From contig CBEVQO010000001.1 in assembly GCA_965552055.1 (NCBI GenBank), positions 256,001 through 320,000 on the forward strand: DNA of 64,000 bases. Reading direction: 5' to 3'. The position numbers and the translations under genes are program-made. This DNA comes from an uncultured bacterium (GTDB lineage: Bacteria > Hydrothermota > UBA3073 > NMUJ01 > CBEVQO01). This document shows, piece after piece, positions 1 through 64,000 of the stretch (its first letter is position 1; the number at the start of each line of letters is the position of its first letter). A model generated the notes under the pieces. That model had not been told where the DNA came from. It ran no database searches and worked only from the letters and a program-made list of their open reading frames with translations.

Positions 1-1207
1 AGTATTCCAATATTTTACCCATAGAGATTATATAATCCCATAAAACATAGGGAACCGAAAAAGTCTGATTTTTAATAATATAGTAATCGGCTCCAAATCG
101 TATTGCCTCCCTTATAAGTGCAAAATCATCACTTATACTAAGAACAAAAGCAGGAATCTCGGGATAAACCTCTGTAAGCTGATGCAAAATCTTGAGTCCA
201 TCGGGTTGACCGCTTTCAAGATACATGTCTACCAAGATAGCGTCAAATTTTTCTATATCCATCTCTTGGACTCCTGCATTTTCATAATTTTGAACTTTCT
301 TGCATGGCAAATATAAAACTTCCTTTTTCTCTTTCCCTTTTCGTTTCTCAATTTCCTCAAGAAGCCATCTAAAATCTTTGATTTTGCCATCAAAAATATA
401 AGTCTCAATCACAGGTTCAAATAGCAAAAATATCTCGTTTAATTTAACGTTCCCTAAGAAATTAAATCTTTCATCTATCTTTACTAAATCCTGGTCAGGT
501 CGGTTATCTATCAGAAGTAATTTAATATTACATCTTGTAAGCGTAAGCCTTATCAGCCCAGCAAACATGTTTGCTAATTGTATTAAAAAATTAGCTTCAC
601 CCTGTCCACTTGCATCGTGAACGATTTTTTCACGCCACTCTATTTCTGTATCAAAATACTTTCCCAGTTTGATGAAAACTTCCACCCACGATTTAGGTAT
701 CTTTCCCTCTAATTGAGATACACTTTGGATTCTTTCATATATTTTGTTATTTAAAATATTTTCTAAATTCTCCTTAACTTTCTCCAATTTCTCCCCTATG
801 AGATTTTTTGCATCTTCAATCATTAAATAATTAGGATTGAACGGAACACTTACATAACCTATAATCTCAGGAAATACTTTGCAGAAAAACCTGAATTCTT
901 TTGCTTTCTCATATCTCGGCTCTGCAAAAATTATTTTTTCATTTTTAGATGGGTTAGATTCAAACCCGATGATATAAATAGGAAGAGGATTAGTAAATAT
1001 TTCTTCTATAACTTTCTCAATTTTAATATCGTCATTTGAAATATCAACTTCCCCATTTTCTTTGCATAACCCTTTACATATTTTCTCTCCCAAATACAAA
1101 ATATAGCATTTGCTATTTTTTAGCCGTCCTGTTCTGTGCAAATATCGGCAGAATGATTTACATATTTCTTTAAAAATATTTCTTATGAAATAGTCTGAGT
1201 TCAACAT
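1..1207 (-). CDS. Receiver-domain protein, runs off the window edge (not in the ORF track)
   Basis: Hand translation from ATG 1207 (overlaps the upstream stop) is open to position 1: MLNSDYFIRN...KLLLIDN...FDAILVDMYLESGQPDGLKILHQLTEVYPEIPAFVLSISDDFALIREAIRFGADYYIIK, a REC fold with phosphoacceptor Asp, Ser and Lys. Confidence 0.85.
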   Translation of the reverse strand, partial: MLNSDYFIRNIFKEICKSFCRYLHRTGRLKNSKCYILYLGEKICKGLCKENGEVDISNDDIKIEKVIEEIFTNPLPIYIIGFESNPSKNEKIIFAEPRYEKAKEFRFFCKVFPEIIGYVSVPFNPNYLMIEDAKNLIGEKLEKVKENLENILNNKIYERIQSVSQLEGKIPKSWVEVFIKLGKYFDTEIEWREKIVHDASGQGEANFLIQLANMFAGLIRLTLTRCNIKLLLIDNRPDQDLVKIDERFNFLGNVKLNEIFLLFEPVIETYIFDGKIKDFRWLLEEIEKRKGKEKKEVLYLPCKKVQNYENAGVQEMDIEKFDAILVDMYLESGQPDGLKILHQLTEVYPEIPAFVLSISDDFALIREAIRFGADYYIIKNQTFSVPYVLWDYIISMGKILEY

Positions 1208-4200
1208 ATTACTTCGATATCCGGAAATGATTTACTGCACCACTCGTTCATAAATTCTTCTAATGTTGAATAACTATCCTGTGATCTTTGATCTTGATTA
1301 AATGGGCTTTGCACAATTATTTTACCTCCTTTACATGTAACTAAATAACAATCTTCAGATGGGATACCCCACTCTTTGATTATATCATTAATTTCTTTGT
1401 CTTCTTTTATTTTCTTACATAAATAACCGTCTTTTTCTAATTTTTTAATATCCTCCTCTTTAATATTTATTTCTTTATCAAAAATCAAAACTCTCTTCTT
1501 CTGGAAGAATTCTTTATTCAGTTCCTTTATTTCTTCTTCAAAACTTTTTACAAATTTAACATCTACATTTTTGCTCATTAAATAATTAATGCCTTTGTAT
1601 TTTATCCGTGGATTAGGGTCTGCACATCCTATATAAACTCTTTTTATGCCTTTCTCTATAATAAGGTCGGAACAGGATTTTTCTCCTTTAATATGTCTTG
1701 TGCAACAGGGCTCTAATGTGACATATAACTCACATTCTTTTAGGTTTATTTTCCTTTCTTCCGCTTTTCTAATTAAAATCTGTTCTGCATGAAGTTTTCC
1801 TTCCTTATGGGATTTAAGAATTACTTTTCCTTCTTTAACCAAAACTGCTCCTACTTTTGGATAATTTTTACCTTGAGAAATTATTGAGTATTCTGATTCC
1901 TTTACTGCTAATCTCATAAATTCTTTTATTTTATTTATATTGACCAAGTTCTCGAATATCTCACATATTACAGAAGCTGTAATGAGAATTAATATCCGTG
2001 GTAGCGGAGCCGATATTCGTTTTATCGGATTCACCTCGTCTTTATATTTTAATGCATTCAAAGATACATAAAATAGACTTATAAGATACTCCATTTCGTT
2101 TAATCCTGCTTCTTTCCCAAGAAGGTGAATTTTTTTCAAAAGCAAACATAAATCTTCTATATCTCTATTTCCACACCATACTTTATGAGCATGTCCTCTT
2201 GTTATTGGAGAAAAAAGTTTATACAGCAAATCTCTTTCGCACTCTATCCAGAACTTCACCGCTTCCTGCCATTTCTCATAAGTTCGTTCTCTATGCATAA
2301 TAGTATTATACAGAACATCGCTTATTATCATAAGTCTCAATTGTACCTCCATCTTTGTAAAATCATATGCCAGATGTCCCACCCCGGTATCGGCAAAATC
2401 TATTAACCAGAAATTATAACGATTATAAACATCTTTTGTCACAACAATATTCTCGGGCTGCAAATCGCCGTGAATCACTGAATAATGAAAAGTAATATTT
2501 TTTACAATTTCCCGAAACTCACTGTTTTTTTCAAACTTATGCTTGAACCAGTATATCGGATTTGGTAAAAATTCTCCAAAAATTTCATATCTATTTTCAT
2601 TTTCGTTTATCTTAATAAGTTCCTTTTCTTTTCCATTGTGTTCTTTAGGTATATCTTGATATTTACAAAACTCTTTTATTTTATTCTCAATTTCTTTAAT
2701 TTGCTTAATAAATGTTTTGTAAATCTTTGTAGCATCGGGAGCTTCATTTAATCTCAATGTTATCCTTTTACCCCTTCGTGCCAAAATGTGAGTGCATATT
2801 TCTCCCCGATTATCCTTAATTATAAAATTTGCACAAAATTTTAAATCTTTGTTTCTGTAATTGTTTGCTTTCTCCTCGTTATAAGGTTTTATTAACATTG
2901 CTTCAATCTCGTTTTCTTCTTTTTTTATTTTTTGCAACTCAAAAGTATAAATATCTCCTTCATCTTGCCATAATAAATCCATCTCTCCGTATGGCGGCAG
3001 AAGCTGGCGATAAAATTCCCGTATATCTTTATTTCCATTATTTTCTCCCACAATATTATGAATCGGTCTCAAAATTCTTCTATAAATCCATTCCACTGCG
3101 TTTTCAATTTTATTGAAATCCTTTTCTGACAAGACAAAATCTGTAAAACTCATTTGATTTTTAATTTCGTATGGAATACCTACCACGGTATAAGCAATCA
3201 AAGCTTTCTCCCTTAATGGAATAATAGGGTCTTCTATTCTTCCACAAAAATTATCGATGTAGCCTTTGATGTAAGTATCATAATTATATTTTTCTTTGTA
3301 TAATTTAGTTTTTGTATCTATTTTAATAATCCTGAATATTTCCCCTTTAGTTATCCCTTTTTCTTTTAATTGCAATCTAACGAGTCCGACCCATCCTCCG
3401 CTTTTACCGCTTGTAAATTTATAAATTATTTCTGGATTGCTTTCTTTACCAAACGCTTTTTTTGAAAACTTCATTAAAATTTCACGAATTTTATTCTCTT
3501 TGAACTCTTCTTCTTTTTCCTGTTTTTTTAAGACATAAAGGACTACCTCCTCAAGCGACCTTGGCAATTGATAAAAGAAATGTTTTTTAGGAAAATAGTA
3601 ATCTGCTCCTTCCCTAAAGGCAACATGTGCTATGTCTGCAAAATCTAATCGACTTAACATGATAATTAAAGGAAATTTATAAACTCCTCTAAATCTGGTC
3701 AAATAAGGCAATACTTTTTCTATACCCGCTAATTTGCTTCCATTGTTGGATTCGACAATATCCAAAAGTACAATGTCTATATCCGGAATCTTGTGAAGTA
3801 AATTTTCTATTTTCTTTTCGTCAAAAGTATCTTCTTTAAATACTCCTATTGGTTCTTCTTTAGATTTACAAAAAGTCCTGTTAAGGATCTCTTCTATTAT
3901 CTCAAACAATTTATTACCCTCAGTACTATTATCTTTTAGCTCATCATCTATTACGAGTATATTCCACCGAATATATTTATTACTTTTTATACTTTCTATT
4001 TCTCTTTCTTGAATCTTCGAAAAATCCCATTCTTTTTTGATAAAATAATCATGTCCATCCGTTTTCTTTTCTTGAATTGGAATAACCTTTTTTAATTCAC
4101 TTAGCCAGTCATTTTCACAAACATTTAATAACTTTATAAAATAAGAATTTACTCCATAAAAAGCATATTGCTTTTTAAAATTATCTGCGTTTTCCATGGT

Positions 4201-4509
4201 AAGTAAATAAATTTCTATTCCACATTCTTTGTTCAATGAATTAGAAATAATCTGTAAAATCCTATGAACAACATCTCTTGGTTCACCCAACTTATTAAGT
4301 TCTTCGACTCCTATTGCATCAATTATTATTTTATCTTCTATAACTGGATTCCTGAAGAAATCTTTAATACTTTTAATGGAGAAAGTGTGCTTTTCACCCA
4401 AACATTTATCATAATATCTGCGAAGAGATTCAGCCAGCTCTTTTACTTCTTCTTTTTCTTTACAGGAATGCAATAATAACATGCACTTTTTCATTTTGAC
4501 ATCTTCCAT
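1201..4509 (-). CDS. Fusion of REC domain, APH/kinase-like phosphotransferase and RibD-type Zn deaminase
   Basis: REC: ILVIDDE..IVLLDI..IMLS..GADYYFPK; kinase-like: GKSGG, IIKID, HGDLQPENI, LIDFAD; deaminase: PKVGAVLVK, HAE, LYVTLEPC..SC, DPNP. Confidence 0.85.
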   Translation of the reverse strand: MEDVKMKKCMLLLHSCKEKEEVKELAESLRRYYDKCLGEKHTFSIKSIKDFFRNPVIEDKIIIDAIGVEELNKLGEPRDVVHRILQIISNSLNKECGIEIYLLTMENADNFKKQYAFYGVNSYFIKLLNVCENDWLSELKKVIPIQEKKTDGHDYFIKKEWDFSKIQEREIESIKSNKYIRWNILVIDDELKDNSTEGNKLFEIIEEILNRTFCKSKEEPIGVFKEDTFDEKKIENLLHKIPDIDIVLLDIVESNNGSKLAGIEKVLPYLTRFRGVYKFPLIIMLSRLDFADIAHVAFREGADYYFPKKHFFYQLPRSLEEVVLYVLKKQEKEEEFKENKIREILMKFSKKAFGKESNPEIIYKFTSGKSGGWVGLVRLQLKEKGITKGEIFRIIKIDTKTKLYKEKYNYDTYIKGYIDNFCGRIEDPIIPLREKALIAYTVVGIPYEIKNQMSFTDFVLSEKDFNKIENAVEWIYRRILRPIHNIVGENNGNKDIREFYRQLLPPYGEMDLLWQDEGDIYTFELQKIKKEENEIEAMLIKPYNEEKANNYRNKDLKFCANFIIKDNRGEICTHILARRGKRITLRLNEAPDATKIYKTFIKQIKEIENKIKEFCKYQDIPKEHNGKEKELIKINENENRYEIFGEFLPNPIYWFKHKFEKNSEFREIVKNITFHYSVIHGDLQPENIVVTKDVYNRYNFWLIDFADTGVGHLAYDFTKMEVQLRLMIISDVLYNTIMHRERTYEKWQEAVKFWIECERDLLYKLFSPITRGHAHKVWCGNRDIEDLCLLLKKIHLLGKEAGLNEMEYLISLFYVSLNALKYKDEVNPIKRISAPLPRILILITASVICEIFENLVNINKIKEFMRLAVKESEYSIISQGKNYPKVGAVLVKEGKVILKSHKEGKLHAEQILIRKAEERKINLKECELYVTLEPCCTRHIKGEKSCSDLIIEKGIKRVYIGCADPNPRIKYKGINYLMSKNVDVKFVKSFEEEIKELNKEFFQKKRVLIFDKEINIKEEDIKKLEKDGYLCKKIKEDKEINDIIKEWGIPSEDCYLVTCKGGKIIVQSPFNQDQRSQDSYSTLEEFMNEWCSKSFPDIEVIC

Positions 4510-4512
4510 TTC

Positions 4513-4788
4513 TTAAAAATTCAATCCTATTACATCATCCACGAAATTTTCTTCTGAAAAAATGTAAGCAAGAACACCATGTTTATTTATTTTTACACAT
4601 TCCGGCGTATACTCCACCCCGCTCCTTCTGCCTTCAACCAATAAATTAAGCCGCATCAAGTTGCTTTCGGGGTCAAGAATATCCCTTCCCAGAATGGGAA
4701 AAGGTGCAGAATGAGGGTCGAGGAATATTCCGGCTTCGCCTTTGAATATTTTAAACTTTTCTCCGTTGCCGATTATCATAGTATCCAA
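4513..4788 (-). pseudogene. Truncated clan-AA (retropepsin-like) aspartyl protease
   Basis: Keeps C-terminal PILGRDIL but lacks the catalytic DTG; follows a small DUF5678-like gene as such proteases commonly do. Confidence 0.45.
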
Positions 4789-5036
4789 ATTTTGTCCCTG
4801 TATGGTATTTTTATTATAATAGCAAATTTTATTCTATCACCGAGTTTTTGTTTTAGCTCGTCGATAGTTTTCCCGCTGTGAATCTCATCTCCTATAATTG
4901 CGACAAATTTACCGCGGTATTTTTTCCATATTTCAGCAGAGTGTTTGGCAAAGGTCTCCATTGATTTTTTGCCTATTTCAAATATTTCTCTGGTCTCATG
5001 ATCTAACTTAATTTCCCCAACATACTTCATAGCCAT
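4776..5036 (-). CDS. Small DUF5678-like protein
   Basis: IWKKYRGKFVAIIGDEIHSGKTIDEL pattern, 86 aa. Confidence 0.6.
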   Translation of the reverse strand: MAMKYVGEIKLDHETREIFEIGKKSMETFAKHSAEIWKKYRGKFVAIIGDEIHSGKTIDELKQKLGDRIKFAIIIKIPYRDKIWIL

Positions 5037-5039
5037 AAC

Positions 5040-5870
5040 TTACTGCCCCTTTTTATCCTCATTTCCTTTGACATCGCTCTTTCCTGAGTATTCCTTCTTG
5101 ATTTCTTCCAATTTCCGCATCACATTACAGAACCACTGATGAAAAGGATTTTGCTCAGGATTTTCTGCCCATTTTTTGAATTTATCAATATCGAATTCAT
5201 TGGGTAAACCCAAATTTATGTTATCACAATTAAACATTTGTAAAATCGCTTCCTTCTTATCATCCTCCAATTTCGCTCTCTCTATTTCTTTTCTGGCTTG
5301 ATCACATAAATTTTTAAACCTATCTTTGGGTGATGTATTTTTAAATGCCTCATTATAATATTCCTCTGCCCATTTTTCTTTCGTCTTGCCTTGTGGTGGT
5401 TTAAAATCATTCTTCAACACCTCACAAATCCCCATCAAATCAATATCCATTGGCAGAAAAAGGTGAGCAATGCGGTGGAGAAGGAGGGTAATTTGCTCTT
5501 TTACTTTATTTTTTTTTAATTCTTCAATCACACTATAATCGCATTTTTCTATTCTATTTACTATTTCCCTTTCTGTAGTATGGAATCCCAATATCTCGAC
5601 ATTAATGTTTTCTTGTTGAGCAACTTCACACAATTTATTATAATTTTTGTCTCCTTCTCCTTTATGAATCACTATTATGTTTATATTTTTGTCTGTTGCA
5701 AATTTCAGGTAATAAGGAAATGCGTCATGATTTCTTTCTCCTGCAATGAAAAACCAGTTACCAACTTGTTTATATTCAATTTGTTTGTTATCCAGTATTA
5801 CTACTTCGCTATCTACTTTTATCTCATTGAATGTATTTGTATGAATAACAAGGACTTTTTCGGCATTCAT
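5040..5870 (-). CDS. Uncharacterised protein; alpha/beta N-terminus and His-containing helix (possible phosphorelay partner)
   Basis: ATG 5870 overlaps the upstream stop (ATGA); LLHRIAHLFLPMDIDLMGI helix; function inferred. Confidence 0.55.
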   Translation of the reverse strand: MNAEKVLVIHTNTFNEIKVDSEVVILDNKQIEYKQVGNWFFIAGERNHDAFPYYLKFATDKNINIIVIHKGEGDKNYNKLCEVAQQENINVEILGFHTTEREIVNRIEKCDYSVIEELKKNKVKEQITLLLHRIAHLFLPMDIDLMGICEVLKNDFKPPQGKTKEKWAEEYYNEAFKNTSPKDRFKNLCDQARKEIERAKLEDDKKEAILQMFNCDNINLGLPNEFDIDKFKKWAENPEQNPFHQWFCNVMRKLEEIKKEYSGKSDVKGNEDKKGQ

Positions 5871-8323
5871 TTTAACACCCCCCAAAATACTCTATATTTT
5901 TTCTCAAAAAGATCATCGGGTTCAAGCCCTCTCATAAAAACAGACCTGTCTATCAGTCGGCTATTCGCCCACAAGCATTTCTGTAAAATATCGTGACTTA
6001 GGGGTCTTGCTCTACCTGTAACTATTCTTACATATGGAGGTAAATTATCGGGTTCGATTTCATATAAATCTTGTCTAACATCCAACATTCCCAAATGGAA
6101 TACTACACAATCGTAATTTTTTAAGTCAGGGAAACTGTCTTTATTTTCGGGAATGATAAAAATATTAATTTTTTCCAAATCTTTTAAACTTCCTTGAAAC
6201 TTATCATACAATTCATTATCGATTATTAAAATCTTGAAAGCCAAAATAGAACATATTTCTAAACCAACTATTTTCTTCTTGCAATCATCCGCATTTTTTA
6301 AATAACAATTCTCTTCCTTCCTCCCAAAATATCTACATATTCTATAAGTGGGGTCGTGTGAAAAGGTCAATTTTCTAACATTTTTGTGATTACATTCACG
6401 CGGATGACAAAAATGGAATTCTAAATTATTAGATTTTTTACAATCAATAAGCTGTTCTATTTTCCTCCAGTATTCCATTTGCCAGCCTTTTTTTTGACTA
6501 TTTTCACAGACTTCACAGAATTTTATTTCTATACCTCTATCTTTAAATATTTTATCCCACCATTTTTCAAGCAATAAACAATACTTTTCTTGTTCATTCT
6601 TACATTTACTATATTCATCTTCTTCAATGAAAATACTCCTTCTTTTAATCCAATTTAACCACTTTTTCCATTTATCGTCTAACTGTAGATTTTCCTCTTT
6701 CCCAATCCAGCATATTCTTTGTGGTAAAACACTCCAATTTTGTAAAATAAAGAAACTATCAGAAGGATTAACAACCAGAAAATCTGGTTTTACTTCTTTG
6801 CCTGCTTTAATTCTCTCAATTGTATTTTTATCTCCTTCACTCACATATTTTGCCAGTGGTATTTTAAATTCGTAACTAATGCCATTACCATCTTTAATAG
6901 CCTTTAATTCTCCACCTGCCAACCCCAGCGTTCGCCCGATTAACATATTTGCACATATACGCATCTCCTTTATTCCGGGGTTTTCGAAATCGGTTTTGCC
7001 CTGCTCATCAATTATTTTGCTATTTTCTATAATATTGTTTATTTTTCTTACTATATCACCACTATTATCAACAACATAATTGGATTTAATCCAAACGCGT
7101 GCAAACTTATTTTCTTTTTTAACGGAAAATTTTATGGTAGGGCCTCTTTCTTTATTTTTAGAAGGAGGTTTACAATGTTTCAATACATTTCTTACATAGT
7201 TTTCAAAAATAATGTAAATAGCATGGACGCCTATTTCTCCATATCCCGGGCTTACAATCAATTCATCGTCACATTCGGGTTTGTCTATTATAACAAGCTC
7301 CCTACCACTTGCCTTTGCAAAAAAATTTACAAAAAGTTTCACTCCTTCATCTGCTTTTTTATATCCTTCGACAGTTTGCAGATATTCTAGTGCATTTTTT
7401 AAATTAACCTTACCTTCACAAATAGGGTCGTATACATTGATGATATTAAGTAAAGCAGTTTTTTCATTTATGTATTGCAGATATTTTTCAACGCCATCTG
7501 GGTTATTTTGGAGTTCATTCTTCGTTAATCGGGGAATTACATGTGAGCCGTGATGATGTGTAAAATTTCGTATCATTATAGCGGCGACAGCCGAGCGGAG
7601 AGCATAGCGAGTTAGATTAAACTTTTCATAGCGATAAATTTCTAAAGAAAGTCTGTCTATAAAAAAAGGCAGTGCGAGTCTTCTTATTTCTTCCACTTGT
7701 TCTCGCATTAGACATTCATTAATTGCAAACTCTATACCTCCTACTCCTAGCTCTTTAAAGAATGGAATATGATAGATGTATAAAACTTCATTGGATTTAA
7801 TCTCAAGCCATTCTCTCAATTTGATAGTATAATAGAAGTACACATATTCAAAGTCCTCTTCCTTATACTTATCGAAATTTTCTTCAAAACCTAACCATTT
7901 AAGAAATTTTTCTACTTGATTTCTAAAATCTTCAATATCTTCAGGGAATTCAAAACAACGCACATCAGGAAATTTTTTAGCTTTACCTGATATCAGACAA
8001 ACAGGTTCTTTTAAATATTTAGGAGGTAGATAAAAGATACGCAAAAAACCAAAGCGTTTTTTAAGGGCACTTTTTATTACTTTTTCTGGTAGCCGTTTTC
8101 TCCTTAAATACTCTTCAAATTCTTTTTCAAATTTGATATTAAACGAAGATGTGTCTTCCTCCTTAAACTTGCCATTCTTAGTTCGTATAAAGTTTTTAGA
8201 ATAAGATAAGTCAAAATCTCCTTTTTCTTCATTAAACATAGCAAAAAAGAACGCTATAGAACACGCAATATTTTTCGACCCTAGTTCGCTTTGTAATCTT
8301 TCAATAAACGCTAACTCTTCCAT
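5867..8323 (-). CDS. Atypical cytoplasmic histidine kinase-like protein (GAF-like region, DHp-like helix, HATPase_c, degenerate receiver-like C-terminus)
   Basis: SAVAAIMIRNFTHHHGSHV (H-box-like), IFENYVRNVLKH (N-box), GIKEM, C-terminal KILIIDNE..VVFH..IVTGR; no transmembrane segment. Confidence 0.65.
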   Translation of the reverse strand: MEELAFIERLQSELGSKNIACSIAFFFAMFNEEKGDFDLSYSKNFIRTKNGKFKEEDTSSFNIKFEKEFEEYLRRKRLPEKVIKSALKKRFGFLRIFYLPPKYLKEPVCLISGKAKKFPDVRCFEFPEDIEDFRNQVEKFLKWLGFEENFDKYKEEDFEYVYFYYTIKLREWLEIKSNEVLYIYHIPFFKELGVGGIEFAINECLMREQVEEIRRLALPFFIDRLSLEIYRYEKFNLTRYALRSAVAAIMIRNFTHHHGSHVIPRLTKNELQNNPDGVEKYLQYINEKTALLNIINVYDPICEGKVNLKNALEYLQTVEGYKKADEGVKLFVNFFAKASGRELVIIDKPECDDELIVSPGYGEIGVHAIYIIFENYVRNVLKHCKPPSKNKERGPTIKFSVKKENKFARVWIKSNYVVDNSGDIVRKINNIIENSKIIDEQGKTDFENPGIKEMRICANMLIGRTLGLAGGELKAIKDGNGISYEFKIPLAKYVSEGDKNTIERIKAGKEVKPDFLVVNPSDSFFILQNWSVLPQRICWIGKEENLQLDDKWKKWLNWIKRRSIFIEEDEYSKCKNEQEKYCLLLEKWWDKIFKDRGIEIKFCEVCENSQKKGWQMEYWRKIEQLIDCKKSNNLEFHFCHPRECNHKNVRKLTFSHDPTYRICRYFGRKEENCYLKNADDCKKKIVGLEICSILAFKILIIDNELYDKFQGSLKDLEKINIFIIPENKDSFPDLKNYDCVVFHLGMLDVRQDLYEIEPDNLPPYVRIVTGRARPLSHDILQKCLWANSRLIDRSVFMRGLEPDDLFEKKYRVFWGVLK

Positions 8324-9851
8324 CTTTCTTCCTCCATCTTATTAAGCTTACCGTTTTTCTCCCAATAATAATATCTTTTGCCTCATAAATACTTATTCCA
8401 TTTCTAGACTCAGGAATTCCTTCTTTTTCAATAGTCCATCCATAATCTTTAAAAAGATTATAAATAATATAATCTCTAATAAGCCAATATTTTTCTTGTA
8501 ATTTAATCTCATCGTTCTCTTTTCTAAACACTTTCGGCTCATTTTCTGTCAAAAATTCAATTTTTCTTTTTATTTCCGCTAATTGATTATTTTTATTAGC
8601 ATATTCTTCTAATCTCTTTTCATTAATCCCTAAAGGTTTATTTAATCCTTTTAAGCCCATAATCATTTCTCTAACAAAAATTTCATGCTCATGCATTTTT
8701 CTATACCATCTTATAGGTAAAATGCCTGCTTCTATTCTTGCTTTATATTCTTCATATTCTGCAGCATTTTCAAAAATATAGCCATTGTAGTATTGATAAA
8801 TCCCTATTCCAATACCTATATTTCCGAGCGCACGGATCTTATATTCTTCATACTTAGTATAATTCTCTGGTTTTTTAACATACCAGTCTCCACTCCAATT
8901 TTGATAACCATTTTGTGTTAATTTTTCATGGATAAAAATTTTCGCTTTTATAAATCCATCTTCTGATAAGAAATCTTCTTTTCGGTATGTTTTTAATAAA
9001 ATTTCTCTATCCTTTTTGCGAGGAGCAAACCAAAGCTGATACCATGTGATGGAAGGCGGTCCTATTTCTAAAATTTTGTTAACATCCTCTCTAATAATTT
9101 CTGAATCTTGCTTAGGTAAACCATAAATCATATCTAAATTCCAATTGTTAAATTCATATTCCTCTATCCATTTAATTGTTTGCTCATAATTTTTGTTTGA
9201 CCTTCCCATTTCCTCCAACACATTCTTATTAAAAGTTTGAATACCAAAGCTCAAGCGTGATACTCCATATTTTTTCATAATTTCAAATTTCTTCTCGTTC
9301 ATAGTTTCTGGATGCAATTCCATTGCAATTTCTAAACCAGTTTTATTTATTTTTTTTCTTAGAGGCTCCACAATTTCTTCGAATAATTGTTTTAAATATT
9401 CTTCATCCAAAGCCGAAGGTGTTCCTCCACCGATATAAATTGATGTGATTTTATCCCAGTATTTAAAATATTCACTAAGTATTTCGAGTTCTTTCTTCAG
9501 TAGGTCAATATACTTTTTTTGAGTAGGATAATTTCCTTTTCTTTCTTTTCTCTCTTTTCTTTCTTCAGCTAGACTCCATTTTATAAAATAACAATATTTA
9601 CATTTTCGAGCACAAAATGGAATATGAATATAAAATGTTGTCTCTTGCGGTTTACTAAATATTTTCTCATATTCAAATGGCTCGAATTCTTTTTCGCCGA
9701 GTCGCTTTATTTGTGTTAACGGACCTACCGGAATATGAGAAAAAACAAAATCATATTCAAAAGGGCTGAAAGTGAAGCCCAGTTTCCTTAATTCATCGAT
9801 TTTTCGCTCCTTAAATTTATCTTCAATCTCTTTAGGCCAATTTTCTTTCAT
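8301..9851 (-). CDS. HemN/HemW-like radical SAM protein
   Basis: YIHIPFCARKCKYC (CX3CX2C), IYIGGGTPS, RLSFGIQTF, NLDMIYGLPKQ; ATG 9851 overlaps the upstream stop. Confidence 0.85.
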   Translation of the reverse strand: MKENWPKEIEDKFKERKIDELRKLGFTFSPFEYDFVFSHIPVGPLTQIKRLGEKEFEPFEYEKIFSKPQETTFYIHIPFCARKCKYCYFIKWSLAEERKERKERKGNYPTQKKYIDLLKKELEILSEYFKYWDKITSIYIGGGTPSALDEEYLKQLFEEIVEPLRKKINKTGLEIAMELHPETMNEKKFEIMKKYGVSRLSFGIQTFNKNVLEEMGRSNKNYEQTIKWIEEYEFNNWNLDMIYGLPKQDSEIIREDVNKILEIGPPSITWYQLWFAPRKKDREILLKTYRKEDFLSEDGFIKAKIFIHEKLTQNGYQNWSGDWYVKKPENYTKYEEYKIRALGNIGIGIGIYQYYNGYIFENAAEYEEYKARIEAGILPIRWYRKMHEHEIFVREMIMGLKGLNKPLGINEKRLEEYANKNNQLAEIKRKIEFLTENEPKVFRKENDEIKLQEKYWLIRDYIIYNLFKDYGWTIEKEGIPESRNGISIYEAKDIIIGRKTVSLIRWRKKDGRVSVY

Positions 9852-10951
9852 TTTACATGTACCCATTTACCTTTAGAGAATTCCTTTATTGCCAAATGAT
9901 AAAACACATTGCCATTCTTTTGAATTGAAAGTACTCCTAAAAGAGACGGATAATTTTTTACATTTTCTTTTGCTTTTTTAATGATATCTTTTCCTTTGGC
10001 ATTTATCGGTAAAGACTGCATTACCTTTTCTATTATTTTAGCAATTTCGTAAGCCATTAGAGCATCTAAATCCGGTTCTTTTTTAAATTTTTTATAATAT
10101 CTTTCTCTAAATGTAACATATTTTTTGGCATTTTTATCTATATTGAAATCGAGTGCATATACCCCTTCCATTGCTTCACCGGCTGTATTTATTACCTTAG
10201 GATACGCTATCTCGAAAGACCCTATAATAATTCCTTCGAATTTATTTTCTTTTAACGACTTTATTAAATTCCCCAGCACACTTCCATAACCTATAAGGAC
10301 AACCGCTGCTGGCCTGAAAGAAAGAGCTTTCGTGACTACTGACCTTATATCTGCTTTTTCTTTAGAGAAACTCACTTTTTTAATCTTATTATCTGTTAAT
10401 TTCTCAAATTCTTTTAAGAAACCCAATCCAAAGTCATCGTTTATATAAACTACACAAATCTCATTATATTTGATATTTCTTAGGGACAAAAATTTTAGTA
10501 TTTCTTTTGCTTGATTCTCCGGCGTAGGAATAAATTTAATAATATTATCGTTGTCCTCCGTTAACCCCGGAGCAGCAGCTATTGCAAATAATGCTTTATT
10601 ATCTTTTATTATAAGAGGCTTTAATGCATTACACACACTACTCATACACCCTATTATTATAGAAATATTCTTCGGTACAATAAATTGATGGTAGATTGAA
10701 AGTGCAGTTTTAGGATCGTTTTTACTATCATAAATAAATAACTCACATTTTAAAGGTGTCTTTTCCTTCCAAATTAGAATACCGTTTCTGTTACTTTCTC
10801 CAAATTCCGCAGCACTCCCCGTCAGTGGCAATATTGCTCCTATTTTTATTACTTTTTCTTCTTTCTTGCAGGATGTGAGCGTAAATGAAACAAGAAGAGC
10901 ACCTACCATTAATCCCGCCAATATCTTTTTTATTACACTCATACCTTTCAT
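9848..10951 (-). CDS. Lipoprotein solute-binding protein (LivJ/LivK-like, type I periplasmic binding fold)
   Basis: GGAGGTG SD before ATG 10951; lipobox LTSC; IKIGAILPLTG..G; DSKNDP; no ABC permease or ATPase nearby. Confidence 0.85.
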   Translation of the reverse strand: MKGMSVIKKILAGLMVGALLVSFTLTSCKKEEKVIKIGAILPLTGSAAEFGESNRNGILIWKEKTPLKCELFIYDSKNDPKTALSIYHQFIVPKNISIIIGCMSSVCNALKPLIIKDNKALFAIAAAPGLTEDNDNIIKFIPTPENQAKEILKFLSLRNIKYNEICVVYINDDFGLGFLKEFEKLTDNKIKKVSFSKEKADIRSVVTKALSFRPAAVVLIGYGSVLGNLIKSLKENKFEGIIIGSFEIAYPKVINTAGEAMEGVYALDFNIDKNAKKYVTFRERYYKKFKKEPDLDALMAYEIAKIIEKVMQSLPINAKGKDIIKKAKENVKNYPSLLGVLSIQKNGNVFYHLAIKEFSKGKWVHVK

Positions 10952-10999
10952 TTTACACCTCCCGTTTTTTATCTTTAATTCACCCATACCCTCATTAAT

Positions 11000-11026
11000 A
11001 ATATACAAACTCCGTGACTTTGTCAA
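11000..11026 (-). promoter_or_regulatory. Promoter of the signalling operon, TTGACA-N15-TATATT
   Basis: TGTCAA 11021-11026 and AATATA 11000-11005 on the + strand. Confidence 0.6.
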
Positions 11027-11123
11027 TAATTTTTTAAAATTCATAATCCATTGCCTTTTCTTCAAAAATATACCCTGCTCTCCTTTCATATCCTCAAATT
11101 TTGTGCGATATCCGCACATTGTT

Positions 11124-11246
11124 CTAAAAACGCACACTCCTTATTGTTTTTATCAGAAATTTAACAAATGCCAGAATAATGCAAATACACACCACTATTA
11201 TACAAAACAATATCACAATTTTGATTATGACCTTCAGCATCCACAT
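11124..11246 (-). CDS. 40-aa hydrophobic membrane peptide
   Basis: MWMLKVIIKIVILFCIIVVCICIILAFVKFLIKTIRSVRF; ATG 5 nt after a TTGACA-N15-TAAATT promoter. Confidence 0.5.
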   Translation of the reverse strand: MWMLKVIIKIVILFCIIVVCICIILAFVKFLIKTIRSVRF

Positions 11247-11251
11247 CTTTA

Positions 11252-11314
11252 AATTTAGTGATAATTGAAAATTGTCAATAAAATTTGTTGACATTGTCGC
11301 ATTTTCGTTAAAGT
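11252..11314. promoter_or_regulatory. Divergent promoter pair, both with 15-bp spacers
   Basis: Minus strand TTGACA(11278-11273)-N15-TAAATT; plus strand TTGACA(11288-11293)-N15-TAAAGT. Confidence 0.65.
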
Positions 11315-11323
11315 AAAAGAAAA

Positions 11324-12817
11324 ATGCTTTTATTTTGTATTTTGCTATATATTTCGCAACATTATATGACAGGTCAAAAATATTTCTTCATTTACAAAAA
11401 CTATGAAAAAGCATTAATTGAGTTTCACAAAGCCCTCGATGAATCTTCATATGAGCTCAAAGGTGAAATCTTTCACTTTATAGGACTCTGCCATTTTTAT
11501 CTAAAACATTATGATAGTGCAATTGTGAATTTCAGCAAAACAATCGAGTATAATAAAGGTTGCGCAAGCGCTTACGCATATAGAGCAATTTGTTATTATC
11601 ACTTAAATGAAATTGAAAAAGCCAAAAATGACATTGATAAAGCTTTGAAAATGAAAAAAGTCCCTGTTTATTTCTATTTCAAAGGATTAATTTACGAAAA
11701 AATGAAAAATTATAAAGAAGCTCTGGACGCTTACAAAAATTATATTGATATGGAACCTTATGGTGAATATTGTGAAGAAGCCAGAAGAAGATTAAAGTGC
11801 ATTTTTGCAAAAATTAAAGAAGATAAAAAACCTCCAGAAATAATAATAACTTCGCAGTGGTATAATCCTCTAAAAAATGTTTACAGGATAAAATCGGATT
11901 CAATCCTTTTAGAAGGGTATGCCAAGGATGAGTCAGGGATAGATTATGTTATCATAAATGGTGAAAAGACAGGTGCCTCATTTAAAAAAGTTTTTCATAT
12001 TGATAACAAACTTACGATCTTTATAAAAGCAGTGGACAAAGCAGGAAATCAAAGTTTTAAAAAGTTAACCATAATAAAGGAGAAAGAAGGGAAAACAATT
12101 GATTTATGGCTATTCGCTATTGGCATCTCAAAGTATGCCAACCCTCATTACAATCTATTGGCGCCTGAAAATGATGTCAGAGAAATTGTGAAAATATTTA
12201 AATCAGAAACTTTGCTGTTTACGGAAGTTTTTGTAGAAACCTTATTAAACGAGAATGCGAATAGAAAAAATGTCTTAAGAAAAATGAAAGAATTTTTAAG
12301 TTCGGCTGGCGACGAAGATATTATTATTTTCTTCTTCTCTGGACATGGAGCGCGTTCAGGTAACCGAAGCGCTATGCAACTTTATGATGATTTATTAACC
12401 GCAGATGATATACAAAATGTTTTACAGAAATTATCATTTATTCCCCAGAAATGGATTTTCTTACTTGATTGTTGCTTCTCCGGCTGGATAATAAAAAGCA
12501 CGGAAGAAACAGAAGGAATAGTTGAAGAACTTATGGAAAGAATAACTGAATGTAAATTCAGATGTGTGCTTGCATCATCAAAACCAAATCAGATTTCAGT
12601 GTCACTGGGAAAACATGGTGCCTTTACTCTGGCACTTATTAAAGGACTTAAAGGCGAAGCAGATGAAGATAAAGATGGTATAATTACGATTCACGAATTG
12701 TGCAGATATGTATCTTATAAAGTGCCCATAATCACTCATGGATTACAGGAGCCTTATTTTAACATAAAGATTACAGGGACACAGATTGATGTCCCGATTT
12801 ATACTGTTAAATATTAA
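11324..12817 (+). CDS. TPR repeats, Ig-like linker and caspase-family (peptidase C14) domain
   Basis: TPR helices; AIGISKY, FFFSGHG (His), LDCCFSG (Cys), HGAFTLALIKGLKGEADEDKDGIITIHEL. Confidence 0.9.
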   Translation: MLLFCILLYISQHYMTGQKYFFIYKNYEKALIEFHKALDESSYELKGEIFHFIGLCHFYLKHYDSAIVNFSKTIEYNKGCASAYAYRAICYYHLNEIEKAKNDIDKALKMKKVPVYFYFKGLIYEKMKNYKEALDAYKNYIDMEPYGEYCEEARRRLKCIFAKIKEDKKPPEIIITSQWYNPLKNVYRIKSDSILLEGYAKDESGIDYVIINGEKTGASFKKVFHIDNKLTIFIKAVDKAGNQSFKKLTIIKEKEGKTIDLWLFAIGISKYANPHYNLLAPENDVREIVKIFKSETLLFTEVFVETLLNENANRKNVLRKMKEFLSSAGDEDIIIFFFSGHGARSGNRSAMQLYDDLLTADDIQNVLQKLSFIPQKWIFLLDCCFSGWIIKSTEETEGIVEELMERITECKFRCVLASSKPNQISVSLGKHGAFTLALIKGLKGEADEDKDGIITIHELCRYVSYKVPIITHGLQEPYFNIKITGTQIDVPIYTVKY

Positions 12818-15534
12818 ACTTTGACGCCCGCTTCTTTTAATTTGATTTGTATCATCGCTTTGACTCTTTCAGGTAAAGGATGCCAGTCAAATCCGTACTT
12901 TTGTTTATGTTCTTCCGCCCTCATTCGCAACTCCTTTTCTGTACCTTCTTCTTTATGAAGGTCGAAATATTCTTTTAACTCGTCTATATCCATTCCATTT
13001 ATTTTTTCTTCCAGTTTTTTCATTAAATCATCGTAAAAATTTCTTGCTTGCCTTATGAAATTTCCTTTGCCCTGTATTCTTCTTCCATCAAATTCGTACC
13101 AGTTACGGCTCCTCTTTACCACTCCTATTTCTATAAGAGTCCACAATAAATTTTCATCCACTTGTGCCAGACTCGGTAATATTTCGCGCATATTTGCCAC
13201 TATTTCTCTATCCATGACATCAAAATAGGAAGTCAAAGGCTCTAAAGGTTTGAATTTTTTTGCCTTAATCTCACTTTCGATTATTTCCATTGATTCTACT
13301 CTTTTTTCCCAATATGAATTAAAGTACTTCTCTAATTTCTCTTGTCCAAGCATTTCTATCTCTACACAAAATGTAAAATTGATAAACACCGCTCGATCTG
13401 TAATCCCTTCCTCTTGTTGTTCTTCAATTATATTATTTATCCTTCCTCCTGCCATTCTCTTTATATCCTGATTACCTGTTATCAAAAATTGTTCTTTGCG
13501 CGCACCTTGAGAGGTAAGCAAAAGTAAAGGGTCACTAACTCTATCGCAAATCTTACTTATCAGTTCGTTCATTTCTTTAGGATTTATTATTTTTTCTCTT
13601 ATAAGATCAGAAAGCGAAATATTTATGCTATCTATTTCTTTTTGTGCTCTCTCTTTCAACCATTGCTCACATTGTTGGGGTTCGTTCAGGAAAGTTTCTA
13701 AACTTTCACAAAAATCTCTCTTAATATCCTCGATTCTTCCTCTTATCTTTTTATTGAATATTTCTCTCAAATTAGCATCGCTCACTCCTATATATCTGAC
13801 ATTTTCGGCACGCAACATCTTTTCCCTCGCTCTTCCTCTTTCTAAATCGCATCTCTCTTTAATACTCCTTAACTTCGATTCTAATCTTCTATACTTTTCA
13901 CTTATAGGTGCTATTTCTTCCATTATTCTGCCCATCATTATATCGTATACTTCTTTACTTACCCGAGCTTCCAGACAATTTTGATGATATTGCTGTAATC
14001 TTCTGACAAAACTGGGGGCATATTTTTTAATTATTCTTCCTTTGAATAGTGTCTTCCTGCATTCCATAGCGATATTCGTGCGCATTCTTTCTAAGTCCTT
14101 TCTTTCTTGATGCACCCTTGGTTGTTTCCCTGAAAAATAATCCTGATACCTTCTTAAATATTCATTCGCTTTCTGCTCAAATCTTGCATGACATTCATTT
14201 AAAAATCTCAAAATGTCAGAAAGTGACCTATTACATATATTTAAAAAGCGACCTCTTATTTGGTTTATCACCTCATTCGCAATTTCATCCAATTCACTTT
14301 CTATTCTCCTCAATTGGTTCACAATATCCGAATTTACCTGTCTATAAACCTTTTCCATATCTGCTATTCCTTTTATTTCTCTTGAAGTAACAGCCGGAAT
14401 GGAAATCCTTTGGAATATTTCTTCAAACCTGTTTATAAAATTGTTAATTTCATTCTCATATGAAGTCGCTGTATCCGAAAGCAAATTTTCTATTGTTTTT
14501 ATTAAAAGTTCAAATTTAAGCCATTCATCTACCTCTTTTTTTGGATACTCAATTACTTCCGAATAAATCCCTCCCAATCTTTTCGAATAATCTATTGTGA
14601 TATCGCGATTTATCTGTGCATAAATTTGACCAAGTGAATCTTCGAGACCTGTGAGTAGCCGATAGATGACTTCAGAGATTATACCAAGGGCCGACAATCT
14701 TCTTCCTCCGAGGTCTACTTTGTTGTTAGAATTATCAAGTATAAACATAGTATGAAACAAAGGAGATGTAAAAACTCGAATGTTACCTCCTCCATAATCC
14801 ACCTGCCATGTTACATTTCTATTTCTATGAAAATAATTTACGTCTTTTAAAAATGCATAAAAATTGCCGATTGCACATTTTTCATCTTCTGTATATTCAA
14901 GACTTCCAGATAGAACTTCCGGCGCTATTATGAAAACCTTTAAGTAGTCAGGACCCACTTTATCACTTATCAGTCCAATTACATCAAGCAGAAGTCCACT
15001 GCCTGTTCCTCCGGATGCCGATGCAATGATACATACCATTTTTTTGCCATCAGAAACAGGAGCATTTGTTCTGGTTATATAGTTAGCAATAGTCTTTCGG
15101 TCAAAAACATGATCAATTTTTCTTTTTATTCCATCATTTACATTTTTAAAATTAAGGAATAAAGCAAGACGCCCTGCCTGACGAACCTGACCGACTCCTC
15201 CTCTCCTGGTTTCGTATGAAGGAACATAACCAGAAAACCACTTCGCAATGTGTCTTTCCTCACCTCGATGAACCCGGTTAATAATTTCCTCAACCTGTTG
15301 TTTATTTAAAACTGCCTGGATTGTGTCTATCGAAATTTCTCTTAAAAATTCGGGCTCGTCTATTTCCTGTTCAGAAGAAGTATCAATATGCAAAATGTCA
15401 ATAATGTCGGGCAATCCCGTTTCTCTGTTTAAATATTTCTCCGGAATGCGCTTCTGAATAAGATATTTCAAATATTTGCCCCCAAGCTTGCCTGTCCCCC
15501 CAAGCCCTACCACTAAAGTGGGAACCAATTTCAT
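12814..15534 (-). CDS. Tubulin/FtsZ-like GTPase domain with long helical C-terminus
   Basis: VVGLGGTG, GGVGQVRQAGRLAL, ASASGGTGSG signature loop; about 550 aa helical tail. Confidence 0.85.
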   Translation of the reverse strand: MKLVPTLVVGLGGTGKLGGKYLKYLIQKRIPEKYLNRETGLPDIIDILHIDTSSEQEIDEPEFLREISIDTIQAVLNKQQVEEIINRVHRGEERHIAKWFSGYVPSYETRRGGVGQVRQAGRLALFLNFKNVNDGIKRKIDHVFDRKTIANYITRTNAPVSDGKKMVCIIASASGGTGSGLLLDVIGLISDKVGPDYLKVFIIAPEVLSGSLEYTEDEKCAIGNFYAFLKDVNYFHRNRNVTWQVDYGGGNIRVFTSPLFHTMFILDNSNNKVDLGGRRLSALGIISEVIYRLLTGLEDSLGQIYAQINRDITIDYSKRLGGIYSEVIEYPKKEVDEWLKFELLIKTIENLLSDTATSYENEINNFINRFEEIFQRISIPAVTSREIKGIADMEKVYRQVNSDIVNQLRRIESELDEIANEVINQIRGRFLNICNRSLSDILRFLNECHARFEQKANEYLRRYQDYFSGKQPRVHQERKDLERMRTNIAMECRKTLFKGRIIKKYAPSFVRRLQQYHQNCLEARVSKEVYDIMMGRIMEEIAPISEKYRRLESKLRSIKERCDLERGRAREKMLRAENVRYIGVSDANLREIFNKKIRGRIEDIKRDFCESLETFLNEPQQCEQWLKERAQKEIDSINISLSDLIREKIINPKEMNELISKICDRVSDPLLLLTSQGARKEQFLITGNQDIKRMAGGRINNIIEEQQEEGITDRAVFINFTFCVEIEMLGQEKLEKYFNSYWEKRVESMEIIESEIKAKKFKPLEPLTSYFDVMDREIVANMREILPSLAQVDENLLWTLIEIGVVKRSRNWYEFDGRRIQGKGNFIRQARNFYDDLMKKLEEKINGMDIDELKEYFDLHKEEGTEKELRMRAEEHKQKYGFDWHPLPERVKAMIQIKLKEAGVKV

Positions 15535-16877
15535 GTTCCCTCCTCCTTCTCCTCCTCTAAAATTGATATGCTAATCCTACCTCTTACCGGGTCCACAACT
15601 GTTATCTCAAACTTATATCTGTTAAATTCTATTAATTTAGGATTGGTATCCCTTATTTCTATTTTATCTGTCTCCCGACCTTCATACCTCATTGCAGCTC
15701 CTTCACCCGAACTCACTTCAAAATAATGCTCAAATTTTTCTTCGTCAAGAAAATGCCAGATCGTAAAAGAAATCTTTTCGGGAATATTCCCCATAAATTG
15801 ACATCTTCTACCTGATTCAAATATACGGCATTTCCCTTCGGGTATCACAACTTCAATGTAATTTTTAGTTTCCCTGCTTTTACATATTCCACTGTAAACC
15901 ACAAAAATCACAATAACACCTGCAATAGCAAATAATACCCATATAGGGAAAGGTCGCTTACACAAAATTAATATTTGACCATCAGGTGGCTCGACTTCCA
16001 GCCTCACATTTTCCGCATTAAATGAGATACCAAGTTTGTACACACCCGTGTGTTTAAATCCTTTTAAGCGCAAAACAAATTCTTTTTCTTCTTTTTTACC
16101 AGTGCATATAAATGTATTCGGATAAATCTCAACTTCTGTTCCTTCGGGCAAATTTCCTTTCCATGATAAAAACACTTTCTTATTTTTCGATTTCCATGCC
16201 TCTCTTATCAAAATTTTAAATTTCCTTTCTACCAAACCTGCAGTCGGGTGTATTTTTATTTTCCTTGTTAATAATTTAATCTGAATAAAAGGAGGTATTC
16301 CTCCTGCCTGTGGTGGTATGTTATCCATTATTTCTGCGTGCGTCTGACTGGCAAACTCTTTAAGTCCCGGATGCTGAACTTTGCTCCCGTATTTTATAAG
16401 GTAAATGTAAGGTTTCACAAGCTGGAAATTTTCTTTGTAATATTTAATGATATCAGATGCAGTTACACTGGGAGACGCATTACCATAATCCGGCTCGCCA
16501 TCTGTCAAAATATATAACCTACATTCCCTGTCAGGATATGCCTGATAAAGCTCTTTTAGCCTTTTCAACGCAAGGTCTATCGCTTCCCACATCCTCGTAT
16601 AGCGCTGATTGAACTTCAAAGCGTCAATTTTTCTGCAAATCAAAGGTTTATTCTCATCGCTTATCACTTCATTGATGAATTCTTCATAAGAATCTCCAAA
16701 TTTTATTATTACTATTTTTTCGCCATTCTGTCGTGACAAAATATAATTTTTGAGGTCGCGCTTCACCAGGTAATCGAGTTTGCGCTGATGCATACTGCCC
16801 GATACATCCACAAGGAAAATATAATTTTGAAAATATGTTAACTTTTGCATGATAACTGCAAGTAAAATTATCCACAT
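15531..16877 (-). CDS. vWA-domain single-pass membrane protein
   Basis: MIDAS DVSGSM..T..LTDG; TM IWVLFAIAGVIVIFVVYSGI; AGGAGG SD; stop overlaps the tubulin-like ATG. Confidence 0.85.
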   Translation of the reverse strand: MWIILLAVIMQKLTYFQNYIFLVDVSGSMHQRKLDYLVKRDLKNYILSRQNGEKIVIIKFGDSYEEFINEVISDENKPLICRKIDALKFNQRYTRMWEAIDLALKRLKELYQAYPDRECRLYILTDGEPDYGNASPSVTASDIIKYYKENFQLVKPYIYLIKYGSKVQHPGLKEFASQTHAEIMDNIPPQAGGIPPFIQIKLLTRKIKIHPTAGLVERKFKILIREAWKSKNKKVFLSWKGNLPEGTEVEIYPNTFICTGKKEEKEFVLRLKGFKHTGVYKLGISFNAENVRLEVEPPDGQILILCKRPFPIWVLFAIAGVIVIFVVYSGICKSRETKNYIEVVIPEGKCRIFESGRRCQFMGNIPEKISFTIWHFLDEEKFEHYFEVSSGEGAAMRYEGRETDKIEIRDTNPKLIEFNRYKFEITVVDPVRGRISISILEEEKEEGT

Positions 16878-16926
16878 ATTCCCTCCTTTTTTAAATTATC
16901 ATACAAATTTTTCTTCATCTCTGTAA

Positions 16927-16953
16927 ATTATAGAAAAAGCATCAAAATGTCAA
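16927..16953 (-). promoter_or_regulatory. Promoter of the vWA/tubulin-like operon, TTGACA-N15-TATAAT
   Basis: Both hexamers match consensus exactly, 15-nt spacer. Confidence 0.75.
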
Positions 16954-17003
16954 TAAAAAATTTAAAATTTTATTTAATGAGCCTTTTAAATTTAATAACA
17001 TCT

Positions 17004-18044
17004 TTAATTTTCACAAATCTTACCATCATCTATCCACACATGCAATATTCCTTTATTTTGTGCCCATTGTTTCCACTTTGCAAAATTACTTTCTATATCA
17101 TTATTTATGATCTCTTCTTCCGCTTTTTCTTTTAACTTGTTAAATTTATCAAACATCTCCCCTGTAATTATCCTTTTTCCGCCATTTACTATTCGAAGAA
17201 AATCTGCTTTAAATAATTTCGTTTTTAAATCTTTGATTAATGGCTTCTCTTTTTCCATTTCATCAATCGTTACATATCCTCCTGTCTGATTCAATTTACT
17301 TTTTATATATCTAAAAAGTTCACTGATATCAAAAAAGAGCGGGGGAAATTCATACCAGCCCGGAGGTGGCACAGAAATATGCTTTTCCCTAAAATCATAT
17401 AAATTTAAATCAGAGGGATGTAAATATTGTATTTTTTCTTCAAAAACATAATACAATCTGGTTGAAGCAAGAGTAAAAGCCTCTGCAAGAAGCAGCGAAA
17501 GATTTATTTGATTGGAACCTCCTATCATATTCAACCATACTTCCTTCCTTTTTAAACCACATAAAGTTATGTAAACTTTCTCAAAACAATCATCAAAATC
17601 TTTGTAATTCACTTCTATTCCATAAAAATATTTTAATCCATAAGAATTATTTCCAAAATAAAATAAAAATTCGTCAATTTTTTCATTTACTCTCGAATTC
17701 TTTGATTTCTTTTTAAGTTCCATCAAAAGATTTTTAATTTCTTCGCTTAATCTTCGCAGGTATTCGAGAATAATGTGCGGGATGCTTTTTTGCAGTTGTG
17801 TCTTAAATAAATTATCGGTGATATTGCGAGGCGGCTCGGCTCCACTTAAGACTTCTTTGGAAGAAAAAATTATTAGACCTTCTACTTTCCCTTTTACTTT
17901 CTCACTCTCTTCTCCTGATTTAGCAAAAAATTTTAATGCTTTTTCATCTGTTATTGATTGCAACAATAATTTATATACATAAGTTAAAGGAACTGTTACA
18001 GCACCTGGATTTAATCCCAGGCCACTTACATGAAAAACTCCCAT
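17004..18044 (-). CDS. CRISPR-associated CARF-like protein with probable C-terminal winged helix
   Basis: HVSGLGLNPGAV (beta1 loop), WLNMIGGSNQINLSL (N-x-T/I-GG motif), LYYV..FPP; last gene of the csm operon. Confidence 0.6.
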   Translation of the reverse strand: MGVFHVSGLGLNPGAVTVPLTYVYKLLLQSITDEKALKFFAKSGEESEKVKGKVEGLIIFSSKEVLSGAEPPRNITDNLFKTQLQKSIPHIILEYLRRLSEEIKNLLMELKKKSKNSRVNEKIDEFLFYFGNNSYGLKYFYGIEVNYKDFDDCFEKVYITLCGLKRKEVWLNMIGGSNQINLSLLLAEAFTLASTRLYYVFEEKIQYLHPSDLNLYDFREKHISVPPPGWYEFPPLFFDISELFRYIKSKLNQTGGYVTIDEMEKEKPLIKDLKTKLFKADFLRIVNGGKRIITGEMFDKFNKLKEKAEEEIINNDIESNFAKWKQWAQNKGILHVWIDDGKICEN

Positions 18045-19051
18045 TATCTTATTTCTTCGAGCAAAATCCAGCCCAAAGGAAGATATTTCCTTTCATCCTT
18101 TCTTACCGCCCTCTTTGTTTCGATATCTTTATTTCTATTTATCAAATTTACAGTCAAACCATAATATCCCTGACCCATGCCTATTCTCAACATAAATTTT
18201 CCTTCATTAAGCTTCTCCTCTACCACACCATGATCTATCACCTCACCTCTACTAAATTCGGAAAAAGTTTGCTTCTCAAAATCGATTAAATCCTTATAAA
18301 ATTCTTTACATTTTGCTTTCAATCCATCAAATGTAAGAATTTCGGCAAGTTCCTTATTTCTCTCTGTAAATTTTTGTCTCAGTTTCTCATCTATTAAAAT
18401 TTCACATTCAAATTCTGTATTTTCCTGCAAAATTTCACACCAGATTCTAAAGCGTTTATTTTTTCTTCTATGTAGCACTGTCACGGGTTCAACTATCAAC
18501 CTATCCAGCTTTACTGGATTTGTGTCCCGTATGATAAGACATCTTAATATATCATCCTGGGGAGTGTTATTGATACGCAATAACTTTTCTAACTCCCTTT
18601 CATTGGAGGGCAATTTTTCCCCGGATTTAAGGATAGAATAAAGTAATGCCGTTCTTATAGCTCCCTTTATCTCCGAACCAGGAATATATGGCCCAGGTTC
18701 ATTATATTTCTCATTATACTGCTTTATAAAAGTATGGATTTTATCTCGTGGAATTTCTTTATAACTTAATTTATAATAATAGTTTTCTCGTTGCTTTGAT
18801 TTACTTAACAAATCATTATGTTGTCTTAAAAATTCTGTCATTTCTATTCTGCCCCGCTTCGCTTGTTCCAACAACTCGTTTCCACATCTTTTATATATTT
18901 CTTCAAACATTTCTTCTTTTAGGTAATAAACACTTTTATTTTCCTCATCATAGATATAAGTAAATGGTGTAAATTCTTCTCCACTTCCTATAAAAACCGG
19001 TGTCAATGTGTGAATTTTAAATTTCTTTATTGTATAAAGAGAGGAAGACAT
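18044..19051 (-). CDS. csm5: Type III-A RAMP Csm5
   Basis: TLTPVFIGSG, PYIPGSEIKGAIRTA, LRIGMGQG, PLGWI. Confidence 0.9.
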   Translation of the reverse strand: MSSSLYTIKKFKIHTLTPVFIGSGEEFTPFTYIYDEENKSVYYLKEEMFEEIYKRCGNELLEQAKRGRIEMTEFLRQHNDLLSKSKQRENYYYKLSYKEIPRDKIHTFIKQYNEKYNEPGPYIPGSEIKGAIRTALLYSILKSGEKLPSNERELEKLLRINNTPQDDILRCLIIRDTNPVKLDRLIVEPVTVLHRRKNKRFRIWCEILQENTEFECEILIDEKLRQKFTERNKELAEILTFDGLKAKCKEFYKDLIDFEKQTFSEFSRGEVIDHGVVEEKLNEGKFMLRIGMGQGYYGLTVNLINRNKDIETKRAVRKDERKYLPLGWILLEEIR

Positions 19052-20022
19052 AGTCCGCTCCTTATTACTCTATAATTTTTGTCCTCTTTTACAAAATTAA
19101 TTTCGCAAATTTTTCCATAAATCTCTTTTTCTTTTAATATTTTAACCTTTGAACCTTCTTTTATAAATTTAATCAACTTTTTATGTTTGCCAAAGGGAGC
19201 AAATTCAAATTTAGTTTCAGGAGCATATATTATTGACTCAATTTCGAAACTTTCAGGAGGAAAATGTATCTCTCCGTCATCGGGAATATACCTTGAAAGA
19301 CAAACAAAATACTCCCCTTTTCTATTTAAAAGTCCTTTAATTTCGGATGGCACATCAATTATCTCCGTTGCAAACTGATTATAGCCCGCACTCTTTTCCC
19401 CTCCTATCCCTGTATCTGCCAGATATTTTAAAAGAGGTTCAAAATAACCCTTATCATACAGTGTTCTTAAAATAAAATATAATTCGAAATTCCTGTTTAA
19501 CATTATATACCGCTTAAAAAATAATTTCCCTTCTTCTGTACTATGTTTCAATCTATTAATCTCATTGCGGATTACAATTCCTGTTGTCATTAATCTATCT
19601 TTTATCTCTCCTAAACTCACTATTCCTTTATCTTCGTTTAAATTTTCTTCCGTTTTAAATTCTTTTAGAGTTTTTTCGCCATTTTCGATAAACTTTCTCC
19701 AGAAAGACACGCTCCAGTATTTCGCTTTTTTAAATTCTTTCCATTTCTCATCTTTCCCCTGCAATATGCCCATAAACAATTTAATAACTCCAGCACATAC
19801 AGGAAAAGTAAAAACTTGTTTTTTATAAACCGGAAAAGATGAACTGACACAGAATATTTTTTCACCATTTATAAATGCGTTTATCACTTTGTTTAATTCA
19901 TTTTCTCCATAAATGAACCTTATTGCCCACATTAAAGCACCAAACAGGGTATCGGAGTGGGGAAAATCTTTTATAAAACCTTTTGGCTTTAGATAGACAA
20001 TATAATCGTTATAATTCTTCAT
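19027..20022 (-). CDS. csm4: Type III-A RAMP Csm4
   Basis: HSDTLFGAL, SSSFP, GIGGEKSAGY, EGS. Confidence 0.9.
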   Translation of the reverse strand: MKNYNDYIVYLKPKGFIKDFPHSDTLFGALMWAIRFIYGENELNKVINAFINGEKIFCVSSSFPVYKKQVFTFPVCAGVIKLFMGILQGKDEKWKEFKKAKYWSVSFWRKFIENGEKTLKEFKTEENLNEDKGIVSLGEIKDRLMTTGIVIRNEINRLKHSTEEGKLFFKRYIMLNRNFELYFILRTLYDKGYFEPLLKYLADTGIGGEKSAGYNQFATEIIDVPSEIKGLLNRKGEYFVCLSRYIPDDGEIHFPPESFEIESIIYAPETKFEFAPFGKHKKLIKFIKEGSKVKILKEKEIYGKICEINFVKEDKNYRVIRSGLCLPLFIQ

Positions 20023-20783
20023 TTTGAGATTTTCTCAAGTATTTTTAGCAGATTTTCTTTTATTTTCTCCGGTGGTTCTTCAAGTTTTTCGTTATCACCT
20101 TTTACAAAAATTTCCTCTTCTGGAACATTTTTTTGATAATATTCTTTTTTTCTGAAAGTAACCCTTACACCTATAAATGAAATTTTACCGTATCCTCTGG
20201 TACCTGAGCCTCCGAGATACGAATCTTGCAGTAATCTCATGCCTTCAAAAACTACAGGTAGAAGGTCTTCTACATCGTTTTCTGTAAAGACATCAAATAT
20301 CATTTCAAATTCAAATTCAGAACCTTTTGGTACTCTCTCCATTGCTCGAGGATTTGCTCTCGCTGTTATCCGATTTATCGTATTTTCCCATTTTATTTCG
20401 GTAAATATGTCTTCCCCTAAATTTTCTTTCCATTCTTTAAGTGTATTGCGGGTAGGAAATGCATCGCGCACAATTAATCTCCCCGGTTCTTTTGATTTTT
20501 CTGCTGGTACACCAAAAACTTTGCAAATTTCACAATCTCCACATTTGCAAGGTTCACCTTTATTTTCTTGAACTTTATCGTATTTCCACTCTAATAAACT
20601 TCTCATTTTCCCTTTTAAAGACGAACCAGGAATGTAAGGATAACCCGTTAGCGGATCTTTTATCACAATGCTATCAACGTCTCCTATTTCTATTTTTTCA
20701 ACCGCTGAACCTATATGCAGTCCTGTCTCAGTCCTTATTTTTCCTTTTATTATTATTTTACCCAAAAAATTCAAAACACTCAT
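20019..20783 (-). CDS. csm3: Type III-A RAMP Csm3
   Basis: TGLHIG, GDVDSIVIKD (catalytic Asp kept), PYIPGSSLKGKMRSLLE, YLGGSGTRGYG. Confidence 0.95.
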   Translation of the reverse strand: MSVLNFLGKIIIKGKIRTETGLHIGSAVEKIEIGDVDSIVIKDPLTGYPYIPGSSLKGKMRSLLEWKYDKVQENKGEPCKCGDCEICKVFGVPAEKSKEPGRLIVRDAFPTRNTLKEWKENLGEDIFTEIKWENTINRITARANPRAMERVPKGSEFEFEMIFDVFTENDVEDLLPVVFEGMRLLQDSYLGGSGTRGYGKISFIGVRVTFRKKEYYQKNVPEEEIFVKGDNEKLEEPPEKIKENLLKILEKISK

Positions 20784-20791
20784 CGTTCCCC

Positions 20792-21286
20792 CTATTTTCC
20801 ATGGAATTTATGAAAAGCTATTATCGCTTCCATAAATTCTGTTAATTTTTCTTTATCTTTTTCCTCACAATTGTCTATTAAAGTCTGAGTAACCTCAAAG
20901 AACAAATCATCAATTACCCCCTTGCCTTTAGCATATGCGAGTAACGGCATCAGCCTCTGCAAATCATTTTTTATATCCGTCGAAGTTTTGGTCATACGCT
21001 TCAGTTCGTTAAAAAATTTTCTCAGTTGTCGCATCTTAATATCAGAACAATAAGCAACCATTTCGGCCAATCCATCAAGTCCCACTCTCACTTTTTCAGA
21101 AAGATTAAAAAAATCGCGGGCTTTGTTTTTTATGTATCTCTTAATATCCTCCTTGAGGTTTTTCTTTTCTCTTTGAAGTACTTGATTTTGTTGCTTTTGT
21201 TCGCGTTTATCAGTAATTTTTTTAATTTCTTCGTTTCTTCTTTTTATTTTTTTAAACTCTCTTTGCAACTTTTCAAACTCATTCAT
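20792..21286 (-). CDS. csm2: Type III-A small subunit Csm2
   Basis: QLRKFF, PLLAYAKG, FMEAIIAFHK; lies between cas10 and csm3. Confidence 0.9.
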   Translation of the reverse strand: MNEFEKLQREFKKIKRRNEEIKKITDKREQKQQNQVLQREKKNLKEDIKRYIKNKARDFFNLSEKVRVGLDGLAEMVAYCSDIKMRQLRKFFNELKRMTKTSTDIKNDLQRLMPLLAYAKGKGVIDDLFFEVTQTLIDNCEEKDKEKLTEFMEAIIAFHKFHGK

Positions 21287-23663
21287 GACCCCTCCTTGTT
21301 AGCATTAAAGTCCAGCATACGGGTATTTTTAAATATTTAAACATATTCAAAGCCTTTGTACTCGTCAGAAGGCACTCTTTTAACCTTTCTCTTACTTCTT
21401 CTTTAACATTCCTCACCAGATGATACAACGCAAGTGGCACAAATGCATGAAATCTGTTACCATCACCAAATATTTTCCTTGCTTTCAATAAGAAATAAAG
21501 TAAATTCCTTGAAATTTTCTTCTGCTCAATATTTTCTTTCATCTCAAGTGTAAAATCTTTTATTTTTAGTTCTTTAAATTCTTCCCATGTTATTGCAGCA
21601 TCAAACAATGTTAAGCGATTTTTCCCTTCCTCTTTGGAACGCATCAAAGCTCTGCCTGCCTCTTCTGATGCTAGCAACACTGGTAAATGTGGACGCTCAA
21701 ACACTATCCCGCACGAAATAGAGAAATCAGCACAACTGCAAAATTCTTTGAACTTATCGTTGAATTCAACAGCAAAATCAGGTAAACATGAAGCAGGTCC
21801 TATAAGCATAATATCATCACCTCCTGCAAAAACAAGATAAATAGCATTTTCCTCTTTCAACTTATAAAAATACTTTTTATCAAGCAAATCCGTATTTTTA
21901 CTGTATTCCTTACAGAATAAGTTAAGATAGCCCGAGAAGAAATAATCCAGAAATCTTATAAAGGTACAATAGGCGGATAAACGCAATTTCCTGCAAACTT
22001 CCCTCAATGTTATCCCAAGATTATCCATATCTATTTTTAAATACCCTATCTTCTTATCTCCCAAACTCATCTCCGAAATAGTATCAAGTGATAGAACAGT
22101 ATCTGGCGCTTCCTCAAAACCTTTCTCGTTTTTAAATTTTATATTTGCTATGGGTACAGCATTACCCACACAGTATATTCCAAAAATACCATCGGGTTTA
22201 TTTAAAGAAAGAACATCAATTACATCATCGTGCTTCAAAAATTCTTTAGCATCTCTTTTATCGCTCAAAAGATATACAACGCCAAATTTGTCAAATTTTA
22301 TTAATTTCACTCCGCCCTTAAGAGTCGCTCCTTTTACAGGATTTTTAGCAAAAACAATATAAGAGCATTTTGGTAGAAATGAACCTATTTCTTCAAATTG
22401 TTTGCATCTATCACATCTATCATCAACAACTGTTTTTTGCGGTAACTTACAAATAGGGCATTCGTTAACATCTTCTATCTGGAAGAAATTAGTATCTTTT
22501 ACTATCATCGAAAGTTTATTGCTTTTCCTCTCTTCTATCATCCTGCGTGCTTTCTCATCTGCTACCCTGAATTTGTCAGCAAGACCTCCGGAACCCTCCT
22601 CCATTCTTAATTCATAAGAAGAATAACCGACCACAAGAATAAGATTGCCATAAAACAAATACCATAACCATTCGTTAATTTCCTTTACAATTTCCTCTAA
22701 TTTGTTTACCGTATCTTCCTTTTTTGGAATCTCTATGATAAAATTACCACCTTTGGCAAACAACAAATTGGTAAGAGATAAATCAAATTCGTTAAGAATG
22801 TACCTTGCGAGTACATCCTGTAAAATCTGAAGATAAAAAGACCTGCCTCTCAACATTTTACTACCCTGATCAGCTTTTATCTCTTTTGTCTTTAATTGAC
22901 GGAAGACAAAATCCTGAATCCCTGACAGGTCGCCCACCACATGAAGCATTTCGGTGGCTCCTTCACAGTAAGCATCAGCTAACACAGCCGTGAGCTTTAA
23001 ATGGTCATAAAGTGAACATTGGGTTTTCTCCATAGAAGTAGAAGGAACAAAGGTCGCATACACCTCCAAAAAATGAAGAAACTGATTCGTGAAACGGTCT
23101 ATATCTTTTATACTCTTGATGTTTACACCATCTTGCACTACCTTGTTTTTAATCTGCATACACAAATTTTTATATTTCATTTCGGGATTTTCTGTTTTAT
23201 TTTCCAATGGAAAAATATTTTCCAGTTTAAGCACATCTATTTCGTATATGCACTGCTCACAGAAAGGAGAATAAAGCCAGTATTCTTCCTTTGACTTCTC
23301 TTCTGTCCTGTCAGTAGCAGCTGCTAATCTATCGGCATATTGTATAAATCTCATTGCATCTTGTAACTCTTCCTTTGTTTCACTCAACGGCAGATGATGT
23401 TTGCTAATTAAAATATCAAGGTCACTCTTTTCTTCTTCACTTAAGCATTCTATATATTGCTGGAAAAATTCGTAGAAATCTGCAGAATAAGCTGCATGTC
23501 TATGGGTATACTCACCTTTTTCATTTTCTGGACAAACAGCGGGTACGATTTCATTTTCGATTTCGACCCATGAATTCCTTTTAAATGCATATTTTCCGCG
23601 ATGGCTCATTTTCCCTATGTCGTGTAATAAGGCAGCGATGCGAACAAGTTTACGCATTCGCAT
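21279..23663 (-). CDS. cas10: Cas10/Csm1 with HD nuclease and intact cyclase palm
   Basis: ALLHDIGK, SLYDH, GDLSGIQDFVF, LRGRS, CPIC..CDRC, DMDNLG, FAGGDD. Confidence 0.95.
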   Translation of the reverse strand: MRMRKLVRIAALLHDIGKMSHRGKYAFKRNSWVEIENEIVPAVCPENEKGEYTHRHAAYSADFYEFFQQYIECLSEEEKSDLDILISKHHLPLSETKEELQDAMRFIQYADRLAAATDRTEEKSKEEYWLYSPFCEQCIYEIDVLKLENIFPLENKTENPEMKYKNLCMQIKNKVVQDGVNIKSIKDIDRFTNQFLHFLEVYATFVPSTSMEKTQCSLYDHLKLTAVLADAYCEGATEMLHVVGDLSGIQDFVFRQLKTKEIKADQGSKMLRGRSFYLQILQDVLARYILNEFDLSLTNLLFAKGGNFIIEIPKKEDTVNKLEEIVKEINEWLWYLFYGNLILVVGYSSYELRMEEGSGGLADKFRVADEKARRMIEERKSNKLSMIVKDTNFFQIEDVNECPICKLPQKTVVDDRCDRCKQFEEIGSFLPKCSYIVFAKNPVKGATLKGGVKLIKFDKFGVVYLLSDKRDAKEFLKHDDVIDVLSLNKPDGIFGIYCVGNAVPIANIKFKNEKGFEEAPDTVLSLDTISEMSLGDKKIGYLKIDMDNLGITLREVCRKLRLSAYCTFIRFLDYFFSGYLNLFCKEYSKNTDLLDKKYFYKLKEENAIYLVFAGGDDIMLIGPASCLPDFAVEFNDKFKEFCSCADFSISCGIVFERPHLPVLLASEEAGRALMRSKEEGKNRLTLFDAAITWEEFKELKIKDFTLEMKENIEQKKISRNLLYFLLKARKIFGDGNRFHAFVPLALYHLVRNVKEEVRERLKECLLTSTKALNMFKYLKIPVCWTLMLTRRGHE

Positions 23664-23668
23664 CATAA

Positions 23669-23695
23669 ATTATATGTCCACAGAAGGGTTGTCAA
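23669..23695 (-). promoter_or_regulatory. cas10 operon promoter TTGACA-N15-TATAAT, ATG 5 nt downstream
   Basis: Exact hexamers; no room for an SD. Confidence 0.75.
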
Positions 23696-23702
23696 GAAAA
23701 AA

Positions 23703-24632
23703 TCAGGGTAAAATTTCTATTTTGTATTTGCCGTGACCAAAAGAGGTTGCCTTACCCACATGAATATACTCCCCCGCTCTGAGATAAGGTAAAAATGGTG
23801 ACAAATCGCCCTCAAAACCCATCTCCCCTACAAATCCACCGAGTTTCATATCCATCCTCTGACGCTTCGAATATCTAACCAGTTCCTTCCATTTTAAATT
23901 ACGGAATGTAAGATTGACCCCCTTTGCTTTTTCAAGTAAATACGAGGGTATTTGCCACTCCTCTCCACAATATTGCAATGACAACAAATATAACCTGCGT
24001 AATAAGTTTCGGATAAATAAAGGAAAATCCATCTTTTCGGATTCCATCAAAATTTGTTTTTGAAATTTTATCCTGATTGGTGTTAAAAATTTTATCCGCA
24101 ATTTTTTGACATCCTCCTCCAGAAAATCTTTAAATGTATAGAGAAGTAATTTATCGGGAATAAACGGACTCTTTCTTTCGTATGCCACAAGTGCTTTGTT
24201 TTGCTTCACATTTTCAACACTTTCTACACTAAAAGTTATTTTCTCCCTCAATATCCCCCTATTACCCATATCTTCGAACACGCAAATAAAATAAGGAAGA
24301 AATTTGATAGCATCGCCTATCAGTATCAATTTAAGCTGTAAAATATCACCAGCACTTATCACTCCGGTGTAAGAGGGAAGTTCCATTACAAAAGGCTGGG
24401 GTAAATGCTTTACTTTTTCACCTGTACACGCTTCGAAAATATAAGAATAAACACAGTGCTTTCTCAAAATACAATTTTCGCACTCGGTTTTTCTGATGCA
24501 GACAAGTTTTTTAAAACAGGAACCAAAAATTCCACGCAATAAACTACCTGTAAATTTTGTTAAATCTAAATCTTTAAATATGCGGAGATAAAAATTGAAA
24601 ACAGCGAATCTAAATTTTTTCGGCACATCCAC
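23703..24632 (-). CDS. cas6: Cas6 crRNA-processing endoribonuclease
   Basis: GSLLRGIFG, C..CENCIL..HCVYSYIFE, C-terminal HVGKATSFGHG; start set at GTG 24632, 5 nt after TTGACA-N15-TAAATT (24638-24664); the longer track ORF runs through CRISPR repeats. Confidence 0.9.
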   Translation of the reverse strand: MDVPKKFRFAVFNFYLRIFKDLDLTKFTGSLLRGIFGSCFKKLVCIRKTECENCILRKHCVYSYIFEACTGEKVKHLPQPFVMELPSYTGVISAGDILQLKLILIGDAIKFLPYFICVFEDMGNRGILREKITFSVESVENVKQNKALVAYERKSPFIPDKLLLYTFKDFLEEDVKKLRIKFLTPIRIKFQKQILMESEKMDFPLFIRNLLRRLYLLSLQYCGEEWQIPSYLLEKAKGVNLTFRNLKWKELVRYSKRQRMDMKLGGFVGEMGFEGDLSPFLPYLRAGEYIHVGKATSFGHGKYKIEILP

Positions 24633-24729
24633 ATTTAAATTTAATGCAGATAAAAGAATGTCAAGATTTAAACATATTAGAAAAATTACAATTTTATGCA
24701 CAAAGAAAAACCTGTCCCTCCTATTAAGG

Positions 24730-25156
24730 CAGGCAATCCCCCTATTAAGGGTCAAAAACAGGCAAACATTTCGGCGGTGGATAGGTAAAGTTAAAATTGC
24801 AATCCCCCTATTAAGGGTCAAAAACTGTGTTATCCGCTTCAGTAATCGAAACGAGATAGACATTGCAATCCCCCTATTAAGGGTCAAAAACACGATTTGC
24901 ATTTAAAATATCGTTGTCCATTAGATAGTTGCAATCCCCCTATTAAGGGTCAAAAACATTATGGAAGGCCTGAGCACAGTTGCTAAAAAGCTAGGTTGCA
25001 ATCCCCCTATTAAGGGTCAAAAACGAGGCAAAGATGAGAGTCATGGAAATTTGGAAGAAGTTGCAATCCCCCTATTAAGGGTCAAAAACCTATTATGAAA
25101 CACAAAAAGAAAGTTGTTTTATTCGCGTTGCAATCCCCCTATTAAGGGTCAAAAAC
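24730..25156 (-). CRISPR. CRISPR array 1: 7 repeats, 6 spacers; 30-bp repeat GTTTTTGACCCTTAATAGGGGGATTGCAAC (minus strand)
   Basis: Repeats start at 24730 (degenerate), 24796, 24862, 24928, 24995, 25060, 25127; spacers 35-37 bp; degenerate end left, leader right. Confidence 0.97.
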
Positions 25157-25287
25157 CCGTTTTTCAAGGAGCTCTTTTTCATTATTTTATAATGATTTTT
25201 GCAAACTGTCAAGTCCATTTTTTGAAAAAATTCCGTGTCGACCCCCAATAGCCCTGAAACCCCAGGGGATCGACAACCCGCATCCAC
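25157..25287 (-). promoter_or_regulatory. Leader of CRISPR array 1
   Basis: AT-rich; TTGACA at 25212-25207 with a -10-like box; GTCGACCCC...GGGGATCGAC inverted motif typical of leaders. Confidence 0.75.
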
Positions 25288-26385
25288 TTAAATTATTTTT
25301 TCAAGTTCATCCTGAAGGAACCTTTTGTGTAAAAGATGTTCACATGTCGTTGTTAAAATCAGTTCAATTCCAATCTCCCCATCACTATAATTAATTTTTA
25401 TTTTCTCGGGAAGCTCATCCGAATATCTGTCTTTATGTATTTTTGTTTCGGTTCCCTTTTGCAGACGCTTTACTTCTATTTTTTTAATATATTTTGTTTT
25501 TTCCAGCTTTCTAATGAATTCCTTAAATCCCCGGGGACGATGATGACCCTCAATGCCTACCTCTTCGATTTCTCCATCGTATCCGGGAGGTCTTATTTTT
25601 GATTTTTCGTAATAATCTTCATTTCGTTTGTAAGCTTCCCAGTAGATGTATCCAAGAGCAGAAAGCCAGATTTTTCCTTCAACTTCATCGATGAGTGAAT
25701 GGATATCATCCAGTTTGCCTGTTTTCTTTACTATTTTTTCTTTTTCAAGCTCCTTTTTTGCAGCGAGCAATGCTATCGCTTCCCTGTATTTGTGTATGAT
25801 TTCTAAATCTATTGTCACTGGTGGACTAGGTAAGTCAATTATATATCCGAATCTTTCATGCATATAGAAAACGGGGACTTTGTGAACCTGACCGAAGGCA
25901 GAAGCATAAGATACCTGAGCTTTATATCCGCCTGTGGCATTTATTCCCCATGAGCCTTCTGTTTCCCTGCGTTTTATGAAAGCAAGTTTTTTCACAAGCT
26001 CTACCAGTCCTTTTCTTCTAAAGGTATCGGGGTCTGCATCGGTGAGCCCTTCTATTTTTAATATCTCAACCTTTGATTTCCATTTCTTTTCTATGTAACA
26101 CTTAAGAAACTTCCCTATAATCTCACCGTCAGAGGTATCTGAAACGAGAAGGTAAACTTTTTGAAGTTCTTTGATATACTTTTGCTCTAAAAGGGATTGT
26201 ATTGAGTTTATTTCTGCTCCCAGGATTTTTTCCGATGGTTCCAATCCTTTAAGGCAATGATATAACTTGTCGAATTCCCTGTTCTGAAGTAGAGACAACA
26301 AATCTCTTTTGCCCTCTCTTTCGAGATTTGTTTTGAAGCTTGTACCCACGGTTACGGCAAGCACTTTTAAATCGAAGCGCCACAT
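25288..26385 (-). CDS. APE2256-family CARF protein with winged helix and extra C-terminal domain
   Basis: VTVGTS, AEINSI, LLVSDT..G, INATGGYKAQ, FYMHERF..IDLP; own TTGACA-N15-TATAAT promoter 26402-26428. Confidence 0.85.
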   Translation of the reverse strand: MWRFDLKVLAVTVGTSFKTNLEREGKRDLLSLLQNREFDKLYHCLKGLEPSEKILGAEINSIQSLLEQKYIKELQKVYLLVSDTSDGEIIGKFLKCYIEKKWKSKVEILKIEGLTDADPDTFRRKGLVELVKKLAFIKRRETEGSWGINATGGYKAQVSYASAFGQVHKVPVFYMHERFGYIIDLPSPPVTIDLEIIHKYREAIALLAAKKELEKEKIVKKTGKLDDIHSLIDEVEGKIWLSALGYIYWEAYKRNEDYYEKSKIRPPGYDGEIEEVGIEGHHRPRGFKEFIRKLEKTKYIKKIEVKRLQKGTETKIHKDRYSDELPEKIKINYSDGEIGIELILTTTCEHLLHKRFLQDELEKII

Positions 26386-26441
26386 ACTCCCCCCTTCGCA
26401 TATTATACACCAAATAACTTATTGTCAAGAAAATCCAAAAA

Positions 26442-27394
26442 TTCCCAATCCCCAAAGAGGGTCTTCAACAGTATATTAAGGAGATACGGGTTAGCAACAT
26501 AAGAGTGTTTCAATCCCCCAAAGAGGGTCTTCAACTCAGAAAATCGTTTCGCTCAATGACATTAAACAATTGTTTCAATCCCCCAAAGAGGGTCCTCAAC
26601 GCACGGTATTCGCACCTTCCAAGTTAGCATACGCAAGTTTCAATCCCCCAAAGAGGGTCTTCAACGAAGAGAGAATGAGAACAGATAAAAAAGAGTTTCC
26701 AATGTTTCAATCCCCCAAAGAGGGTCTTCAACTTAACCTATACGCCGGGATTCAAGAAAACGAAAACGACGTTTCAATCCCCCAAAGAGGGTCTTCAACT
26801 TTAATCCAGAAATAGTCAAAATGGAAGAATACGCTAGTTTCAATCCCCCAAAGAGGGTCTTCAACACAACAAAACATCTTCGCGTTCATACAGCGCAACT
26901 TTGTTTCAATCCCCCAAAGAGGGTCTTCAACAAATAGTTAAAGGTCCCAACCTCGAACCTGAAGAAGGGTTTCAATCCCCCAAAGAGGGTCTTCAACGTG
27001 AGACCTGATGAGTTGTATTCTCTTGGGATATTGAGTTTCAATCCCCCAAAGAGGGTCTTCAACTAGGCAAAGAGGTAGTGGAATTTTTGATGAAAGACAA
27101 GTTTCAATCCCCCAAAGAGGGTCTTCAACAAAAGGAGGTATGATGAGTATGCTGTCACAAATACTAGTTTCAATCCCCCAAAGAGGGTCTTCAACTTAAA
27201 ACTGATGGAAAATTTTTAATAATTGCTAAAGAGTTTCAATCCCCCAAAGAGGGTCTTCAACAAAGATAAAATTTTATGCCCACCACGTAGATACAGAGTT
27301 TCAATCCCCCAAAGAGGGTCTTCAACTAAATTGTATGAAAGAGGCTTAGAATTTTTGAAGGCAAAGTTTCAATCCCCCAAAGAGGGTCTTCAAC
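26442..27394 (-). CRISPR. CRISPR array 2: 15 repeats, 14 spacers; 29-bp repeat GTTGAAGACCCTCTTTGGGGGATTGAAAC (minus strand)
   Basis: Repeats start at 26442 (degenerate), 26507, 26572, 26637, 26704, 26771, 26837, 26903, 26969, 27035, 27101, 27167, 27233, 27298, 27366. Confidence 0.97.
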
Positions 27395-27536
27395 CGCAAA
27401 AAATTTGTTATTATTCTTTAATTTAGGTATCATTTTATCAAAAATTTTTGTCAAACCTCCGGTTTCATTTTCAAAGAACTCACAATATAATTGATTTCAC
27501 CCATCATACATTATAACCTTATTCTGTGAATGTCAA
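27395..27536 (-). promoter_or_regulatory. Leader of CRISPR array 2 with TTGACA-N15-TATAAT promoter
   Basis: TGTCAA 27531-27536 and ATTATA 27510-27515, pointing into the array. Confidence 0.75.
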
Positions 27537-27591
27537 CCATTTTTAATTTCAAAATTTCATCACTAATAGATATGGCAATAAAAGAAATTGT

Positions 27592-28161
27592 TTAAATATT
27601 CTTAACTTTTGCAAATAACTGATGCTCGTAATTTTTCAAAACTATGCCCTCTTTATCACCATCCCTGTAATCGCTCCCTTTTAACAGCTCGTTAATCTTA
27701 TCCATCGTAAGATACCCCTTATAAAGAAGAGGAATTATGTGAATCTTCTCCAATCCTATCTTTTTAATCAACTTAACTGCATCCCGATAGGGTATAAATC
27801 TCTCTTTCTCCAGATCATAAACATCTATGAGGAAAAATTGATTTGTCCATTGTGGATAATATCTCAAAGTGTGAGGATAAAGAAATTCTCCATAAACTAT
27901 TATATCTTCCGGTAATTTATATAGGGAAGGATTTGTATAAACCCATTCCCAGAATATCCTGAACCAGGGTTTTGCATCCAGATTTTTGTCAGAAAGATAA
28001 CCCGAGCGTGAGCCACAGAGCAACACCCCCTTTATTTTCCTTATCTGGGTATTGGCTCCATCCAGCTTCTCATAAACTTCCAGAGGATAATTTAAAATCT
28101 CGGGAACATATTGCAACCTGTAAATCTTTGGATACCTTTTAAATGGATACTGTTCAGCCAT
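27592..28161 (-). CDS. RNA ligase-family nucleotidyltransferase (core domain only)
   Basis: YPKI, EKLDGAN (motif I), YGEF, LIDVYD, EGIVLK, FAKVK. Confidence 0.85.
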   Translation of the reverse strand: MAEQYPFKRYPKIYRLQYVPEILNYPLEVYEKLDGANTQIRKIKGVLLCGSRSGYLSDKNLDAKPWFRIFWEWVYTNPSLYKLPEDIIVYGEFLYPHTLRYYPQWTNQFFLIDVYDLEKERFIPYRDAVKLIKKIGLEKIHIIPLLYKGYLTMDKINELLKGSDYRDGDKEGIVLKNYEHQLFAKVKNI

Positions 28162-28232
28162 CACAATATTATTAGCATTTTTTGCGAATGTCAATTATTT
28201 TTATTGACAAATTCTTTTCACAATTATAATAA

Positions 28233-28703
28233 ATGATGAAAGACCTGCTGTATTTACTCCTAATCCTGCTTTCAATCAGGGTCTCTCCTTTTAGAGGCTT
28301 CTTGATAATAGTAAAAGGAGCAAAAACACTGGACAATTATGAATTTGCAGAAAAATATGTTGACTTTTACCTATACAAAGAGCTTTATAGGAGACTGGGA
28401 GACACTTTATCGGACCATGAATTACTTGAAAAAGCAAAAAAGGATAATATAATAGGACTCGACTTAACAGCAGTAAAAGAAGCACTTGCGACAATGAAAT
28501 TCTCCGAAGTGGAGATATGCAAAATGAGAAACGAAGCCATCATCGTAATACCTCTGGAAGAAAAATCAGACGAATTCTGGCCAGTTGACACCGTGTCCTT
28601 CCTTATCAGATTCTCTAAAGGTAGATGGAAATTAGTCTTGGGATACGGCGGATACGAAACCCTCATGCTAAACATCCTTTTCAGAAAATTCTGGGGCGAA
28701 TAA
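28233..28703 (+). CDS. Hypothetical, probably exported protein
   Basis: 156-aa ORF with hydrophobic N-terminus behind TTGACA-N15-TATAAT (28204-28230). Confidence 0.6.
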   Translation: MMKDLLYLLLILLSIRVSPFRGFLIIVKGAKTLDNYEFAEKYVDFYLYKELYRRLGDTLSDHELLEKAKKDNIIGLDLTAVKEALATMKFSEVEICKMRNEAIIVIPLEEKSDEFWPVDTVSFLIRFSKGRWKLVLGYGGYETLMLNILFRKFWGE

Positions 28704-28759
28704 ATCTGAAATAAAAGCAAAAATTTCTTGACTTTTTTGGAGTTTAAGTATAAAAAAGT

Positions 28760-30001
28760 GTGATTAAAATTGAGAATGATTTGAAGGAAAGGGAAGTTTT
28801 AGATTATATTTTTTCTATTTTTCATCGCAAAGAAGCCATAATCATAAAAGGAGCAAGAAGAACCGGGAAAACATCTTTGATGAAATTAATGGCTAAGAAG
28901 TTGATGAAGGAAGGAGAAAAAGTCATTTTCCTCGATATGGAAATACCTGAAGATAGGGAGATTGCAGAAAAAGGTGTAAGTTACCTTTTGAAAGTTTTTG
29001 GTAGAGGGATTTATTTTATCGATGAAATTCATTTATTATCTTCGCCTGCGAGTTTCATAAAGATTGCGGTTGACCATCACAGAGCCGATATGAAATTGAT
29101 ATGCTCCGGCTCATCGAGCATCGCATTAAACATGAAATTCAAAACATCATTGATCGGAAGAATAATCGAAGTAGAACTTTTCCCTCTGAGTTTCCGTGAA
29201 TTCTTGATTTTTAGAGATAAAAAACATTTGGCAAATTTACTGCCACAGTTCAGTTTTGAAAAAATTAACAAAGTGGAAATTCCGCAATCTCTTTTTGAAG
29301 AATTCAAAGAATATCTCAGAATAGGCGGCTATCCAGAAGTAGTTCTTTCTGAAACCGATGAGGAGCGTAAACTTCTTCTCTCTCAGTTTTTCAACCTTTA
29401 TGCCAAAAAAGATTTACATGATATTATGAAATTGAAAAAAGAAGCGGCTTTTGACAGATTTTTATTTGCATTGGCTTCAACAAATGCTTCTCTACTAAAT
29501 TTATCAGAGCTATCACGAGAAATTGGTGTCTCTGTAAAGACATTACAAAATTATCTAAAAATTCTCGAAGGCTTATTTTTGGTTAAATTATGCTATCCCT
29601 ATGCCAGGAAATTACGCAAAGAAATAAGGAGCATGCCAAAGGTTTATTTCGTTGATACAGGATTTGTGAACTGGGCAACAAGGAGGCTTAACGGATTAAC
29701 CGAGCGTGATATGGGTATCTTACTTGAAAATTATGTTTTTATTTCGCTTTTGAGAAAAAGGTTTGAAAGAGTAAATTTCTGGAGAAAGAAAACAGGAATA
29801 GAAGTAGATTTCATCGTCCAAGAAAGAAATATCATACCTGTGGAAGTGAAATGGCGCTACAGGAAAGGACTTAAAAATCTTTCAAAATTCATGAAAGAAT
29901 ATGATATAAAACGGGGTTTTATCTTCTCTTTTGATGAGATGGAGAAAATAAAAGAGCACGGAAAAGAAATCCATATTTTGCCTTCCTTACTTTTAGCCTG
30001 A
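28760..30001 (+). CDS. AAA_14/DUF4143-type ATPase
   Basis: GARRTGKTS, FIDEIH, GGYPE, KVYFVDTG, EVDF..PVEVK. Confidence 0.9.
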   Translation: MIKIENDLKEREVLDYIFSIFHRKEAIIIKGARRTGKTSLMKLMAKKLMKEGEKVIFLDMEIPEDREIAEKGVSYLLKVFGRGIYFIDEIHLLSSPASFIKIAVDHHRADMKLICSGSSSIALNMKFKTSLIGRIIEVELFPLSFREFLIFRDKKHLANLLPQFSFEKINKVEIPQSLFEEFKEYLRIGGYPEVVLSETDEERKLLLSQFFNLYAKKDLHDIMKLKKEAAFDRFLFALASTNASLLNLSELSREIGVSVKTLQNYLKILEGLFLVKLCYPYARKLRKEIRSMPKVYFVDTGFVNWATRRLNGLTERDMGILLENYVFISLLRKRFERVNFWRKKTGIEVDFIVQERNIIPVEVKWRYRKGLKNLSKFMKEYDIKRGFIFSFDEMEKIKEHGKEIHILPSLLLA

Positions 30002-30018
30002 ACCCCATCAATTAAAAG

Positions 30019-30597
30019 TTATGTCCATTCCTTTATCATCCTTTCTATTATTTTCCTTGCATTTTCATCGAGTTCGGGATAATCTTCAAGGCTGAAAACA
30101 GCTCCCAGAAAAATTTCAAAACTCTGACCATAAAATTTCTTCTCAAAATCCCTTTTCACTTTTTCCTTCGCCCATTTGTATCTTTCATATAGAAAAGCGA
30201 TATCATAAATATCTTTGGTCTCAATTCTCCTCCCGGCTGCATAAATTTTGTTCAAGAAAATGTCATAATCGGAAGCCATCTTTAACCCCTCATATTTCAC
30301 GAGTCGCTTTACATTTTTGAAAGGAAAGTAAACAAAAGAAATTTTTATCCTCTGAGTAAAAAAATCAATGTTATCTTCGCCTATTTCTACCTTTTCCATT
30401 TGAAAAAATCTTTTAAATTTTTGTAAAAGACGCATTTTTGAGAAAAATCTTTCACTCAAAAAATCCATATCTTCACTTATTCGGTGTTTGTATTTTATCA
30501 TCAAAGCAGTACCACCTGCAAGATAAAATCGGGGAAAAACTCTTTGAATTTCTCTCCCGAGTTCTATCATTCTATCAACAATTTCGTTTATCTTCAT
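30019..30597 (-). CDS. AbiEii-family nucleotidyltransferase toxin
   Basis: FYLAGGTAL..HRISEDMDF; K..A..RR..KDIYDI. Confidence 0.85.
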   Translation of the reverse strand: MKINEIVDRMIELGREIQRVFPRFYLAGGTALMIKYKHRISEDMDFLSERFFSKMRLLQKFKRFFQMEKVEIGEDNIDFFTQRIKISFVYFPFKNVKRLVKYEGLKMASDYDIFLNKIYAAGRRIETKDIYDIAFLYERYKWAKEKVKRDFEKKFYGQSFEIFLGAVFSLEDYPELDENARKIIERMIKEWT

Positions 30598-30835
30598 GCC
30601 ATTTTTTCATCCAGAATTTAATCCCTCTTTTTATATCGGGATATTTAAAAGTTATGGCATAAGTTTCTTCAGGATATTTTTGATAAAGCCATTTTATATC
30701 CTCAAAATCACCGTACTTTAAAATTCTCAAAATGAATTTTTCGAGAAAAGTAACTCCTTCAGGCTCATCCCAGAAAAACTTCTTATATTTTGACGGGATT
30801 TCTACTTTTTGCTTGTATGTAAGTTTAATCCTCAT
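30575..30835 (-). CDS. Small partner/antitoxin of AbiEii
   Basis: FFWD..ILRILKYGDFEDIKWL; overlaps the toxin start. Confidence 0.7.
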   Translation of the reverse strand: MRIKLTYKQKVEIPSKYKKFFWDEPEGVTFLEKFILRILKYGDFEDIKWLYQKYPEETYAITFKYPDIKRGIKFWMKKWHEDKRNC

Positions 30836-30908
30836 CTTTTAATTTACTCTTATTTTTAACCTGTCAACCATTTTCTTGACAAAAGTGAATTTTGAGTAAA
30901 AATTTTTG

Positions 30909-33431
30909 ATGGCTCAGATTACCCCTCTCATCCATCAGTATCGCAAGATAAAAGAGAAATACAAAGATTGCATCCTCTTCTTTCAGGTTGGTGATTTTTA
31001 TGAGACATTTTTTGAAGATGCAAAACTTATCTCAAAAGTTTTACAGATAGCACTTACGAAGCGCCAGGAAGGTGTGCCTCTCGCAGGCGTGCCAATACAC
31101 GCAGCCCAACCCTACATCGAGCGCCTCGTAAAAGAAGGATACAAAGTAGCAATATGCCAGCAACTGGAAGAACCAAAACCAGGCAAAATAGTAAAAAGAG
31201 GAGTCGTAGAAGTAATAACCCAGGGAACAATCGTAGATTCAGAAATCCTGCCAACAAAGGAATATAACTTTTTAATGGCAATATATAAAGAAAACAAAAA
31301 AGCAGGAATAGCAATAGTCGATGTATCCACAGGAGAATTTTTGACAACAGAGTTAGATGATAATGAATTACAGGATGAAATCGATAGGTTATCACCAAAA
31401 GAAATTTTAATCCCGGAAAATATGGAAGATTTTAATTATCAGAATATAACAAGATTACCTTTATCTTATTTTGACGAAGTGATGGCAGAAGAAATTTTGA
31501 AAGAACACTTTGGTGTATATACGCTATCTGGCTTTGGTATAGAAGATAAACCTCTCTGCAAGCGCTCATCAGGTGCGGTATTGCAATACATAAGGGAGAC
31601 GAAGCGCTCAAAGGCAGAGCACATCAAAAAGCTGAGATTTTACAGACGAAAAGATTACATGATAATTGATGATGCAACAAGAAGAAACCTCGAACTTATC
31701 AAAAAAATAGGAACAGATGATAAAAAGGGAACACTTCTCTGGGTAATGGATAACACCCTCACACCCATGGGTGCAAGATTATTAAGAAAAGAAATCCTGG
31801 CTCCATTGATAGATAAGAAAAAAATAGAAGAAAGATTGGAATTGACAGATGTTTTCTATCAAAATAAAGATTTGCTAAAAGAAATAAGAGAAAAGTTAGA
31901 AAAAATTTCGGATATCGAACGCATAACCACGAAGATAGCACTGGAAAGGGCAAATCCACGGGATTTAATCGCACTGAAAAACAGCATAAAAATATTACCA
32001 GAAATAAACAAAATCCTCGAAAAATCTGAAAAATTGAAAAATCTGAAATTAAAAGAGTTAAGAGAAATTTATGAATTGATAGATAGAGCAATAGTGGAAA
32101 ATCCACCCCAAACAATAACAGAAGGCGGTATTCTGAAAAAGGGATATATAAAAGAACTCGATGAATTGCGGGAAATTTCTTTAAACAGCAAAAAATTGAT
32201 TTCTGAAATGGAAGAGAGAGAAAGAAGAAGGACAGGAATACAATCACTGAAAATAGGTTATAATACAGTTTTTGGATATTACATTGAAGTTACGAAAGCA
32301 AATCTTAAATATGTGCCAAAAGATTATATAAGGAAGCAAACACTTGTGAATGCAGAGCGCTTTGTAACAGAAGAACTGAAAAGATTAGAAGAAAAAATTT
32401 TATCATGCGAAGAAAAGATAAAACAGATTGAATATGAAGAATTTTGCAAAATAAGAAGGGAAATAAAAGAAAAAATTGAAGATTTGCAGGAAGTATCCGA
32501 AAAATTGGGCTTCATAGATTTAATCTCAAATTTCGCCTATATTTCTATAAAGAATAACTACAGGAAACCCGAAATCCATGATGGTTATGAAATTGTGATA
32601 AAAAGAGGAAGGCATCCCGTTGTTGAAAAGTTAATAGAGGAAGAATTTATACCGAATGATACTGTTCTGAATGATAATCAGCAAATTTTGATAATAACAG
32701 GCCCCAATATGTCTGGCAAATCCACCTATTTGCGTCAGGTAGCACTCATTGTGATAATGGCACAGATGGGCTGCTTTGTACCAGCAGATTACGCAAAGAT
32801 AGGAATTGTAGATAGAGTATTTACAAGGATTGGTGCATCAGATGACTTATCCCGTGGAGTAAGCACATTTCTCGCAGAAATGATAGAAACATCTAACATT
32901 TTGAACAACGCTACAAAGAGGAGCTTGGTTTTACTTGATGAAATCGGCAGAGGTACATCAACCTTTGATGGTATGGCAATAGCATGGGCTACAACTGAGT
33001 ATCTCCTGAAAAATGTGGGATGTAAAACTCTTTTTGCAACACATTATCATGAACTCGTTGATTTGCAAACAATATCTTCAAAGATTAAGAATTTTCATTT
33101 TTCTGCAAAACGCTACAAAGACAGGTTAATTTTCATGAGAGAATTAAGAGCAGGTGGATGCGATGACAGCTTCGGGATAGATGTTGCAAAGATGGCAGGA
33201 ATACCCGATGATGTTGTAAAAAGGGCAAGGAAATTATTGAGCGAGATGGAAAAATTACACAGAAAATGGCGGGAAGATAGGGCAAAATCAAGACAAAAAG
33301 AATTATTCTTTGAAAAAGAAGAGAAAAAAGAACACCCGGTTATAGAAGAATTGAGAAAAATAGATATAAATAACATGACACCCATAGAAGCCCTCCTTAA
33401 ACTAAAAGAATTAAAAGAAAAATTTGCTTGA
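30909..33431 (+). CDS. mutS: DNA mismatch repair protein MutS
   Basis: GDFYETF, TGPNMSGKSTYLRQ, STFLAEM, DEIGRGTST, FATHYHEL. Confidence 0.98.
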   Translation: MAQITPLIHQYRKIKEKYKDCILFFQVGDFYETFFEDAKLISKVLQIALTKRQEGVPLAGVPIHAAQPYIERLVKEGYKVAICQQLEEPKPGKIVKRGVVEVITQGTIVDSEILPTKEYNFLMAIYKENKKAGIAIVDVSTGEFLTTELDDNELQDEIDRLSPKEILIPENMEDFNYQNITRLPLSYFDEVMAEEILKEHFGVYTLSGFGIEDKPLCKRSSGAVLQYIRETKRSKAEHIKKLRFYRRKDYMIIDDATRRNLELIKKIGTDDKKGTLLWVMDNTLTPMGARLLRKEILAPLIDKKKIEERLELTDVFYQNKDLLKEIREKLEKISDIERITTKIALERANPRDLIALKNSIKILPEINKILEKSEKLKNLKLKELREIYELIDRAIVENPPQTITEGGILKKGYIKELDELREISLNSKKLISEMEERERRRTGIQSLKIGYNTVFGYYIEVTKANLKYVPKDYIRKQTLVNAERFVTEELKRLEEKILSCEEKIKQIEYEEFCKIRREIKEKIEDLQEVSEKLGFIDLISNFAYISIKNNYRKPEIHDGYEIVIKRGRHPVVEKLIEEEFIPNDTVLNDNQQILIITGPNMSGKSTYLRQVALIVIMAQMGCFVPADYAKIGIVDRVFTRIGASDDLSRGVSTFLAEMIETSNILNNATKRSLVLLDEIGRGTSTFDGMAIAWATTEYLLKNVGCKTLFATHYHELVDLQTISSKIKNFHFSAKRYKDRLIFMRELRAGGCDDSFGIDVAKMAGIPDDVVKRARKLLSEMEKLHRKWREDRAKSRQKELFFEKEEKKEHPVIEELRKIDINNMTPIEALLKLKELKEKFA

Positions 33432-33518
33432 CATTTTTATGTAGAGATTAGAAAATCTCATCTTTAATTTATTTGCGGGCTTTTGATGCATTAGAATCTG
33501 AAAGATAAGCAAGATTTT

Positions 33519-33633
33519 ATAATTTTTAGCCCCTCCTCCCTGTCCCCACCGCCCTCTTGCACACCCCTCCTTTCAGTCGGGGTGTTGACCTACAACCCAT
33601 ATGTAATAAGCTCGCTTACGCTCGCATTAAAAA
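33519..33633. repeat. About 114-bp dispersed repeat, copy 1
   Basis: ataatttttagcccctcctccc..cacacccc..ggggtgt..tatgtaata..ctcgctt(a)cgctcg..attaaaaa; aligns with 35787-35900. Confidence 0.85.
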
Positions 33634-33790
33634 ATTTAATGAAGGCTATAGGTTATAATCCTATACTCCCGGAAGAAAACCAATTGCATCACTATCATCT
33701 ATGGAAGATGGTGGGACGGAGTATTGCTTTTTCTTTTAAAAATCAACTGTAAATTAGCTTGACTACATGAAAATAGAGTTAAATTTAGTG

Positions 33791-34006
33791 ATGGATAATA
33801 GCAAAGAAGTCCAGAGGTTATTTAAAGAAGCTCAGGAAGACCTGCTTCGTAGCAAAAAAACTTTTGAAATAAATGATTTTGTGGACGCAGTCCATAATGC
33901 TCAATTATCAATTGAAAAATTAGCAAAATCTGTAATAGCAGAAGAACTCATAAAAAGAGCAGAAGAAAATTTAATTCTGTGTGAAAAATTTTTAAAAAAA
34001 GATTGA
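33791..34006 (+). pseudogene. HEPN-domain protein with internal deletion
   Basis: EAQEDL..AVHNAQLSIEKLAKSVI joined directly to the last helix; only 71 aa; adjacent to an MNT gene. Confidence 0.6.
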
Positions 34007-34009
34007 ACA

Positions 34010-34486
34010 ATGAGATGGAATAAAAGAATAATGTTATTGGAGAAAAAAAGAATTTTGAAAAGGTTAAAAGAGATTTCAAAAGATTTGCCAGATAATTTCA
34101 AGGAAGAAATATTAGCTTATGGATTGATTGGCTCTTTCGCACGCAATACAGCAAAAAAACACAGTGATATTGATATTTTTGTAATAACAAAAGAAGATAA
34201 AATTAACGAATTCGAATTTTATAAATTTTTTAAAGAAAAATTTAAAAATTTTCAACGCGATATTACCATAATCACATATTCTTTATTCGCATTAAAGAAA
34301 ATACCCTGCTGGCATACGCTTATTATGTGTAAAGAAGGCATTTTTACCTATGATAAAGGAAACATAAAGAAAATTTTCAAAGAGATATTAAAACTCGCTA
34401 AAAAACATGGAGTAATTTGGGACAACAAAAAGAAAGTATTTGTGATAAAAGATGCACCAAGGATTGTCAAATTTGAATTAGAATGA
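34010..34486 (+). CDS. Minimal nucleotidyltransferase (MNT) domain protein
   Basis: LIGSFARNTAKKHSDIDIFVI. Confidence 0.85.
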   Translation: MRWNKRIMLLEKKRILKRLKEISKDLPDNFKEEILAYGLIGSFARNTAKKHSDIDIFVITKEDKINEFEFYKFFKEKFKNFQRDITIITYSLFALKKIPCWHTLIMCKEGIFTYDKGNIKKIFKEILKLAKKHGVIWDNKKKVFVIKDAPRIVKFELE

Positions 34487-35403
34487 ATATTTTATGCCAA
34501 AAGTCAGCGGACTCAAATCAGGATAAAGGACATACATTATCACAGATAAAAGTGTATCGTAAAGGAAATGAAAAGTGATTGATGGAGCAAGGTCATACCC
34601 ACTGCTTTTATACAACCAGCCCATATAAAGGCCTGCAAGTGTAGCCCACGATATTCTTATAAGGCAGTGCAATGGGTTTTCAGATCTTGCATGCAACAAA
34701 CCAAATATAAGCGCCTGCGATATAAGAGCAAAAATTTCAGAGTCACTTAAGCGGGCAATCTCTGTTTGCAAAAAGCCACGAAATAATGATTCTTCAGCAA
34801 GTGCAACATTGCTAAATAAAAAACCATAATACAAAGAATTTAATAGCAAAGCATATTCAGGAGATAAACCCATGCCCCAAACTCTCACCTCGTCTTTTCC
34901 AAAAATCGGGGAAGGTTTAGGAGCATCTGACAAACAGATGGAGAGTGCAATACCCCCGCCAAGAAAGAACATAAGCGGTAATATAACTTTCAAATTAGAA
35001 AGATTTTTACCAAATGCAGAAAAATATAAATTCCAGAAAGAGTTTTTTGTCCATTTATAGGATATTTTTTCCTCCAAAAGAGCAGTTTTATATGCGGAGA
35101 ATATTGAATAAAAGTACATCTCCTGTGAAATTAATAACCCTGTGCCCAAACACACAAACGCTTTCTTTGAAGGCACATCATCAAGGTCACCATCGTCATC
35201 ATCATAATAAATAAAACCACCGATTCCCATCGTCAAAGGAAGAAGTACTCTTATCAAATCCCATCCCGCTTCCTCACTTTTGCCGTTCAAAAAGTTACCA
35301 AGACCAGGAGTAGTGTTCACAAGAGCACATAAAAGTGGTTTCAAAGAGATAGATTCAGGAATGCTATCAGATAAATTCAAACTTATTAACAAAAAATAAA
35401 CAT
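34478..35403 (-). CDS. CPBP/CAAX-family intramembrane protease, apparent 1-nt deletion near the start
   Basis: AEESLFRG, FGLLH, FHFLYD; one extra T in the run at 35391-35396 gives MFIFLLISL from ATG 35403. Confidence 0.8.
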
Positions 35404-35755
35404 CATTCAAGGTGTTCCATTAACATAATGTATTGGAGAATCAATAAAGCAACATTCACCATCAAATTACAGATACATCCAATTACACAGCCTTTTGTTG
35501 ACGCTTTTATCCTCTCGTTAGAGATTACTTTTTTGTAAGTTATCTCATATTTATAAACGAATTCAGGGCTTTTACCAATAATTCTGTATCTCGGTGGCGA
35601 AGCAGGTACAATTGCTGCAACAAATATCCCATTGGTCCAAAAGCAGCACTAGCAAGATACCACAACTCCTTATCAAAATCACGAAGAGCATCTTGCTTTG
35701 CAAGCAAAGCAGGGTCTTCTGTAACAAGAATAAGAGAAAATAAAATCACCTTCAC
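35403..35755 (-). pseudogene. Small membrane protein, frameshifted at 35628-35630
   Basis: One extra G joins MKVILFSLIL..FGPMG to IFVAAIVPASPPRYRIIGKSPEFVYKY..MEHLE (117 aa); TTGACA-N15-TAAAAT at 35761-35787. Confidence 0.6.
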
Positions 35756-35786
35756 ATAAAATTTTAAAAAAATAATAGTTTTGTCA

Positions 35787-35900
35787 ATAATTTTTAGCCC
35801 CTCCTCCCAGTCCCCTCCTTCCCATTTGCACACCCCTCCTTACACTCGGGGTGTGACAAAAAACCCTTATGTAATATACTCGCTTCGCTCGTATTAAAAA
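35787..35900. repeat. About 114-bp dispersed repeat, copy 2 (same orientation)
   Basis: Aligns with 33519-33633 including the ACACCCC/GGGGTGT stem. Confidence 0.85.
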
Positions 35901-35942
35901 TCTTATTCTCTTGACATACTGATATAGAAATTAAAATTGGAG

Positions 35943-36815
35943 ATGAAAACGATAATCGTTCACGGCGGAGCAGGCATTATAACTGAATTTATCGAAGAAA
36001 GATTAAAAGGACTGGAGAAAGCAGTCGATAAGGGCTTTGAGATACTTGAAAAGGAAGATGACCCTGTAAAAGCTGTAATTGAAGCGATTAAAGTTCTCGA
36101 AAATGATGAACATTTCAATGCAGGTTTTGGCTCTGCATTAAATTTATGCGGAGATGTTGAAATGGATGCTTCTATAATGACAAGTGATGGCAGGTGTGGA
36201 GCAGTTGGATGTATAAAAGGTGTTAAAAATCCAATCGAAATCGCCTATCTTGTTATGGAAAAGACAGACCATATATTGCTTTGCGGTGAAGGTGCAACGC
36301 AATTTGCACGCCTATACGGTGTAAAATATTTCAACCCAATAAGTGAAAAAGCATTGAGATTCTGGAGAGAATATTTCGATAAAAAGGATAGGTATTTTAA
36401 GCATTATAAAGAGTTTTATTCAACTGTGGGAGCTGTTGCAATCAATTCATCAGGTAGATTATGTGCGGGCACATCAACAGGCGGTATCTTACACAAACTA
36501 CCGGGAAGGGTGGGCGATAGTGCAATAATAGGTGCAGGAACTTATTGCTCAAAAGAAGGAGCTGCTTCTGCAACAGGGCACGGCGAAGGCATAATCAAAA
36601 ATTTTATAACAAAGTATGCAGTGGATATGCTGAAAAAATACTCCGCAAAAGAAACAGCAGAATTATGTAAAAAAATAAATTGCAAATTCGGAATCATAAT
36701 CGTTGATAAAAACGGAGAAATCGGATTTTCCTTTACAACACCACAATTTTTGGTCGGATATAAAAATGAAAAAGAGGAAAAAATTTTATTTCTTAATAGT
36801 AAAAATACAGGTTGA
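35943..36815 (+). CDS. Isoaspartyl peptidase/L-asparaginase (Ntn hydrolase)
   Basis: VHGGAG, FNAGFGS, EMDASIM, STVGAVA, TSTGG, GRVGDS, TGHGE. Confidence 0.95.
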   Translation: MKTIIVHGGAGIITEFIEERLKGLEKAVDKGFEILEKEDDPVKAVIEAIKVLENDEHFNAGFGSALNLCGDVEMDASIMTSDGRCGAVGCIKGVKNPIEIAYLVMEKTDHILLCGEGATQFARLYGVKYFNPISEKALRFWREYFDKKDRYFKHYKEFYSTVGAVAINSSGRLCAGTSTGGILHKLPGRVGDSAIIGAGTYCSKEGAASATGHGEGIIKNFITKYAVDMLKKYSAKETAELCKKINCKFGIIIVDKNGEIGFSFTTPQFLVGYKNEKEEKILFLNSKNTG

Positions 36816-38168
36816 TGTCAAATAAGGTGCAACGGTAACTTCTTGCTTAAATTCTTTGCCATTTAGCCTTGCTATCATAGTATATGTGCCAGCAGGCACA
36901 TCTTTAAATAAAAACTCACCGTTTATATCTGAATACACTTTTATATTTAATTCTTTTATAAGAATTTCAACATTCGGAATTCTTTGCTTTGTCTCGATAT
37001 CTATTACTGTGCCCATAATCTTTCCGAGTGGAGAATAAATTTCAACAGCAGATGCTATTTTACCACCAGATATTTTCCACATCTCATAAGTGCCAAGCAC
37101 ATCACCATTTTCATCGAAGTCAACAGGACCTGATGCTCCTTCGTAATTTATATCCTCACCTATTTCTATTAATTTCTTTCCACGCTCAAATTCACCCGGA
37201 GTAACGGTTATACCGGGAGGATTTGAAACTTCAACTAATGCTGATTTTAACTTTGAAGGTTCAATTGATTTTGCTTTCAGCATAGCAAAAGCAAGTAACA
37301 TCATAAGGTCATAATGAGTATCACACCACACATAATTTGATGGATTTTCACCATATTTCTTCATAAACATTTTGGCAAATTTATCATAGTTAGGACCGCC
37401 TACATAAGGAGCAGTACCTACCATGCCTTCAAGATTCGCATCACCCGCTCCTTTAATAAAAGCTTCGTTCTTCAAACCTTCTGAGAAAATGAAAAAGCCA
37501 CCATAACCTTCTTTAAGCCATTCTCTAACAATTGCAGAACCACTCTGGGGATAACCTATTAAAACACATAACATTGGATTTTTAGAAAATGCCTTTATAA
37601 CCTCTTCCTTATATGAAGATTTACCCGGTTTATAAGGGACTTTTGCTATTATTCTGCCTCCTCCTTTTTTGAACTCTTCTTCAAATTTATTTGCCAAACC
37701 TTTACCATACGAGTTATCTATATAAAGGATACTTGCAGTCTTAAAGCCTTTATTCCTCGCTATTATCGCCATGACTATCCCCTGAAGCTCATCAGATGGA
37801 CATGTCCTGAAAAACACATTGTTAGGGTCATTATAGGTGAAATAAGGAGAAGTTGAACCTCCATTTAAAATAATGACATCTTTATCTTTTACATAGTTGA
37901 GAATTGCCCTTGTAACAGAACTAGACATGGCTCCTATTATAACTTTTACTCCTTGTGATATTAATTCCTTTGCACATTTTACGCCTTCAGCAGGTGAAGT
38001 TTTTGAATCTTTTATTATCAATGCGATTGTATCCCCGAGAATTCCTGCTCTATTTATCTCCTCAACTGCCAATCTCAAACCCTTTTCTGCAGGAGGACCG
38101 TAAGATGCAAGGTCACCCGAATAAGGAAGGATAACCCCGATTTTTATGGCGAAGATTAAAAACAGCAT
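36786..38168 (-). CDS. Branched-chain amino acid-type solute-binding protein with C-terminal carboxypeptidase-regulatory-like beta domain
   Basis: IKIGVILPYSG, FFRTCPSD..QG, YEGASGPVDFDENGD; GKIMGTVID..GEFLFKDVPAGTY. Confidence 0.85.
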   Translation of the reverse strand: MLFLIFAIKIGVILPYSGDLASYGPPAEKGLRLAVEEINRAGILGDTIALIIKDSKTSPAEGVKCAKELISQGVKVIIGAMSSSVTRAILNYVKDKDVIILNGGSTSPYFTYNDPNNVFFRTCPSDELQGIVMAIIARNKGFKTASILYIDNSYGKGLANKFEEEFKKGGGRIIAKVPYKPGKSSYKEEVIKAFSKNPMLCVLIGYPQSGSAIVREWLKEGYGGFFIFSEGLKNEAFIKGAGDANLEGMVGTAPYVGGPNYDKFAKMFMKKYGENPSNYVWCDTHYDLMMLLAFAMLKAKSIEPSKLKSALVEVSNPPGITVTPGEFERGKKLIEIGEDINYEGASGPVDFDENGDVLGTYEMWKISGGKIASAVEIYSPLGKIMGTVIDIETKQRIPNVEILIKELNIKVYSDINGEFLFKDVPAGTYTMIARLNGKEFKQEVTVAPYLTSTCIFTIKK

Positions 38169-38184
38169 CGCGCCTCCTTTTTAA

Positions 38185-38218
38185 TAAAAAAGGGGAGGGA
38201 GCTCAGCTCCCTCCCCCG
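38185..38218 (-). terminator. Rho-independent terminator
   Basis: GGGGAGGGAGCT/AGCTCCCTCCCC stem followed by a U-run on the minus strand. Confidence 0.8.
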
Positions 38219-38226
38219 CCATCCCA

Positions 38227-39480
38227 TCAGAACCCTATACACATGAAAGCATAGCCCGCAAACATGGGGTCTTCGCCTGCAAAGTATTTACCGGGTAGAT
38301 AATAGCCGAAAGTAGCTCCCATATCCAGTGTCTTTGAATATTTGTAGAGAAGCAGTAAGTCGAACTCCATTCCCTTATCCTTATCGGTACCAGTGGGTGC
38401 CCATACCGCCTGATACTTGAAGAAGTCAAGTCTTATTGAAAGGTCACCCATCTTATATCCAGCATTCACATCTATAACGATATTGTTTGTAACATCATCT
38501 GTCCATGGTGCAAGCAGTGAGAAACCATATTGTGAGCGTAATGTCTGACACACACCAAATCCAGGCCACCATTTATAGAAGCCAAAGGTATAAGGTCCCC
38601 ATGTGGGAGACTCATAAGCCTCGTTTTTATCGGTAGTTGTTCCATCATCACCTGAGAAGTAGAGACCTGCAAAGCCAAATGAAATTGGTCCCGTGCTATA
38701 TGAAACCTTACCCATGCCATGCATACCAGCATAGCTAACACCTGCTCCATTATCACCCATCATCATGGCAAATTCAAGAGCTAAATCAAGACCAGAAATA
38801 GGTGCACCTGCTATCCTCAGGCCTCCCCACATCGGCTTATCATCCTTCAGCACCCTGTAAAATGCATAAGGACTTATATTTAGACCCGCAACCTTGGCTG
38901 TTATCCATGTGCCAAAGAGATTCCAGTCAGGAGTAGGATAGCGCGTAGTATCTCCAGCAGGATAAGCACCTACACCAGCACATCCTCCGCCTTCTCTAAG
39001 GTCATAGTAGAATATATCGGCATCAATCATTTCACTCCTGTAAAAGAGCTTTGCACCAAGGAAACCATCTTCTCCGCCATCAAAAATCTGGTCACCATAG
39101 AGAATATGCTCCTTACCAAATCTAAAGGATAAAGGAGTGCCTCCTATATTTTCAAGAGTTATATAACCTTCTCTGACCGCAACTGCATCACCCGGACTAC
39201 CACCCTGTATGGGTGTTTCACCTGTAATCGCATGTGTGCCAAATGTTCCCCAGCAACCAAATGTAGTGTGAAGCTTTATACCTTTGCCGAAATCTGTATT
39301 AACAGTGAAATCAAAATGTAGATAATGGAACAGGTCGCTGTCCTTCGTATTCTTATCGAAATCCGAATTGTTCCAGTAGAAGCTGTAGTCGTAGAACAGT
39401 CCATGATACTCCACCTTTGGCTGTCCCCACAGATATCCTGCGAGTAACATTACCCCCATAATACTCAACACTCTACGCAT
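38227..39480 (-). CDS. Outer-membrane beta-barrel (alginate-export/porin-like)
   Basis: Signal peptide, alternating aromatic strands, C-terminal Phe, FRFGKEHILYG. Confidence 0.7.
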   Translation of the reverse strand: MRRVLSIMGVMLLAGYLWGQPKVEYHGLFYDYSFYWNNSDFDKNTKDSDLFHYLHFDFTVNTDFGKGIKLHTTFGCWGTFGTHAITGETPIQGGSPGDAVAVREGYITLENIGGTPLSFRFGKEHILYGDQIFDGGEDGFLGAKLFYRSEMIDADIFYYDLREGGGCAGVGAYPAGDTTRYPTPDWNLFGTWITAKVAGLNISPYAFYRVLKDDKPMWGGLRIAGAPISGLDLALEFAMMMGDNGAGVSYAGMHGMGKVSYSTGPISFGFAGLYFSGDDGTTTDKNEAYESPTWGPYTFGFYKWWPGFGVCQTLRSQYGFSLLAPWTDDVTNNIVIDVNAGYKMGDLSIRLDFFKYQAVWAPTGTDKDKGMEFDLLLLYKYSKTLDMGATFGYYLPGKYFAGEDPMFAGYAFMCIGF

Positions 39481-39494
39481 AGCCCCTCCTTTTT

Positions 39495-39516
39495 AAAAGA
39501 GGGGGCAAAGCCCCCA
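39495..39516 (-). terminator. Short GC hairpin, possible terminator
   Basis: GGGGGC-AAA-GCCCCC followed by U residues on the minus strand. Confidence 0.5.
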
Positions 39517-39522
39517 GAAACA

Positions 39523-40359
39523 TCACTTAGGACATATAGCAAACGCCCTGCACGGAAAACCACTACCATCTTTGGGCTTCGGCCACGCAACCACGATTAT
39601 AGCACCAACAGGTGGTACCTTATCGAGATTCGTCATAACCTCAACCTGGAAATGATCATGATGGAGTAGCCAGGTTTCACCTTCCAGATTATGCGTTGTA
39701 TCTGTATCCATCGTTTCATGACCTATTGCAAGAATCTTTCTCTCGGTAAACAGCCATTTGACAGCCTCCGGGTCCCATGCAGGGAAAGGACTGCTCTTAA
39801 ACTTATCAAAATTACCTTCCTCCCAGTATTTTGACCAGTCAGTCCTCAAAGCAACAAATGCACCTTCTGGAATCTTACCATATTTCTTCTCCCATTCTTT
39901 AATGTCTTCCACACTGCACTGATGATAGGGCTCCTTCTTCAACTTCGGTGTAATATCTATCACACAAAGAGGAGCAATCATCCATTCAACCGGCATCTTA
40001 TCAAGTGTCATTCCACCTTTCTTAAAGTGACAGGGCGGATCAACATGCGTACCATATTGCCCTACATGAGTATAAATATGGGCGATGAAGCCATGCTTAT
40101 CGTAGGTGTAAACCTCTCCTTTCTTAGCATAACCAGGAATATCAACGGGCGCCCTCGCTCTTTCAAACTTTGCCTGTCCAAAGCCATACCACACAGGCGT
40201 ATTCTCAGCAAATGTGTGCGTCAGATCAACGAACTTCGCACCCTTTATATACTTGTAATAAACCTTCCACAGTCCAGGAGGTCCCCAGCCCCAGCTGCTG
40301 ACTCCTGCCAGCAAACCGACTCCAAATATTATTGCATATAGACACTTGCTCCTACGCAT
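39523..40359 (-). CDS. Exported cyclase-family (kynurenine formamidase-like) metal hydrolase
   Basis: DLTH, GQYGTHVDPPCHF, ALRTDWS, GHETMDTD, GSGFPCRA; signal peptide. Confidence 0.85.
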   Translation of the reverse strand: MRRSKCLYAIIFGVGLLAGVSSWGWGPPGLWKVYYKYIKGAKFVDLTHTFAENTPVWYGFGQAKFERARAPVDIPGYAKKGEVYTYDKHGFIAHIYTHVGQYGTHVDPPCHFKKGGMTLDKMPVEWMIAPLCVIDITPKLKKEPYHQCSVEDIKEWEKKYGKIPEGAFVALRTDWSKYWEEGNFDKFKSSPFPAWDPEAVKWLFTERKILAIGHETMDTDTTHNLEGETWLLHHDHFQVEVMTNLDKVPPVGAIIVVAWPKPKDGSGFPCRAFAICPK

Positions 40360-40456
40360 GACCCCTCCTTTTTGATGCTATCAATAGACAAATTATAAGA
40401 CCACCATAAAGAATCAATATACCTATCCCTAACATAATCCAGGCAGAAACAGGCAT
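40352..40456 (-). CDS. MetS-like small subunit of an NSS transporter
   Basis: MPVSAWIMLGIGILILYGGLIICLLIA directly after the NSS gene. Confidence 0.75.
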   Translation of the reverse strand: MPVSAWIMLGIGILILYGGLIICLLIASKRRGHA

Positions 40457-41913
40457 TAAGCCCTCCTTACTCTCATAAGCAGGAAAGAAGCTATTAAAAT
40501 CGCACAAACAACACCAAAACCAACCCATAAACATGAAGAAGGATAACCTCCATAACCATTTTTAATCGTATTTATAACCTGCAATATAAATAACACACCA
40601 AGGATCACAGGAGTTATTATCTTTATACAAATATCCCACCATACACCAATTTTTATCTCCGAAACTTCATTTATATATTTGCGCCACTCAGAAGGCTTCG
40701 AAACATAACCTATCACAATACACTCAATTAAACCAACAAGCGTTATCACAAAGAAACACACAAAATAATCAATTATATCAAGCCAGTAAAAACCTCCCTG
40801 ACGAGAAAATACTGCACTAGCTATAAGAAAAGCACTACCACACGCCAAAGCAAGAACTTTATTTTTATTGTAACCAAAACGATCCGAGAAACCAGCAGTA
40901 AAAGGCTCAACCTGAGAAACAGCCGATGTTAAACCCGCTATAAACAAAAGCAGGAAAAATAAAACACCGAAAACAGGCGCACCAAAAGGTAATTTGCTTA
41001 TAGCAGAAGGATAAGTAACAAAAGCCAAACCAAAACCCCCAGAAACAACATCCTTAACTTCACACCCTCTCAAAGTAGCAAGATATCCAAGAGTAGAAAA
41101 TACAGCAAAACCAGCAAAGAAACTAAATCCACAATTGCCAAGCGAAACTATAAAAGCATTATTGGTAATATCAGAACGCTCAGGCAAATAAGAAGAATAA
41201 ACTATCATAGAACCCATAGCAAGCGACAATGTGAAGAAAATCTGACCATAAGCTGCAAGCCATACCTTCGGATCCTTAAGAACACTGAATCTCGGGGTAA
41301 GATAAAATTTCAAACCCTCAATCGACCCCCTCAATGTAAGACCCCTTATCACCATTATCGTAATGAGTATCCACATCACAACCATTAAGTAAGTCACTAT
41401 CTGTCCGAGACGCTTTATCCCCTTAAACAAACTCAAATAAATAAGACCCCACGAAATTATCAACGCTATAAAAACCTGAGGCCTCAAACCACCAAGTATA
41501 AGAGGATGGGTCTTGCGTAAAAACGACCAGTTGAAAAAGTTCTCAGGGTCCGCACCCCATTGCAACTTTATCGAATAGAACAGATAATCAAGACACCATG
41601 CCATTATCACAGGATAATAGAAGAAAATTAACATCACTCCAAAATTGGCAAACCAGCCAAGCCACTCTGTTTTCGGATTCACTTTGTAATAAGCAAGAGG
41701 GGGACTACCCTGGGTCTTCCTTCCTACCGCAAACTCAAGTATCATCAGAGGAATACCTGCTGTTAAAAGCGCAATAAAATAGGGGATAAGAAAAGCACCG
41801 CCACCATTTGTATAGCACATATAAGGGAAACGCCAGATGTTACCGAGACCTACCGCACAACCAAGGGAAGCCATTATAAATGCCAACCTGCTTCCCCAGC
41901 GCTCCCTCATCAC
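40456..41913 (-). CDS. Sodium-dependent transporter, NSS/SNF family
   Basis: RERWGSR, AVGLGNIWRFPY, GGGAFLIPY, QIFFTLSL; TTGACA-N15-TATAAT at 41919-41945. Confidence 0.95.
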   Translation of the reverse strand: MMRERWGSRLAFIMASLGCAVGLGNIWRFPYMCYTNGGGAFLIPYFIALLTAGIPLMILEFAVGRKTQGSPPLAYYKVNPKTEWLGWFANFGVMLIFFYYPVIMAWCLDYLFYSIKLQWGADPENFFNWSFLRKTHPLILGGLRPQVFIALIISWGLIYLSLFKGIKRLGQIVTYLMVVMWILITIMVIRGLTLRGSIEGLKFYLTPRFSVLKDPKVWLAAYGQIFFTLSLAMGSMIVYSSYLPERSDITNNAFIVSLGNCGFSFFAGFAVFSTLGYLATLRGCEVKDVVSGGFGLAFVTYPSAISKLPFGAPVFGVLFFLLLFIAGLTSAVSQVEPFTAGFSDRFGYNKNKVLALACGSAFLIASAVFSRQGGFYWLDIIDYFVCFFVITLVGLIECIVIGYVSKPSEWRKYINEVSEIKIGVWWDICIKIITPVILGVLFILQVINTIKNGYGGYPSSCLWVGFGVVCAILIASFLLMRVRRA

Positions 41914-42013
41914 TACCTATTATAATCATTTTATGCCTTTGTCAAGAAAAAATTTCAAAATTTTTTGACTTGACAAATCAGTATTTTCTTAAAATTAAGA
42001 TAAAGGAGGGGGT

Positions 42014-42739
42014 ATGAGTAAAAAGGTTGCTTATGCAGTGGGGCTGTTATCGGCATTAACCATACTCGCCATAGTGCTACTGCTGAATACGGTAATAGGG
42101 GTAGTGCCAAACCTCGTGGGGATAGACAGGGAAACAGCTGAAAAAATCGCACTATCAAGGGGATTCAAAATCAGCGTCACAGGAGAAAAAAGGGACAGCG
42201 CTTACCCGGCAGGAGTAATATGCGAACAGATAACAAAACCTTATCTGCCAAAGTTAAGAGGCTCGGCAATAAATGTAATAGTAAGTGCAGGAATAAGGTT
42301 AACGATACCGGATGTAACAGGAAAACCATTTGATGAAGCAAAAGCACAGATTGAGAAAATTGGATTAAAAGTGGGCAAAGTAACAAAGGAATATTCATCC
42401 GAAATACCCGCAGGATATGTGATAGCTATTAGCCCATCTGCAGGAACCCAGGTGGAACCCGGTACCGAAATCGCATTTATAGTAAGTAAGGGTGAAAAAC
42501 CAAAAGCCAAACCTTCAAAACCAAAAGTAGTTTATGTAAGAGTACCGAATTTAAAAGACAAATCATTAATGCAGGCAAGAGAAATTCTTGAAAGCAGGGG
42601 ATTAAGACTCGGAAAAGTACAAAAAGTAACAAATCCCGATGAACTATTCGATGTTATAATAGACCAGAATCCAAAACCCGGAACAAAAGTGAAAAGAGGA
42701 ACAGCTGTAAATGTAATCTATAACACTGAATTAGAATAG
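42014..42739 (+). CDS. Membrane-anchored protein with three PASTA domains
   Basis: VPNLVG, IPDVTG, VPNLKD repeats after an N-terminal TM. Confidence 0.9.
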   Translation: MSKKVAYAVGLLSALTILAIVLLLNTVIGVVPNLVGIDRETAEKIALSRGFKISVTGEKRDSAYPAGVICEQITKPYLPKLRGSAINVIVSAGIRLTIPDVTGKPFDEAKAQIEKIGLKVGKVTKEYSSEIPAGYVIAISPSAGTQVEPGTEIAFIVSKGEKPKAKPSKPKVVYVRVPNLKDKSLMQAREILESRGLRLGKVQKVTNPDELFDVIIDQNPKPGTKVKRGTAVNVIYNTELE

Positions 42740-42740
42740 T

Positions 42741-43349
42741 ATGCTCTTAATTCCTCTTTTAATGGGAGGACTGATGGAGATAAAGTTACCTCCACCGAAA
42801 CTCGATGGTAAAATGAGCGTCGAAAAAGCAATTTACCTGCGAAGGTCAATAAGAAGTTATAAGAAAAGGGAATTAACATGGGAAGAAATAGGACAATTAC
42901 TATGGGCTGGTCAGGGCATAACAGATAAGAAAAGGAGCTTTAGAGCAGCACCTTCCGCTGGCGCAACTTATCCACTCGAACTCTACATCATAATAAAAGA
43001 TGGAATTTACCATTACATCCCAAATGAACATAAATTGGTAAAAATAAAAGACGGAAATTTTAAAAAAGATTTGTATGAAGCATGCCTCCATCAGGACTGG
43101 GTATTTGAAGCTCCCCTGAATATCATAATTACTGCTAATTTTGAGCGAACAACGAGATATTACGGCGAAAGAGGGATAAGGTATGTGTGGATTGAAGCAG
43201 GTCATGTGGCTGAAAATATTCATTTACAGGCGGTAGCACTTGGACTCGGCTCTGTACCCATTGGTGCTTTTTACGATAATAAAATAAAGGAAATTCTGGG
43301 AGTGAAAGAAGCGCCCCTATATGTAATACCTGTTGGTGAACCAAAATAA
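42741..43349 (+). CDS. SagB/ThcOx-family nitroreductase-like protein
   Basis: RRSIRSY, RAAPSAGATYPLE, EAGHVAENIHLQA. Confidence 0.9.
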   Translation: MLLIPLLMGGLMEIKLPPPKLDGKMSVEKAIYLRRSIRSYKKRELTWEEIGQLLWAGQGITDKKRSFRAAPSAGATYPLELYIIIKDGIYHYIPNEHKLVKIKDGNFKKDLYEACLHQDWVFEAPLNIIITANFERTTRYYGERGIRYVWIEAGHVAENIHLQAVALGLGSVPIGAFYDNKIKEILGVKEAPLYVIPVGEPK

Positions 43350-43350
43350 A

Positions 43351-43752
43351 ATGGGCTTTACCTACATAAATGTAAAGGTAAAAGGTGAAAAATCTTCAAA
43401 AAATATAAAAATGCTGGTAGATACAGGTTCTATGTATATAATACTTAGCAAAGAAACCATTCAAAAGCTCGGATTGTTCGAAACACCTTATACTGTGAAA
43501 TTAACTCTTGCAGACAAAAGACTAATCGAAGCAAAGTTATTTCTGGCGGAAGTAGAAGTAAAAGGCAGAAAAGGTCCAGCATTTGTTGCCTGTGTTGACA
43601 CACCTGTACCTCTTCTTGGTGTTTACGCCCTTGAAACTCTTGGTTTTAAAGTTAATGTCACAAAAGGCGAACTTGAAGAAATTTCTCCTGAAGGTGGATA
43701 TTTATTAATCGCAAGAAGGAGGGGGTATGAAGATAAAATTTGTGAAAGGTGA
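43351..43752 (+). CDS. Clan-AA aspartyl protease
   Basis: LVDTGS, PLLGVYALETLG. Confidence 0.8.
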   Translation: MGFTYINVKVKGEKSSKNIKMLVDTGSMYIILSKETIQKLGLFETPYTVKLTLADKRLIEAKLFLAEVEVKGRKGPAFVACVDTPVPLLGVYALETLGFKVNVTKGELEEISPEGGYLLIARRRGYEDKICER

Positions 43753-44239
43753 TATAACCGATATGGAAGTTGATGCCATTGTAAATGCAGCAAATAATGA
43801 ATTGTGGATGGGTGGAGGTGTTGCAGGCGCTATTAAGCGCAAAGGAGGGATTGAAATCGAAGAAGAAGCAGTAAAAAAGGGACCGATACCCGTAGGCGAG
43901 GCAATAGTTACAGGAGCAGGCAAATTAAAAGCAAAATATGTGATTCATGGAGCAGTTATGGGAAGGGACCTCCAGACAGACGCCGAAAAAATAAAGAATG
44001 CAACGATAAACTCACTCAAAAGGGCAGAAGAACTGGGACTAAAATCAATAGCATTCCCTGCATTCGGAACAGGAGTGGGAGGTTTCCCAATGGATATCTG
44101 TGCAAAAATTATGATTGATACTGTCAAAAACTTCAAAGCAAATTCACTTGAAGAAGTTTATTTTGTGCTTTATACAGATTCCGCATATTACACATTTAAA
44201 AATTATTACGAAAAAAATTACGGAAAAGTTGAAGAATAA
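43727..44239 (+). CDS. Macro-domain protein
   Basis: GDIT, AIVNAAN..MGGGVAGAI, SIAFPAFGTGVGG. Confidence 0.95.
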   Translation: MKIKFVKGDITDMEVDAIVNAANNELWMGGGVAGAIKRKGGIEIEEEAVKKGPIPVGEAIVTGAGKLKAKYVIHGAVMGRDLQTDAEKIKNATINSLKRAEELGLKSIAFPAFGTGVGGFPMDICAKIMIDTVKNFKANSLEEVYFVLYTDSAYYTFKNYYEKNYGKVEE

Positions 44240-44480
44240 TTTTTTAAGCAAAAACATCTGCTGGTGGCTTTCTGATAAATCTTTAAAAGAATTTGAAGAA
44301 AAAATAGAAAAAGGCGATAAACTCGCAAGAAAACAATGGATCGAATGGACATTATCTTACGGCAAACTTGAAGACATCTTAAAACTAAATTTTGACGAAG
44401 TCAGAAAAATTTTTAAAGAATTAAATTTACCAGATAAAAAGATAGAATTTTTAAAATGGTTCTTCAGGGTAAAGGAATAA
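44115..44480 (+). CDS. Small AbiEii partner-like protein (start uncertain)
   Basis: CWW..WIEWTLSYGKLEDI resembles 30575-30835; precedes an AbiEii remnant. Confidence 0.5.
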   Translation: MILSKTSKQIHLKKFILCFIQIPHITHLKIITKKITEKLKNNFLSKNICWWLSDKSLKEFEEKIEKGDKLARKQWIEWTLSYGKLEDILKLNFDEVRKIFKELNLPDKKIEFLKWFFRVKE

Positions 44481-44931
44481 TCACACAAGAGCAAAAAGAA
44501 ATATTGAAAAAATTTGCAAAAATAGAAGGAGCAGTAGATTTTGTATTGACAGGAGGCACAGCGCTATCAGAATTTTATCTCGCACGGGATATGGTGTAAA
44601 AGTGAGCACTTTTTTGGACATAGCTTCACGAAAATTGATGGCATTACAGGAAAGAGCATCAGAAAGAGATTTTTTTGACCTTTACTTTATCCTTCAAAAA
44701 ATAGATTTTAAAGAACTTTTAAAAATAACGGAAAAAAATTTCAAATACTTTGACAAATTTAGATTGCTCGAAAAAATGTTTAGAATAAAAAAATTACCCG
44801 ACGATATAAAAGACTGGAGAATAGAAATTGTGAAAGAAACATCAGCCATACAAATAAAAGACAAATTTTATGAATTAATGGAAAAATTGAGAGAAGAAAT
44901 AGAAGATGAAAACAAAAGATTTCGATTATAG
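44456..44931 (+). pseudogene. AbiEii toxin with internal deletion and frameshift
   Basis: 5' part MVLQ..FVLTGGTALSEFYLA then stop; 3' part DIASRKLMALQERASERDFFDLY; the HR-S-DLDF segment is missing. Confidence 0.75.
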
Positions 44932-45907
44932 TTTGCCAGAAGAATTAATCGCACAACATCCGGCAGAAAGGGGGAAATCACGGCTTTTAGTTTTGTATAA
45001 AGATACAGGAAAAATAGAACATACGATTTTTGAAAGAATAACAGATTTCTTAAATGAAAAGCATATTCTTGTGCTGAATGAAACAAAAGTTATAAAAGCA
45101 AGATTTTTTGGCAAAAGAAAAACCGGGGGCAAAGTAGAAATATTTTTATTACATAAATTAAATAATAAAAGATGGAGAGCACTAGCAAGACCTTCAAAGA
45201 AATTGAAAGAAGGAGAAAGAATAAAAATAGCAGATGGATTTGAAATCGAAATAAAAGGCGAAGAAGAAGGCAAAAAAATAGTGGAATTTTTAACAGAATT
45301 GGATGAGAAAGAAGCAATTGAGAGATATGGGAAAGTGCCTTTGCCACCCTATATAAGAAGGGAAGCAGAAAAAGATGATGAAGAGCGTTATCAAACTGTT
45401 TATGCAAAAGAAGAAGGCTCTGTAGCAGCACCAACAGCAGGATTGCACTTCACACAGGAAATTTTAAAAAAATTGGAAGAAAAAGGAGTAAAAATTTTAA
45501 AAATCACACTGCATATTGGATTGGGAACTTTTAAACCCATAAAAACAGAAAATGTGGAAAATCACAAAATGGAAGAAGAATTTTATAAAATTAAAAAAGA
45601 AGTTTGGGATGAAATCATGAAATCCAGAGATAAAAAAATAATAGCGGTAGGGACATCAACAGTCAGGGCGCTGGAGAGCTGTATCAGAACAGGCAAATTA
45701 GAATCTTGGACGGATTTATTCATTTATCCTGGATTTGAATTCAGGATAATAGATGGCATGGTGACGAATTTTCATCTTCCGTGTTCAACGCCACTTCTCC
45801 TTGTATGTGCACTCGCAGGAAAGGACAAAATAATGAGAGCATACAAAGAAGCAATCAAAAGAAAATACAGATTTTATTCCTACGGAGACGCAATGCTGAT
45901 ATTATGA
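44906..45907 (+). CDS. queA: S-adenosylmethionine:tRNA ribosyltransferase-isomerase
   Basis: DFDYSLPEELIAQHP, PLPPYI, YQTVYA, AAPTAGLHFT, TNFHLP, RFYSYGDAM. Confidence 0.98.
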   Translation: MKTKDFDYSLPEELIAQHPAERGKSRLLVLYKDTGKIEHTIFERITDFLNEKHILVLNETKVIKARFFGKRKTGGKVEIFLLHKLNNKRWRALARPSKKLKEGERIKIADGFEIEIKGEEEGKKIVEFLTELDEKEAIERYGKVPLPPYIRREAEKDDEERYQTVYAKEEGSVAAPTAGLHFTQEILKKLEEKGVKILKITLHIGLGTFKPIKTENVENHKMEEEFYKIKKEVWDEIMKSRDKKIIAVGTSTVRALESCIRTGKLESWTDLFIYPGFEFRIIDGMVTNFHLPCSTPLLLVCALAGKDKIMRAYKEAIKRKYRFYSYGDAMLIL

Positions 45908-46904
45908 GAACCAGAATTTTAATATCAATTTTAAGTGTAATAATTGGAGTCGGTATATTAATAAGTTGTAAGCAGAAGAAAGAGGGCTGTGAATGTGGTG
46001 CACCGCTTGAGGCACTCGCTGATAGTGGTAAAACTCTGCCAAAAGTCCCGCTTTCACCATGCCCTGAAGAATTCAAAAGATATGAAGAAGCTCTAACTGC
46101 AATTGATAAATTATTACAGAATCCTGCTATTCAAACAGGACTCGAATACTTCCAGAATAAAGGTTACACTTTGTTGAAGACGGACTACAGTGGCTTAATA
46201 AAAAGAGATATAGAAGGTCAATGTGTAACAGTAACGATGGCAACTTATGAGAATGAGATTTCAGCGTGGGTGAGGAAGATATAAAAATAGAAGATAGTTT
46301 GACTGTCTCTGGAGGAACTTACACTTATAAGGATGTGAAGGTTACAGACGGTGCAATAGTAACCTTAAGTGATTCTGTAACATTGCTATGCGATAAATTT
46401 GAGGTAACTGGTAACTCTCGCGTTTCAATAAATGGCAAACTGGTCGTTTATTGCAATGAAATGAAAGTATCGGGAGATGCTGAGATAAATGTGACAGGAG
46501 AATCTCGTAATCTGATATTTTTTGTAAAAGATAAAGCCGAGATAGAGGGGAGTGCTAATCTTATCTGCATTTTGTATTCTCCCGAAGGAGAAATAGAAAT
46601 TAAGGGAACATCAAATGTAACGGGTCAAATCGTAGCAAAAGAAGTGGAGATAAAAGGAAATGCGGAGATAGAGCAAAGGATTTACACGGACTTTTCCTAT
46701 ATTTTGACATTCGGTCCAGGTGGCGTGTGGATACTACCTGTAGGGCCAGAGAGCGAAACTCAGCTTAGCTTTTGGGATTTTCTCAAGTGCTTAGGAGTAG
46801 TGATAGGGGCATGCAAGGCTATTTGTAAAAATGACGCAACTTGTGGTTATATTTGCACTGCTGGTGGAGCAGCGTTATGTATATGGCAGTATTTTCTTAA
46901 ATAA
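45904..46904 (+). CDS. Lipoprotein with beta-helix-like repeats and Cys-rich C-terminal peptide, split by an apparent 1-nt deletion at 46268-46270
   Basis: Lipobox LISC; one extra G joins ..EISAW to GEEDIKI.. (333 aa); tail FWDFLKCLGVVIGACKAICKNDATCGYICTAGGAALCIWQYFLK. Confidence 0.65.
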
Positions 46905-46933
46905 TTAATAGCTGCTGAACAAAAGGAGGGGAT

Positions 46934-47455
46934 ATGTTTTTGACATGCTGGTTTTTGCTTCCTTTTGTGTGGGACTATCTGTTCATAACGGATTTCGGGT
47001 GTAATTTTAAGAAAATGGAAGGTGAGAGATGTTCCTTACCAGTAGTGGCATTTTGGTTTACGAAAGAAAGTAAAGGTATTTTACCTGATGGAGCAAAAAT
47101 CGATATACCTCTCAGGAGAATTAAAATTGCATTTGAGAACGAAGATTACGAGGTGGATTTCTATTCCGAATGTTTATTTTATAAATTTTCCTTTAAGAGA
47201 TTTCTCTTTTTCCCTACTCTCGAATTTAATTATTTTATTTTTAATGGTGATAAAAATTCAGATTCATTTCTGGTTTCCACTGCTAATTTAGCATTTTTTA
47301 TCTGTTATATTTATCGTATTAAAAATACTGGCATATCTGCTTCTGTGGGCATTTCTTATCCAATCGGGCAAAAATATTTGTTAGGTAACAGAACAAAGAA
47401 TATCTCTGGATTAAAATCTCCAATTATAAGAATTGGGTTGGGTGCAAGAAGGTGA
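46934..47455 (+). CDS. Hypothetical beta-rich exported or outer-membrane protein
   Basis: AGGAGG SD, short hydrophobic N-terminus, alternating strands, C-terminal IRIGLG. Confidence 0.55.
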   Translation: MFLTCWFLLPFVWDYLFITDFGCNFKKMEGERCSLPVVAFWFTKESKGILPDGAKIDIPLRRIKIAFENEDYEVDFYSECLFYKFSFKRFLFFPTLEFNYFIFNGDKNSDSFLVSTANLAFFICYIYRIKNTGISASVGISYPIGQKYLLGNRTKNISGLKSPIIRIGLGARR

Positions 47456-48060
47456 CAATGTGGGTGTATCTTTCCTTTTTTCTATTACCTTTCATTTATT
47501 TCAATAAGCAGTTTACTGCTTATGAATTTCTCCTCGCGTATCCATACAGAATTGATGTGGGTGGAAATCAATCTAACCTCGAATTTCTTGAAATTAGATG
47601 TTTAAAGCAAGGTAAAGTGCTGATTTCAGGACTAACTGGCAGTATTGGGCATGGAGAATGCACTTTTACAAAAAATTATGATATAGATTATGAAAGTGCT
47701 GGCATTTTAACTGGTTATCTCTATAAGAAAGGAAAAGCATCACTGGAACTTGCTTTGGCAACTGAATTGTGCCAATTAATGCTGAGCACGGAGCCTCCTT
47801 TTGAAAGTATAGAATGGGACAGTGCATTTACGGGATTTAATTTTAAAGCCACAAAATTATTAAAAGACTTCATGATAACTTCTATTTCGGTAAGTGGATA
47901 CTATCAATTAACTTCTAATCTATCTTTATCAATATCTGTGGGATTTACTCATAAATTGTTTTCCTGGACTTGGCAATTCGAAGGAGTTAAAATAAGAAAT
48001 GCTCCGGATGTAAGTCTGCCTCGCTTATATTGGGCAATCGGATTGAGATACTTGCAATAA
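47452..48060 (+). CDS. Hypothetical outer-membrane beta-barrel-like protein
   Basis: Alternating strands, C-terminal LYWAIGLRY. Confidence 0.55.
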   Translation: MTMWVYLSFFLLPFIYFNKQFTAYEFLLAYPYRIDVGGNQSNLEFLEIRCLKQGKVLISGLTGSIGHGECTFTKNYDIDYESAGILTGYLYKKGKASLELALATELCQLMLSTEPPFESIEWDSAFTGFNFKATKLLKDFMITSISVSGYYQLTSNLSLSISVGFTHKLFSWTWQFEGVKIRNAPDVSLPRLYWAIGLRYLQ

Positions 48061-48186
48061 GCAGTGATATATGGAACTTGCCAAGGAATGAAAAAAGAAT
48101 TTTTAGTTGCAATTTTCTCAAAGACAGATGACAATGTGGGTGTATCTTTCTCTTTTCCTGCTATTTCAAAAAGGAGGAGTGAGAAA

Positions 48187-48267
48187 ATGAAATACCTGTG
48201 GGCTGTCATTTTAATAATATTTTTCTATCTTGCATTGAATTTTGTGCAAAAGATTAAATTTGCATGA
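48187..48267 (+). CDS. 26-aa hydrophobic peptide
   Basis: AGGAGG SD; MKYLWAVILIIFFYLALNFVQKIKFA. Confidence 0.35.
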   Translation: MKYLWAVILIIFFYLALNFVQKIKFA

Positions 48268-48621
48268 TTGATGATTAAAAAATTATATGTTGCACTTGTA
48301 ACTTTTTTCGTGCTTTTGCATAATATTTTTATGTTACTTAAACATGTATATTTACCTTCGAACAGATTGCGTTTACTTATTATCATCTGTTGTATTTTTA
48401 TTTTGTTTTTAATTATTAAAAATCGAAAACAATGGAGAATATTCGCTCTGTGCCTTTATATCTTTCTATTGGGAAAAATTATTCCGCTAATTCTTAATAT
48501 GGATTTCAAAAAGATGTCTAAAAATGAGTTTTTTATATTTATTTACTCAGCGCTATTACTTTTGGCATTTGTTTATTCTTTATCTATTTTTGCTTCTATT
48601 TTATCTGTGCGGGAAAAATGA
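48268..48621 (+). CDS. Small four-TM membrane protein
   Basis: Four hydrophobic segments, very AT-rich. Confidence 0.55.
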   Translation: MMIKKLYVALVTFFVLLHNIFMLLKHVYLPSNRLRLLIIICCIFILFLIIKNRKQWRIFALCLYIFLLGKIIPLILNMDFKKMSKNEFFIFIYSALLLLAFVYSLSIFASILSVREK

Positions 48622-48800
48622 AAACTTATATTATATTTCTCACAACTTTCACAATTGCAGATTCCTTGCTTTATTTATTGTTAAAATATACAAATTTAAT
48701 CTGGATGCAAATTTTCATAATGCTTTTTTGTATCAATTTTCTGTGCGATAAAAAGAATAACTTGACAAATTCATAATTTTTATTAAAATTTATCCTGGAG

Positions 48801-49832
48801 ATGTTGATGATGCTTCTTACTCTGGTTATGCGTGAGGCGATGTTTTATGAGCGCTTACCCGATGATTTTATTCGTTGTGGTATATGTTTTCGCAGATGTG
48901 TTGTTGCACCCGGTAAAGTGGGTTTCTGTCGAGTTCGTAAAAATATCAATGGCAAATATTTTTTGCTCGTGTATTCTTTGCCTTCGGCGGTGCATATTGA
49001 CCCGATTGAAAAAGAGCCACAATATCATTTTTTACCCGGTTCTGATATTCTTTGCATTGGAACTGTTGGATGTAATTTTGTTTGCAGGCATTGTCATAAC
49101 TGGCATCTATCACAGGCAAAATTCGGCGACCTTGAGATGTATAACCTGCCACCTGAAGAAGTAATAAAAATAGCGAAAGAAAGAAAAATACCAACAATAT
49201 CTTTTACCTACAATGAACCTCTTGTCTTTTACGAATATGTTTATGATATTGCAAGATTGGCTAAAAAAGAAGGGATAAGAATAATATGGCATTCAAATGG
49301 CTCTATAAATCCAGAACCTTTAAAAGAGCTTTTAAAATACACAGATGGTGTTACAATTGACCTTAAAGGTTTCAGTAAAAAGGCATACGATAATTCATCT
49401 GCGGAATTAGAACCTGTACTCCAAACTTTGAAGATTATAAAGGAATCAGGTAAATGGCTCGAGATAGTAAATCTCATTGTCACAACGATAAACGATGATA
49501 CAGGTGAAATAAGACGGATGTGCAGATGGATAAGAGAAAATTTAGGTGTTGATGTACCTTTGCATTTTACCAGATTTTTCCCGAATTATAAATTGACGAA
49601 TGTGCCACCTACTCCTATAAGCACTCTTGAAAAGGCTTATGAAATAGCAAAAGAAGAAGGTATAAAATTTGTTTATATCGGGAATGTCCCGGGACACAAA
49701 TACAACTCAACTTATTGTCCGAAATGTGGCAAAAGATTAATTTACAGAGTGCATTTCAATGTCCTTGAAAACAATATCGTTAATGGCAGATGTAAATTCT
49801 GTGGTTGCGAGATACCGGGTGTCTGGAGATAG
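48801..49832 (+). CDS. AmmeMemoRadiSam-system radical SAM enzyme, copy 1
   Basis: CGICFRRC..GFCRVR, DPIEKEP, GCNFVCRHCHNW, FTYNEP, TYCPKC..CKFC. Confidence 0.9.
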   Translation: MLMMLLTLVMREAMFYERLPDDFIRCGICFRRCVVAPGKVGFCRVRKNINGKYFLLVYSLPSAVHIDPIEKEPQYHFLPGSDILCIGTVGCNFVCRHCHNWHLSQAKFGDLEMYNLPPEEVIKIAKERKIPTISFTYNEPLVFYEYVYDIARLAKKEGIRIIWHSNGSINPEPLKELLKYTDGVTIDLKGFSKKAYDNSSAELEPVLQTLKIIKESGKWLEIVNLIVTTINDDTGEIRRMCRWIRENLGVDVPLHFTRFFPNYKLTNVPPTPISTLEKAYEIAKEEGIKFVYIGNVPGHKYNSTYCPKCGKRLIYRVHFNVLENNIVNGRCKFCGCEIPGVWR

Positions 49833-49843
49833 TTAAATAATAT

Positions 49844-50236
49844 TTAAAGTTCTGTAATTTCTCCTTTTCTTAAAAGGTAAAAGTCAACTTCAGGTGGCTT
49901 TACGCTGTTATTTATTATTGCTCCCCATTTTTCCTGTAATATTGCTCCGATTATTGCATCTATTTTTTTATCTTTTTCAGTTCCAAGATTTTCAACTTCA
50001 AAAAATAATTCGCTGAATTGATATTTTTTGCCTTTTGAATCACAAATTTCTCCAGAAATCAAAACAGCCTCTTTGAAATACAAAGATTTACCCCCTAATT
50101 CAATTTTTAATGGTTGCACAGGTACTCTGAGACAATCTTTTGTAAATTCCGAGCGAATATAAGAATGCATTGCTCCAGTGTCAATAACTGCGTTTAATAC
50201 TTTGTCGTTTAAGATTATTTTTACAAATGGTCTCAT
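49844..50236 (-). CDS. Clan-AA aspartyl protease
   Basis: AVIDTGA, DAIIGA. Confidence 0.75.
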   Translation of the reverse strand: MRPFVKIILNDKVLNAVIDTGAMHSYIRSEFTKDCLRVPVQPLKIELGGKSLYFKEAVLISGEICDSKGKKYQFSELFFEVENLGTEKDKKIDAIIGAILQEKWGAIINNSVKPPEVDFYLLRKGEITEL

Positions 50237-50242
50237 CGGTAA

Positions 50243-50298
50243 ATTATAATCATCAATGTGTTATGTCAAGCTTGACATTTGCATAATTGTTATAAAAA
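50243..50298. promoter_or_regulatory. Back-to-back promoters sharing the palindrome TGTCAAGCTTGACA
   Basis: Minus strand TTGACA-N15-TATAAT-N6-ATG(50236); plus strand TTGACA 50272-50277 before 50305. Confidence 0.7.
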
Positions 50299-50304
50299 AT
50301 AAAG

Positions 50305-50892
50305 ATGAGGAAGTTTTTGTTGATTTTTTTTGCTATCGTTATAGTTATCGTCTGGAATTTGTGTAAAAAATCGAAAGTTTATCGTATTGGAGAAATTTGT
50401 GTTGATACATTGAAAAAGGAAATAAGGTTTAAAGGCGAAGTTCTTCGTGATACCGGTTATTTTTATTTTCTTATTTATGTTTCTGGTTATAAATGGTTGC
50501 GGGAAAAATGTGCCATCATATCCGATGTTAAGCTTTCTGACCTGCAAAATGCTATTGCTTTGCTCAACTGGATGCTGTGGGATAGTTTGTGGACAGGCAA
50601 AGAAAGAGACCGCTTTGATATTTTTATAAAATGTGGAGGGAAAGAGATAAATGCGAAAGAAATCGTTGATGCAGATTTGGAATTTGCCGATATGATTTTT
50701 CTTGGCTCTCCCTATTTTGACCCTGTTGTGCTTGAAGAGAGTGCCACAAATTGCACAGATTGTCCACTGCTTCCACGGGAAATTGAATTCATAGAAAAAG
50801 AAATATTAAAGGGTAAAAAGGGCTTTAAAATAAAAGGTGATTTTCTGAAAAGAGGCAAAAAAGTGGAAATAAGGATAAAATTGCATGGTTGA
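50305..50892 (+). CDS. Membrane-anchored hypothetical protein with CxxC
   Basis: N-terminal TM; NCTDCP. Confidence 0.6.
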   Translation: MRKFLLIFFAIVIVIVWNLCKKSKVYRIGEICVDTLKKEIRFKGEVLRDTGYFYFLIYVSGYKWLREKCAIISDVKLSDLQNAIALLNWMLWDSLWTGKERDRFDIFIKCGGKEINAKEIVDADLEFADMIFLGSPYFDPVVLEESATNCTDCPLLPREIEFIEKEILKGKKGFKIKGDFLKRGKKVEIRIKLHG

Positions 50893-51490
50893 GATGTTTT
50901 TACTCGGGGTTACTTCTTCTTTCTCGCAGTGTCTTTTGTGTTACTTCCCTGTGATATTTCCCTATTTGATTGCCACAAAGAGAGATTTAAAAAGCACATT
51001 GAAATCTATTTCAATATTTTTATTCACTGGTTTAGTTTGTTATACTTTGCTTGGTGCTTTTACTTCGCTTTTTTCTCAAAAACTTTTTTCTATTCTAAAA
51101 TCTTATAAAGTCTGGATATATATAGCGGGAGGTGGTTTTATAACTTTTCTTTCTTTGCTTTTGATTTTTGGTAAAGAGATTAAAATCTGCAAAATAAAGT
51201 TAAGGCAAAAAGAATTTAGCAATCTGGATTTTGTATTACTTGGCATTTTTTTCAGTATTTTACCATGTATCCCTCTTTTTTGTCTTCTGACTTATATTCT
51301 TTTGAAGGGTAAATCTTTTCTTGATGGTGCTTTGCTTGGATTTTTGTTTGGTTCAGGGAGATTTATCTCTCCTCTTTTTGTTTTTTCATTTGTTCCTCGC
51401 CTTTTGAAGAAGACATTACTTTTGTCGAGAATCTGTGGTTTTGTTATGCTGGTGATAGGTTTGAATTTGATATTTTCGCAGTTGCTATGA
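50885..51490 (+). CDS. DsbD_2/CcdA-like membrane protein
   Basis: About six TMs; SQCLLC and LPC conserved-type cysteines. Confidence 0.7.
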   Translation: MVEMFLLGVTSSFSQCLLCYFPVIFPYLIATKRDLKSTLKSISIFLFTGLVCYTLLGAFTSLFSQKLFSILKSYKVWIYIAGGGFITFLSLLLIFGKEIKICKIKLRQKEFSNLDFVLLGIFFSILPCIPLFCLLTYILLKGKSFLDGALLGFLFGSGRFISPLFVFSFVPRLLKKTLLLSRICGFVMLVIGLNLIFSQLL

Positions 51491-52563
51491 GGTATTTAGG
51501 GGTTATATTTTTGCTTTTGGTAAATGGTTTATCGTCGCAATATGCTCCCTGGATTCGTGAAGCAAAGTATTATAAAAAGCTGGATGATAATTATGTTCAG
51601 TGTTTGCTCTGTCCACGCAAATGCATGTTGCCACCGGGAGCTACCGGTTTCTGTCGCAATCGCAAAAATATTGATGGCAAATTGTATACTCTTGTTTATG
51701 GTAGATTGTGTTCGGTTAACATTGATATTATTGAGAAAGCTCCTTTTTATCATGTTTTGCCGGGTAGTAAGCGTCTTGCATGTGCTGCTGTCTCATGCAA
51801 TCTCCGCTGTAAATACTGTCAGAACTGGCACATATCACAGGTGGGTCCCGGCGAGGTACCAGAATATTATATACCACCGGAGGAACTCGTAAAAATAGCA
51901 AAGAAATATGGATTGAAAATTATATGTTTCACTTACACTGAGCCAACAGTTTGCTACGAATACATGCTGGATGTTTTTAAAATTGCGAAAAAAGAAGGTC
52001 TTATTACAACTATAGTTTCAAATGGCTACATAAATCCAGAACCTTTAAAGGAACTGTTAAAATATACAGATGCTATAAAGATTGATTTAAAGGGGTTTAC
52101 AGAAGATTTTTATAGAGAAGTATCGATGGGTGATTTAAAAAGTGTTTTGAGGACTTTAAAAATCATAAAAAAATCTGGTGTGTGGCTTGAGATTGTTAAT
52201 TTAGTTGTTCCTACTTTGAATGATAACCCGGAGGATATAAGGAGGATGTGCGAGTGGATAAGGGATAGTTTGGGTCCTGATGTGCCCGTGCATTTTACCC
52301 GATTTCATCCGGATTATAAGCTTACAAATCTGCCAGCAACTCCCATAAAAACACTTGAGCGTGCAGTAAAAATAGCAAAAGAAGTTGGCTTACATTATGT
52401 ATATATAGGGAATGTGCCGGGGCATCCTTATAACAATACTTATTGTCCTTATTGTGGTAAATTATTGATAAGAAGGGTTGGTTTAACTGTTCTTGAAAAT
52501 CACATTAAGGATGGAAAATGCCCATATTGCGGTCATAAAATACCTGGTTTATGGAGTTTTTGA
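51487..52563 (+). CDS. AmmeMemoRadiSam-system radical SAM enzyme, copy 2
   Basis: CLLCPRKC..GFCRNR, IEKAPFYH, SCNLRCKYCQNW, FTYTEP, TYCPYC..CPYC. Confidence 0.9.
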   Translation: MRYLGVIFLLLVNGLSSQYAPWIREAKYYKKLDDNYVQCLLCPRKCMLPPGATGFCRNRKNIDGKLYTLVYGRLCSVNIDIIEKAPFYHVLPGSKRLACAAVSCNLRCKYCQNWHISQVGPGEVPEYYIPPEELVKIAKKYGLKIICFTYTEPTVCYEYMLDVFKIAKKEGLITTIVSNGYINPEPLKELLKYTDAIKIDLKGFTEDFYREVSMGDLKSVLRTLKIIKKSGVWLEIVNLVVPTLNDNPEDIRRMCEWIRDSLGPDVPVHFTRFHPDYKLTNLPATPIKTLERAVKIAKEVGLHYVYIGNVPGHPYNNTYCPYCGKLLIRRVGLTVLENHIKDGKCPYCGHKIPGLWSF

Positions 52564-53238
52564 TAGTTTGATTTTTATAAAAGCAATTGTTTTCAAAGTG
52601 CATAGTATTCCATAGAAAACGATGAAGAATCTAAATCCCCATATTACGAATTTAAAGATGGGTGAGAAGAAAAACAAAACATGAGTTGCTTCTATTGTAG
52701 AGGGTATAGGAATCATTCTTCTTTCTCGCAGAAAATTAACGAATTTCTGCGGTAAAATGTATTCTCTTTCTTCAAGATAATGTTTTGCTTCTGCTCTCCT
52801 GAAATCGTAAAAGTCGTTTAATAAAATTAAAAAGATAGATATGAGTGGATAAGCCAAATTTATTTTTTGCCCTAGGGCAAGGCAGATTGAAAGAAATATG
52901 TAGGAGAGATGGTCTTCAAATATATCGAATATTTTACCGAATTTTGTTATTTTGCCAGTAACTCTTGCGAGTTTGCCGTCAACACAATCAAAAATAAAAG
53001 CAATCTCATAAAGAAAGGCGCCTATCAATAGATACTTATAATCTCCTTTTAAAAATAAATATGCACTGCAAAGTTTTATCAGGAATTTTAAGATGCTTAT
53101 TTGATTTGGTGTAATTTTTGTATAATTTGCGAAGAAATAGGTAAGTGGCAAAGCGAACTTATCTGCTACGAGCACAGTCCACCATGCATCATACTTCTTT
53201 AAACCCTTCTCCTTTACTTCCTGATAAGTATATTTCAT
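52549..53238 (-). CDS. CDP-alcohol phosphotransferase family protein
   Basis: ITPNQIS, DCVDGKLARVTGKITKFGKIFDIFED. Confidence 0.9.
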   Translation of the reverse strand: MKYTYQEVKEKGLKKYDAWWTVLVADKFALPLTYFFANYTKITPNQISILKFLIKLCSAYLFLKGDYKYLLIGAFLYEIAFIFDCVDGKLARVTGKITKFGKIFDIFEDHLSYIFLSICLALGQKINLAYPLISIFLILLNDFYDFRRAEAKHYLEEREYILPQKFVNFLRERRMIPIPSTIEATHVLFFFSPIFKFVIWGFRFFIVFYGILCTLKTIAFIKIKLSKTP

Positions 53239-54263
53239 TTAATCTCCTTTATTGCGTTCAATTTTTCTGTTTCTCCTTTTATATCAAGAATTGTGAATCT
53301 TCCTTTTCTCATTTGTGGAGCAATTCTCACTGCTTCCATAAATATATTTTCGTCTATTCCGATTTGCGATAATTTTGTTGGAAAACTTATTTTGTTATAT
53401 ACTTTTTTGATGATAGAAGAGTTCTTTTTTCTTAATTTTTGTGTATATAATGTTGCTATACCTACCTGTATTCCGTGTGGTTTAGATTTTTTTAGTAGTT
53501 TATCGAGTGCGTGGCTTATAAGGTGTTCTGCTCCGCTACATGGTCTGCTGCTTCCAGCTATATTCATCGCTATACCACTGAGTGCAAGACATCTTGCGAG
53601 TTCATATAAAAATTCGTCCTCTCTTATATTTATTTTTCTATTTTTAAGTACGAACCTTATGAATTCCTCTGCTGCGTTTCTTGCAATCATTTCGCTTAGA
53701 GGGTCGAATTTTTCGCCCTTCAGTTTATGTGCGAGAATCCAGTCTTCAACGGCTGATAGGTTTGAAAGGAGGTCACCTGCTCCTGCTTTTATCTGTTCGT
53801 CTCTTGCCCTTTTTACAATATCTATATCAATTATTATGCAAACAGGTGCATGTGTTGCTATGCTGCGGAAATTATCTTTCTGCTTCAAAACTGCTACTAC
53901 AGAGGATATACCATCATGAGATAAAGTGGTTGGGCACACTATTAATTTTTTTCCTGTTTTGTTACTAACATATTTTGCAACATCGAGTACTTTTCCTCCT
54001 CCTATAGCAAGCAAGACATCGATTCCATTTTCTTTAACAAGAGTGGAAATTCTATTGCCTTCATCGAAAGAATTTGTCGCAACAGTAAAATGGCTTAATG
54101 CACAGTTGAAATGTTTTTTTATGTCGTTTGCAACTTCAAAAGTAAAAGTTTTTCCAGAAATTATCCCGAGATGTGAAAATTTTATATTACTTTCGATTAT
54201 CTCTTTTATCTTTTCGGACATCCTATTTCCTATATGAAAATATGGGAAGAAAGATTCTCTCAA
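53235..54263 (-). CDS. Glycerol-1-phosphate dehydrogenase-like (EgsA/AraM family)
   Basis: GGGKVLDVAKY, PTTLSHDGISS, AGAGDLLSN, GSSRPCSGAEHLISHALD, HGIQVG. Confidence 0.85.
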   Translation of the reverse strand: MRESFFPYFHIGNRMSEKIKEIIESNIKFSHLGIISGKTFTFEVANDIKKHFNCALSHFTVATNSFDEGNRISTLVKENGIDVLLAIGGGKVLDVAKYVSNKTGKKLIVCPTTLSHDGISSVVAVLKQKDNFRSIATHAPVCIIIDIDIVKRARDEQIKAGAGDLLSNLSAVEDWILAHKLKGEKFDPLSEMIARNAAEEFIRFVLKNRKINIREDEFLYELARCLALSGIAMNIAGSSRPCSGAEHLISHALDKLLKKSKPHGIQVGIATLYTQKLRKKNSSIIKKVYNKISFPTKLSQIGIDENIFMEAVRIAPQMRKGRFTILDIKGETEKLNAIKEIK

Positions 54264-54967
54264 GTTATCTCCTTTTTGTAAATTTCCTTTGCATATACAT
54301 AATCTTCAAAAGTATCCACTTCTGTCCATGGCAATCCATCCGTAAATACAGGTATTATATCTATATCACGGGTTATTTCGTTAAATGCTTCTTCATACCA
54401 TTCATTTACCTTTCCTTCATTTACCATTTCAAAAACTTTTTCCCGTAATATTTTTAAACCCTTTCCGGAAAATTTAGCAATGCCTATATATTCACCAGCA
54501 GAAAATTCAATACTCAAATTTTTGCGAAAAAGTAAAACTTTACCATTTTCGATTTTTACCTTCATTTCTTCTTCTCCGAGTTTTTTAACATTGTCGACAC
54601 ATACTGCATTTTCATAATCGCAATTTAAAATTTTATCGAGTATTCTGGGATGAAAGATTACATCAGAATTTACTATGAGGATACTATCGGCATTTTGCAA
54701 GTATGTTAGTGCATATTTTAGCGAAACAATATTATTTTTTTCATATTCCGGATTGTAAATAAAATTTACATTCTCATTTATACTGCTTTTTACTTTGTCA
54801 GCACCGTGTCCGATCACTATATTTATTTTAAGGTTATATTTCTTGAGGATTTTTATCTGAAATGATATGAAATTATCACCATTTAGAGGTAGCAAGCATT
54901 TAGGTATTTTTTCTGTAAGTGGTCTCAATCTTTTGCTCTCACCTGCTGCCAAAATTACTGCATCCAT
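54260..54967 (-). CDS. Phosphocholine/sugar-phosphate cytidylyltransferase family protein
   Basis: ILAAGESKRLRPLT..PKCLL, NSDV, GEYIGI, WTEVDTFED. Confidence 0.9.
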   Translation of the reverse strand: MDAVILAAGESKRLRPLTEKIPKCLLPLNGDNFISFQIKILKKYNLKINIVIGHGADKVKSSINENVNFIYNPEYEKNNIVSLKYALTYLQNADSILIVNSDVIFHPRILDKILNCDYENAVCVDNVKKLGEEEMKVKIENGKVLLFRKNLSIEFSAGEYIGIAKFSGKGLKILREKVFEMVNEGKVNEWYEEAFNEITRDIDIIPVFTDGLPWTEVDTFEDYVYAKEIYKKEIT

Positions 54968-54988
54968 CTTTATATTAAAATCAAAATA

Positions 54989-57211
54989 CTATTTTGTCAA
55001 CCTTATTTGTAATATGCTTAAAATTTTCAAAAGGATTAGTAGCATACATGTATTTTTAAGTCCCAGCAATGGGAATATAATCACACCGCCGGTTAATCCT
55101 CCGAGCCAGCCACCTATTAGGTCAGCAGCATAAAGCAAACCAGCAGACTCAGATATTGATTCACTGCCTCTGAGATAAATTTTGTTACACAGAGGAAATT
55201 CAAGCCCAAGTAAGAAGCCCGAAATTAAATTTAGCAAAATAAAGAGAGGCAAATTTAAAATACCGTGAATCGAAATCAGAAGCAGAGCGAAAATCAAAAT
55301 TAGAAATTCAATTGCGGTTAATATTTTAAAATCATTTTTTATCGTTCTTAAATTTTTTGTAGAAAAATATCCCCCTGTCGCTGTGCCCGCCATAAATGAA
55401 GAAGTCAGAATGCCAATCCAGTAATAAAGATATCCGTAAGTTATTTGAAATAAAAAACTGAGAATTAAACTAAAAATCATCCCACAAAATCCGGAAGATG
55501 CTATTACGAAAAACATAACCCATTTTTTGTCCTTCTTAAAAGATTTTATAATGAAAATCAAACTCAGTGCAAGAATCATTAAAAGAATTTGCCATAGTTT
55601 TATTTTTTCGATAGTTTTAAAGATTTTACAGAGATAAGGAGCAAACTGTGCATCCCAGTATCTCAAAGTATGCCACACAGAAATCGGATGGTAATCGGAA
55701 TTTATGCCCTTTATGTAACCTTTGAGAGAACCGTAAAACCAGTCGAACCACCTTTTCGAAAGTTTATACTCGATATAAAACGGTGTGATAAAATTCGTCT
55801 TCAAATCATATTTTTTTAAATTTTTGATTAAAAACTGAGGTGAAAGGTTTATTTCTTCGTCTGATGCAAGATAAATATTTACATCGCCCGGTATTACTTT
55901 CACGAAGTTGAAAGATTTTTGAAGGGTGTTCAGGATGCAACCTATTAAAGATTTCAGTTCTCTTGATAAATAAACAGAAGAGCCGGGTGTATGGAGGACC
56001 AGAATTCCTTTTTTGTTTAATTTTTGTTTTGCAAGTTCAAAGAATTCTTTTGAGAAGAATCTATTTATTTGCAATTCAGAAGGTGTTGAGAATCCCACGA
56101 ATATTATGTCGTATTTTTCTTTGGTTTCTTTAAGGAAAAATCTTGCGTCTGTGTATTTTATATTAACTCTATTATCTTTTAATTCCTTTTCGGTCAATGT
56201 TGTTTTGTATTTATGCAGCATTTTCATTACTTCTGGGTCGAGTTCAGCGTAATCTATTTTTTCGACAGGATATTTTAATATTTCTGCGATGATACCCCCT
56301 GCTCCGCCACTTAGTATTAAAATTTTCCGGGGCATAGGATGTGCAAGCATGGGGAAATGTGTTATTTCTTCTACAAACGCAATATCGGGTATCGGTGTGG
56401 TGATAAAGGGAGTGCCATCATAATAAAATGTATATTGCTCTTCTTCTTTTATGACAGCGATGTTGCCAAAGATAGAATTCCTGTAATCTATGACATTGTA
56501 AGGGGAAAATTGCTTTTTTATAGAATTCCAGTGAATTTTCAATGTGACACCGAAAAATATACAAAATGAAAAAAGAAAAAGTATAAAGGTCATCAGGTAA
56601 AATAAAGGTTTTTTAAAATTTTTATCCTGCGTGATAAAGAAAATAAGGCAAAGGAAGAGGTTTAATGCGGATATTATGAAAGATGTATTGAAGGAATTTG
56701 TTAGTGGGATAAAGAGGTATGTTATCAAAATACCGCCCGCAATGGTACCAGCTGTTTCGAATACATAAACTTTCCCGATGGATTCCGCTTTATCTTCACC
56801 TGCAATTTCTGCAAGTATTTTGCATGAATAAGTAAAAAGAGCACCATGCGAGAAGCTCACAGGGAACAAAATAAAGAGAGAAGAATAGATAACCGGCAAT
56901 AAACCGATTACTTCGCCCGGCATCACCCCTAATATATGGCGTAAAATCCTGGTTAAATAAATCGAAAGAGGAAAGGTTAAAGAGAAAATGATTTGAGTAA
57001 TTAAGAAAATTTTTATCTTATCTTTTTGCTTTTCAATTGTTTTACCGAGAAAATATGCTCCGGCTGCTTCTGCTATTAGCCAGTTGGCAAGTATTATCCC
57101 GATAGTTAATTCATTACCCGAGAAAATTACAAGTAGTTCGCGGATAAGAAGAGTTTCTGCAATCATTCCACTTATTCCTATGAGAAAAATTAATGAGACG
57201 AAAAGGTTCAT
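54989..57211 (-). CDS. Membrane protein fused to a spermidine-synthase-like domain
   Basis: TM blocks flanking ILILSGGAGG, YAELDP, DARFFL; LYAADLIGG. Confidence 0.85.
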   Translation of the reverse strand: MNLFVSLIFLIGISGMIAETLLIRELLVIFSGNELTIGIILANWLIAEAAGAYFLGKTIEKQKDKIKIFLITQIIFSLTFPLSIYLTRILRHILGVMPGEVIGLLPVIYSSLFILFPVSFSHGALFTYSCKILAEIAGEDKAESIGKVYVFETAGTIAGGILITYLFIPLTNSFNTSFIISALNLFLCLIFFITQDKNFKKPLFYLMTFILFLFSFCIFFGVTLKIHWNSIKKQFSPYNVIDYRNSIFGNIAVIKEEEQYTFYYDGTPFITTPIPDIAFVEEITHFPMLAHPMPRKILILSGGAGGIIAEILKYPVEKIDYAELDPEVMKMLHKYKTTLTEKELKDNRVNIKYTDARFFLKETKEKYDIIFVGFSTPSELQINRFFSKEFFELAKQKLNKKGILVLHTPGSSVYLSRELKSLIGCILNTLQKSFNFVKVIPGDVNIYLASDEEINLSPQFLIKNLKKYDLKTNFITPFYIEYKLSKRWFDWFYGSLKGYIKGINSDYHPISVWHTLRYWDAQFAPYLCKIFKTIEKIKLWQILLMILALSLIFIIKSFKKDKKWVMFFVIASSGFCGMIFSLILSFLFQITYGYLYYWIGILTSSFMAGTATGGYFSTKNLRTIKNDFKILTAIEFLILIFALLLISIHGILNLPLFILLNLISGFLLGLEFPLCNKIYLRGSESISESAGLLYAADLIGGWLGGLTGGVIIFPLLGLKNTCMLLILLKILSILQIRLTK

Positions 57212-59590
57212 CTATTCTCTTACAAGTTCCCTTTCTATTTTCAGTCTTTTGGCAGCTGACTCAGATATTCCGAGAAGTGCGCAAACAACATCCCAGAGTT
57301 TTACTTTTCCGAGTTGCATTAAAATTTCAATATGGTCTTCTTTTTTGGTTATCATGAGTACGGATTTTCTTACATTTTTTCCTTTGAAAATGACTTCTTT
57401 CCTTTTCATAAAATCGTCAATTTCTCTCTGTGATATTCTGGCGCCATAAATTTTATAGATCACTTTCTGGAAGGTTTCAAATAATGATTTTGCTTCCTCG
57501 TAAAATGGTTGAGCTTCCAGCACTCTTATTCCTTTTGGTAATGCTTTGTTTAAAAGATATACAACATCGCTTCTCACAGGGTATTCCATTTCCATATCGA
57601 AATAATCCGATTTGCTTATCACACCCACTGGTATGGGAGGAGAGAAAGAAAGTTGAGGTCTTGGTGTAAATCCTTTTGAATATGCCACAGGTAGCCCTGT
57701 GCGCCTTACTGCTCTCGTTATAGCCCTAACAAGGTCAAGATGAGAAAGATAGCGGGCTCCTTCACCTTTTTCAAACCTCACTCTAAAATTCAGTTTCACA
57801 GAAGAAAGGGGTTTCACCCTTCTTACTCTGTCACCATAACTTATAACATCTTCTTTTTGCTCTCTATCATAAGGGATTAAGAAGTCACCTTTACACACAC
57901 CGCATCCAATACATCCCGTTATTCTGCAATCCCTTGTGAAATCTTTTTCTCTCCTTTCTTTTTTCAAAAATTCTTTTGATACACCTGTATCTATTATGTC
58001 CCATGGTAGCTCTTTATCTTCGTCTAATTCTTTTGTGTATTCTTTTGGGTCTATTCCTGCTTCTTCGAAACTTTCTCTCCATTTTTTGAAATTGAAATAT
58101 TCTGACCATTCATCGAATCTCTGTCCTTTTCTGTAAGCCAGTTCTATTACTTTTGCTATCTTTCTGTCGCCCCTTGCAATTACACACTCTAAGAAAGATG
58201 CTCTTGCATCCCTGTAATCTACTTTTATTTTTTTGAATTCTCTCAAACTTCTCTTTATGTATTTTTCGATGTTGAATAATTCTCCTGTTTCTTTTTGTTT
58301 TTCCCACTGGAATGGGGTGTGGGGTCGGGGGACGAAGGGGGAAATTGATACATTCAAATTTTTATCCTTTAAAATTTTTGATATCCTTTTGCATAAGTCA
58401 ATAATAGCTTCAATATCATCCTGTTCTTCATCTGGCAATCCTATCATGAAATAAAGTTTTAAGTGGGTGAAATTGTATTTTCTTACATTTTCGGCAGATT
58501 TAAAAATTCCATCTTCCGATATTTCTTTGTTTATTCTTCTTCTCAATCTATCTGTGCCTGCCTCAGGTGCAAGGGTAACCCCTCCTTTCCCCAAAAAGCG
58601 CGCAAGTTCATCATCCAGACTATCGCCTCTCATAGAAGGGAATGCAAAATTCACTTTTAAATCGAGTTTCTGAAGCATTTTGCAGAGAGTATGAATCTGG
58701 GAATGGTCAGATGCCGACAGGGATAAAAATGATACTTCTTCGTAGCCTGTATTTTTAAGTCCAATTTTCATCAAGTTTATTATCTGTTCTGCTGTTCTTT
58801 CTCTATAAGGTCTGAAGCAATATCCTGGCTGGCAGAATCTGCATCCACGGGTACATCCCCGTGCTATCTCCACAACGAGTCTGTCCTGTATCACCTCTGT
58901 AAGGGGGACAAGTGGAGCATTTGGGAAAAATTCATCGGTTAACTCAGGGAGCCATTGCCTCTCTGCTCTGTTATTGATGGAAGGCACATATACTCCTTTA
59001 ACTTTTGATAATTCTTCAAGTATTTTATATCTTTTCATTCCTTTGCATTCTTTTAATACATCTATAAACTGTGGCAAAACTGCTTCTGCTTCGCCAACAA
59101 TGAAGCAATCGAAGAAGTCAGCAATTGGTACGGGATTAAATGCACCGAGTCCACCACCTAAAATTATAGGATGACCTTCTTTTCTATCTTCTGCATAAAT
59201 GGGGATTCCTCCGAGTTCCAGAATATTTAAAACATTTGTGTAATTCAATTCATATTGCAATGAAAATCCAATGCAGTCGAATTTTTTAATTTCTGTTTGA
59301 GATTCAAGTGAAAAAAGGGGTATTTTTCTGCTCCTTAATTTTCTTTCAAAATCAGGTAATGGTGCAAAAACTCTTTCGCAAAGAACATCATCCATTTTGT
59401 TTAGTAAGTAATAAATTAATTTTAAGCCGTAAGAGCTCATACCAGTTGCATAAGCATCCGGGAAAGCAAGCAGAAAATGAACTTTTACATCTTCCCAATT
59501 TTTATGAAAGCTTCCTATTTCATGGTTCAAATACTGAGCCGGTCTTTTTATCGTTGGCAAAATATTTTCAAATTCTTTTCTCCAATCCAT
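57212..59590 (-). CDS. TIGR03960-type radical SAM protein fused to a radical-SAM-linked C-terminal domain
   Basis: FPDAYATGMS, EIARGCTRGCRFCQ, TLAPEAG, YLSHLDL..GFTPRP; start MDWRK after TTGACA-N15-TAAATT (59599-59625). Confidence 0.85.
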   Translation of the reverse strand: MDWRKEFENILPTIKRPAQYLNHEIGSFHKNWEDVKVHFLLAFPDAYATGMSSYGLKLIYYLLNKMDDVLCERVFAPLPDFERKLRSRKIPLFSLESQTEIKKFDCIGFSLQYELNYTNVLNILELGGIPIYAEDRKEGHPIILGGGLGAFNPVPIADFFDCFIVGEAEAVLPQFIDVLKECKGMKRYKILEELSKVKGVYVPSINNRAERQWLPELTDEFFPNAPLVPLTEVIQDRLVVEIARGCTRGCRFCQPGYCFRPYRERTAEQIINLMKIGLKNTGYEEVSFLSLSASDHSQIHTLCKMLQKLDLKVNFAFPSMRGDSLDDELARFLGKGGVTLAPEAGTDRLRRRINKEISEDGIFKSAENVRKYNFTHLKLYFMIGLPDEEQDDIEAIIDLCKRISKILKDKNLNVSISPFVPRPHTPFQWEKQKETGELFNIEKYIKRSLREFKKIKVDYRDARASFLECVIARGDRKIAKVIELAYRKGQRFDEWSEYFNFKKWRESFEEAGIDPKEYTKELDEDKELPWDIIDTGVSKEFLKKERREKDFTRDCRITGCIGCGVCKGDFLIPYDREQKEDVISYGDRVRRVKPLSSVKLNFRVRFEKGEGARYLSHLDLVRAITRAVRRTGLPVAYSKGFTPRPQLSFSPPIPVGVISKSDYFDMEMEYPVRSDVVYLLNKALPKGIRVLEAQPFYEEAKSLFETFQKVIYKIYGARISQREIDDFMKRKEVIFKGKNVRKSVLMITKKEDHIEILMQLGKVKLWDVVCALLGISESAAKRLKIERELVRE

Positions 59591-59658
59591 CAAATATAAA
59601 TTTACTCTAAAATCCAAAATGTCAATATTTATTGATAAAAAATTTCGAAAAAATAAGC

Positions 59659-59685
59659 TTGACAAATTGAAATTTTGAATATAAT
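59659..59685 (+). promoter_or_regulatory. speDE promoter TTGACA-N15-TATAAT
   Basis: Exact hexamers, 15-nt spacer. Confidence 0.75.
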
Positions 59686-59740
59686 AGGCAGTCGGATGGG
59701 GGGTGTATGGGTGAAGGAGATGAAGCTAACAGGTTGAGAA

Positions 59741-60094
59741 ATGGAAAGGTACCTTGGCAAGCACATAATTTTAGAATTTTACGAGTGCCCAAGGGAATGC
59801 ATTCAGGATTCTCGCAAAGTAGAAGAAGCCTTCATGGAAGCAGCCCGTGTTTCCCGTGCTAACATTGTAAAAACAGTTTTCCATTATTTCAATCCACATG
59901 GAGTTTCCGGCGTTGTTGTAATAGCAGAATCTCATTTTTCAATCCATACCTGGCCCGAACATGGATATTGTGCAATTGACCTGTTTACATGCAGTGAAGA
60001 CCTCGACCTTAAGAAAGCGATAGAAGTTTTAAAAGAAAGATTAAAACCCAAATATGTGAGTGCATTTGAATTTAAGAGGGGGACATTTATATGA
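59741..60094 (+). CDS. speD: S-adenosylmethionine decarboxylase proenzyme
   Basis: LGKH, FNPHGVSGVVVIAESHFSIHTWPE, DLFTC. Confidence 0.95.
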   Translation: MERYLGKHIILEFYECPRECIQDSRKVEEAFMEAARVSRANIVKTVFHYFNPHGVSGVVVIAESHFSIHTWPEHGYCAIDLFTCSEDLDLKKAIEVLKERLKPKYVSAFEFKRGTFI

Positions 60095-60927
60095 CTCAAC
60101 AATTTCCAGAACTCTGGTATACCGAAAAATACACACAGCACTTTAATTCCAGCATACGCATAAAAGAAAAATTATTCTCAAAAAAGTCAAAATTTCAGCT
60201 GATTGAAGTTTTTGATACTTATGAATTTGGTAAAGTTTTATATTTGAACAATGCTTTGATGGTTACGGAGCGTGATGAATTTTTCTATCATGAGCTAATA
60301 GTTCATACTGCTATGACTGCATGTGCTGAAGCGAAGAATGTATTGATAATAGGTGGGGGTGATGGTGGAGTGGCTCGTGAAGTATGCAAATATCCCGTTG
60401 AAAAAGTAAAAGTTATAGAAATTGACCCCGAAGTTATTGAGGTATGTAAAAAATATTTCCCTGAAATTGCAAAAGGATTTGAAGATAAAAGGGTTGAAGT
60501 TTTAAATCAGGATGGTTTTGAGTATGTTAAAAATTGTAAAGAGACTTATGATGTTATCATAATAGATTCTTCCGATATGGTTGGACCTCCTCCTATTGGA
60601 CCTGCTGAAATTCTATCGTCACGGGAATTTATGGAAAATTGCAAAAAGATTTTGTCAGAAGAAGGGATTTTCGTTGCCCAATCTGAGACACCTATTTTTT
60701 ACTTTGAGTTTATAAAAGAGTACTTAAAGAGGGTGAAATCCGTTTTTCCTGTTGTAAAATATGCTGTTATTCCTGCGCCTTCTTATGGCGGGATATGGTC
60801 TTTGACTTTTGCTTCCAAAGGTAATGACCCATCGGAACCCAAGAGAGAAGCACCATCAGGTTTAAAATGTTACAATAAAGAACTTCATAAAGCAATTTTC
60901 TCCCTCCCGAATATCTGGAGAATTTAA
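60091..60927 (+). CDS. speE: Polyamine aminopropyltransferase (spermidine synthase)
   Basis: DEFFYHE, LIIGGGDGG, EIDPEV, IIIDSSD. Confidence 0.95.
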   Translation: MTQQFPELWYTEKYTQHFNSSIRIKEKLFSKKSKFQLIEVFDTYEFGKVLYLNNALMVTERDEFFYHELIVHTAMTACAEAKNVLIIGGGDGGVAREVCKYPVEKVKVIEIDPEVIEVCKKYFPEIAKGFEDKRVEVLNQDGFEYVKNCKETYDVIIIDSSDMVGPPPIGPAEILSSREFMENCKKILSEEGIFVAQSETPIFYFEFIKEYLKRVKSVFPVVKYAVIPAPSYGGIWSLTFASKGNDPSEPKREAPSGLKCYNKELHKAIFSLPNIWRI

Positions 60928-61670
60928 GGTAAAGTTAAAATTTCGGGATTATCTTCTCTTATTACAATGGTATGTTCAAAGAGTGCAGAAGGTTTTCTAT
61001 CTACGGTTATTGCTGTCCATCCGTCTTTTAATGTTTTTGACTCGCCTTTGCCTGCGTTTATCATTGCCTCTATTGCTAGTGTCATTCCTTTGCGCAAAAG
61101 CGGTCCCTTTCCAGGTGGTCCATAGGTTGGAACAGGTGGGTCTTCGTGCAATGCCCTGCCGATACCGTGACCAGTGTAATCCCTTGCAGGAGAAAAGCCG
61201 TATTTTCTGGCTGTCAATTCAATAGCATGTGAAATATCAAGCACCCTATTTCCTTCCTTTGCCATTTTGATTGCATTTTTTAAAGCCTCTTCTGCTGCCT
61301 GAATCAATCTTTTTTTGAGTTTTGAAACCTCTCCAACAGGAAATGTTTTCGCAGCATCAGCATGATAACCTTTGTAGCAGGCACCTGCATCTATTCCAAT
61401 AATGTCCCCCTCTCTTAAAACCTTTGTTGATGGCATTTCGTGGACAATCGATTCGTTAACACAGGTGCAAAGAGTAAAAGGATAACCCTTATATCCTTTA
61501 AATGAAGGCACAGCTCCATATTTCCTTATAAATTCTTCTGCAAATTTATCCAGTTCTATTGTTTTCACACCCGGTTTTATTAATTTCTCGATTTCGAGTA
61601 ATAAATTTCCAACGATTTTTCCAGCTTCTCTCATCAATTTTATCTCTGATTCTGATTTTATAAAAATCAT
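60924..61670 (-). CDS. map: Methionine aminopeptidase type I
   Basis: NESIVH, DAG..GYHADAA, GHGIGRALHEDP, IEAM, FEHT. Confidence 0.97.
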   Translation of the reverse strand: MIFIKSESEIKLMREAGKIVGNLLLEIEKLIKPGVKTIELDKFAEEFIRKYGAVPSFKGYKGYPFTLCTCVNESIVHEMPSTKVLREGDIIGIDAGACYKGYHADAAKTFPVGEVSKLKKRLIQAAEEALKNAIKMAKEGNRVLDISHAIELTARKYGFSPARDYTGHGIGRALHEDPPVPTYGPPGKGPLLRKGMTLAIEAMINAGKGESKTLKDGWTAITVDRKPSALFEHTIVIREDNPEILTLP

Positions 61671-61677
61671 AGATTAA

Positions 61678-62484
61678 TTATATGTGAGCATCCAGTATGT
61701 CAAGATAATGTAAAACTTTTGCCTCTGGCAAGCGTGGTTCAACAGGTGAACCCCATTTTCTTTCCCCATGATGACTTAAAATCAGATGCAATAATTTTTG
61801 TGCCAAATCATCAGGAAAATCTTTTATCTCTTTGATTTTTTCTTTCACCATCTCATAACCTGCGACAATATGCGAAATCATTAACTCTTCTTCATTTATT
61901 TTTATTTCAGGTAGTAAATCGTAAGTTTTAATCTTCCCGATATCATGTAATATTGCACCTGTTAGCAATAAATCTTTATCAAGTTTTGGATAGAGCTCTG
62001 CGATTTTAAGGCATGCTTTACAAACATTTAAAGTGTGTTCAAGTAGTCCGCCCATCCACTGGTGATGCATTTTTGAAGCACCGGGTGACTTTTTAAATTT
62101 ATCAACGATTTCTTTATCTTTAAAAATTCTGGATAAAAGTTCACGCAAATAAGGATTTTTAACCTCGCCAGCTATCTTCCTGAATTCTTCCCACATTCCA
62201 TCAATTGACTTTTCTGTTACCTTTATAAAATCTTTGATATCAACTTCTTTTTCCGTAACTTTTTTGAATTCCTCAACTTCGATTTTTAATTTGTTATTTT
62301 CTTTAAAAACCTTGCCTCTTATTTTTACGAAATCGCCCCTTTTAAGTTCTTCTTTTTCTTTAAAAAGGGCGGGTATTTTTCCTGATTTATCACCCAAAAT
62401 AACTTCATCTTTAACATCAAAAATTACAAAAATATCTTCAAAGTTTTCGCCTTCTTTTAAATTGTTAACGAATTTCTCTTTCAT
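61678..62484 (-). CDS. YhaM-like OB-fold plus HD-domain protein
   Basis: PGASKMHHQWMGGLLEHT, LHDIGK, ILSHHG..WGSP. Confidence 0.85.
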   Translation of the reverse strand: MKEKFVNNLKEGENFEDIFVIFDVKDEVILGDKSGKIPALFKEKEELKRGDFVKIRGKVFKENNKLKIEVEEFKKVTEKEVDIKDFIKVTEKSIDGMWEEFRKIAGEVKNPYLRELLSRIFKDKEIVDKFKKSPGASKMHHQWMGGLLEHTLNVCKACLKIAELYPKLDKDLLLTGAILHDIGKIKTYDLLPEIKINEEELMISHIVAGYEMVKEKIKEIKDFPDDLAQKLLHLILSHHGERKWGSPVEPRLPEAKVLHYLDILDAHI

Positions 62485-63433
62485 ATTTTTCAACTTCTTC
62501 TATTTTTTCTTTTATTCTTTTTAAAAGTTCATCTATCCCTGTCACTTTGAGAGCAGAAATAGGTATTGCTTCATCGAATTTGATAATTTCTTTTACTAAA
62601 TCTATTTTATTCAATGCGATGATGTATGGTTTTTTCAGAATCATTGGATTGTATTCTCTTATTTCATTTTGAAGGATTGCGAAATCCCTTGCTGGGTCGG
62701 AAGTTATATCAAGCAGATATAAAAGCACTTTTGTTCTTTCAATGTGTCTTAAAAAATCGAGTCCGAGTCCTTTCCCTTCATGTGCTCCTTCGATTATCCC
62801 CGGTATATCTGCAAAAGTTATTCTCTTGTGGTCAATTTCCACTACACCGAGGTTTGGTGAGAGCGTTGTAAACGGGTAATCTGCGATTTTGGGTTCAGCA
62901 TTTGATATGCATTTTAAAAGTGTTGATTTTCCGGCATTCGGTAAGCCAACGATTCCAACATCTGCTATCAATTTTAACTCAAATGTAAGCCATTTTTCTT
63001 CTCCCGGTTTTCCCCTTTCTCTTATCCTCGGTGCCTGACGGGTTGGTGATTTGAAATGGGTGTTGCCCCTCCCTCCTTTGCCACCTTTTGCAACGATTAT
63101 CTCCTGTCCATCGTATAAAATTTCCCCAATTAGTTTATCTCCCTCATAAATGACGGTACCTGTCGGCACTTCGATTATGCAATCTTCACCTTTTGCACCA
63201 TGTTGATTTTTACCCCTTCCGTGTTCCCCATCTCCAGCGAACCAGTGTTTTTTGAAGAATAAATGATTTAAATTGTTTAAGTGTTTGTTTCCTCTTACTA
63301 TGACATTCCCGCCGTTGCCTCCATCTCCTCCGTCAGGTCCTCCCTTTGGCACGAATTTTTCTCTGCGAAAACTTATGCAACCATCACCTCCACGACCTGC
63401 TTTCACAAAAACTTTTACTTTATCTACAAACAT
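62465..63433 (-). CDS. obgE: GTPase ObgE
   Basis: FRREKFVPKGGPDGGDGG, GLPNAGKST, YPFTT, DIPG, NKID. Confidence 0.98.
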   Translation of the reverse strand: MFVDKVKVFVKAGRGGDGCISFRREKFVPKGGPDGGDGGNGGNVIVRGNKHLNNLNHLFFKKHWFAGDGEHGRGKNQHGAKGEDCIIEVPTGTVIYEGDKLIGEILYDGQEIIVAKGGKGGRGNTHFKSPTRQAPRIRERGKPGEEKWLTFELKLIADVGIVGLPNAGKSTLLKCISNAEPKIADYPFTTLSPNLGVVEIDHKRITFADIPGIIEGAHEGKGLGLDFLRHIERTKVLLYLLDITSDPARDFAILQNEIREYNPMILKKPYIIALNKIDLVKEIIKFDEAIPISALKVTGIDELLKRIKEKIEEVEKYEREIR

Positions 63434-63880
63434 TTATAAGAGAATATTCAAACCCAAAAGTCCTTTATAATGGCTGTAAAATCCTGCTTCTCCGCTTAAA
63501 CTTATATAAAATTTTAACTGTCTGATTTGTATTATTTTAAGATTTAAAAAGAAAGATGCTGTTAGCAACTTTTGTGAGTTTGTTTCAAGTTCTATATCCT
63601 CATATTTTGCCCTTAAAGGCGTTACAAAGATTGCATTTATTTTTAGCCCTGTTGTAAATAGAAAAAAATCAAAAAGAGTCCCGAGAGAAATTCCCCTTTC
63701 ATACATGCTCAGCTGTATTTTATCTTTTTCGATATCATATTTTGAAAATACGCTTCCTATTGTCCAGTAATCTTTTTGATAAACAAAGGACAAATGCATT
63801 CCATTTCCCGAATATCCTTCCCAATTTATTTTTATATAAGATAAGTTTAACGATATCATACTTAAAATCATCAAAATCAT
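63434..63880 (-). CDS. Hypothetical beta-rich exported protein
   Basis: GAGGT SD, short hydrophobic N-terminus, alternating strands. Confidence 0.55.
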   Translation of the reverse strand: MILMILSMISLNLSYIKINWEGYSGNGMHLSFVYQKDYWTIGSVFSKYDIEKDKIQLSMYERGISLGTLFDFFLFTTGLKINAIFVTPLRAKYEDIELETNSQKLLTASFFLNLKIIQIRQLKFYISLSGEAGFYSHYKGLLGLNILL

Positions 63881-63923
63881 GATACCTCCTTTATTGTTGA
63901 ATTATAAGAAACTAATTCAAAAA

Positions 63924-64000
63924 TTAGGATTTTTGACATAATTCGATTGCTTTCTTTGCTCCTTCTACCATTTCTTTAACAGGTGTTATACCTGCTTTTT
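63924..64000 (-). CDS. 3' end of a gene resembling a succinyl-CoA ligase beta-subunit C-terminus
   Basis: KAGITPVKEMVEGAKKAIELCQKS-stop; only 24 residues visible. Confidence 0.35.
   Translation of the reverse strand, partial: KAGITPVKEMVEGAKKAIELCQKS

Follow-up and report, generated by a model that had tools for sequence, protein, structure and literature searches.

What kind of system is encoded by a run of co-oriented genes that brings together a type I binding protein, a radical SAM enzyme, an atypical kinase and receiver domains fused to enzymes? Such a run occupies positions 1–10951 of the window, a stretch of 64,000 nucleotides from an uncultured bacterium of the Hydrothermota, and an initial annotation had read it as an undescribed phosphorelay of eight genes whose outputs are enzymes.

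Gene content and extent of the operon

Upon re-reading the sequence we recovered the eight open reading frames, all on the minus strand, together with the ATGA overlaps at 9848–9851 and 5867–5870, the overlaps at 8301–8323 and 1201–1207, and 4-nt intergenic gaps at 5036/5040 and 4509/4513. The domain calls (Peripla_BP_6, HemN-like radical SAM, TCAD9/APH kinase plus deaminase, and REC) were reproduced as well, and the true starts were placed at ATG 10951 for the binding protein, ATG 9851 for the radical SAM protein and ATG 5870 for the 276-aa protein, the previously described 281-aa frame beginning at an upstream TTG. The count of eight genes, however, was too low. When the sequence left of position 1 was checked (G000:C1, down to 247773), the same strand was found to continue for nine more genes, which encode, in order, a porin O/P, a 161-aa Glu-type receiver-like protein, a lone REC, LivH, a WD40-like fragment, LivM, LivG, LivF and an NtrC-type activator, so that the window captures the front half of an operon with 17 genes. 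As LivH/M/G/F and a sigma54 activator belong to this longer operon, the supposed orphan status of the binding protein falls away, and a DNA-binding output (a REC-sigma54 AAA+ activator, at the end of the operon) exists beside the enzymes. The DUF5678 gene and the 91-aa frame do not cluster with proteins of related loci and are probable inserted passengers. The features are collected in Table 1.

Table 1. Features of the operon and its upstream region, in window coordinates.
Feature	Position	Strand	Basis or remark
17-bp palindrome TGTGCG-N5-CGCACA, candidate binding site of the operon's NtrC-type activator	11102..11118	.	sequence pattern
sigma70-like promoter TTGACA-17-TATTAT	10998..11026	-	spacer contains decayed sigma54 -24/-12 site
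LivK-type binding lipoprotein P0006, 367 aa, input cassette	9848..10951	-	Peripla_BP_6, E=5.5e-33
HemN-like radical SAM P0005, 516 aa, input cassette	8301..9851	-	CxxxCxxC intact (C80, C84, C87)
variable soluble sensor region, kinase aa 1-244, end of input cassette	7592..8323	-	
conserved kinase core, aa 245-818	5867..7591	-	H-box H256/H261, N-box E374-R378-N379, G450-E453, then receiver-like domains
276-aa partner P2 (P0002), predicted phosphotransfer protein	5040..5870	-	alpha/beta domain and four-helix bundle, conserved His132
DUF5678 gene (86 aa) and 91-aa ORF	4513..5036	-	DUF5678, E=3e-6
1102-aa output P0003	1201..4509	-	N-terminal domain, REC, TCAD9/APH-like kinase, RibD-like zinc deaminase
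844-aa output P0004, 5' half, continues past window edge	1..1207	-	REC, then HD-type domain

The cognate LivHMGF genes lie 13–17 kb downstream of P0006 and complete a HAAT (LivKHMGF) ABC importer of one binding protein, two permeases and two ATPases, with LivH and LivM present as single copies in the genome. The layout recurs in the family: an importer gene was found within 6 kb upstream of the kinase in 47 of 52 genome loci and in 33 of the 34 metagenome loci with at least 4 kb upstream, and LivH/M accompanied 30/30 (genome set) and 13/14 (metagenome set) LivK loci of at least 15 kb, while five importer types replace one another across loci. Homologues of the proteins co-occur across many phyla, so this is not a cluster whose homologues fail to travel together. 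PADLOC 2.0 gave no system name for the eight genes, in agreement with the initial annotation, its matches being weak and partial (dCTPase, E=1e-4; PDC-M51A, E=4e-6) with no system's core matched. Taken together, the reading as a recurring and apparently unnamed system that combines an atypical kinase, REC-enzyme fusions and a probable relay protein held up, but the orphan binding protein, the enzyme-only outputs and a radical SAM protein fixed in the core did not.

The kinase family, its predicted relay and its outputs

The 818-aa protein (P0001) had no Pfam match at E≤0.05, HisKA, HisKA_2 and HWE_HK included, and none in NCBIfam or PADLOC; 15 other family members had no Pfam match at 1e-4 apart from their fused enzymes. 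With the structure model, Foldseek retrieved the hybrid kinase ShkA (6qrj, E=3.3e-7) and HK853 (E=9.7e-7), and as modelled the protein is a hybrid histidine kinase in fold, with the DHp helices, the conserved His and the HATPase_c fold of class I histidine kinases (Foldseek E 3e-7 to 1e-6). The G1-box Asp of that class, which 102 of 122 family members carry, is Ser414 in the window copy, and for this reason this kinase may bind ATP poorly. DHp, ATPase and receiver-like domains are thus shared with soluble hybrid kinases of the ShkA/HK853 type (and, by language-model features, with HWE/HisKA_2), but the family differs from them in its H-box RNxSHNxGSH with two histidines, its G2 box WGxxEM, its lack of a Pfam match and a terminal receiver with an invariant His and (S/T)GRG. 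In a set of loci that was itself selected by the H-box motif and includes kin that are not independent, H256 was His in 136/136 motif-bearing matches, E374, R378 and G450 were conserved in 122/122 and N379 in 120/122. His743 stands where the phospho-Asp of the last receiver-like domain is expected and was found in 121/123 members. Receiver folds without a phospho-Asp are known as aspartate-less receivers, yet in a survey of them His at the site is rare (Arg, Lys and His together make up 4%) and Glu is a common type (PMC4395418). The operon's 161-aa protein is of that Glu type, its family having Glu or Asp at the phospho-site. The kinase family comprises 2,515 clusters at 50% identity, a size that word-indexed protein searches understate, with only 11–13 relatives returned.

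Sensor residues 1–234 were modelled with pLDDT<50, and Atlas language-model features (leads below 0.9) suggest a GAF domain followed by an HWE/HisKA_2 kinase. Strongly hydrophobic segments are missing from 117 of 126 kinases, P0001 among them, and this, like the fusions of enzymes to the kinase described below, fits sensing inside the cell.

The P2 family was found in 46 loci, always one to three genes behind the kinase, and its conserved His in 39 of 47 rows. P2, modelled with pLDDT 91, is a predicted phosphotransfer protein. Its fold matches were generic (TOPRIM, Z 9.2; four-helix bundles, Z 7.7; the BaeR receiver, Z 7.1), with no known phosphotransfer protein among the matches listed in the wide fold search and no match of any kind in Foldseek at E≤1e-3; the His motif does not line up with the HisKA boxes, Atlas features were uninformative, and the predicted complex with the P0004 receiver scored 0.01, which points in neither direction.

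Both outputs in the window have intact receivers (D188-D189, D250, S286 and K308/309 in P0003; D234, D327, S357 and K379 in P0004). P0003 further carries the kinase residues H680-G-D682 and D704 and the deaminase residues H907-A-E909, C935 and C946; it has one full-length homologue (P0022, 35%), and in locus L050 its kinase and deaminase are split over two adjacent genes. The HD-type domain of P0004 (H438, H490-D491, H510, H569, D634) was read from its motif, Pfam giving REC alone, and homologues follow the kinase in L024, L054, L115 and L121. Both proteins likely modify nucleotides. An Asp-bearing REC was found in 43 of 49 genome loci, and outputs elsewhere include Cad1-like adenosine deaminases, membrane (multi-TM) proteins, Schlafen AlbA_2 and HD-CE/CYTH proteins, as well as the metabolic- or regulatory-looking methyltransferase, HisRS, and Maf with a dihydroorotate-dehydrogenase-like domain. 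HD-CE effectors are reportedly the subject of a 2023 Nucleic Acids Research paper. REC-adenosine deaminase outputs (cluster c14) occur in 11 related loci and in genome G103, and the window has none. A conserved His helix ahead of every output REC was considered and rejected, as it is present in some clades and missing from the two outputs of the window.

Exchange of the input cassette and control of the operon

The HemN-like enzyme had been placed inside the signalling core. We found it instead to be one of many interchangeable enzymes, usually located between the importer gene and the kinase: an enzyme gene or a long fused N-terminal extension was present in 73 of 86 scorable loci, the slot being empty of an enzyme in the other 13. 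Usually there are one or two unrelated enzymes per locus and no pathway. In L024, L049, L072 (51% identical to P0005), L074 and L113 the kinase carries a fused radical SAM domain with an intact motif, in L060, L069 and L077 it carries a fused methyltransferase, and other loci have GTP cyclohydrolase I with PTPS, polyprenyl synthase or FabH-like enzymes. Heme chemistry as a family trait was discarded, given that the radical SAM protein scores under every NCBIfam HemN/HemW/ChuW equivalog cut-off and gives way to other enzymes elsewhere.

We compared 44 dereplicated loci for which at least one other locus shares the enzyme: the best binding-protein match had the same enzyme in 30, the best sensor match in 25 and the best kinase-core match in 6 (chance 2.0). 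In quick LG+G4 trees of 31 hand-labelled LivK loci, the enzyme label changed 11 times on the LivK tree (minimum 10) and 18 times on the core tree (shuffled 22.9), and a clade joining the window with L072 is rejected by the AU test for the core tree (p=0.00017) but not for the LivK tree (p=0.51). L072 is also the best non-self match of P0006 among related loci (36%) and is 37% identical in the sensor region, while the window's five-member core clade carries five different enzymes. In two reciprocal recombinants the crossover falls at the motif that precedes the H-box, with the caveat that single assembled contigs can be chimeric: P0010 has the sensor of the window (89% identical) on a different core, and the contig from run X1 matches 6513–7591, the match ending at codon 245. 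As far as these alignments and trees allow, the comparison shows that binding protein, enzyme and sensor travel together as a cassette apart from the core, switching at the RSAVAAIM motif.

The single promoter proposed ahead of the operon was located as a sigma70-like site that agrees with the consensus at 11/12 bases and is one of the two best among the 66 promoter-like sites in positions 1–13000, a number not above that in shuffles (60.3 ± 8.2). It aligns in register with the promoter of G035, the spacer of which holds an intact sigma54 site (TGGCAC-N5-TTGCA); L110 fitted poorly in a three-way alignment. Since the corresponding site in the window is decayed, transcription here probably starts from the sigma70 promoter. 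No RNA holder was listed. In the family, the presence of the activator is linked to that of a sigma54 site: a strict site was found upstream of 10 of 18 operons with a GAFTGA-type activator and of 2 of 37 without (0.65 and 1.48 expected). The activator is a frequent member of family loci, though found in only 15 of 49 genome loci. The candidate palindrome has its sole perfect match in the 2.2-Mb genome here, and near-matches lie upstream of 4/18 operons with the activator and 0/37 without; the pattern was derived from three of these four loci, so only one match is independent.

Proposed import-convert-sense signalling and its alternatives

Building on the observed gene content, kinase fold and intact motifs, we infer modular signalling that would start with a small molecule taken up by a dedicated ABC importer. 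The neighbouring enzyme would convert this molecule and the product would bind the soluble sensor end of the atypical kinase, which would pass phosphate via P2 to the receivers on the enzymes and on the sigma54 activator, and the latter would induce the operon itself. We hold this scheme, with its Lsr-like logic, autoinduction and agr-like polymorphism, with even confidence for and against. In the AI-2 system (LsrACDB, LsrK, LsrR), a dedicated ABC importer is likewise paired with an intracellular converting enzyme whose product is sensed and induces the importer operon (PMC5983913). Here the likeness is read from the genes, importer and modifying enzyme sharing one operon. The Lsr sensor is a repressor, in contrast with a histidine kinase and relay, swappable enzyme and importer types and enzyme outputs; no LsrK, LsrR or LuxS was seen, nor any Pfam family of LsrK sugar kinases or LsrR repressors among the 17 genes.

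The same organisation could also serve a signal made by the cell itself, the enzyme building a private autoinducer from cell metabolites that exits and is re-imported and sensed by kin, in specificity groups, as in quorum or kin sensing. The polymorphism of the cassette mirrors staphylococcal agr, in which the N-terminal sensor of the kinase varies with agrB and agrD, the kinase domain is conserved and feedback is positive (PMC5007282); agr differs from this family, which has a soluble sensor, small-molecule enzymes instead of AgrB/AgrD (the AgrB family is absent from the 17 genes by Pfam), an importer, and cassette exchange across phyla. Sigma54 feedback and several slot enzymes of biosynthetic types agree with a self-made signal, and GTP cyclohydrolase I/PTPS, polyprenyl synthase and FabH-like enzymes normally start from cell metabolites, a point that favours synthesis over conversion. 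Nevertheless, no exporter recurs among the locus clusters, enzyme-sensor fusions would activate themselves and an enzyme is missing from 13 of 86 loci, which might however be listeners, and we regard a self-made signal as unlikely.

Even less likely, in our judgement, is an anti-phage or conflict system, in which infection or a danger molecule from neighbours would trigger the relay and license nucleotide-depleting or membrane effectors; a defence role is possible, and it can be compatible with import-convert-sense signalling as its downstream purpose. The deaminase region of c14 outputs matches CARF_ADA (E 1e-77 to 1e-82, 3/3 tested), with REC in place of CARF, and Cad1 converts ATP to ITP and arrests growth (PMC11645235). 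HD, deaminase, Schlafen AlbA_2, HD-CE/CYTH and multi-TM outputs, the patchy spread (6 of 151 genomes of its own phylum, one marginal) and the type III-A and III-B CRISPR loci on either side of the operon point the same way. The proposed position among defence genes holds at this locus, but a defence island is not supported as a trait of the family, most flank genes being of other kinds. Of 132 flank proteins sampled at 47 genome loci, 7 matched PADLOC at E≤1e-15, 4 of them convincingly (a count with no baseline); 49 of 55 output or neighbour proteins had no match at 1e-5, and other outputs look metabolic or regulatory. Ternary conflict systems resemble the operon in a conserved core with variable effectors, the TCAD9 kinase and tubulin-like and vWA neighbours, but the operon has no MoxR/vWA or GTPase core, and their description reports no histidine kinase among vWA-associated effectors (PMC7159879). 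Such a core is not among the recurring clusters of family loci, and tubulin-like and vWA genes, which adjoin the operon here, do so in 3 loci only.

An ordinary nutrient or cofactor utilisation operon, with the importer supplying a metabolic enzyme and the kinase only tuning expression, is improbable: importer, enzyme, NtrC-type activator and sigma54 promoter are what catabolic operons usually combine, but one or two unrelated enzymes do not make a pathway, enzyme-kinase fusions occur, several REC-enzyme outputs are unlinked to the input enzyme and the cassette is exchanged at a fixed junction.

Returning to import-convert-sense signalling, the His-Asp chemistry is of a known kind, while the system-level organisation could be matched to no described system. 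Our literature search, which covered mainly openly accessible articles, found general papers and none on the kinase family or the system; a brief earlier mention is possible. What stands out is a family of about 2,500 kinase clusters with no Pfam model and a fixed importer-enzyme-sensor layout in many bacterial phyla. Since an orphan enzyme is joined in each cassette to a binding protein and a sensor, metabolomics and binding assays could test the ligand directly; the junction that occurs naturally ahead of the H-box would be a ready chassis for swappable biosensors, and the receiver with its invariant His may represent a new site of phosphorylation or ligand binding. Tentatively, and with considerable doubt, the family could be a chemical code that recombines across phyla, each cassette standing for a private small-molecule signal that a new kinase family with a His-type receiver couples to autoinduction and to immune-type effectors, for example the Cad1-like ATP deaminase. 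If so, it would map to dozens of signal molecules not yet known and would tie small-molecule kin or danger signalling to population-level defence; if the outputs are immune effectors, cell-to-cell chemical signalling would be joined to defence.

The kinase core, its partner and the outputs

The 818-aa kinase encoded in the operon (P0001) gave no match in Pfam, NCBIfam or PADLOC. Its structure model, confident from about residue 240 onward and unreliable for residues 1-234, matched histidine kinases in Foldseek, the hybrid kinase ShkA being the first. A profile search among 1.84 billion cluster representatives recovered 2,876 at E ≤ 0.001, of which 2,515 reach E ≤ 1e-10. We located the H-box region in 136 of 143 of these representatives, chosen without the motif; every one of the 136 has the first His, and 134 have the second. 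The N-box and G2 residues are near-invariant across 122 aligned cores, and the G1 Asp, a Ser in P0001, is found in 102 of them. In the terminal receiver-like domain, where (S/T)GRG is present, Asp702 is conserved (122/123) and the phospho-Asp site is occupied by His (121/123), a substitution that is rare among aspartate-less receivers (PMC4395418). P0001 falls in a distinct sub-clade with the H-box RNFxHHHGSH, whose five members (the window, the genome G035 of the same phylum, and loci L069, L070 and L071) carry five different input enzymes.

Homologs of the 276-aa partner protein (P2) follow the kinase at a distance of one to three genes, and 39 of 47 rows have His132. The model of P2 combines an alpha/beta domain and a four-helix bundle; P2 is a predicted phosphotransfer protein. 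The receivers of the REC-kinase-deaminase (P0003) and REC-HD (P0004) output proteins are intact, and so are the kinase, deaminase and HD motifs. Among the 49 genome loci with 4 kb of downstream sequence, an Asp-bearing REC occurs in 43, a non-NtrC REC fusion in 34 and the NtrC type in 15. Among other loci, adenosine deaminase is an output in 11, multi-pass membrane proteins in 20 and proteins with two to three transmembrane segments in 16; further outputs include methyltransferase, Maf, HD-CE with CYTH and nucleoside hydrolase, and Schlafen AlbA_2.

Extent and promoter of the operon

The eight minus-strand ORFs of the initial annotation and all four overlaps it named are present in the sequence, with a near-consensus sigma70 promoter 47 nt upstream of the first start codon. 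The window covers positions 256001-320000 of G000:C1. Leftward past position 1 the same strand runs on unbroken, and the gene for the 844-aa REC-HD protein is followed by those for porin O/P, a 161-aa receiver-like protein, a lone REC, LivH, a WD40-like fragment, LivM, LivG, LivF and a REC-sigma54 AAA+ activator, giving an operon of 17 genes and about 19 kb. Because it continues into LivHMGF and the activator, the binding protein is not the orphan it had been taken for, and the outputs, described as enzymes rather than DNA-binding domains, include a transcriptional one. RpoN is encoded in the same genome. The insert directly behind P2 has a counterpart at L069 and L130, a pair of 80 and about 117 aa that we take to resemble toxin-antitoxin-type pairs, and this position is a possible insertion hot spot. 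The passengers between the Liv genes of G035 and L067 are presumably of the four-helix-bundle type.

Features in and around the operon, in window or locus coordinates
Feature	Sequence	Position	Strand	Remarks
REC-HD protein, 844 aa	window		minus	gene cut by the left edge
DUF5678 and 91-aa ORF	window	4513-5036		two-gene insert directly behind P2
Sigma70 promoter with degenerate sigma54 site in its spacer	window	10998-11026		same register as in G035
Caspase-TPR gene; vWA and tubulin-like pair	window	11324-16877	plus; minus	facing each other
Type III-A cas genes with two CARF genes	window	17004-27396		two arrays with different repeats
CRISPR array	window	24800-25156		at least 6 copies
CRISPR array	window	26433-27396		15 copies; repeat differs from that of the 24800-25156 array
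RNA ligase, AAA_14-DUF4143, AbiEii nucleotidyltransferase and MutS genes	window	27592-33431		beyond the CRISPR array
Cas6, 35-repeat array, type III-B genes with a Csm6-like CARF gene	L001 (left of window)	536-9727		directly after the activator; third repeat type
WD40-like fragment	L001	13657-14052		passenger between Liv genes
Porin O/P	L001	15749-16648		inside the operon; no homolog found in other loci
Passengers between Liv genes in G035 and L067	L004	8840-9250, 10225-10644

The activator is 61% identical to that of G035, versus 37-42% to paralogs in its own genome. Upstream DNA was readable for 55 operons: strict sigma54 sites precede 10 of the 18 with a GAFTGA-type activator (0.65 expected), as against 2 of the 37 without one (1.48 expected). 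In G035 an intact -24/-12 site is nested within the spacer of the sigma70 promoter; in the window both of its dinucleotides, GG and GC, read as GT, so autoinduction feedback may have been lost or altered in this operon.

Distribution and exchange of the input cassette

An exact motif scan of species-representative genomes yielded 63 loci, with record titles from Bacteroidota, Acidobacteriota, Calditrichia, KSB1, Deltaproteobacteria, Planctomycetales, Verrucomicrobia, Alpha- and Gammaproteobacteria, Clostridia and a few archaeal bins; the metagenome scan gave 199 confirmed loci, of which 80 were kept. The kinases in archaeal-titled bins (L021, L022, L046 and L060; Aenigmatarchaeota, Pacearchaeota, Methanobacteriota and Heimdallarchaeota) may reflect transfer or mis-binning. 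Within the phylum of the window the system was matched in 6 of 151 genomes, one of them marginal, and G035, G103, G014 and G118 share its layout. The neighbourhood proposed for comparison does recur, and in the same order: an importer, zero to three enzymes, the kinase (sometimes split), a partner of 200-470 aa, at least one REC fusion protein and often an NtrC-type activator. Once short-flank loci are excluded (11/63 genome, 46/80 metagenome), 47/52 genome and 33/34 metagenome loci have an importer gene no more than 6 kb upstream, the interchangeable types being Liv, SBP_bac_5, NMT1, SBP_bac_3 and SSF. The enzyme slot holds radical SAM, B12-radical SAM, several methyltransferases, HMGL-like, isopropylmalate-dehydrogenase-like, PTPS with GTP cyclohydrolase I, AlaRS core, NAD-synthase-like, amidohydrolase, polyprenyl synthase, peptidase M24, PALP, aminotransferase V, citrate-lyase-like, PLP decarboxylase and FabH-like proteins.

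The core and P2 of the window are closest to L069 and G035 (70% and 62%), both with other enzymes. For the radical SAM enzyme (51%), the sensor (37%) and the binding protein (36%, its best match) the closest locus is L072, where the enzyme is fused to a kinase whose core is just 31% like that of the window. We compared 86 scorable loci, 73 of them with an enzyme or a long fused extension, 62 after strict dereplication and 44 with an enzyme-sharing partner. For these 44 the best match carries the same enzyme in 30 cases by binding protein, 25 by sensor and 6 by core (2.0 by chance); where the sensor match is significant, the corresponding counts are 25/26, 24/26 and 5/26. Quick trees were built for 31 hand-labelled LivK loci, with ThiH as a presumed identity. 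The LivK tree has 11 changes of enzyme label and the core tree 18, and a clade of the window with L072 is rejected for cores (p=0.00017), not for binding proteins (p=0.51). Two natural recombinants mark the cassette junction: P0010, a homolog, is 89% identical to P0001 over residues 1-271 and then continues into a main-clade core, and a 1,491-nt contig from run X1 matches 6513-7591, its first 424 nt being unaligned from codon 245, inside RSAVAAIM. Either could be an assembly chimera, but both have their breakpoint at this one motif and in opposite orientation.

Defence context and proposed function

The suggestion of a defence island holds at this locus, where the operon has CRISPR loci of types III-B and III-A as well as caspase-TPR, tubulin-like and vWA genes on its flanks. 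For the family as a whole it is not supported: of the 132 flank proteins scanned (out of 224, from 47 loci), 7 match PADLOC at E ≤ 1e-15, the convincing ones being a CARF nuclease, two BrxL and PDC-S27. A related tubulin-like and vWA pair accompanies the system elsewhere only at L110 and in G103 (L159). At 1e-5, 6 of 55 output or neighbour proteins match, including three deaminases that match CARF_ADA, the type to which Cad1 belongs (PMC11645235). Defence is a live possibility as the purpose of some clades, not an established property of the whole family.

In the most economical reading, to which we give an even chance, the importer would bring in a molecule, the adjacent enzyme would convert it, and the product would be sensed inside the cell by the kinase, whose phosphorelay would lead to autoinduction of the operon and activation of the variable enzymes. 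That the signal is made by the cell itself seems unlikely, that it is a defence trigger slightly more so, and plain nutrient use is improbable. The import-and-conversion scheme works like Lsr (PMC5983913) and varies like agr (PMC5007282), but the operon does not share the features that define either, nor those of named defence systems or of ternary conflict systems (PMC7159879). Our literature search, whose reach ended at subscription journals and supplements, found no prior description, and the system is real, widespread and apparently undescribed.

Follow-up and report, generated by a model that had tools for sequence, protein, structure and literature searches.

Response regulators with enzymatic outputs include PleD, CheB and HD-GYP proteins, and the kinase of the anti-phage dCTP deaminases is of the P-loop type. 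In the latter enzymes an N-terminal kinase domain and a C-terminal zinc deaminase share one chain, according to the accessible part of the report (bioRxiv 10.1101/2021.04.26.441389); the word 'P-loop' does not occur in its searched text. APH-like kinases and receivers serve as effectors (accessible parts of PMC7159879 and PMC8195603), and the kinase family TCAD9 (PF19974) has been tied to vWA-MoxR-VMAP ternary conflict systems (PMC10910872, likewise in part). GAP1-N2 GTPase systems include pairs of tubulin and vWA genes, as described in the accessible sections of PMC7159879; in the main text of that paper the term 'TCAD' has 0 occurrences. TCAD9 kinases are widespread, yet among the listed papers that use the term we found no functional test of any of them.

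The window, a 64,000-nt stretch of DNA from an uncultured bacterium of the phylum Hydrothermota, carries a gene whose product joins an intact receiver, a TCAD9/APH-fold kinase and a RibD-derived zinc deaminase:

1201..4509, minus strand: fusion gene, 1102 aa, a single open reading frame
3985..4509, minus strand: N-terminal domain (aa 1-175), with a beta/alpha order in the predicted structure that resembles a degenerate receiver at low confidence
3520..3984, minus strand: receiver domain (aa 176-330) with D188/D189, phosphoacceptor D250, S286 and K308 (alignment and profile match)
1945..3519, minus strand: TCAD9/APH-fold kinase (aa 331-855) with K396, E406, D682, N687 and D704 (Pfam, alignment, fold search)
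1495..1944, minus strand: RibD-fold zinc deaminase (aa 856-1005) with H907, E909, C935 and C946 (Pfam, alignment, fold search)
1204..1494, minus strand: C-terminal domain (aa 1006-1102) without detectable homologue, absent from the homologue P0002 and with a weak receiver-like alignment

The receiver and kinase motifs reported by the initial annotation are all present: D188-D189-E190, D250, S286 and K308 in the receiver, and G368-K-S-G-G372, I395-K396, H680-G-D-L-Q-P-E-N687 and I703-D-F705 in the kinase, which by motif reading also carries E406. The deaminase motif (H907-A-E909, P934-C935...C946) is likewise complete, but its spacing is C-x10-C, as in P0002, and not the PC(x9)C given earlier, in which x9 counts from C936. 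Pfam assigned TCAD9 to residues 364-727 (78 bits; cut-off 40), APH to residues 671-719 and dCMP_cyt_deam_1 to residues 860-962 (61.6 bits; cut-off 25). RibD_C had no Pfam match in the 1102-aa protein, in line with the reported lack of a RibD reductase domain. The receiver alone had no Pfam match; its family profile matched solved receivers at an E value of about 1e-12. In a family alignment of 69 rows selected from 153 proteins, K396 was conserved in 69/69 rows, E406, D682, N687 and D704 in 68/69 each, and the phosphoacceptor D250 in 48/69 (8 gaps). The pairing of receiver and TCAD9 is already catalogued, with 312 receiver-TCAD9 matches, and receiver fusions recur in TCAD9 Atlas clusters (17-62% of members). 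The initial annotation did not identify the kinase as a member of this catalogued family, in which receiver fusion is common.

AlphaFold2 modelled the fusion with a mean pLDDT of 77.7 and a pTM of 0.72 from a 93-row alignment; pLDDT was only 33 when the single sequence was folded without alignment. Both enzyme folds were recovered from the model. Residues 340-855 resembled APH-type kinases (Z 18.8, rmsd 3.9, 302 aligned), and residues 860-1008 resembled the RibD deaminase (Z 23.4, rmsd 1.5, 142 aligned). The kinase lobes are separated by an inserted segment of some 160 aa. The fold search barely probed the terminal domains, residues 1-175 and 1006-1102, which are of low confidence in the model and do not appear in the initial annotation. 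Compared with receivers by hhalign, the N-terminal domain reached a probability of just 3.5% and the C-terminal domain 5.6%. In the homologous locus L022, the counterpart of the N-terminal domain is encoded by a gene of its own (202 aa; E 9e-9); a guess that the 197-aa gene of genome G129 also corresponds to it was not supported by comparison.

That the gene is an assembly chimera or dead has a negligible probability, even with only two receiver-TCAD9-deaminase fusions among the 150 relatives listed. The independent homologue P0002 also joins receiver, TCAD9 and deaminase, at 35% identity to the fusion protein, and separately assembled contigs from two studies bridge the kinase-deaminase junction. 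A 2959-bp contig of run X1, which may be the source sample, covers window positions 1368-4326 and differs from them at 8 places; in the second study, a 151-bp contig (run X3) crosses the junction without any difference. GC content is uniform along the gene (0.28-0.31) and the catalytic residues are intact. Since the homologue and the bridging contigs already refute this reading, the misassembly considered in the initial annotation is ruled out.

We compared the C-terminal domains among relatives. A long tail follows the kinase in 26 of the 150 listed. Pfam matched 17 of these tails, and 14 of the 17 are nucleoside or nucleotide enzymes: deaminase (2), pyrimidine-nucleoside-phosphorylase fold (2), NUDIX (3), HD (5, two of which score below the Pfam cut-off), calcineurin-like (1) and cyclase (1). 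The five long tails among the best 51 matches are all of the nucleotide type, and four of them are deaminase or pyrimidine-phosphorylase. Tails thus vary and the deaminase, found in 2 of the 150 relatives listed, is detachable, as expected of the swappable effector proposed earlier. P0013 was considered as a further carrier and rejected: it matched a loose pattern and has neither a Pfam deaminase nor a tail. The nature of the other tails also favours the proposed nucleoside or nucleotide substrate. The coupled two-step kinase-deaminase reaction, in contrast, found no support in the form proposed. Because 117 of the 150 relatives listed stop at the kinase, the kinase works without a deaminase; and because most relatives are tailless and P0002, the only other deaminase-bearing homologue, has lost the glycine-rich loop, the two active sites need not act in series. 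A whole-protein word-index search matched the fusion protein alone. The receiver-kinase region occurs in 1 of 272 genomes of the phylum and had no relatives in viral contigs or plasmids.

The fusion gene lies in a cassette, a context that the initial annotation did not cover:

1..1207 (C1:254673-257207), minus strand: 5' portion of the following gene (844 aa), receiver and HD-type hydrolase; overlaps the fusion stop by 7 nt
4513..4788, minus strand: 91-aa ORF, no family match in the Pfam scan
4776..5036, minus strand: 86-aa DUF5678 protein (Pfam)
5040..5885, minus strand: 281-aa protein without family label, 43-45% identical to the gene at the same place in G129
5867..8323, minus strand: 818-aa divergent histidine-kinase-like protein, the cassette marker, with invariant H256 and N-box-like E374, R378 and N379
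8301..9866, minus strand: HemN-like radical SAM enzyme with CxxxCxxC at aa 85; it occupies the variable slot that separates the binding protein from the kinase-like gene
9848..11137, minus strand: LivJ-like periplasmic binding protein, with which the tightly packed run begins
11324..12817, plus strand: TPR and caspase-like peptidase (Pfam) on the opposite strand, with at most a putative link to the cassette
12814..15534, minus strand: Tubulin_2 protein (Pfam); in G224 and L022, too, the cassette is flanked by a tubulin-like gene
15531..16877, minus strand: vWA protein (Pfam) upstream of the tubulin-like gene; same arrangement in G224, and in L022 by inspection only

The cassette comprises the binding protein, a variable enzyme, the kinase-like gene, receivers, a Liv-type ABC transporter and a sigma-54 activator. 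From binding protein to sigma-54 activator, 15 of 16 junctions overlap or lie within 40 nt. A promoter scan did not rise above chance (91 vs 80.5), and no RNA data set was listed as containing the sequence. The 844-aa receiver-HD gene has an orthologue in G224 at 32%, with an HD-CE match below cut-off. In L022 the tubulin match is below the Pfam cut-off, the vWA-like gene has no Pfam match, and neither protein aligns with its counterpart in the window by BLAST.

The 818-aa protein had no sequence match in the PDB. By hhalign, the N-box alone matched (probability 4.6%), and language-model matches to HWE/HisKA_2 kinases scored only 0.85. The predicted complex of its kinase-like core with the receiver scored 0.00, which carries no weight either way. 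Judged by sequence, the histidine-kinase label is a weak one. Of the phylum's 272 genomes, 5 have the gene, with different enzymes beside it each time; it was not found in the small bin of L022, and had no relatives in genome contigs (pattern scan), viral contigs or plasmids. It comes with a binding protein or an ABC transporter in four of the five genomes. The preceding gene varies: HemN-like radical SAM, HMGL-like synthase with methyltransferase, KamA-like radical SAM, or thiolase-like with methyltransferase. Two other copies of the cassette encode enzymes of pyrimidine or nucleotide type, DHO_dh+4Fe-4S+Maf in G129 and two dCTP-deaminase-like genes with a receiver-HD gene in G224. The payloads of G048 (thiolase-like, methyltransferase) and of G255, which has an inositol-monophosphatase-like protein and a PLP decarboxylase, are not nucleotide enzymes.

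Four of the six loci read have defence-type neighbours. At the present locus these are Csm/Cas10, Cas6 and two CRISPR arrays; G224 has PDC-S02 and AlbA-HATPase, G255 an E1-type gene and L022 an Hhe-like helicase. By inspection, there were no defence genes beside the G129 cassette or on the G048 contig, which is short. The cassette proteins scanned are not covered by any PADLOC family. We found no description of this fusion or cassette in the literature, within a search of limited coverage of subscription papers. The fusion or its cassette may possibly have a role in defence.

We give slightly less than an even chance to the reading that the fusion serves a rare signalling cassette as one of its output enzymes, switched by phosphorylation and probably with a free pyrimidine nucleoside or nucleotide as substrate. 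Building on the domains, the intact active-site residues, the operon and the swapping of tails and cassette enzymes, we infer the following course. The binding protein, the Liv-type transporter and the variable enzyme (here the radical SAM protein) would supply a small-molecule cue. The 818-aa protein would autophosphorylate at H256 and pass the phosphate to D250 of the fusion and to the cassette's other receivers, and the phosphorylated receiver would release kinase and deaminase. The deaminase, in which we take H907, C935 and C946 to be the zinc ligands and E909 the proton shuttle from knowledge of the family, would remove an amino group (cytosine-to-uracil type). The kinase would add phosphate to a small, hydroxylated molecule, and the receiver-HD enzyme encoded next to it would strip phosphates. 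The outcome may be a nucleotide pool that is drained or altered in stress or infection. In the fold search the kinase lay closest to small-molecule kinases, which favours this reading; its APH-fold neighbours also include LxmK, a peptide kinase, which counts against it.

The deaminase has RibD as its best match in sequence and fold and shares 38.6% identity with the genome's own RibD, so that a regulated second RibD for riboflavin synthesis has to be weighed. We regard this as very improbable. The initial annotation had named a genome lacking another RibD, together with complementation of ribD, as grounds against its own reading, but a separate complete RibD (361 aa, deaminase and reductase) lies on contig C3. 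Moreover, the TIGR00326 score of 84.6 bits is below the cut-off (156.35), no reductase is fused, the N-P, G-x-H and T-x-P-C motifs found in 19/19 RibD rows are not kept, and the operon has no riboflavin genes. The deaminase groups weakly with reductase-less deaminases on a HATPase_c_4-HTH chassis (three loci, at which another protein bears a Schlafen/AlbA_2 domain), with which it shares the Arg after the first zinc Cys and the loss of the N-P and T-x-P-C motifs. This grouping, the dual-specificity phosphatase tail in which one relative ends, and TadA, which follows RibD/Rib2 among the fold matches (Z 18.1), would suit a signalling relay. In it the receiver-kinase would have a protein or peptide as its substrate, and the deaminase, a toxin-like tail working independently, would edit RNA or single-stranded DNA once switched. 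We consider such a relay unlikely: the grouping is unstarred (support 93/47 in one tree, 56 in another), BLAST scores are equally good against RibD rows (85 bits) and P0002 (82 bits), and the other tails mostly act on free nucleotides.

The transport genes and the changing biosynthetic-type enzyme before the kinase-like gene, together with antibiotic phosphotransferases among the kinase's fold neighbours, could also point to a cassette built around a small metabolite, such as a strain-specific signal or an antimetabolite, which it would produce, move out of or into the cell, and sense. Kinase and deaminase would then be receiver-switched tailoring or self-protection enzymes with no role in phage defence. 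This is quite unlikely, as the loci lack a common pathway logic, several enzymes are receiver-fused, which fits outputs better than a pathway, and most loci have defence-type neighbours.

Beyond the switched output enzyme that we prefer lies a broader proposal, possible but on balance doubtful: the fusion may be one interchangeable output of an undescribed polymorphic signalling class, in which a divergent histidine kinase with a genome-specific metabolite enzyme and a binding protein or ABC transporter phosphorylates receiver-fused enzymes that destroy or rewrite nucleotides. If true, a two-component system would control either immunity that targets nucleotides or chemical signalling specific to kin, and a deaminase derived from RibD would have been turned to a new substrate. 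With its changed substrate motifs, the deaminase may represent a new deaminase activity. Its natural fusion to the kinase, as a tractable zinc enzyme behind an intact receiver, offers a direct assay for TCAD9 function and switching.

Our results indicate both likenesses to and differences from known systems. The kinase resembles TCAD9 (PF19974) in its above-cut-off score, its APH/protein-kinase-like fold with Lys, Glu, HGDxxxxN and DF, and its recurrent receiver fusion. The deaminase tail distinguishes the fusion from the TCAD9 ternary systems; a vWA gene is present, but 14 locus ORFs and four more scanned gave no MoxR or VMAP match. The cassette also has a histidine-kinase-like gene, whereas the accessible part of PMC7159879 reports none among vWA-associated effectors. 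As in GAP1-N2 systems, vWA and Tubulin_2 genes adjoin the cassette in G000 and G224, with a tubulin-like gene in L022; the lineage and the coupling to a receiver cassette differ, and the neighbouring ORFs scanned gave no GAP1 or DO-GTPase match. With the anti-phage dCTP deaminases the fusion shares a kinase domain and a zinc deaminase in a single chain. The parallel to dCTP depletion drawn in the initial annotation is an analogy only: the PADLOC dCTPase profile matched residues 906-959 (54 residues, 19 bits, E 1.2e-4) and not the full length, and the APH kinase fold, RibD-type deaminase, receiver switch and large cassette are different. The deaminase has the fold, the HxE and PC..C zinc ligands and the DPNP motif of RibD/RibG; unlike these it has no reductase, altered substrate motifs, and C-x10-C with Arg replacing the His/Thr insert. 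Finally, as in response regulators with enzymatic outputs, an intact receiver (acidic pocket, Asp, Ser/Thr, Lys) is fused to enzymes beside a kinase-like gene. In contrast to PleD, CheB and HD-GYP regulators, an APH-fold kinase and a deaminase form the output, several receiver-like domains are degenerate, and the enzymes swap between genomes.

The reading frame at window positions 1201..4509 (minus strand) encodes a protein of 1102 aa. Pfam placed a TCAD9 domain at residues 364-727, above the cut-off, and a domain of the cytidine/dCMP-deaminase family at 860-962, and found no reductase domain; the top NCBIfam match was RibD, below the cut-off. Solved receiver domains were matched by family alignment (E ~1e-12). 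In a structure model built from a 93-row alignment (mean pLDDT 77.7), a fold search related residues 340-855 to APH-type kinases (Z: Rv3168, 18.8; corramycin phosphotransferase, 17.4; LxmK, 17.2; methylthioribose kinase, 16.8) and residues 860-1008 to the RibD deaminase (Z 23.4). Residues 1-175 and 1006-1102 form extra domains of low confidence, with only faint receiver-like alignments. The receiver, kinase and deaminase motifs of the initial annotation were all found in the sequence; its zinc motif is present, with a cysteine spacing of C-x10-C instead of x9.

The receiver-kinase-deaminase fusion is real. Receiver, TCAD9 and deaminase are likewise joined in its homologue P0002 (924 aa, 35% identical), which is encoded on a contig of a Woesearchaeota bin (L022) and part of which recurs with identical sequence on metagenome contig L021. 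Covering window positions 1368-4326, a contig from sequencing run X1 shows 8 differences; a short contig from a second study extends across the join between kinase and deaminase. P0002 and the bridging contigs rule out the assembly error that had been raised as a concern, and the chance of an artefact is negligible. At L022 the target's N-terminal domain is encoded by a 202-aa gene of its own, set apart from the remainder by a stop/start overlap in an A-rich run (9137-9153). This contig (L022:1-14514) carries a penicillin-binding transpeptidase and a membrane protein, and opens with a LivF fragment near a bacterial LivF (63% identical to LivF of G048, a genome of the phylum); it is possibly mis-binned or transferred.

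The cell's RibD is another protein: among five deaminase-family matches in the genome (97% complete), one, a 361-aa frame, includes the reductase as well. That the target deaminase is a second RibD is very improbable. All 19 RibD rows of the alignment have Asn before P-x-V-G and end the zinc insert with T-x-P-C, and both motifs are lost in the target, P0002 and three other reductase-less deaminases. The chassis of these three, HATPase_c_4-HTH, is found elsewhere with a Schlafen/AlbA_2 domain. The RibD-like deaminases on this chassis (L044:1450-3087, L052:436-2106, L072:463-1998; Schlafen/AlbA_2 in the same slot at L028:5576-6946) are a candidate family of deaminase effectors. Because the RibD motifs are lost, trees place the target beside the chassis deaminases without firm support (93/47 in one; all five together at 56 in another) and BLAST scores fail to set the reductase-less proteins apart from RibD, we regard the domain, from its sequence, as RibD-derived with a changed pocket, and assign it to no clade. 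According to the accessible text of PMC3239186, members of the RibD clade usually carry a fused reductase and have a conserved His in the insert.

The suggestion that the deaminase is a swappable effector was borne out: the tail differs among receiver-kinase relatives, and the terminus of one, P0005, coincides with the start of the target's deaminase. A profile of the receiver-kinase region, searched against 1.84 billion representatives, matched 312 proteins at E up to 0.001 (51 at 1e-10). Among the 150 of these 312 matches that were listed, to which all tail counts refer, 117 stop no more than 260 residues past the HGD motif, 26 are longer and 7 lack the motif. We scanned all 24 long-tailed proteins besides the two deaminase fusions, plus 18 short ones. 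Tails among the matches listed were NUDIX (3), HD (5, 2 below the cut-off), pyrimidine-nucleoside-phosphorylase fold (2) and, once each, calcineurin-like, class III cyclase, dual-specificity phosphatase, binding protein and STAND ATPase; nine scanned long-tailed relatives gave no match in the tail. Counting two deaminases, 14 of the 17 named tails presumably act on nucleosides or nucleotides, going by their families. By eye, the tail of relative P0141 appeared CARF-like (no Pfam match) and those of P0107 and P0112 HD-like (no match). Across 69 aligned rows the kinase residues hardly vary, and most rows have an intact receiver. Since most relatives are tailless and the glycine-rich loop is missing from P0002, tight kinase-deaminase coupling is disfavoured.

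The target's operon, here called the cassette, runs on the minus strand in this order (Liv and sigma-54 labels by sequence inspection):

binding protein
HemN-like radical SAM protein
818-aa protein
281-aa protein
DUF5678 protein
91-aa ORF
1201..4509, target
844-aa receiver-HD protein
porin
161-aa ORF
small receiver
LivH
131-aa ORF
LivM
LivG
LivF
sigma-54 activator

Fifteen of the 16 junctions overlap or span at most 40 nt. Immediately upstream of the target, the inserted 91-aa/DUF5678 pair consists of small retropepsin-like ORFs by inspection, as found also at window 43333-43752 and 49844-50236.

The 818-aa protein had no family match in Pfam or NCBIfam, no PDB match and a poor profile match. 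An invariant His and N-box-like residues are shared by five orthologues, and its language-model similarity to HWE/HisKA_2 kinases was 0.85; we call it 'histidine-kinase-like' by reasoning, and the label does not stand as a finding. The gene occurs in 5 of 272 phylum genomes, across five families, and was not found in the small bin of L022.

In G129 the cassette core is kept at 41-70% identity (binding protein, 30%), with a methyltransferase and an HMGL-like synthase upstream. Downstream come a receiver with a cyclase-like domain attached (by inspection) and a DHO_dh-4Fe4S-Maf protein, in which a flavoenzyme resembling DHO_dh is fused to a 4Fe-4S domain and a Maf pyrophosphatase (L026:12431-14425). 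G224 has a KamA-like radical SAM gene, a receiver-HD gene and two dCTP-deaminase-like genes adjoining Tubulin_2 and vWA; this tandem pair (L039:9090-10026) has catalytic motifs that we take to be degenerate. G048 has thiolase-like and methyltransferase genes, and its contig stops past the kinase-like gene. G255 encodes an inositol-monophosphatase-like protein and a PLP decarboxylase that carries a receiver-like domain in the same chain; right after its cassette (L038:11981-14151) come ubiquitin-like/E2-like and JAB-like genes (both by inspection) and E1-type genes, then conjugation-type and integrase-like genes.

Four of the six loci have defence-type neighbours. Here a CRISPR-cas locus lies on either side of the cassette: one is Csm/Cas10 type III-A and includes a CARF gene, the other is Cmr-like (by inspection) with cas6; their arrays have at least 13 and at least 32 repeats.

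window 17004-26385, CRISPR-cas locus
G000:C1:236235-247727 (same contig), CRISPR-cas locus
window 27592-28194, RNA-ligase-family gene

Two similar radical SAM genes, presumably AmmeMemoRadiSam-like, lie near each other on opposite strands (window 48801-49832 and 51487-52563).

We give a little less than an even chance to the target being a phosphorylation-gated output enzyme whose substrate would be a pyrimidine nucleoside or nucleotide in free form, alongside the receiver-HD enzyme. The sequences themselves establish the domains, the active-site residues, the operon and the exchange of tails and enzymes; phosphotransfer to the receiver, gating by it, the substrate and a role in defence are proposals. 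Interchangeable outputs of a polymorphic signalling system, consistent with receiver-fused enzymes that differ per genome, are possible but doubtful. A protein kinase relay whose tail edits nucleic acids sits less easily with the nucleotide-directed tails; we consider it rather unlikely. A metabolite-making and sensing cluster would account for the synthase, thiolase and methyltransferase genes, less so for the defence-type neighbours, and is unlikely too.

The fusion is real and rare. Within partial coverage of the literature, we found no account of it or of the cassette, which appears undescribed; the portions seen of the Lipocone preprint hold nothing relevant to either. In the accessible text of PMC7159879 and PMC8195603, effectors of ternary conflict systems include APH-like kinases and receivers, without histidine kinases. 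TCAD9 is named in a figure or table legend of PMC10910872, and the kinase list in the available part of a 2026 preprint leaves it out. A defence enzyme joining a kinase and a deaminase is shown in the part seen of a dCTP-deaminase preprint. Receiver and TCAD9 are a recurring Pfam pairing and already catalogued; the RibD-derived tail is the new feature.

Follow-up and report, generated by a model that had tools for sequence, protein, structure and literature searches.

Sigma28 (FliA) promoters, TAAA-N15-GCCGATAA, have a nominal 15-bp spacer, and MerR-family promoters have long spacers (19 to 20 bp) that are gene specific and corrected by the activator. A promoter spacer of 17 bp is regarded as all but constant in bacterial transcription. 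In a survey of 49 TSS-mapped species, 17 bp predominates across species, with most spacers at 16 to 18 bp (PMC12641261). Natural E. coli sigma70 promoters have spacers of 15 to 21 bp; a spacer of 15 bp still allows high expression there but stands at the lower end of a distribution with its optimum at 17 bp (PMC8695583). In the literature covered, no specific residues have been identified as the determinant of the 17-bp spacer. In the genome of an uncultured Hydrothermota (WOR-3) vent bacterium (G000), in contrast to E. coli, consensus promoters depart from this constant, with 15 bp as the mode and 17 bp near background. We found no housekeeping mode at 15 bp described in the literature on short or species-specific spacers or on WOR-3 promoters, a coverage that lay mostly outside subscription journals.

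The window analyzed here is a 64,000-nt stretch of this genome. All nine exact TTGACA/TATAAT pairs in it have a 15-bp spacer, with none at any other spacing tested between 8 and 25 bp and a chance expectation of 0.04 per spacing. A sequence-only reading had listed eight of them, together with nine looser N15 sites, each said to be oriented into a gene or array, and five exceptions; all are present at the coordinates and spacings claimed, and every one faces an ORF or a CRISPR array. Several exact sites are leaderless, with a start codon directly downstream of the -10 box. ATGs follow at 2 and 5 nt both at 23669..23695 (minus strand), ahead of cas10/csm1 (TIGR02578), and at 28204..28230 (plus strand). 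The site at 41919..41945 (minus strand), ahead of a gene of the sodium-dependent transporter family, is followed by a GTG at 5 nt and an ATG at 8 nt, and that at 50243..50269 (minus strand) by an ATG at 6 nt. The ninth site, 61677..61703 (minus strand), lay outside the earlier reader's range and has an ATG at 6 nt that opens the methionine aminopeptidase gene (map). Among the remaining exact sites, 26402..26428 (minus strand) has its ATG at 16 nt after a G-rich run, 27510..27536 (minus strand) faces a 15-repeat CRISPR array (26433-27396), and 59659..59685 (plus strand) precedes adenosylmethionine decarboxylase (speD), with the ATG at 55 nt. At 16927..16953 (minus strand), the closest ATG opens a short frame only, and the long ORF begins 49 nt downstream (16877).

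Loose TTGAC[AT]-N-TAnnnT matches in the window number 3, 21, 2, and 10 at 14, 15, 16, and 17 bp, respectively; of the 10 at 17 bp, 6 are alternative readings of a site that also matches at 15 bp. A -10 box of TAAATT occurs at 24638..24664 (minus strand; GTG at 5 nt), 30841..30867 (minus strand; ATG at 5 nt), 33759..33785 (plus strand; TTGACT upstream, ATG at 5 nt), and 59599..59625 (minus strand; ATG at 8 nt of a B12-binding radical SAM gene). It also occurs at 11252..11278 (minus strand), where the frame that begins at the closest ATG is again short and the long ORF starts 114 nt away; this site is divergent to 11288..11314 (plus strand; TAAAGT, ATG at 9 nt). The other -10 boxes are TATATT at 11000..11026 (minus strand; ATG at 12 nt) and TAAAAT at 35761..35787 (minus strand; GTG at 5 nt) and 35911..35937 (plus strand; ATG at 5 nt). 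The divergent partner of the site at 30841 is a degenerate N15 site at 30876-30902 (plus strand), 6 nt ahead of mutS. Three further loose 15-bp matches absent from the earlier list (16482, 46299, and 62205) lie within ORFs and are probably due to chance. The exceptions comprise an N14 site at 41970..41995 (plus strand), with an ATG at 18 nt after a Shine-Dalgarno-like run; an N16 site at 48762..48789 (plus strand); and N17 readings at 25184..25212, 28166..28194, and 54972..55000 (all minus strand). The first of these N17 readings faces a second CRISPR array of at least six repeats (24800-25156). The other two also match a degenerate 15-bp register with an ATG 6 nt downstream, and that at 28166 is divergent to the exact site at 28204.

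The genome-wide spacing histogram, a check set beforehand with a peak at 17 bp named as the refuting outcome, peaks at 15 bp: exact pairs in G000 number 7, 121, 27, 7, and 4 at 14 to 18 bp, compared with an expected 1.5, and 0 to 6 at the remaining spacings. Almost all of the exact N15 sites (113 of 121) are intergenic. When TTGAC boxes were anchored on leaderless ATGs, 159 of 290 fell at 15 bp, 23 at 16 bp, and 10 at 17 bp; the same test peaked at 16 bp in the WOR-3 genome G150 and at 17 bp in G013. Nearly half of the tRNA and tmRNA genes (23 of 47) have an upstream 15-bp site, and 18 of these sites end 6 to 11 nt before the mature end. Because N15 sites stand at this distance from tRNAs, and 5 to 7 nt before leaderless ATGs (a sequence proxy for the start position), the register of the -10 box is fixed. 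These observations bear on the possibility that ordinary 17-bp promoters were read two bases off or that the spacing is an assembly artifact, which we consider largely refuted and most improbable. A 17-bp reading is indeed also available at 56 of 416 TTGACA-N15-TAnnnT sites, but the other 360 have none, and the 50 sites with a 17-bp but no 15-bp reading are at background level (20 to 45 at other off-peak spacings). Moreover, the 17-bp register would put the start inside the mature RNA for eight tRNAs. As for an artifact, 53 of the 121 spacers lack a homopolymer of 4 or more, and four window sites are gap-free in contigs from other runs (23669 in an X2 contig, 26402 in an X1 contig, and 27510 and 28204 in other-run contigs). 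The 15-bp geometry of the predicted housekeeping promoters of this lineage is thus supported by the genome-wide peak, the tRNA sites, and the start-codon anchoring. Genomes of this kind would be scored wrongly by promoter models that were trained on E. coli.

In other respects, the G000 sites resemble canonical sigma70/sigmaA promoters as described in the 49-species survey: they share the -35 TTGACA and -10 TAnnnT consensus, the upstream A/T tract, a spacer end that is T rich and then G rich, use at tRNA genes, and a predicted start about 6 to 7 nt past the -10 box (PMC12641261). They lie upstream of stable-RNA and housekeeping genes, namely, tRNA and tmRNA genes genome-wide and map and speD in the window. 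What sets them apart from the canonical promoters in that survey is the modal spacer, 15 bp rather than an optimum of 17 plus or minus 1, and the position of the TG motif, which is found in 119 of 421 sites at -16/-15 versus 20 of 421 at the extended -10 position, -15/-14. By inspection, one sigma encoded in G000 is FliA-like, but neither the TAAA nor the GCCGATAA box of sigma28 promoters fits the G000 logo, and the G000 sites precede housekeeping genes. MerR-family promoters likewise place a non-optimal spacer between consensus boxes, whereas the G000 spacers are short and occur genome-wide. The 16S rRNA start, sought for its promoter with one motif, was not found in G000.

Among 242 WOR-3 genomes, only the order comprising G000, G001, and G002 shows a clear 15-bp class; other families have a sharp peak at either 16 or 17 bp. 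TTGACA-N15-TAWAAT occurs 253 times in G000 and at most 16 times in each of the other 241 genomes; TTGACW-N15-TAWWTT occurs 90, 69, and 49 times in G000, G001, and G002, respectively, and at most 23 times elsewhere in the phylum, where the 242-genome scan revealed no TAWWTT class at 15 bp in other families. Family f3 was considered as a further 15-bp lineage, but the counts over whole genomes are small and mixed (16/9/4, 12/12/4, and 7/15/8) and do not support this; its member G004 showed no peak at 15 bp in the 400 kb scanned. A 15-bp lineage beside relatives sharply at 16 and 17 bp opens the question of what sets the spacer to direct experiment through subunit swaps and a few substitutions. 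Within the order, the -10 box differs. G000 mostly uses TAwAAT (283 versus 90 TAwwTT at 15 bp), and the sister family (G001 and G002) uses TAwwTT (32 sites at 15 bp versus 2 TAwAAT), consistent with a single spacing shared by two different sigmas. On the other hand, the TAwwTT sites of G000 have the same logo as its TAwAAT sites, so one sigma, possibly a short one that G000 also encodes, may read all of them.

The sequence-only reading had attributed the spacing to a shorter geometry of the primary sigma or RNA polymerase and had named indels in RpoD regions 3 and 4 and the beta flap as a point to check. The short housekeeping spacing is supported genome-wide, but indels lend the proposed cause no support. 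RpoD shows no net shortening between regions 2.4 and 4 (W433 to R584 spans 152 residues, versus 150 to 152 in 29 relatives), and the beta flap has no indel on alignment; substitutions, not indels, mark both. G000 RpoD (C7:57352-59100) is intact, contains regions 1.1, 1.2, 2, 3, and 4 (Pfam, P0020), and adjoins dnaG, the synteny of a group 1 primary sigma. The recognition helix of region 4.2, which reads TTGACA, aligns unchanged to solved SigA chains. At spacer-contacting positions, however, G000 RpoD carries R441K, V454P, and E458N, where R441, V454, and E458 are invariant in 1002 primary sigmas (PMC4593229, Table 3). The protein scores 284.9 bits on TIGR02393, below the cutoff of 354; its end branch (0.67) is the longest of 29 RpoD rows; and no other match exceeds 51% identity among the 120 matches listed. 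A search of genome and metagenome contigs for close relatives yielded the same protein and otherwise only distant sigmas. Most codon variants of G000 rpoD are synonymous (9 of 12 and 15 of 20 codons), which indicates purifying selection. Transfer of short-sigma sequence into region 2.4 by gene conversion was considered, but the mean identities (7.2 versus 6.6 of 16 residues) are not decisive.

G000 carries both RpoD and this second, short group-2-like sigma. G001 and G002 have no rpoD behind dnaG and a single short group-2-like sigma. The short sigma (C5:66580-67407 in G000) lacks region 1.1 and adjoins degP; no other group 1/2-like sigma was found in G001 to G003. A sole group 1/2 sigma without region 1.1 is thus what G001 and G002 have, and G000, with both sigmas, does not. 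The Bacteroidota primary sigma, which uses -33/-7 promoters, likewise lacks region 1.1, and the sister-family TAwwTT box resembles the Bacteroidota TANNTTTG box; in contrast, this order has TTGAC(A/T) as its upstream box, a short distance from the -10 box, and G000 keeps RpoD (PMC12632263). The main rival explanation, which we regard as rather unlikely, is that the short sigma has been the housekeeping sigma since the ancestor of the order and itself imposes 15 bp, with G000 RpoD a retained, specialized paralogue. The Bacteroidota precedent, the peaks at 15 bp in G001 to G003, and the long branch and low identities of G000 RpoD favor this, as does the span from region 2.4 to region 4.2 of the short sigma, which is shortest in this order (148 residues in G000 and 149 in family f2), compared with 151 to 152 in RpoD and in short sigmas of other classes. 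But families f5 and f6 have short sigmas with spans of 149 to 150, and their genomes peak at 16 bp or split between 16 and 17 bp; the short sigma is also present in most other families of the phylum, where the 15-bp class is absent. Furthermore, the short sigmas of G000 and f2 are alike in region 2.3, yet their genomes favor different -10 boxes, and G000 rpoD is intact, beside dnaG, and under purifying selection. The idea that the short sigma of other families governs a small regulon with 15-bp promoters was also considered and rejected, as the genes that follow 19 of 20 sampled N15 sites are mixed.

The explanation that we favor, giving it about an even chance, is that in this WOR-3 order RNA polymerase keeps the sigma domains about 2 bp closer together than usual and that the remodeled RpoD is probably the main reader in G000. 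The N15 sites would then act as active promoters, and the 15-bp geometry would be a holoenzyme property common to two different sigmas and hence set partly by the core. The core subunit genes of G000 are rpoA (C1:155196-156242), rpoB (C1:192481-196095), and rpoC (C1:188466-192518). Candidate core determinants are E30D in the beta-prime zipper (Taq numbering), TPKG to TPRG in the beta flap, and changes in the switch region; RpoD may have coadapted by losing extended -10 contacts through R441K, V454P, and E458N. The absence of an RpoD or flap indel accounting for 2 bp counts against this explanation. More tentatively, and with somewhat less than even confidence, we suggest that the core polymerase itself has been recalibrated such that sigma70-family factors of any kind read promoters 2 bp shorter (about 7 angstroms and 70 degrees), whereby one family dropped RpoD and the RpoD of the other lost otherwise invariant contacts. 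With sister families at 16 and 17 bp, the phylum would then form a natural ruler series, with promoter length set by a few zipper, flap, and sigma 3.0 residues. The polymerase and promoters of this order could form a pair that is in part orthogonal to sigma70.

Of 27 outgroup rows, 26 lack E30D, which is common to G000 to G003. The change is present again in f17, f38, and G127, each with its peak at 16 bp, and the D-bearing families may represent one event. E30D is not necessary for shortening, because many 16-bp families keep E30. In total, 13 alignment columns changed in both lineages (G000 and the sister family); since both are on long branches, some shared substitutions are expected from descent alone. 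P29A in the zipper (Taq numbering) was promising in 28 genomes but failed phylum-wide: in 150 listed of 239 matches, families f20 to f22, f24, f28, and f29 have A29 yet peak at 17 bp, and f32, G128, and G129 have P29 yet peak at 16 bp.

Ordinary subunits might also yield 15 bp if a general accessory factor, such as a sigma-remodeling or DNA-bending protein, shifted sigma region 4 at all promoters. The lack of RpoD and flap indels and the A/T pattern in the G000 spacer, which is anchored on the -35 box, are consistent with such a factor. We consider it very unlikely, as the f2 spacer has no such pattern, RpoD and the core of G000 carry substitutions at DNA-facing residues, and no candidate was found (CarD, sought by one motif only, gave no match).

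Also very unlikely is the reading that an ordinary RNA polymerase works on an overwound chromosome, with reverse gyrase and no working gyrase, that phases boxes 15 bp apart. Relaxed DNA favors short spacers (PMC9303308), and G000 has reverse gyrase and, as its sole type IIA A subunit, a protein lacking the GyrA-box that gyrase requires for supercoiling (PMC8216471). By our own arithmetic with the parameters of PMC9303308 (34 degrees per step, with 17 bp optimal at -0.06), however, relaxed DNA would give 16 bp, and 15 bp needs about +0.065. G001 and G002 have the GyrA-box yet peak at 15 bp. Reverse gyrase alone is rejected as the cause: it is present in G026 and in G038, which has no gyrA match, and both peak at 17 bp (0/2/28 in G038).

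Within the window (C1:256001-320000 of genome G000), all 9 exact TTGACA/TATAAT pairs have a 15-bp spacer, and an exact motif count over spacings of 8 to 25 bp recovered no pair at any other spacing (chance expectation, 0.04 pairs per spacing). Every site listed by the sequence-only reading (eight exact, nine looser, and five exceptional) was found at its stated position. Across the 2.23-Mb assembly of this genome, G000 (15 contigs, 35.6% GC, 97% complete), exact pairs numbered 7, 121, 27, 7, and 4 at spacings of 14, 15, 16, 17, and 18 bp and 0 to 6 at the remaining spacings (chance expectation, 1.5), and the genome-wide histogram thus peaks at 15 bp, as that reading had proposed, and not at 17 bp. 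With the -10 relaxed to TAnnnT, there were 416, 93, and 106 sites at 15, 16, and 17 bp; 56 of the 106 readings at 17 bp fell on sites that also read at 15 bp, and the other 50 were at background level. Divergent, back-to-back promoter pairs with -35 boxes 2 to 33 bp apart are frequent in the window (11252-11314, 28166-28230, 30841-30902, 41919-41995, 50243-50298, and 59599-59685).

An artefactual origin of the 15-bp spacing is all but ruled out by the intergenic placement of exact 15-bp (N15) sites (113 of 121), by spacers lacking homopolymers of at least 4 nt (53 of 121), and by contigs from runs X1 and X2 in which the sites at 23669, 26402, 27510, and 28204 had no internal gaps, a check that covered contigs from 4 of the 11 listed runs and in which X1 or X2 may be the source sample itself. 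All listed runs containing the sequence are DNA runs, with no RNA run among them, labeled, where labels are given, as hydrothermal vent or sediment.

Three proxies (ORF ATGs, leaderless ATGs, and tRNA genes) would place the functional -10 in the 15-bp register rather than two bases downstream, the position that the sequence-only reading had set against its own proposal. The first ORF ATG lies 5, 6, or 7 nt behind loose N15 sites in 88, 48, and 26 of 487 cases, with a second peak at 17 to 18 nt. Upstream of 290 leaderless-type G000 ATGs with a TAnwwT box 5 to 7 nt ahead, TTGAC stands at spacers of 15, 16, and 17 bp in 159, 23, and 10 cases; the same test peaked at 16 bp in the 16-bp relative G150 (14 of 28) and, weakly, at 17 bp in the 17-bp relative G013 (3 of 25). 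An N15 site lies within 120 nt of 23 of the 47 tRNA/tmRNA genes, ending 6 to 11 nt ahead of the mature end in 18 of those 23, and a single site, shared by two genes, reads at 17 bp alone. Transcription starts 7 nt behind the -10 (Kuo et al., PMC12641261), and a -10 moved two bases down would put the start within eight mature tRNAs. Leaderless genes appear common in G000, with an ATG 5 to 7 nt behind the -10 at about half of the N15 promoters, often preceded by G and often reading ATGATG.

The N15 sites are very probably active housekeeping promoters. They are predicted from sequence to resemble sigma70 housekeeping promoters in function but depart from them in spacer length (17 plus or minus 1 bp) and in the extended -10.

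The lineage belongs to WOR-3, as a sigma factor from the same order clusters with proteins of that name. Among 242 genomes of the phylum (each at least 80% complete; spacers of 15, 16, and 17 bp counted), TTGACA-N-TAWAAT occurred 253, 47, and 17 times at these spacings in G000, 0 to 3, 1 to 9, and 146 to 265 times in the eight genomes of family f4, and 0 to 6, 137 to 324, and 11 to 35 times in the 40 genomes of families f17 and f38; every genome other than G000 had at most 16 such sites at 15 bp. Family f2 (G001 and G002), of the same order, has few TAWAAT sites and a different -10 (TAWWTT). Counts of TTGACW-N15-TAWWTT were 69 in G001 (reversed control, 1), 49 in G002 (reversed control, 3), and 90 in G000 (reversed control, 11); no other genome of the set exceeded 23. 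In 665 kb of G001, TAwwTT sites at 14 to 17 bp numbered 3, 32, 11, and 4, and in G002 about 47 of 88 matches, counted by hand, fell at 15 bp and 21 at 16 bp. The presence of a 15-bp class in both G000 and f2 indicates that the 15-bp mode marks the order (3 of its 3 genomes in the set). Families f26, f27, and f30 (G080-G097 and G108-G112) have few sites at 15, 16, or 17 bp with either -10, and their promoters may use another spacing or consensus. We conclude that this 15-bp variant of the sigma70 promoter is genuine and specific to the order, and the literature searched describes no lineage with a 15-bp mode; a 17-bp spacer predominates across 49 species (Kuo et al., PMC12641261), and 15-bp spacers form a functional tail of the distribution in Escherichia coli (PMC8695583).

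G000 has six sigma region-4 matches, including RpoD, adjoining dnaG on its downstream side, and a group-2-like short sigma of 265 residues in a degP-sigma-M23 cluster. The sigma complement of G001 and G002 consists of the short sigma and one ECF-type sigma; an unrelated gene lies directly behind dnaG (G001:C89, L170; G002:C20, L171), so rpoD was lost at its locus, and a search elsewhere in G001 to G003 found no RpoD. Judging from gene content, the short sigma, without region 1.1, must be the primary sigma in G001 and G002, a predicted role paralleling Bacteroidota, whose primary sigma also lacks region 1.1. Most other families of the phylum have RpoD and the short sigma; f9 and f39 have one match each.

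Of 29 RpoD rows, that of G000 has the longest end branch, and its identity in region 2.4-3.0 is 40%, against the 70% shared by the others; among 120 matches listed, no other exceeded 51% identity. G000 RpoD carries T440M, R441K, V454P, and E458N; R441, V454, and E458 are 100% conserved in 1,002 primary sigmas, and R441 and V454 lie at the extended -10 bases (Bae et al., PMC4593229). TG occupies -15/-14 in G013 (39 of 74 promoters) but -16/-15 in G000 (119 of 421) and G150 (15 of 75), and the offset in G000 matches the changes at the RpoD residues of the extended -10. V454A and E458D occur in RpoD of G035, a family-mate of G150; across the 16-bp lineages G029, G035, and G023 (L025-L027), V454A/S and E458D mirror the loss of these residues in G000. 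Changed rpoD codons were mostly synonymous among the variants listed (9 of 12 at strain level and 15 of 20 at relative level, with 33 further variants outside these counts and contigs of relatives at depth 2 to 3), which argues that the gene is not decaying. By eye, the RpoD N terminus (G000:C7:57376-57800) looks like two tandem region-1.1 repeats.

The -10 preference of G000 (283 TAwAAT versus 90 TAwwTT) differs from that of f2 despite a like region 2.3 in their short sigmas, which suggests our reading that RpoD would serve G000 and the short sigma f2. Against it count the single logo common to both G000 -10 types and the shorter 2.4-4.2 span of the short sigma (148 to 149 residues in this order; 151 to 152 in RpoD). 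That the short sigma alone explains the 15-bp spacing seems less likely.

If two sigmas do use one spacing, the core would be the simplest shared cause. The beta flap, which the sequence-only reading had proposed to inspect for indels, has none. In conserved columns (at least 85% in outgroups) of the RpoB C-terminal and RpoC N-terminal parts (25 and 31 rows), G000 and f2 both depart at 9 and 4 positions, with identical changes including flap TPKG to TPRG, zipper E30D, and Q to R in a GGK-Q motif near the C terminus. Families f17 and f38 and genome G127, all peaking at 16 bp, share E30D, perhaps not as independent occurrences, and the change is absent from many 16-bp families. Zipper R35K, found in G000 alone among the compared lineages, occurs in 5 of 834 beta-prime sequences, and Y34/R35 contact the -17 phosphate (Bae et al., PMC4593229); the zipper makes contact with the DNA of the spacer and aids binding to promoters (PMC3173786). 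These substitutions are candidate causes of the 15-bp spacing. That the core partly sets the holoenzyme geometry, with RpoD reading the promoters in G000, is our leading explanation and about as likely as not. P29A, beside E30, failed as a predictor of spacing. In f2, rpoB and rpoC lie apart (G001:C18 and C31; G002:C62 and C115).

DNA topology may contribute in G000, which has reverse gyrase and unlinked type IIA topoisomerase A and B genes (C1:27338-28651, L269; C4:72923-73426), its only A subunit lacking the GyrA-box (PMC8216471); its DNA may therefore be relaxed, and G000 could be another bacterium that, like Aquifex, has no functional gyrase. Topology is unlikely as the cause, however: relaxed DNA favors 16 and not 15 bp in the twist model of PMC9303308, f2 retains the GyrA-box, and G038, with reverse gyrase and no gyrA match, peaks at 17 bp.

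Elsewhere in the window, an ORF at 11324-12817 has a caspase-like domain (NF047832, score below cut-off). Two CRISPR arrays with different repeats (within 24800-27400) lie beside a type III-A cas10/csm1 gene (21279-23666), one at 24800-25156 with at least 6 repeat copies and one at 26433-27396 with 15, and their spacers differ in contigs from other runs.
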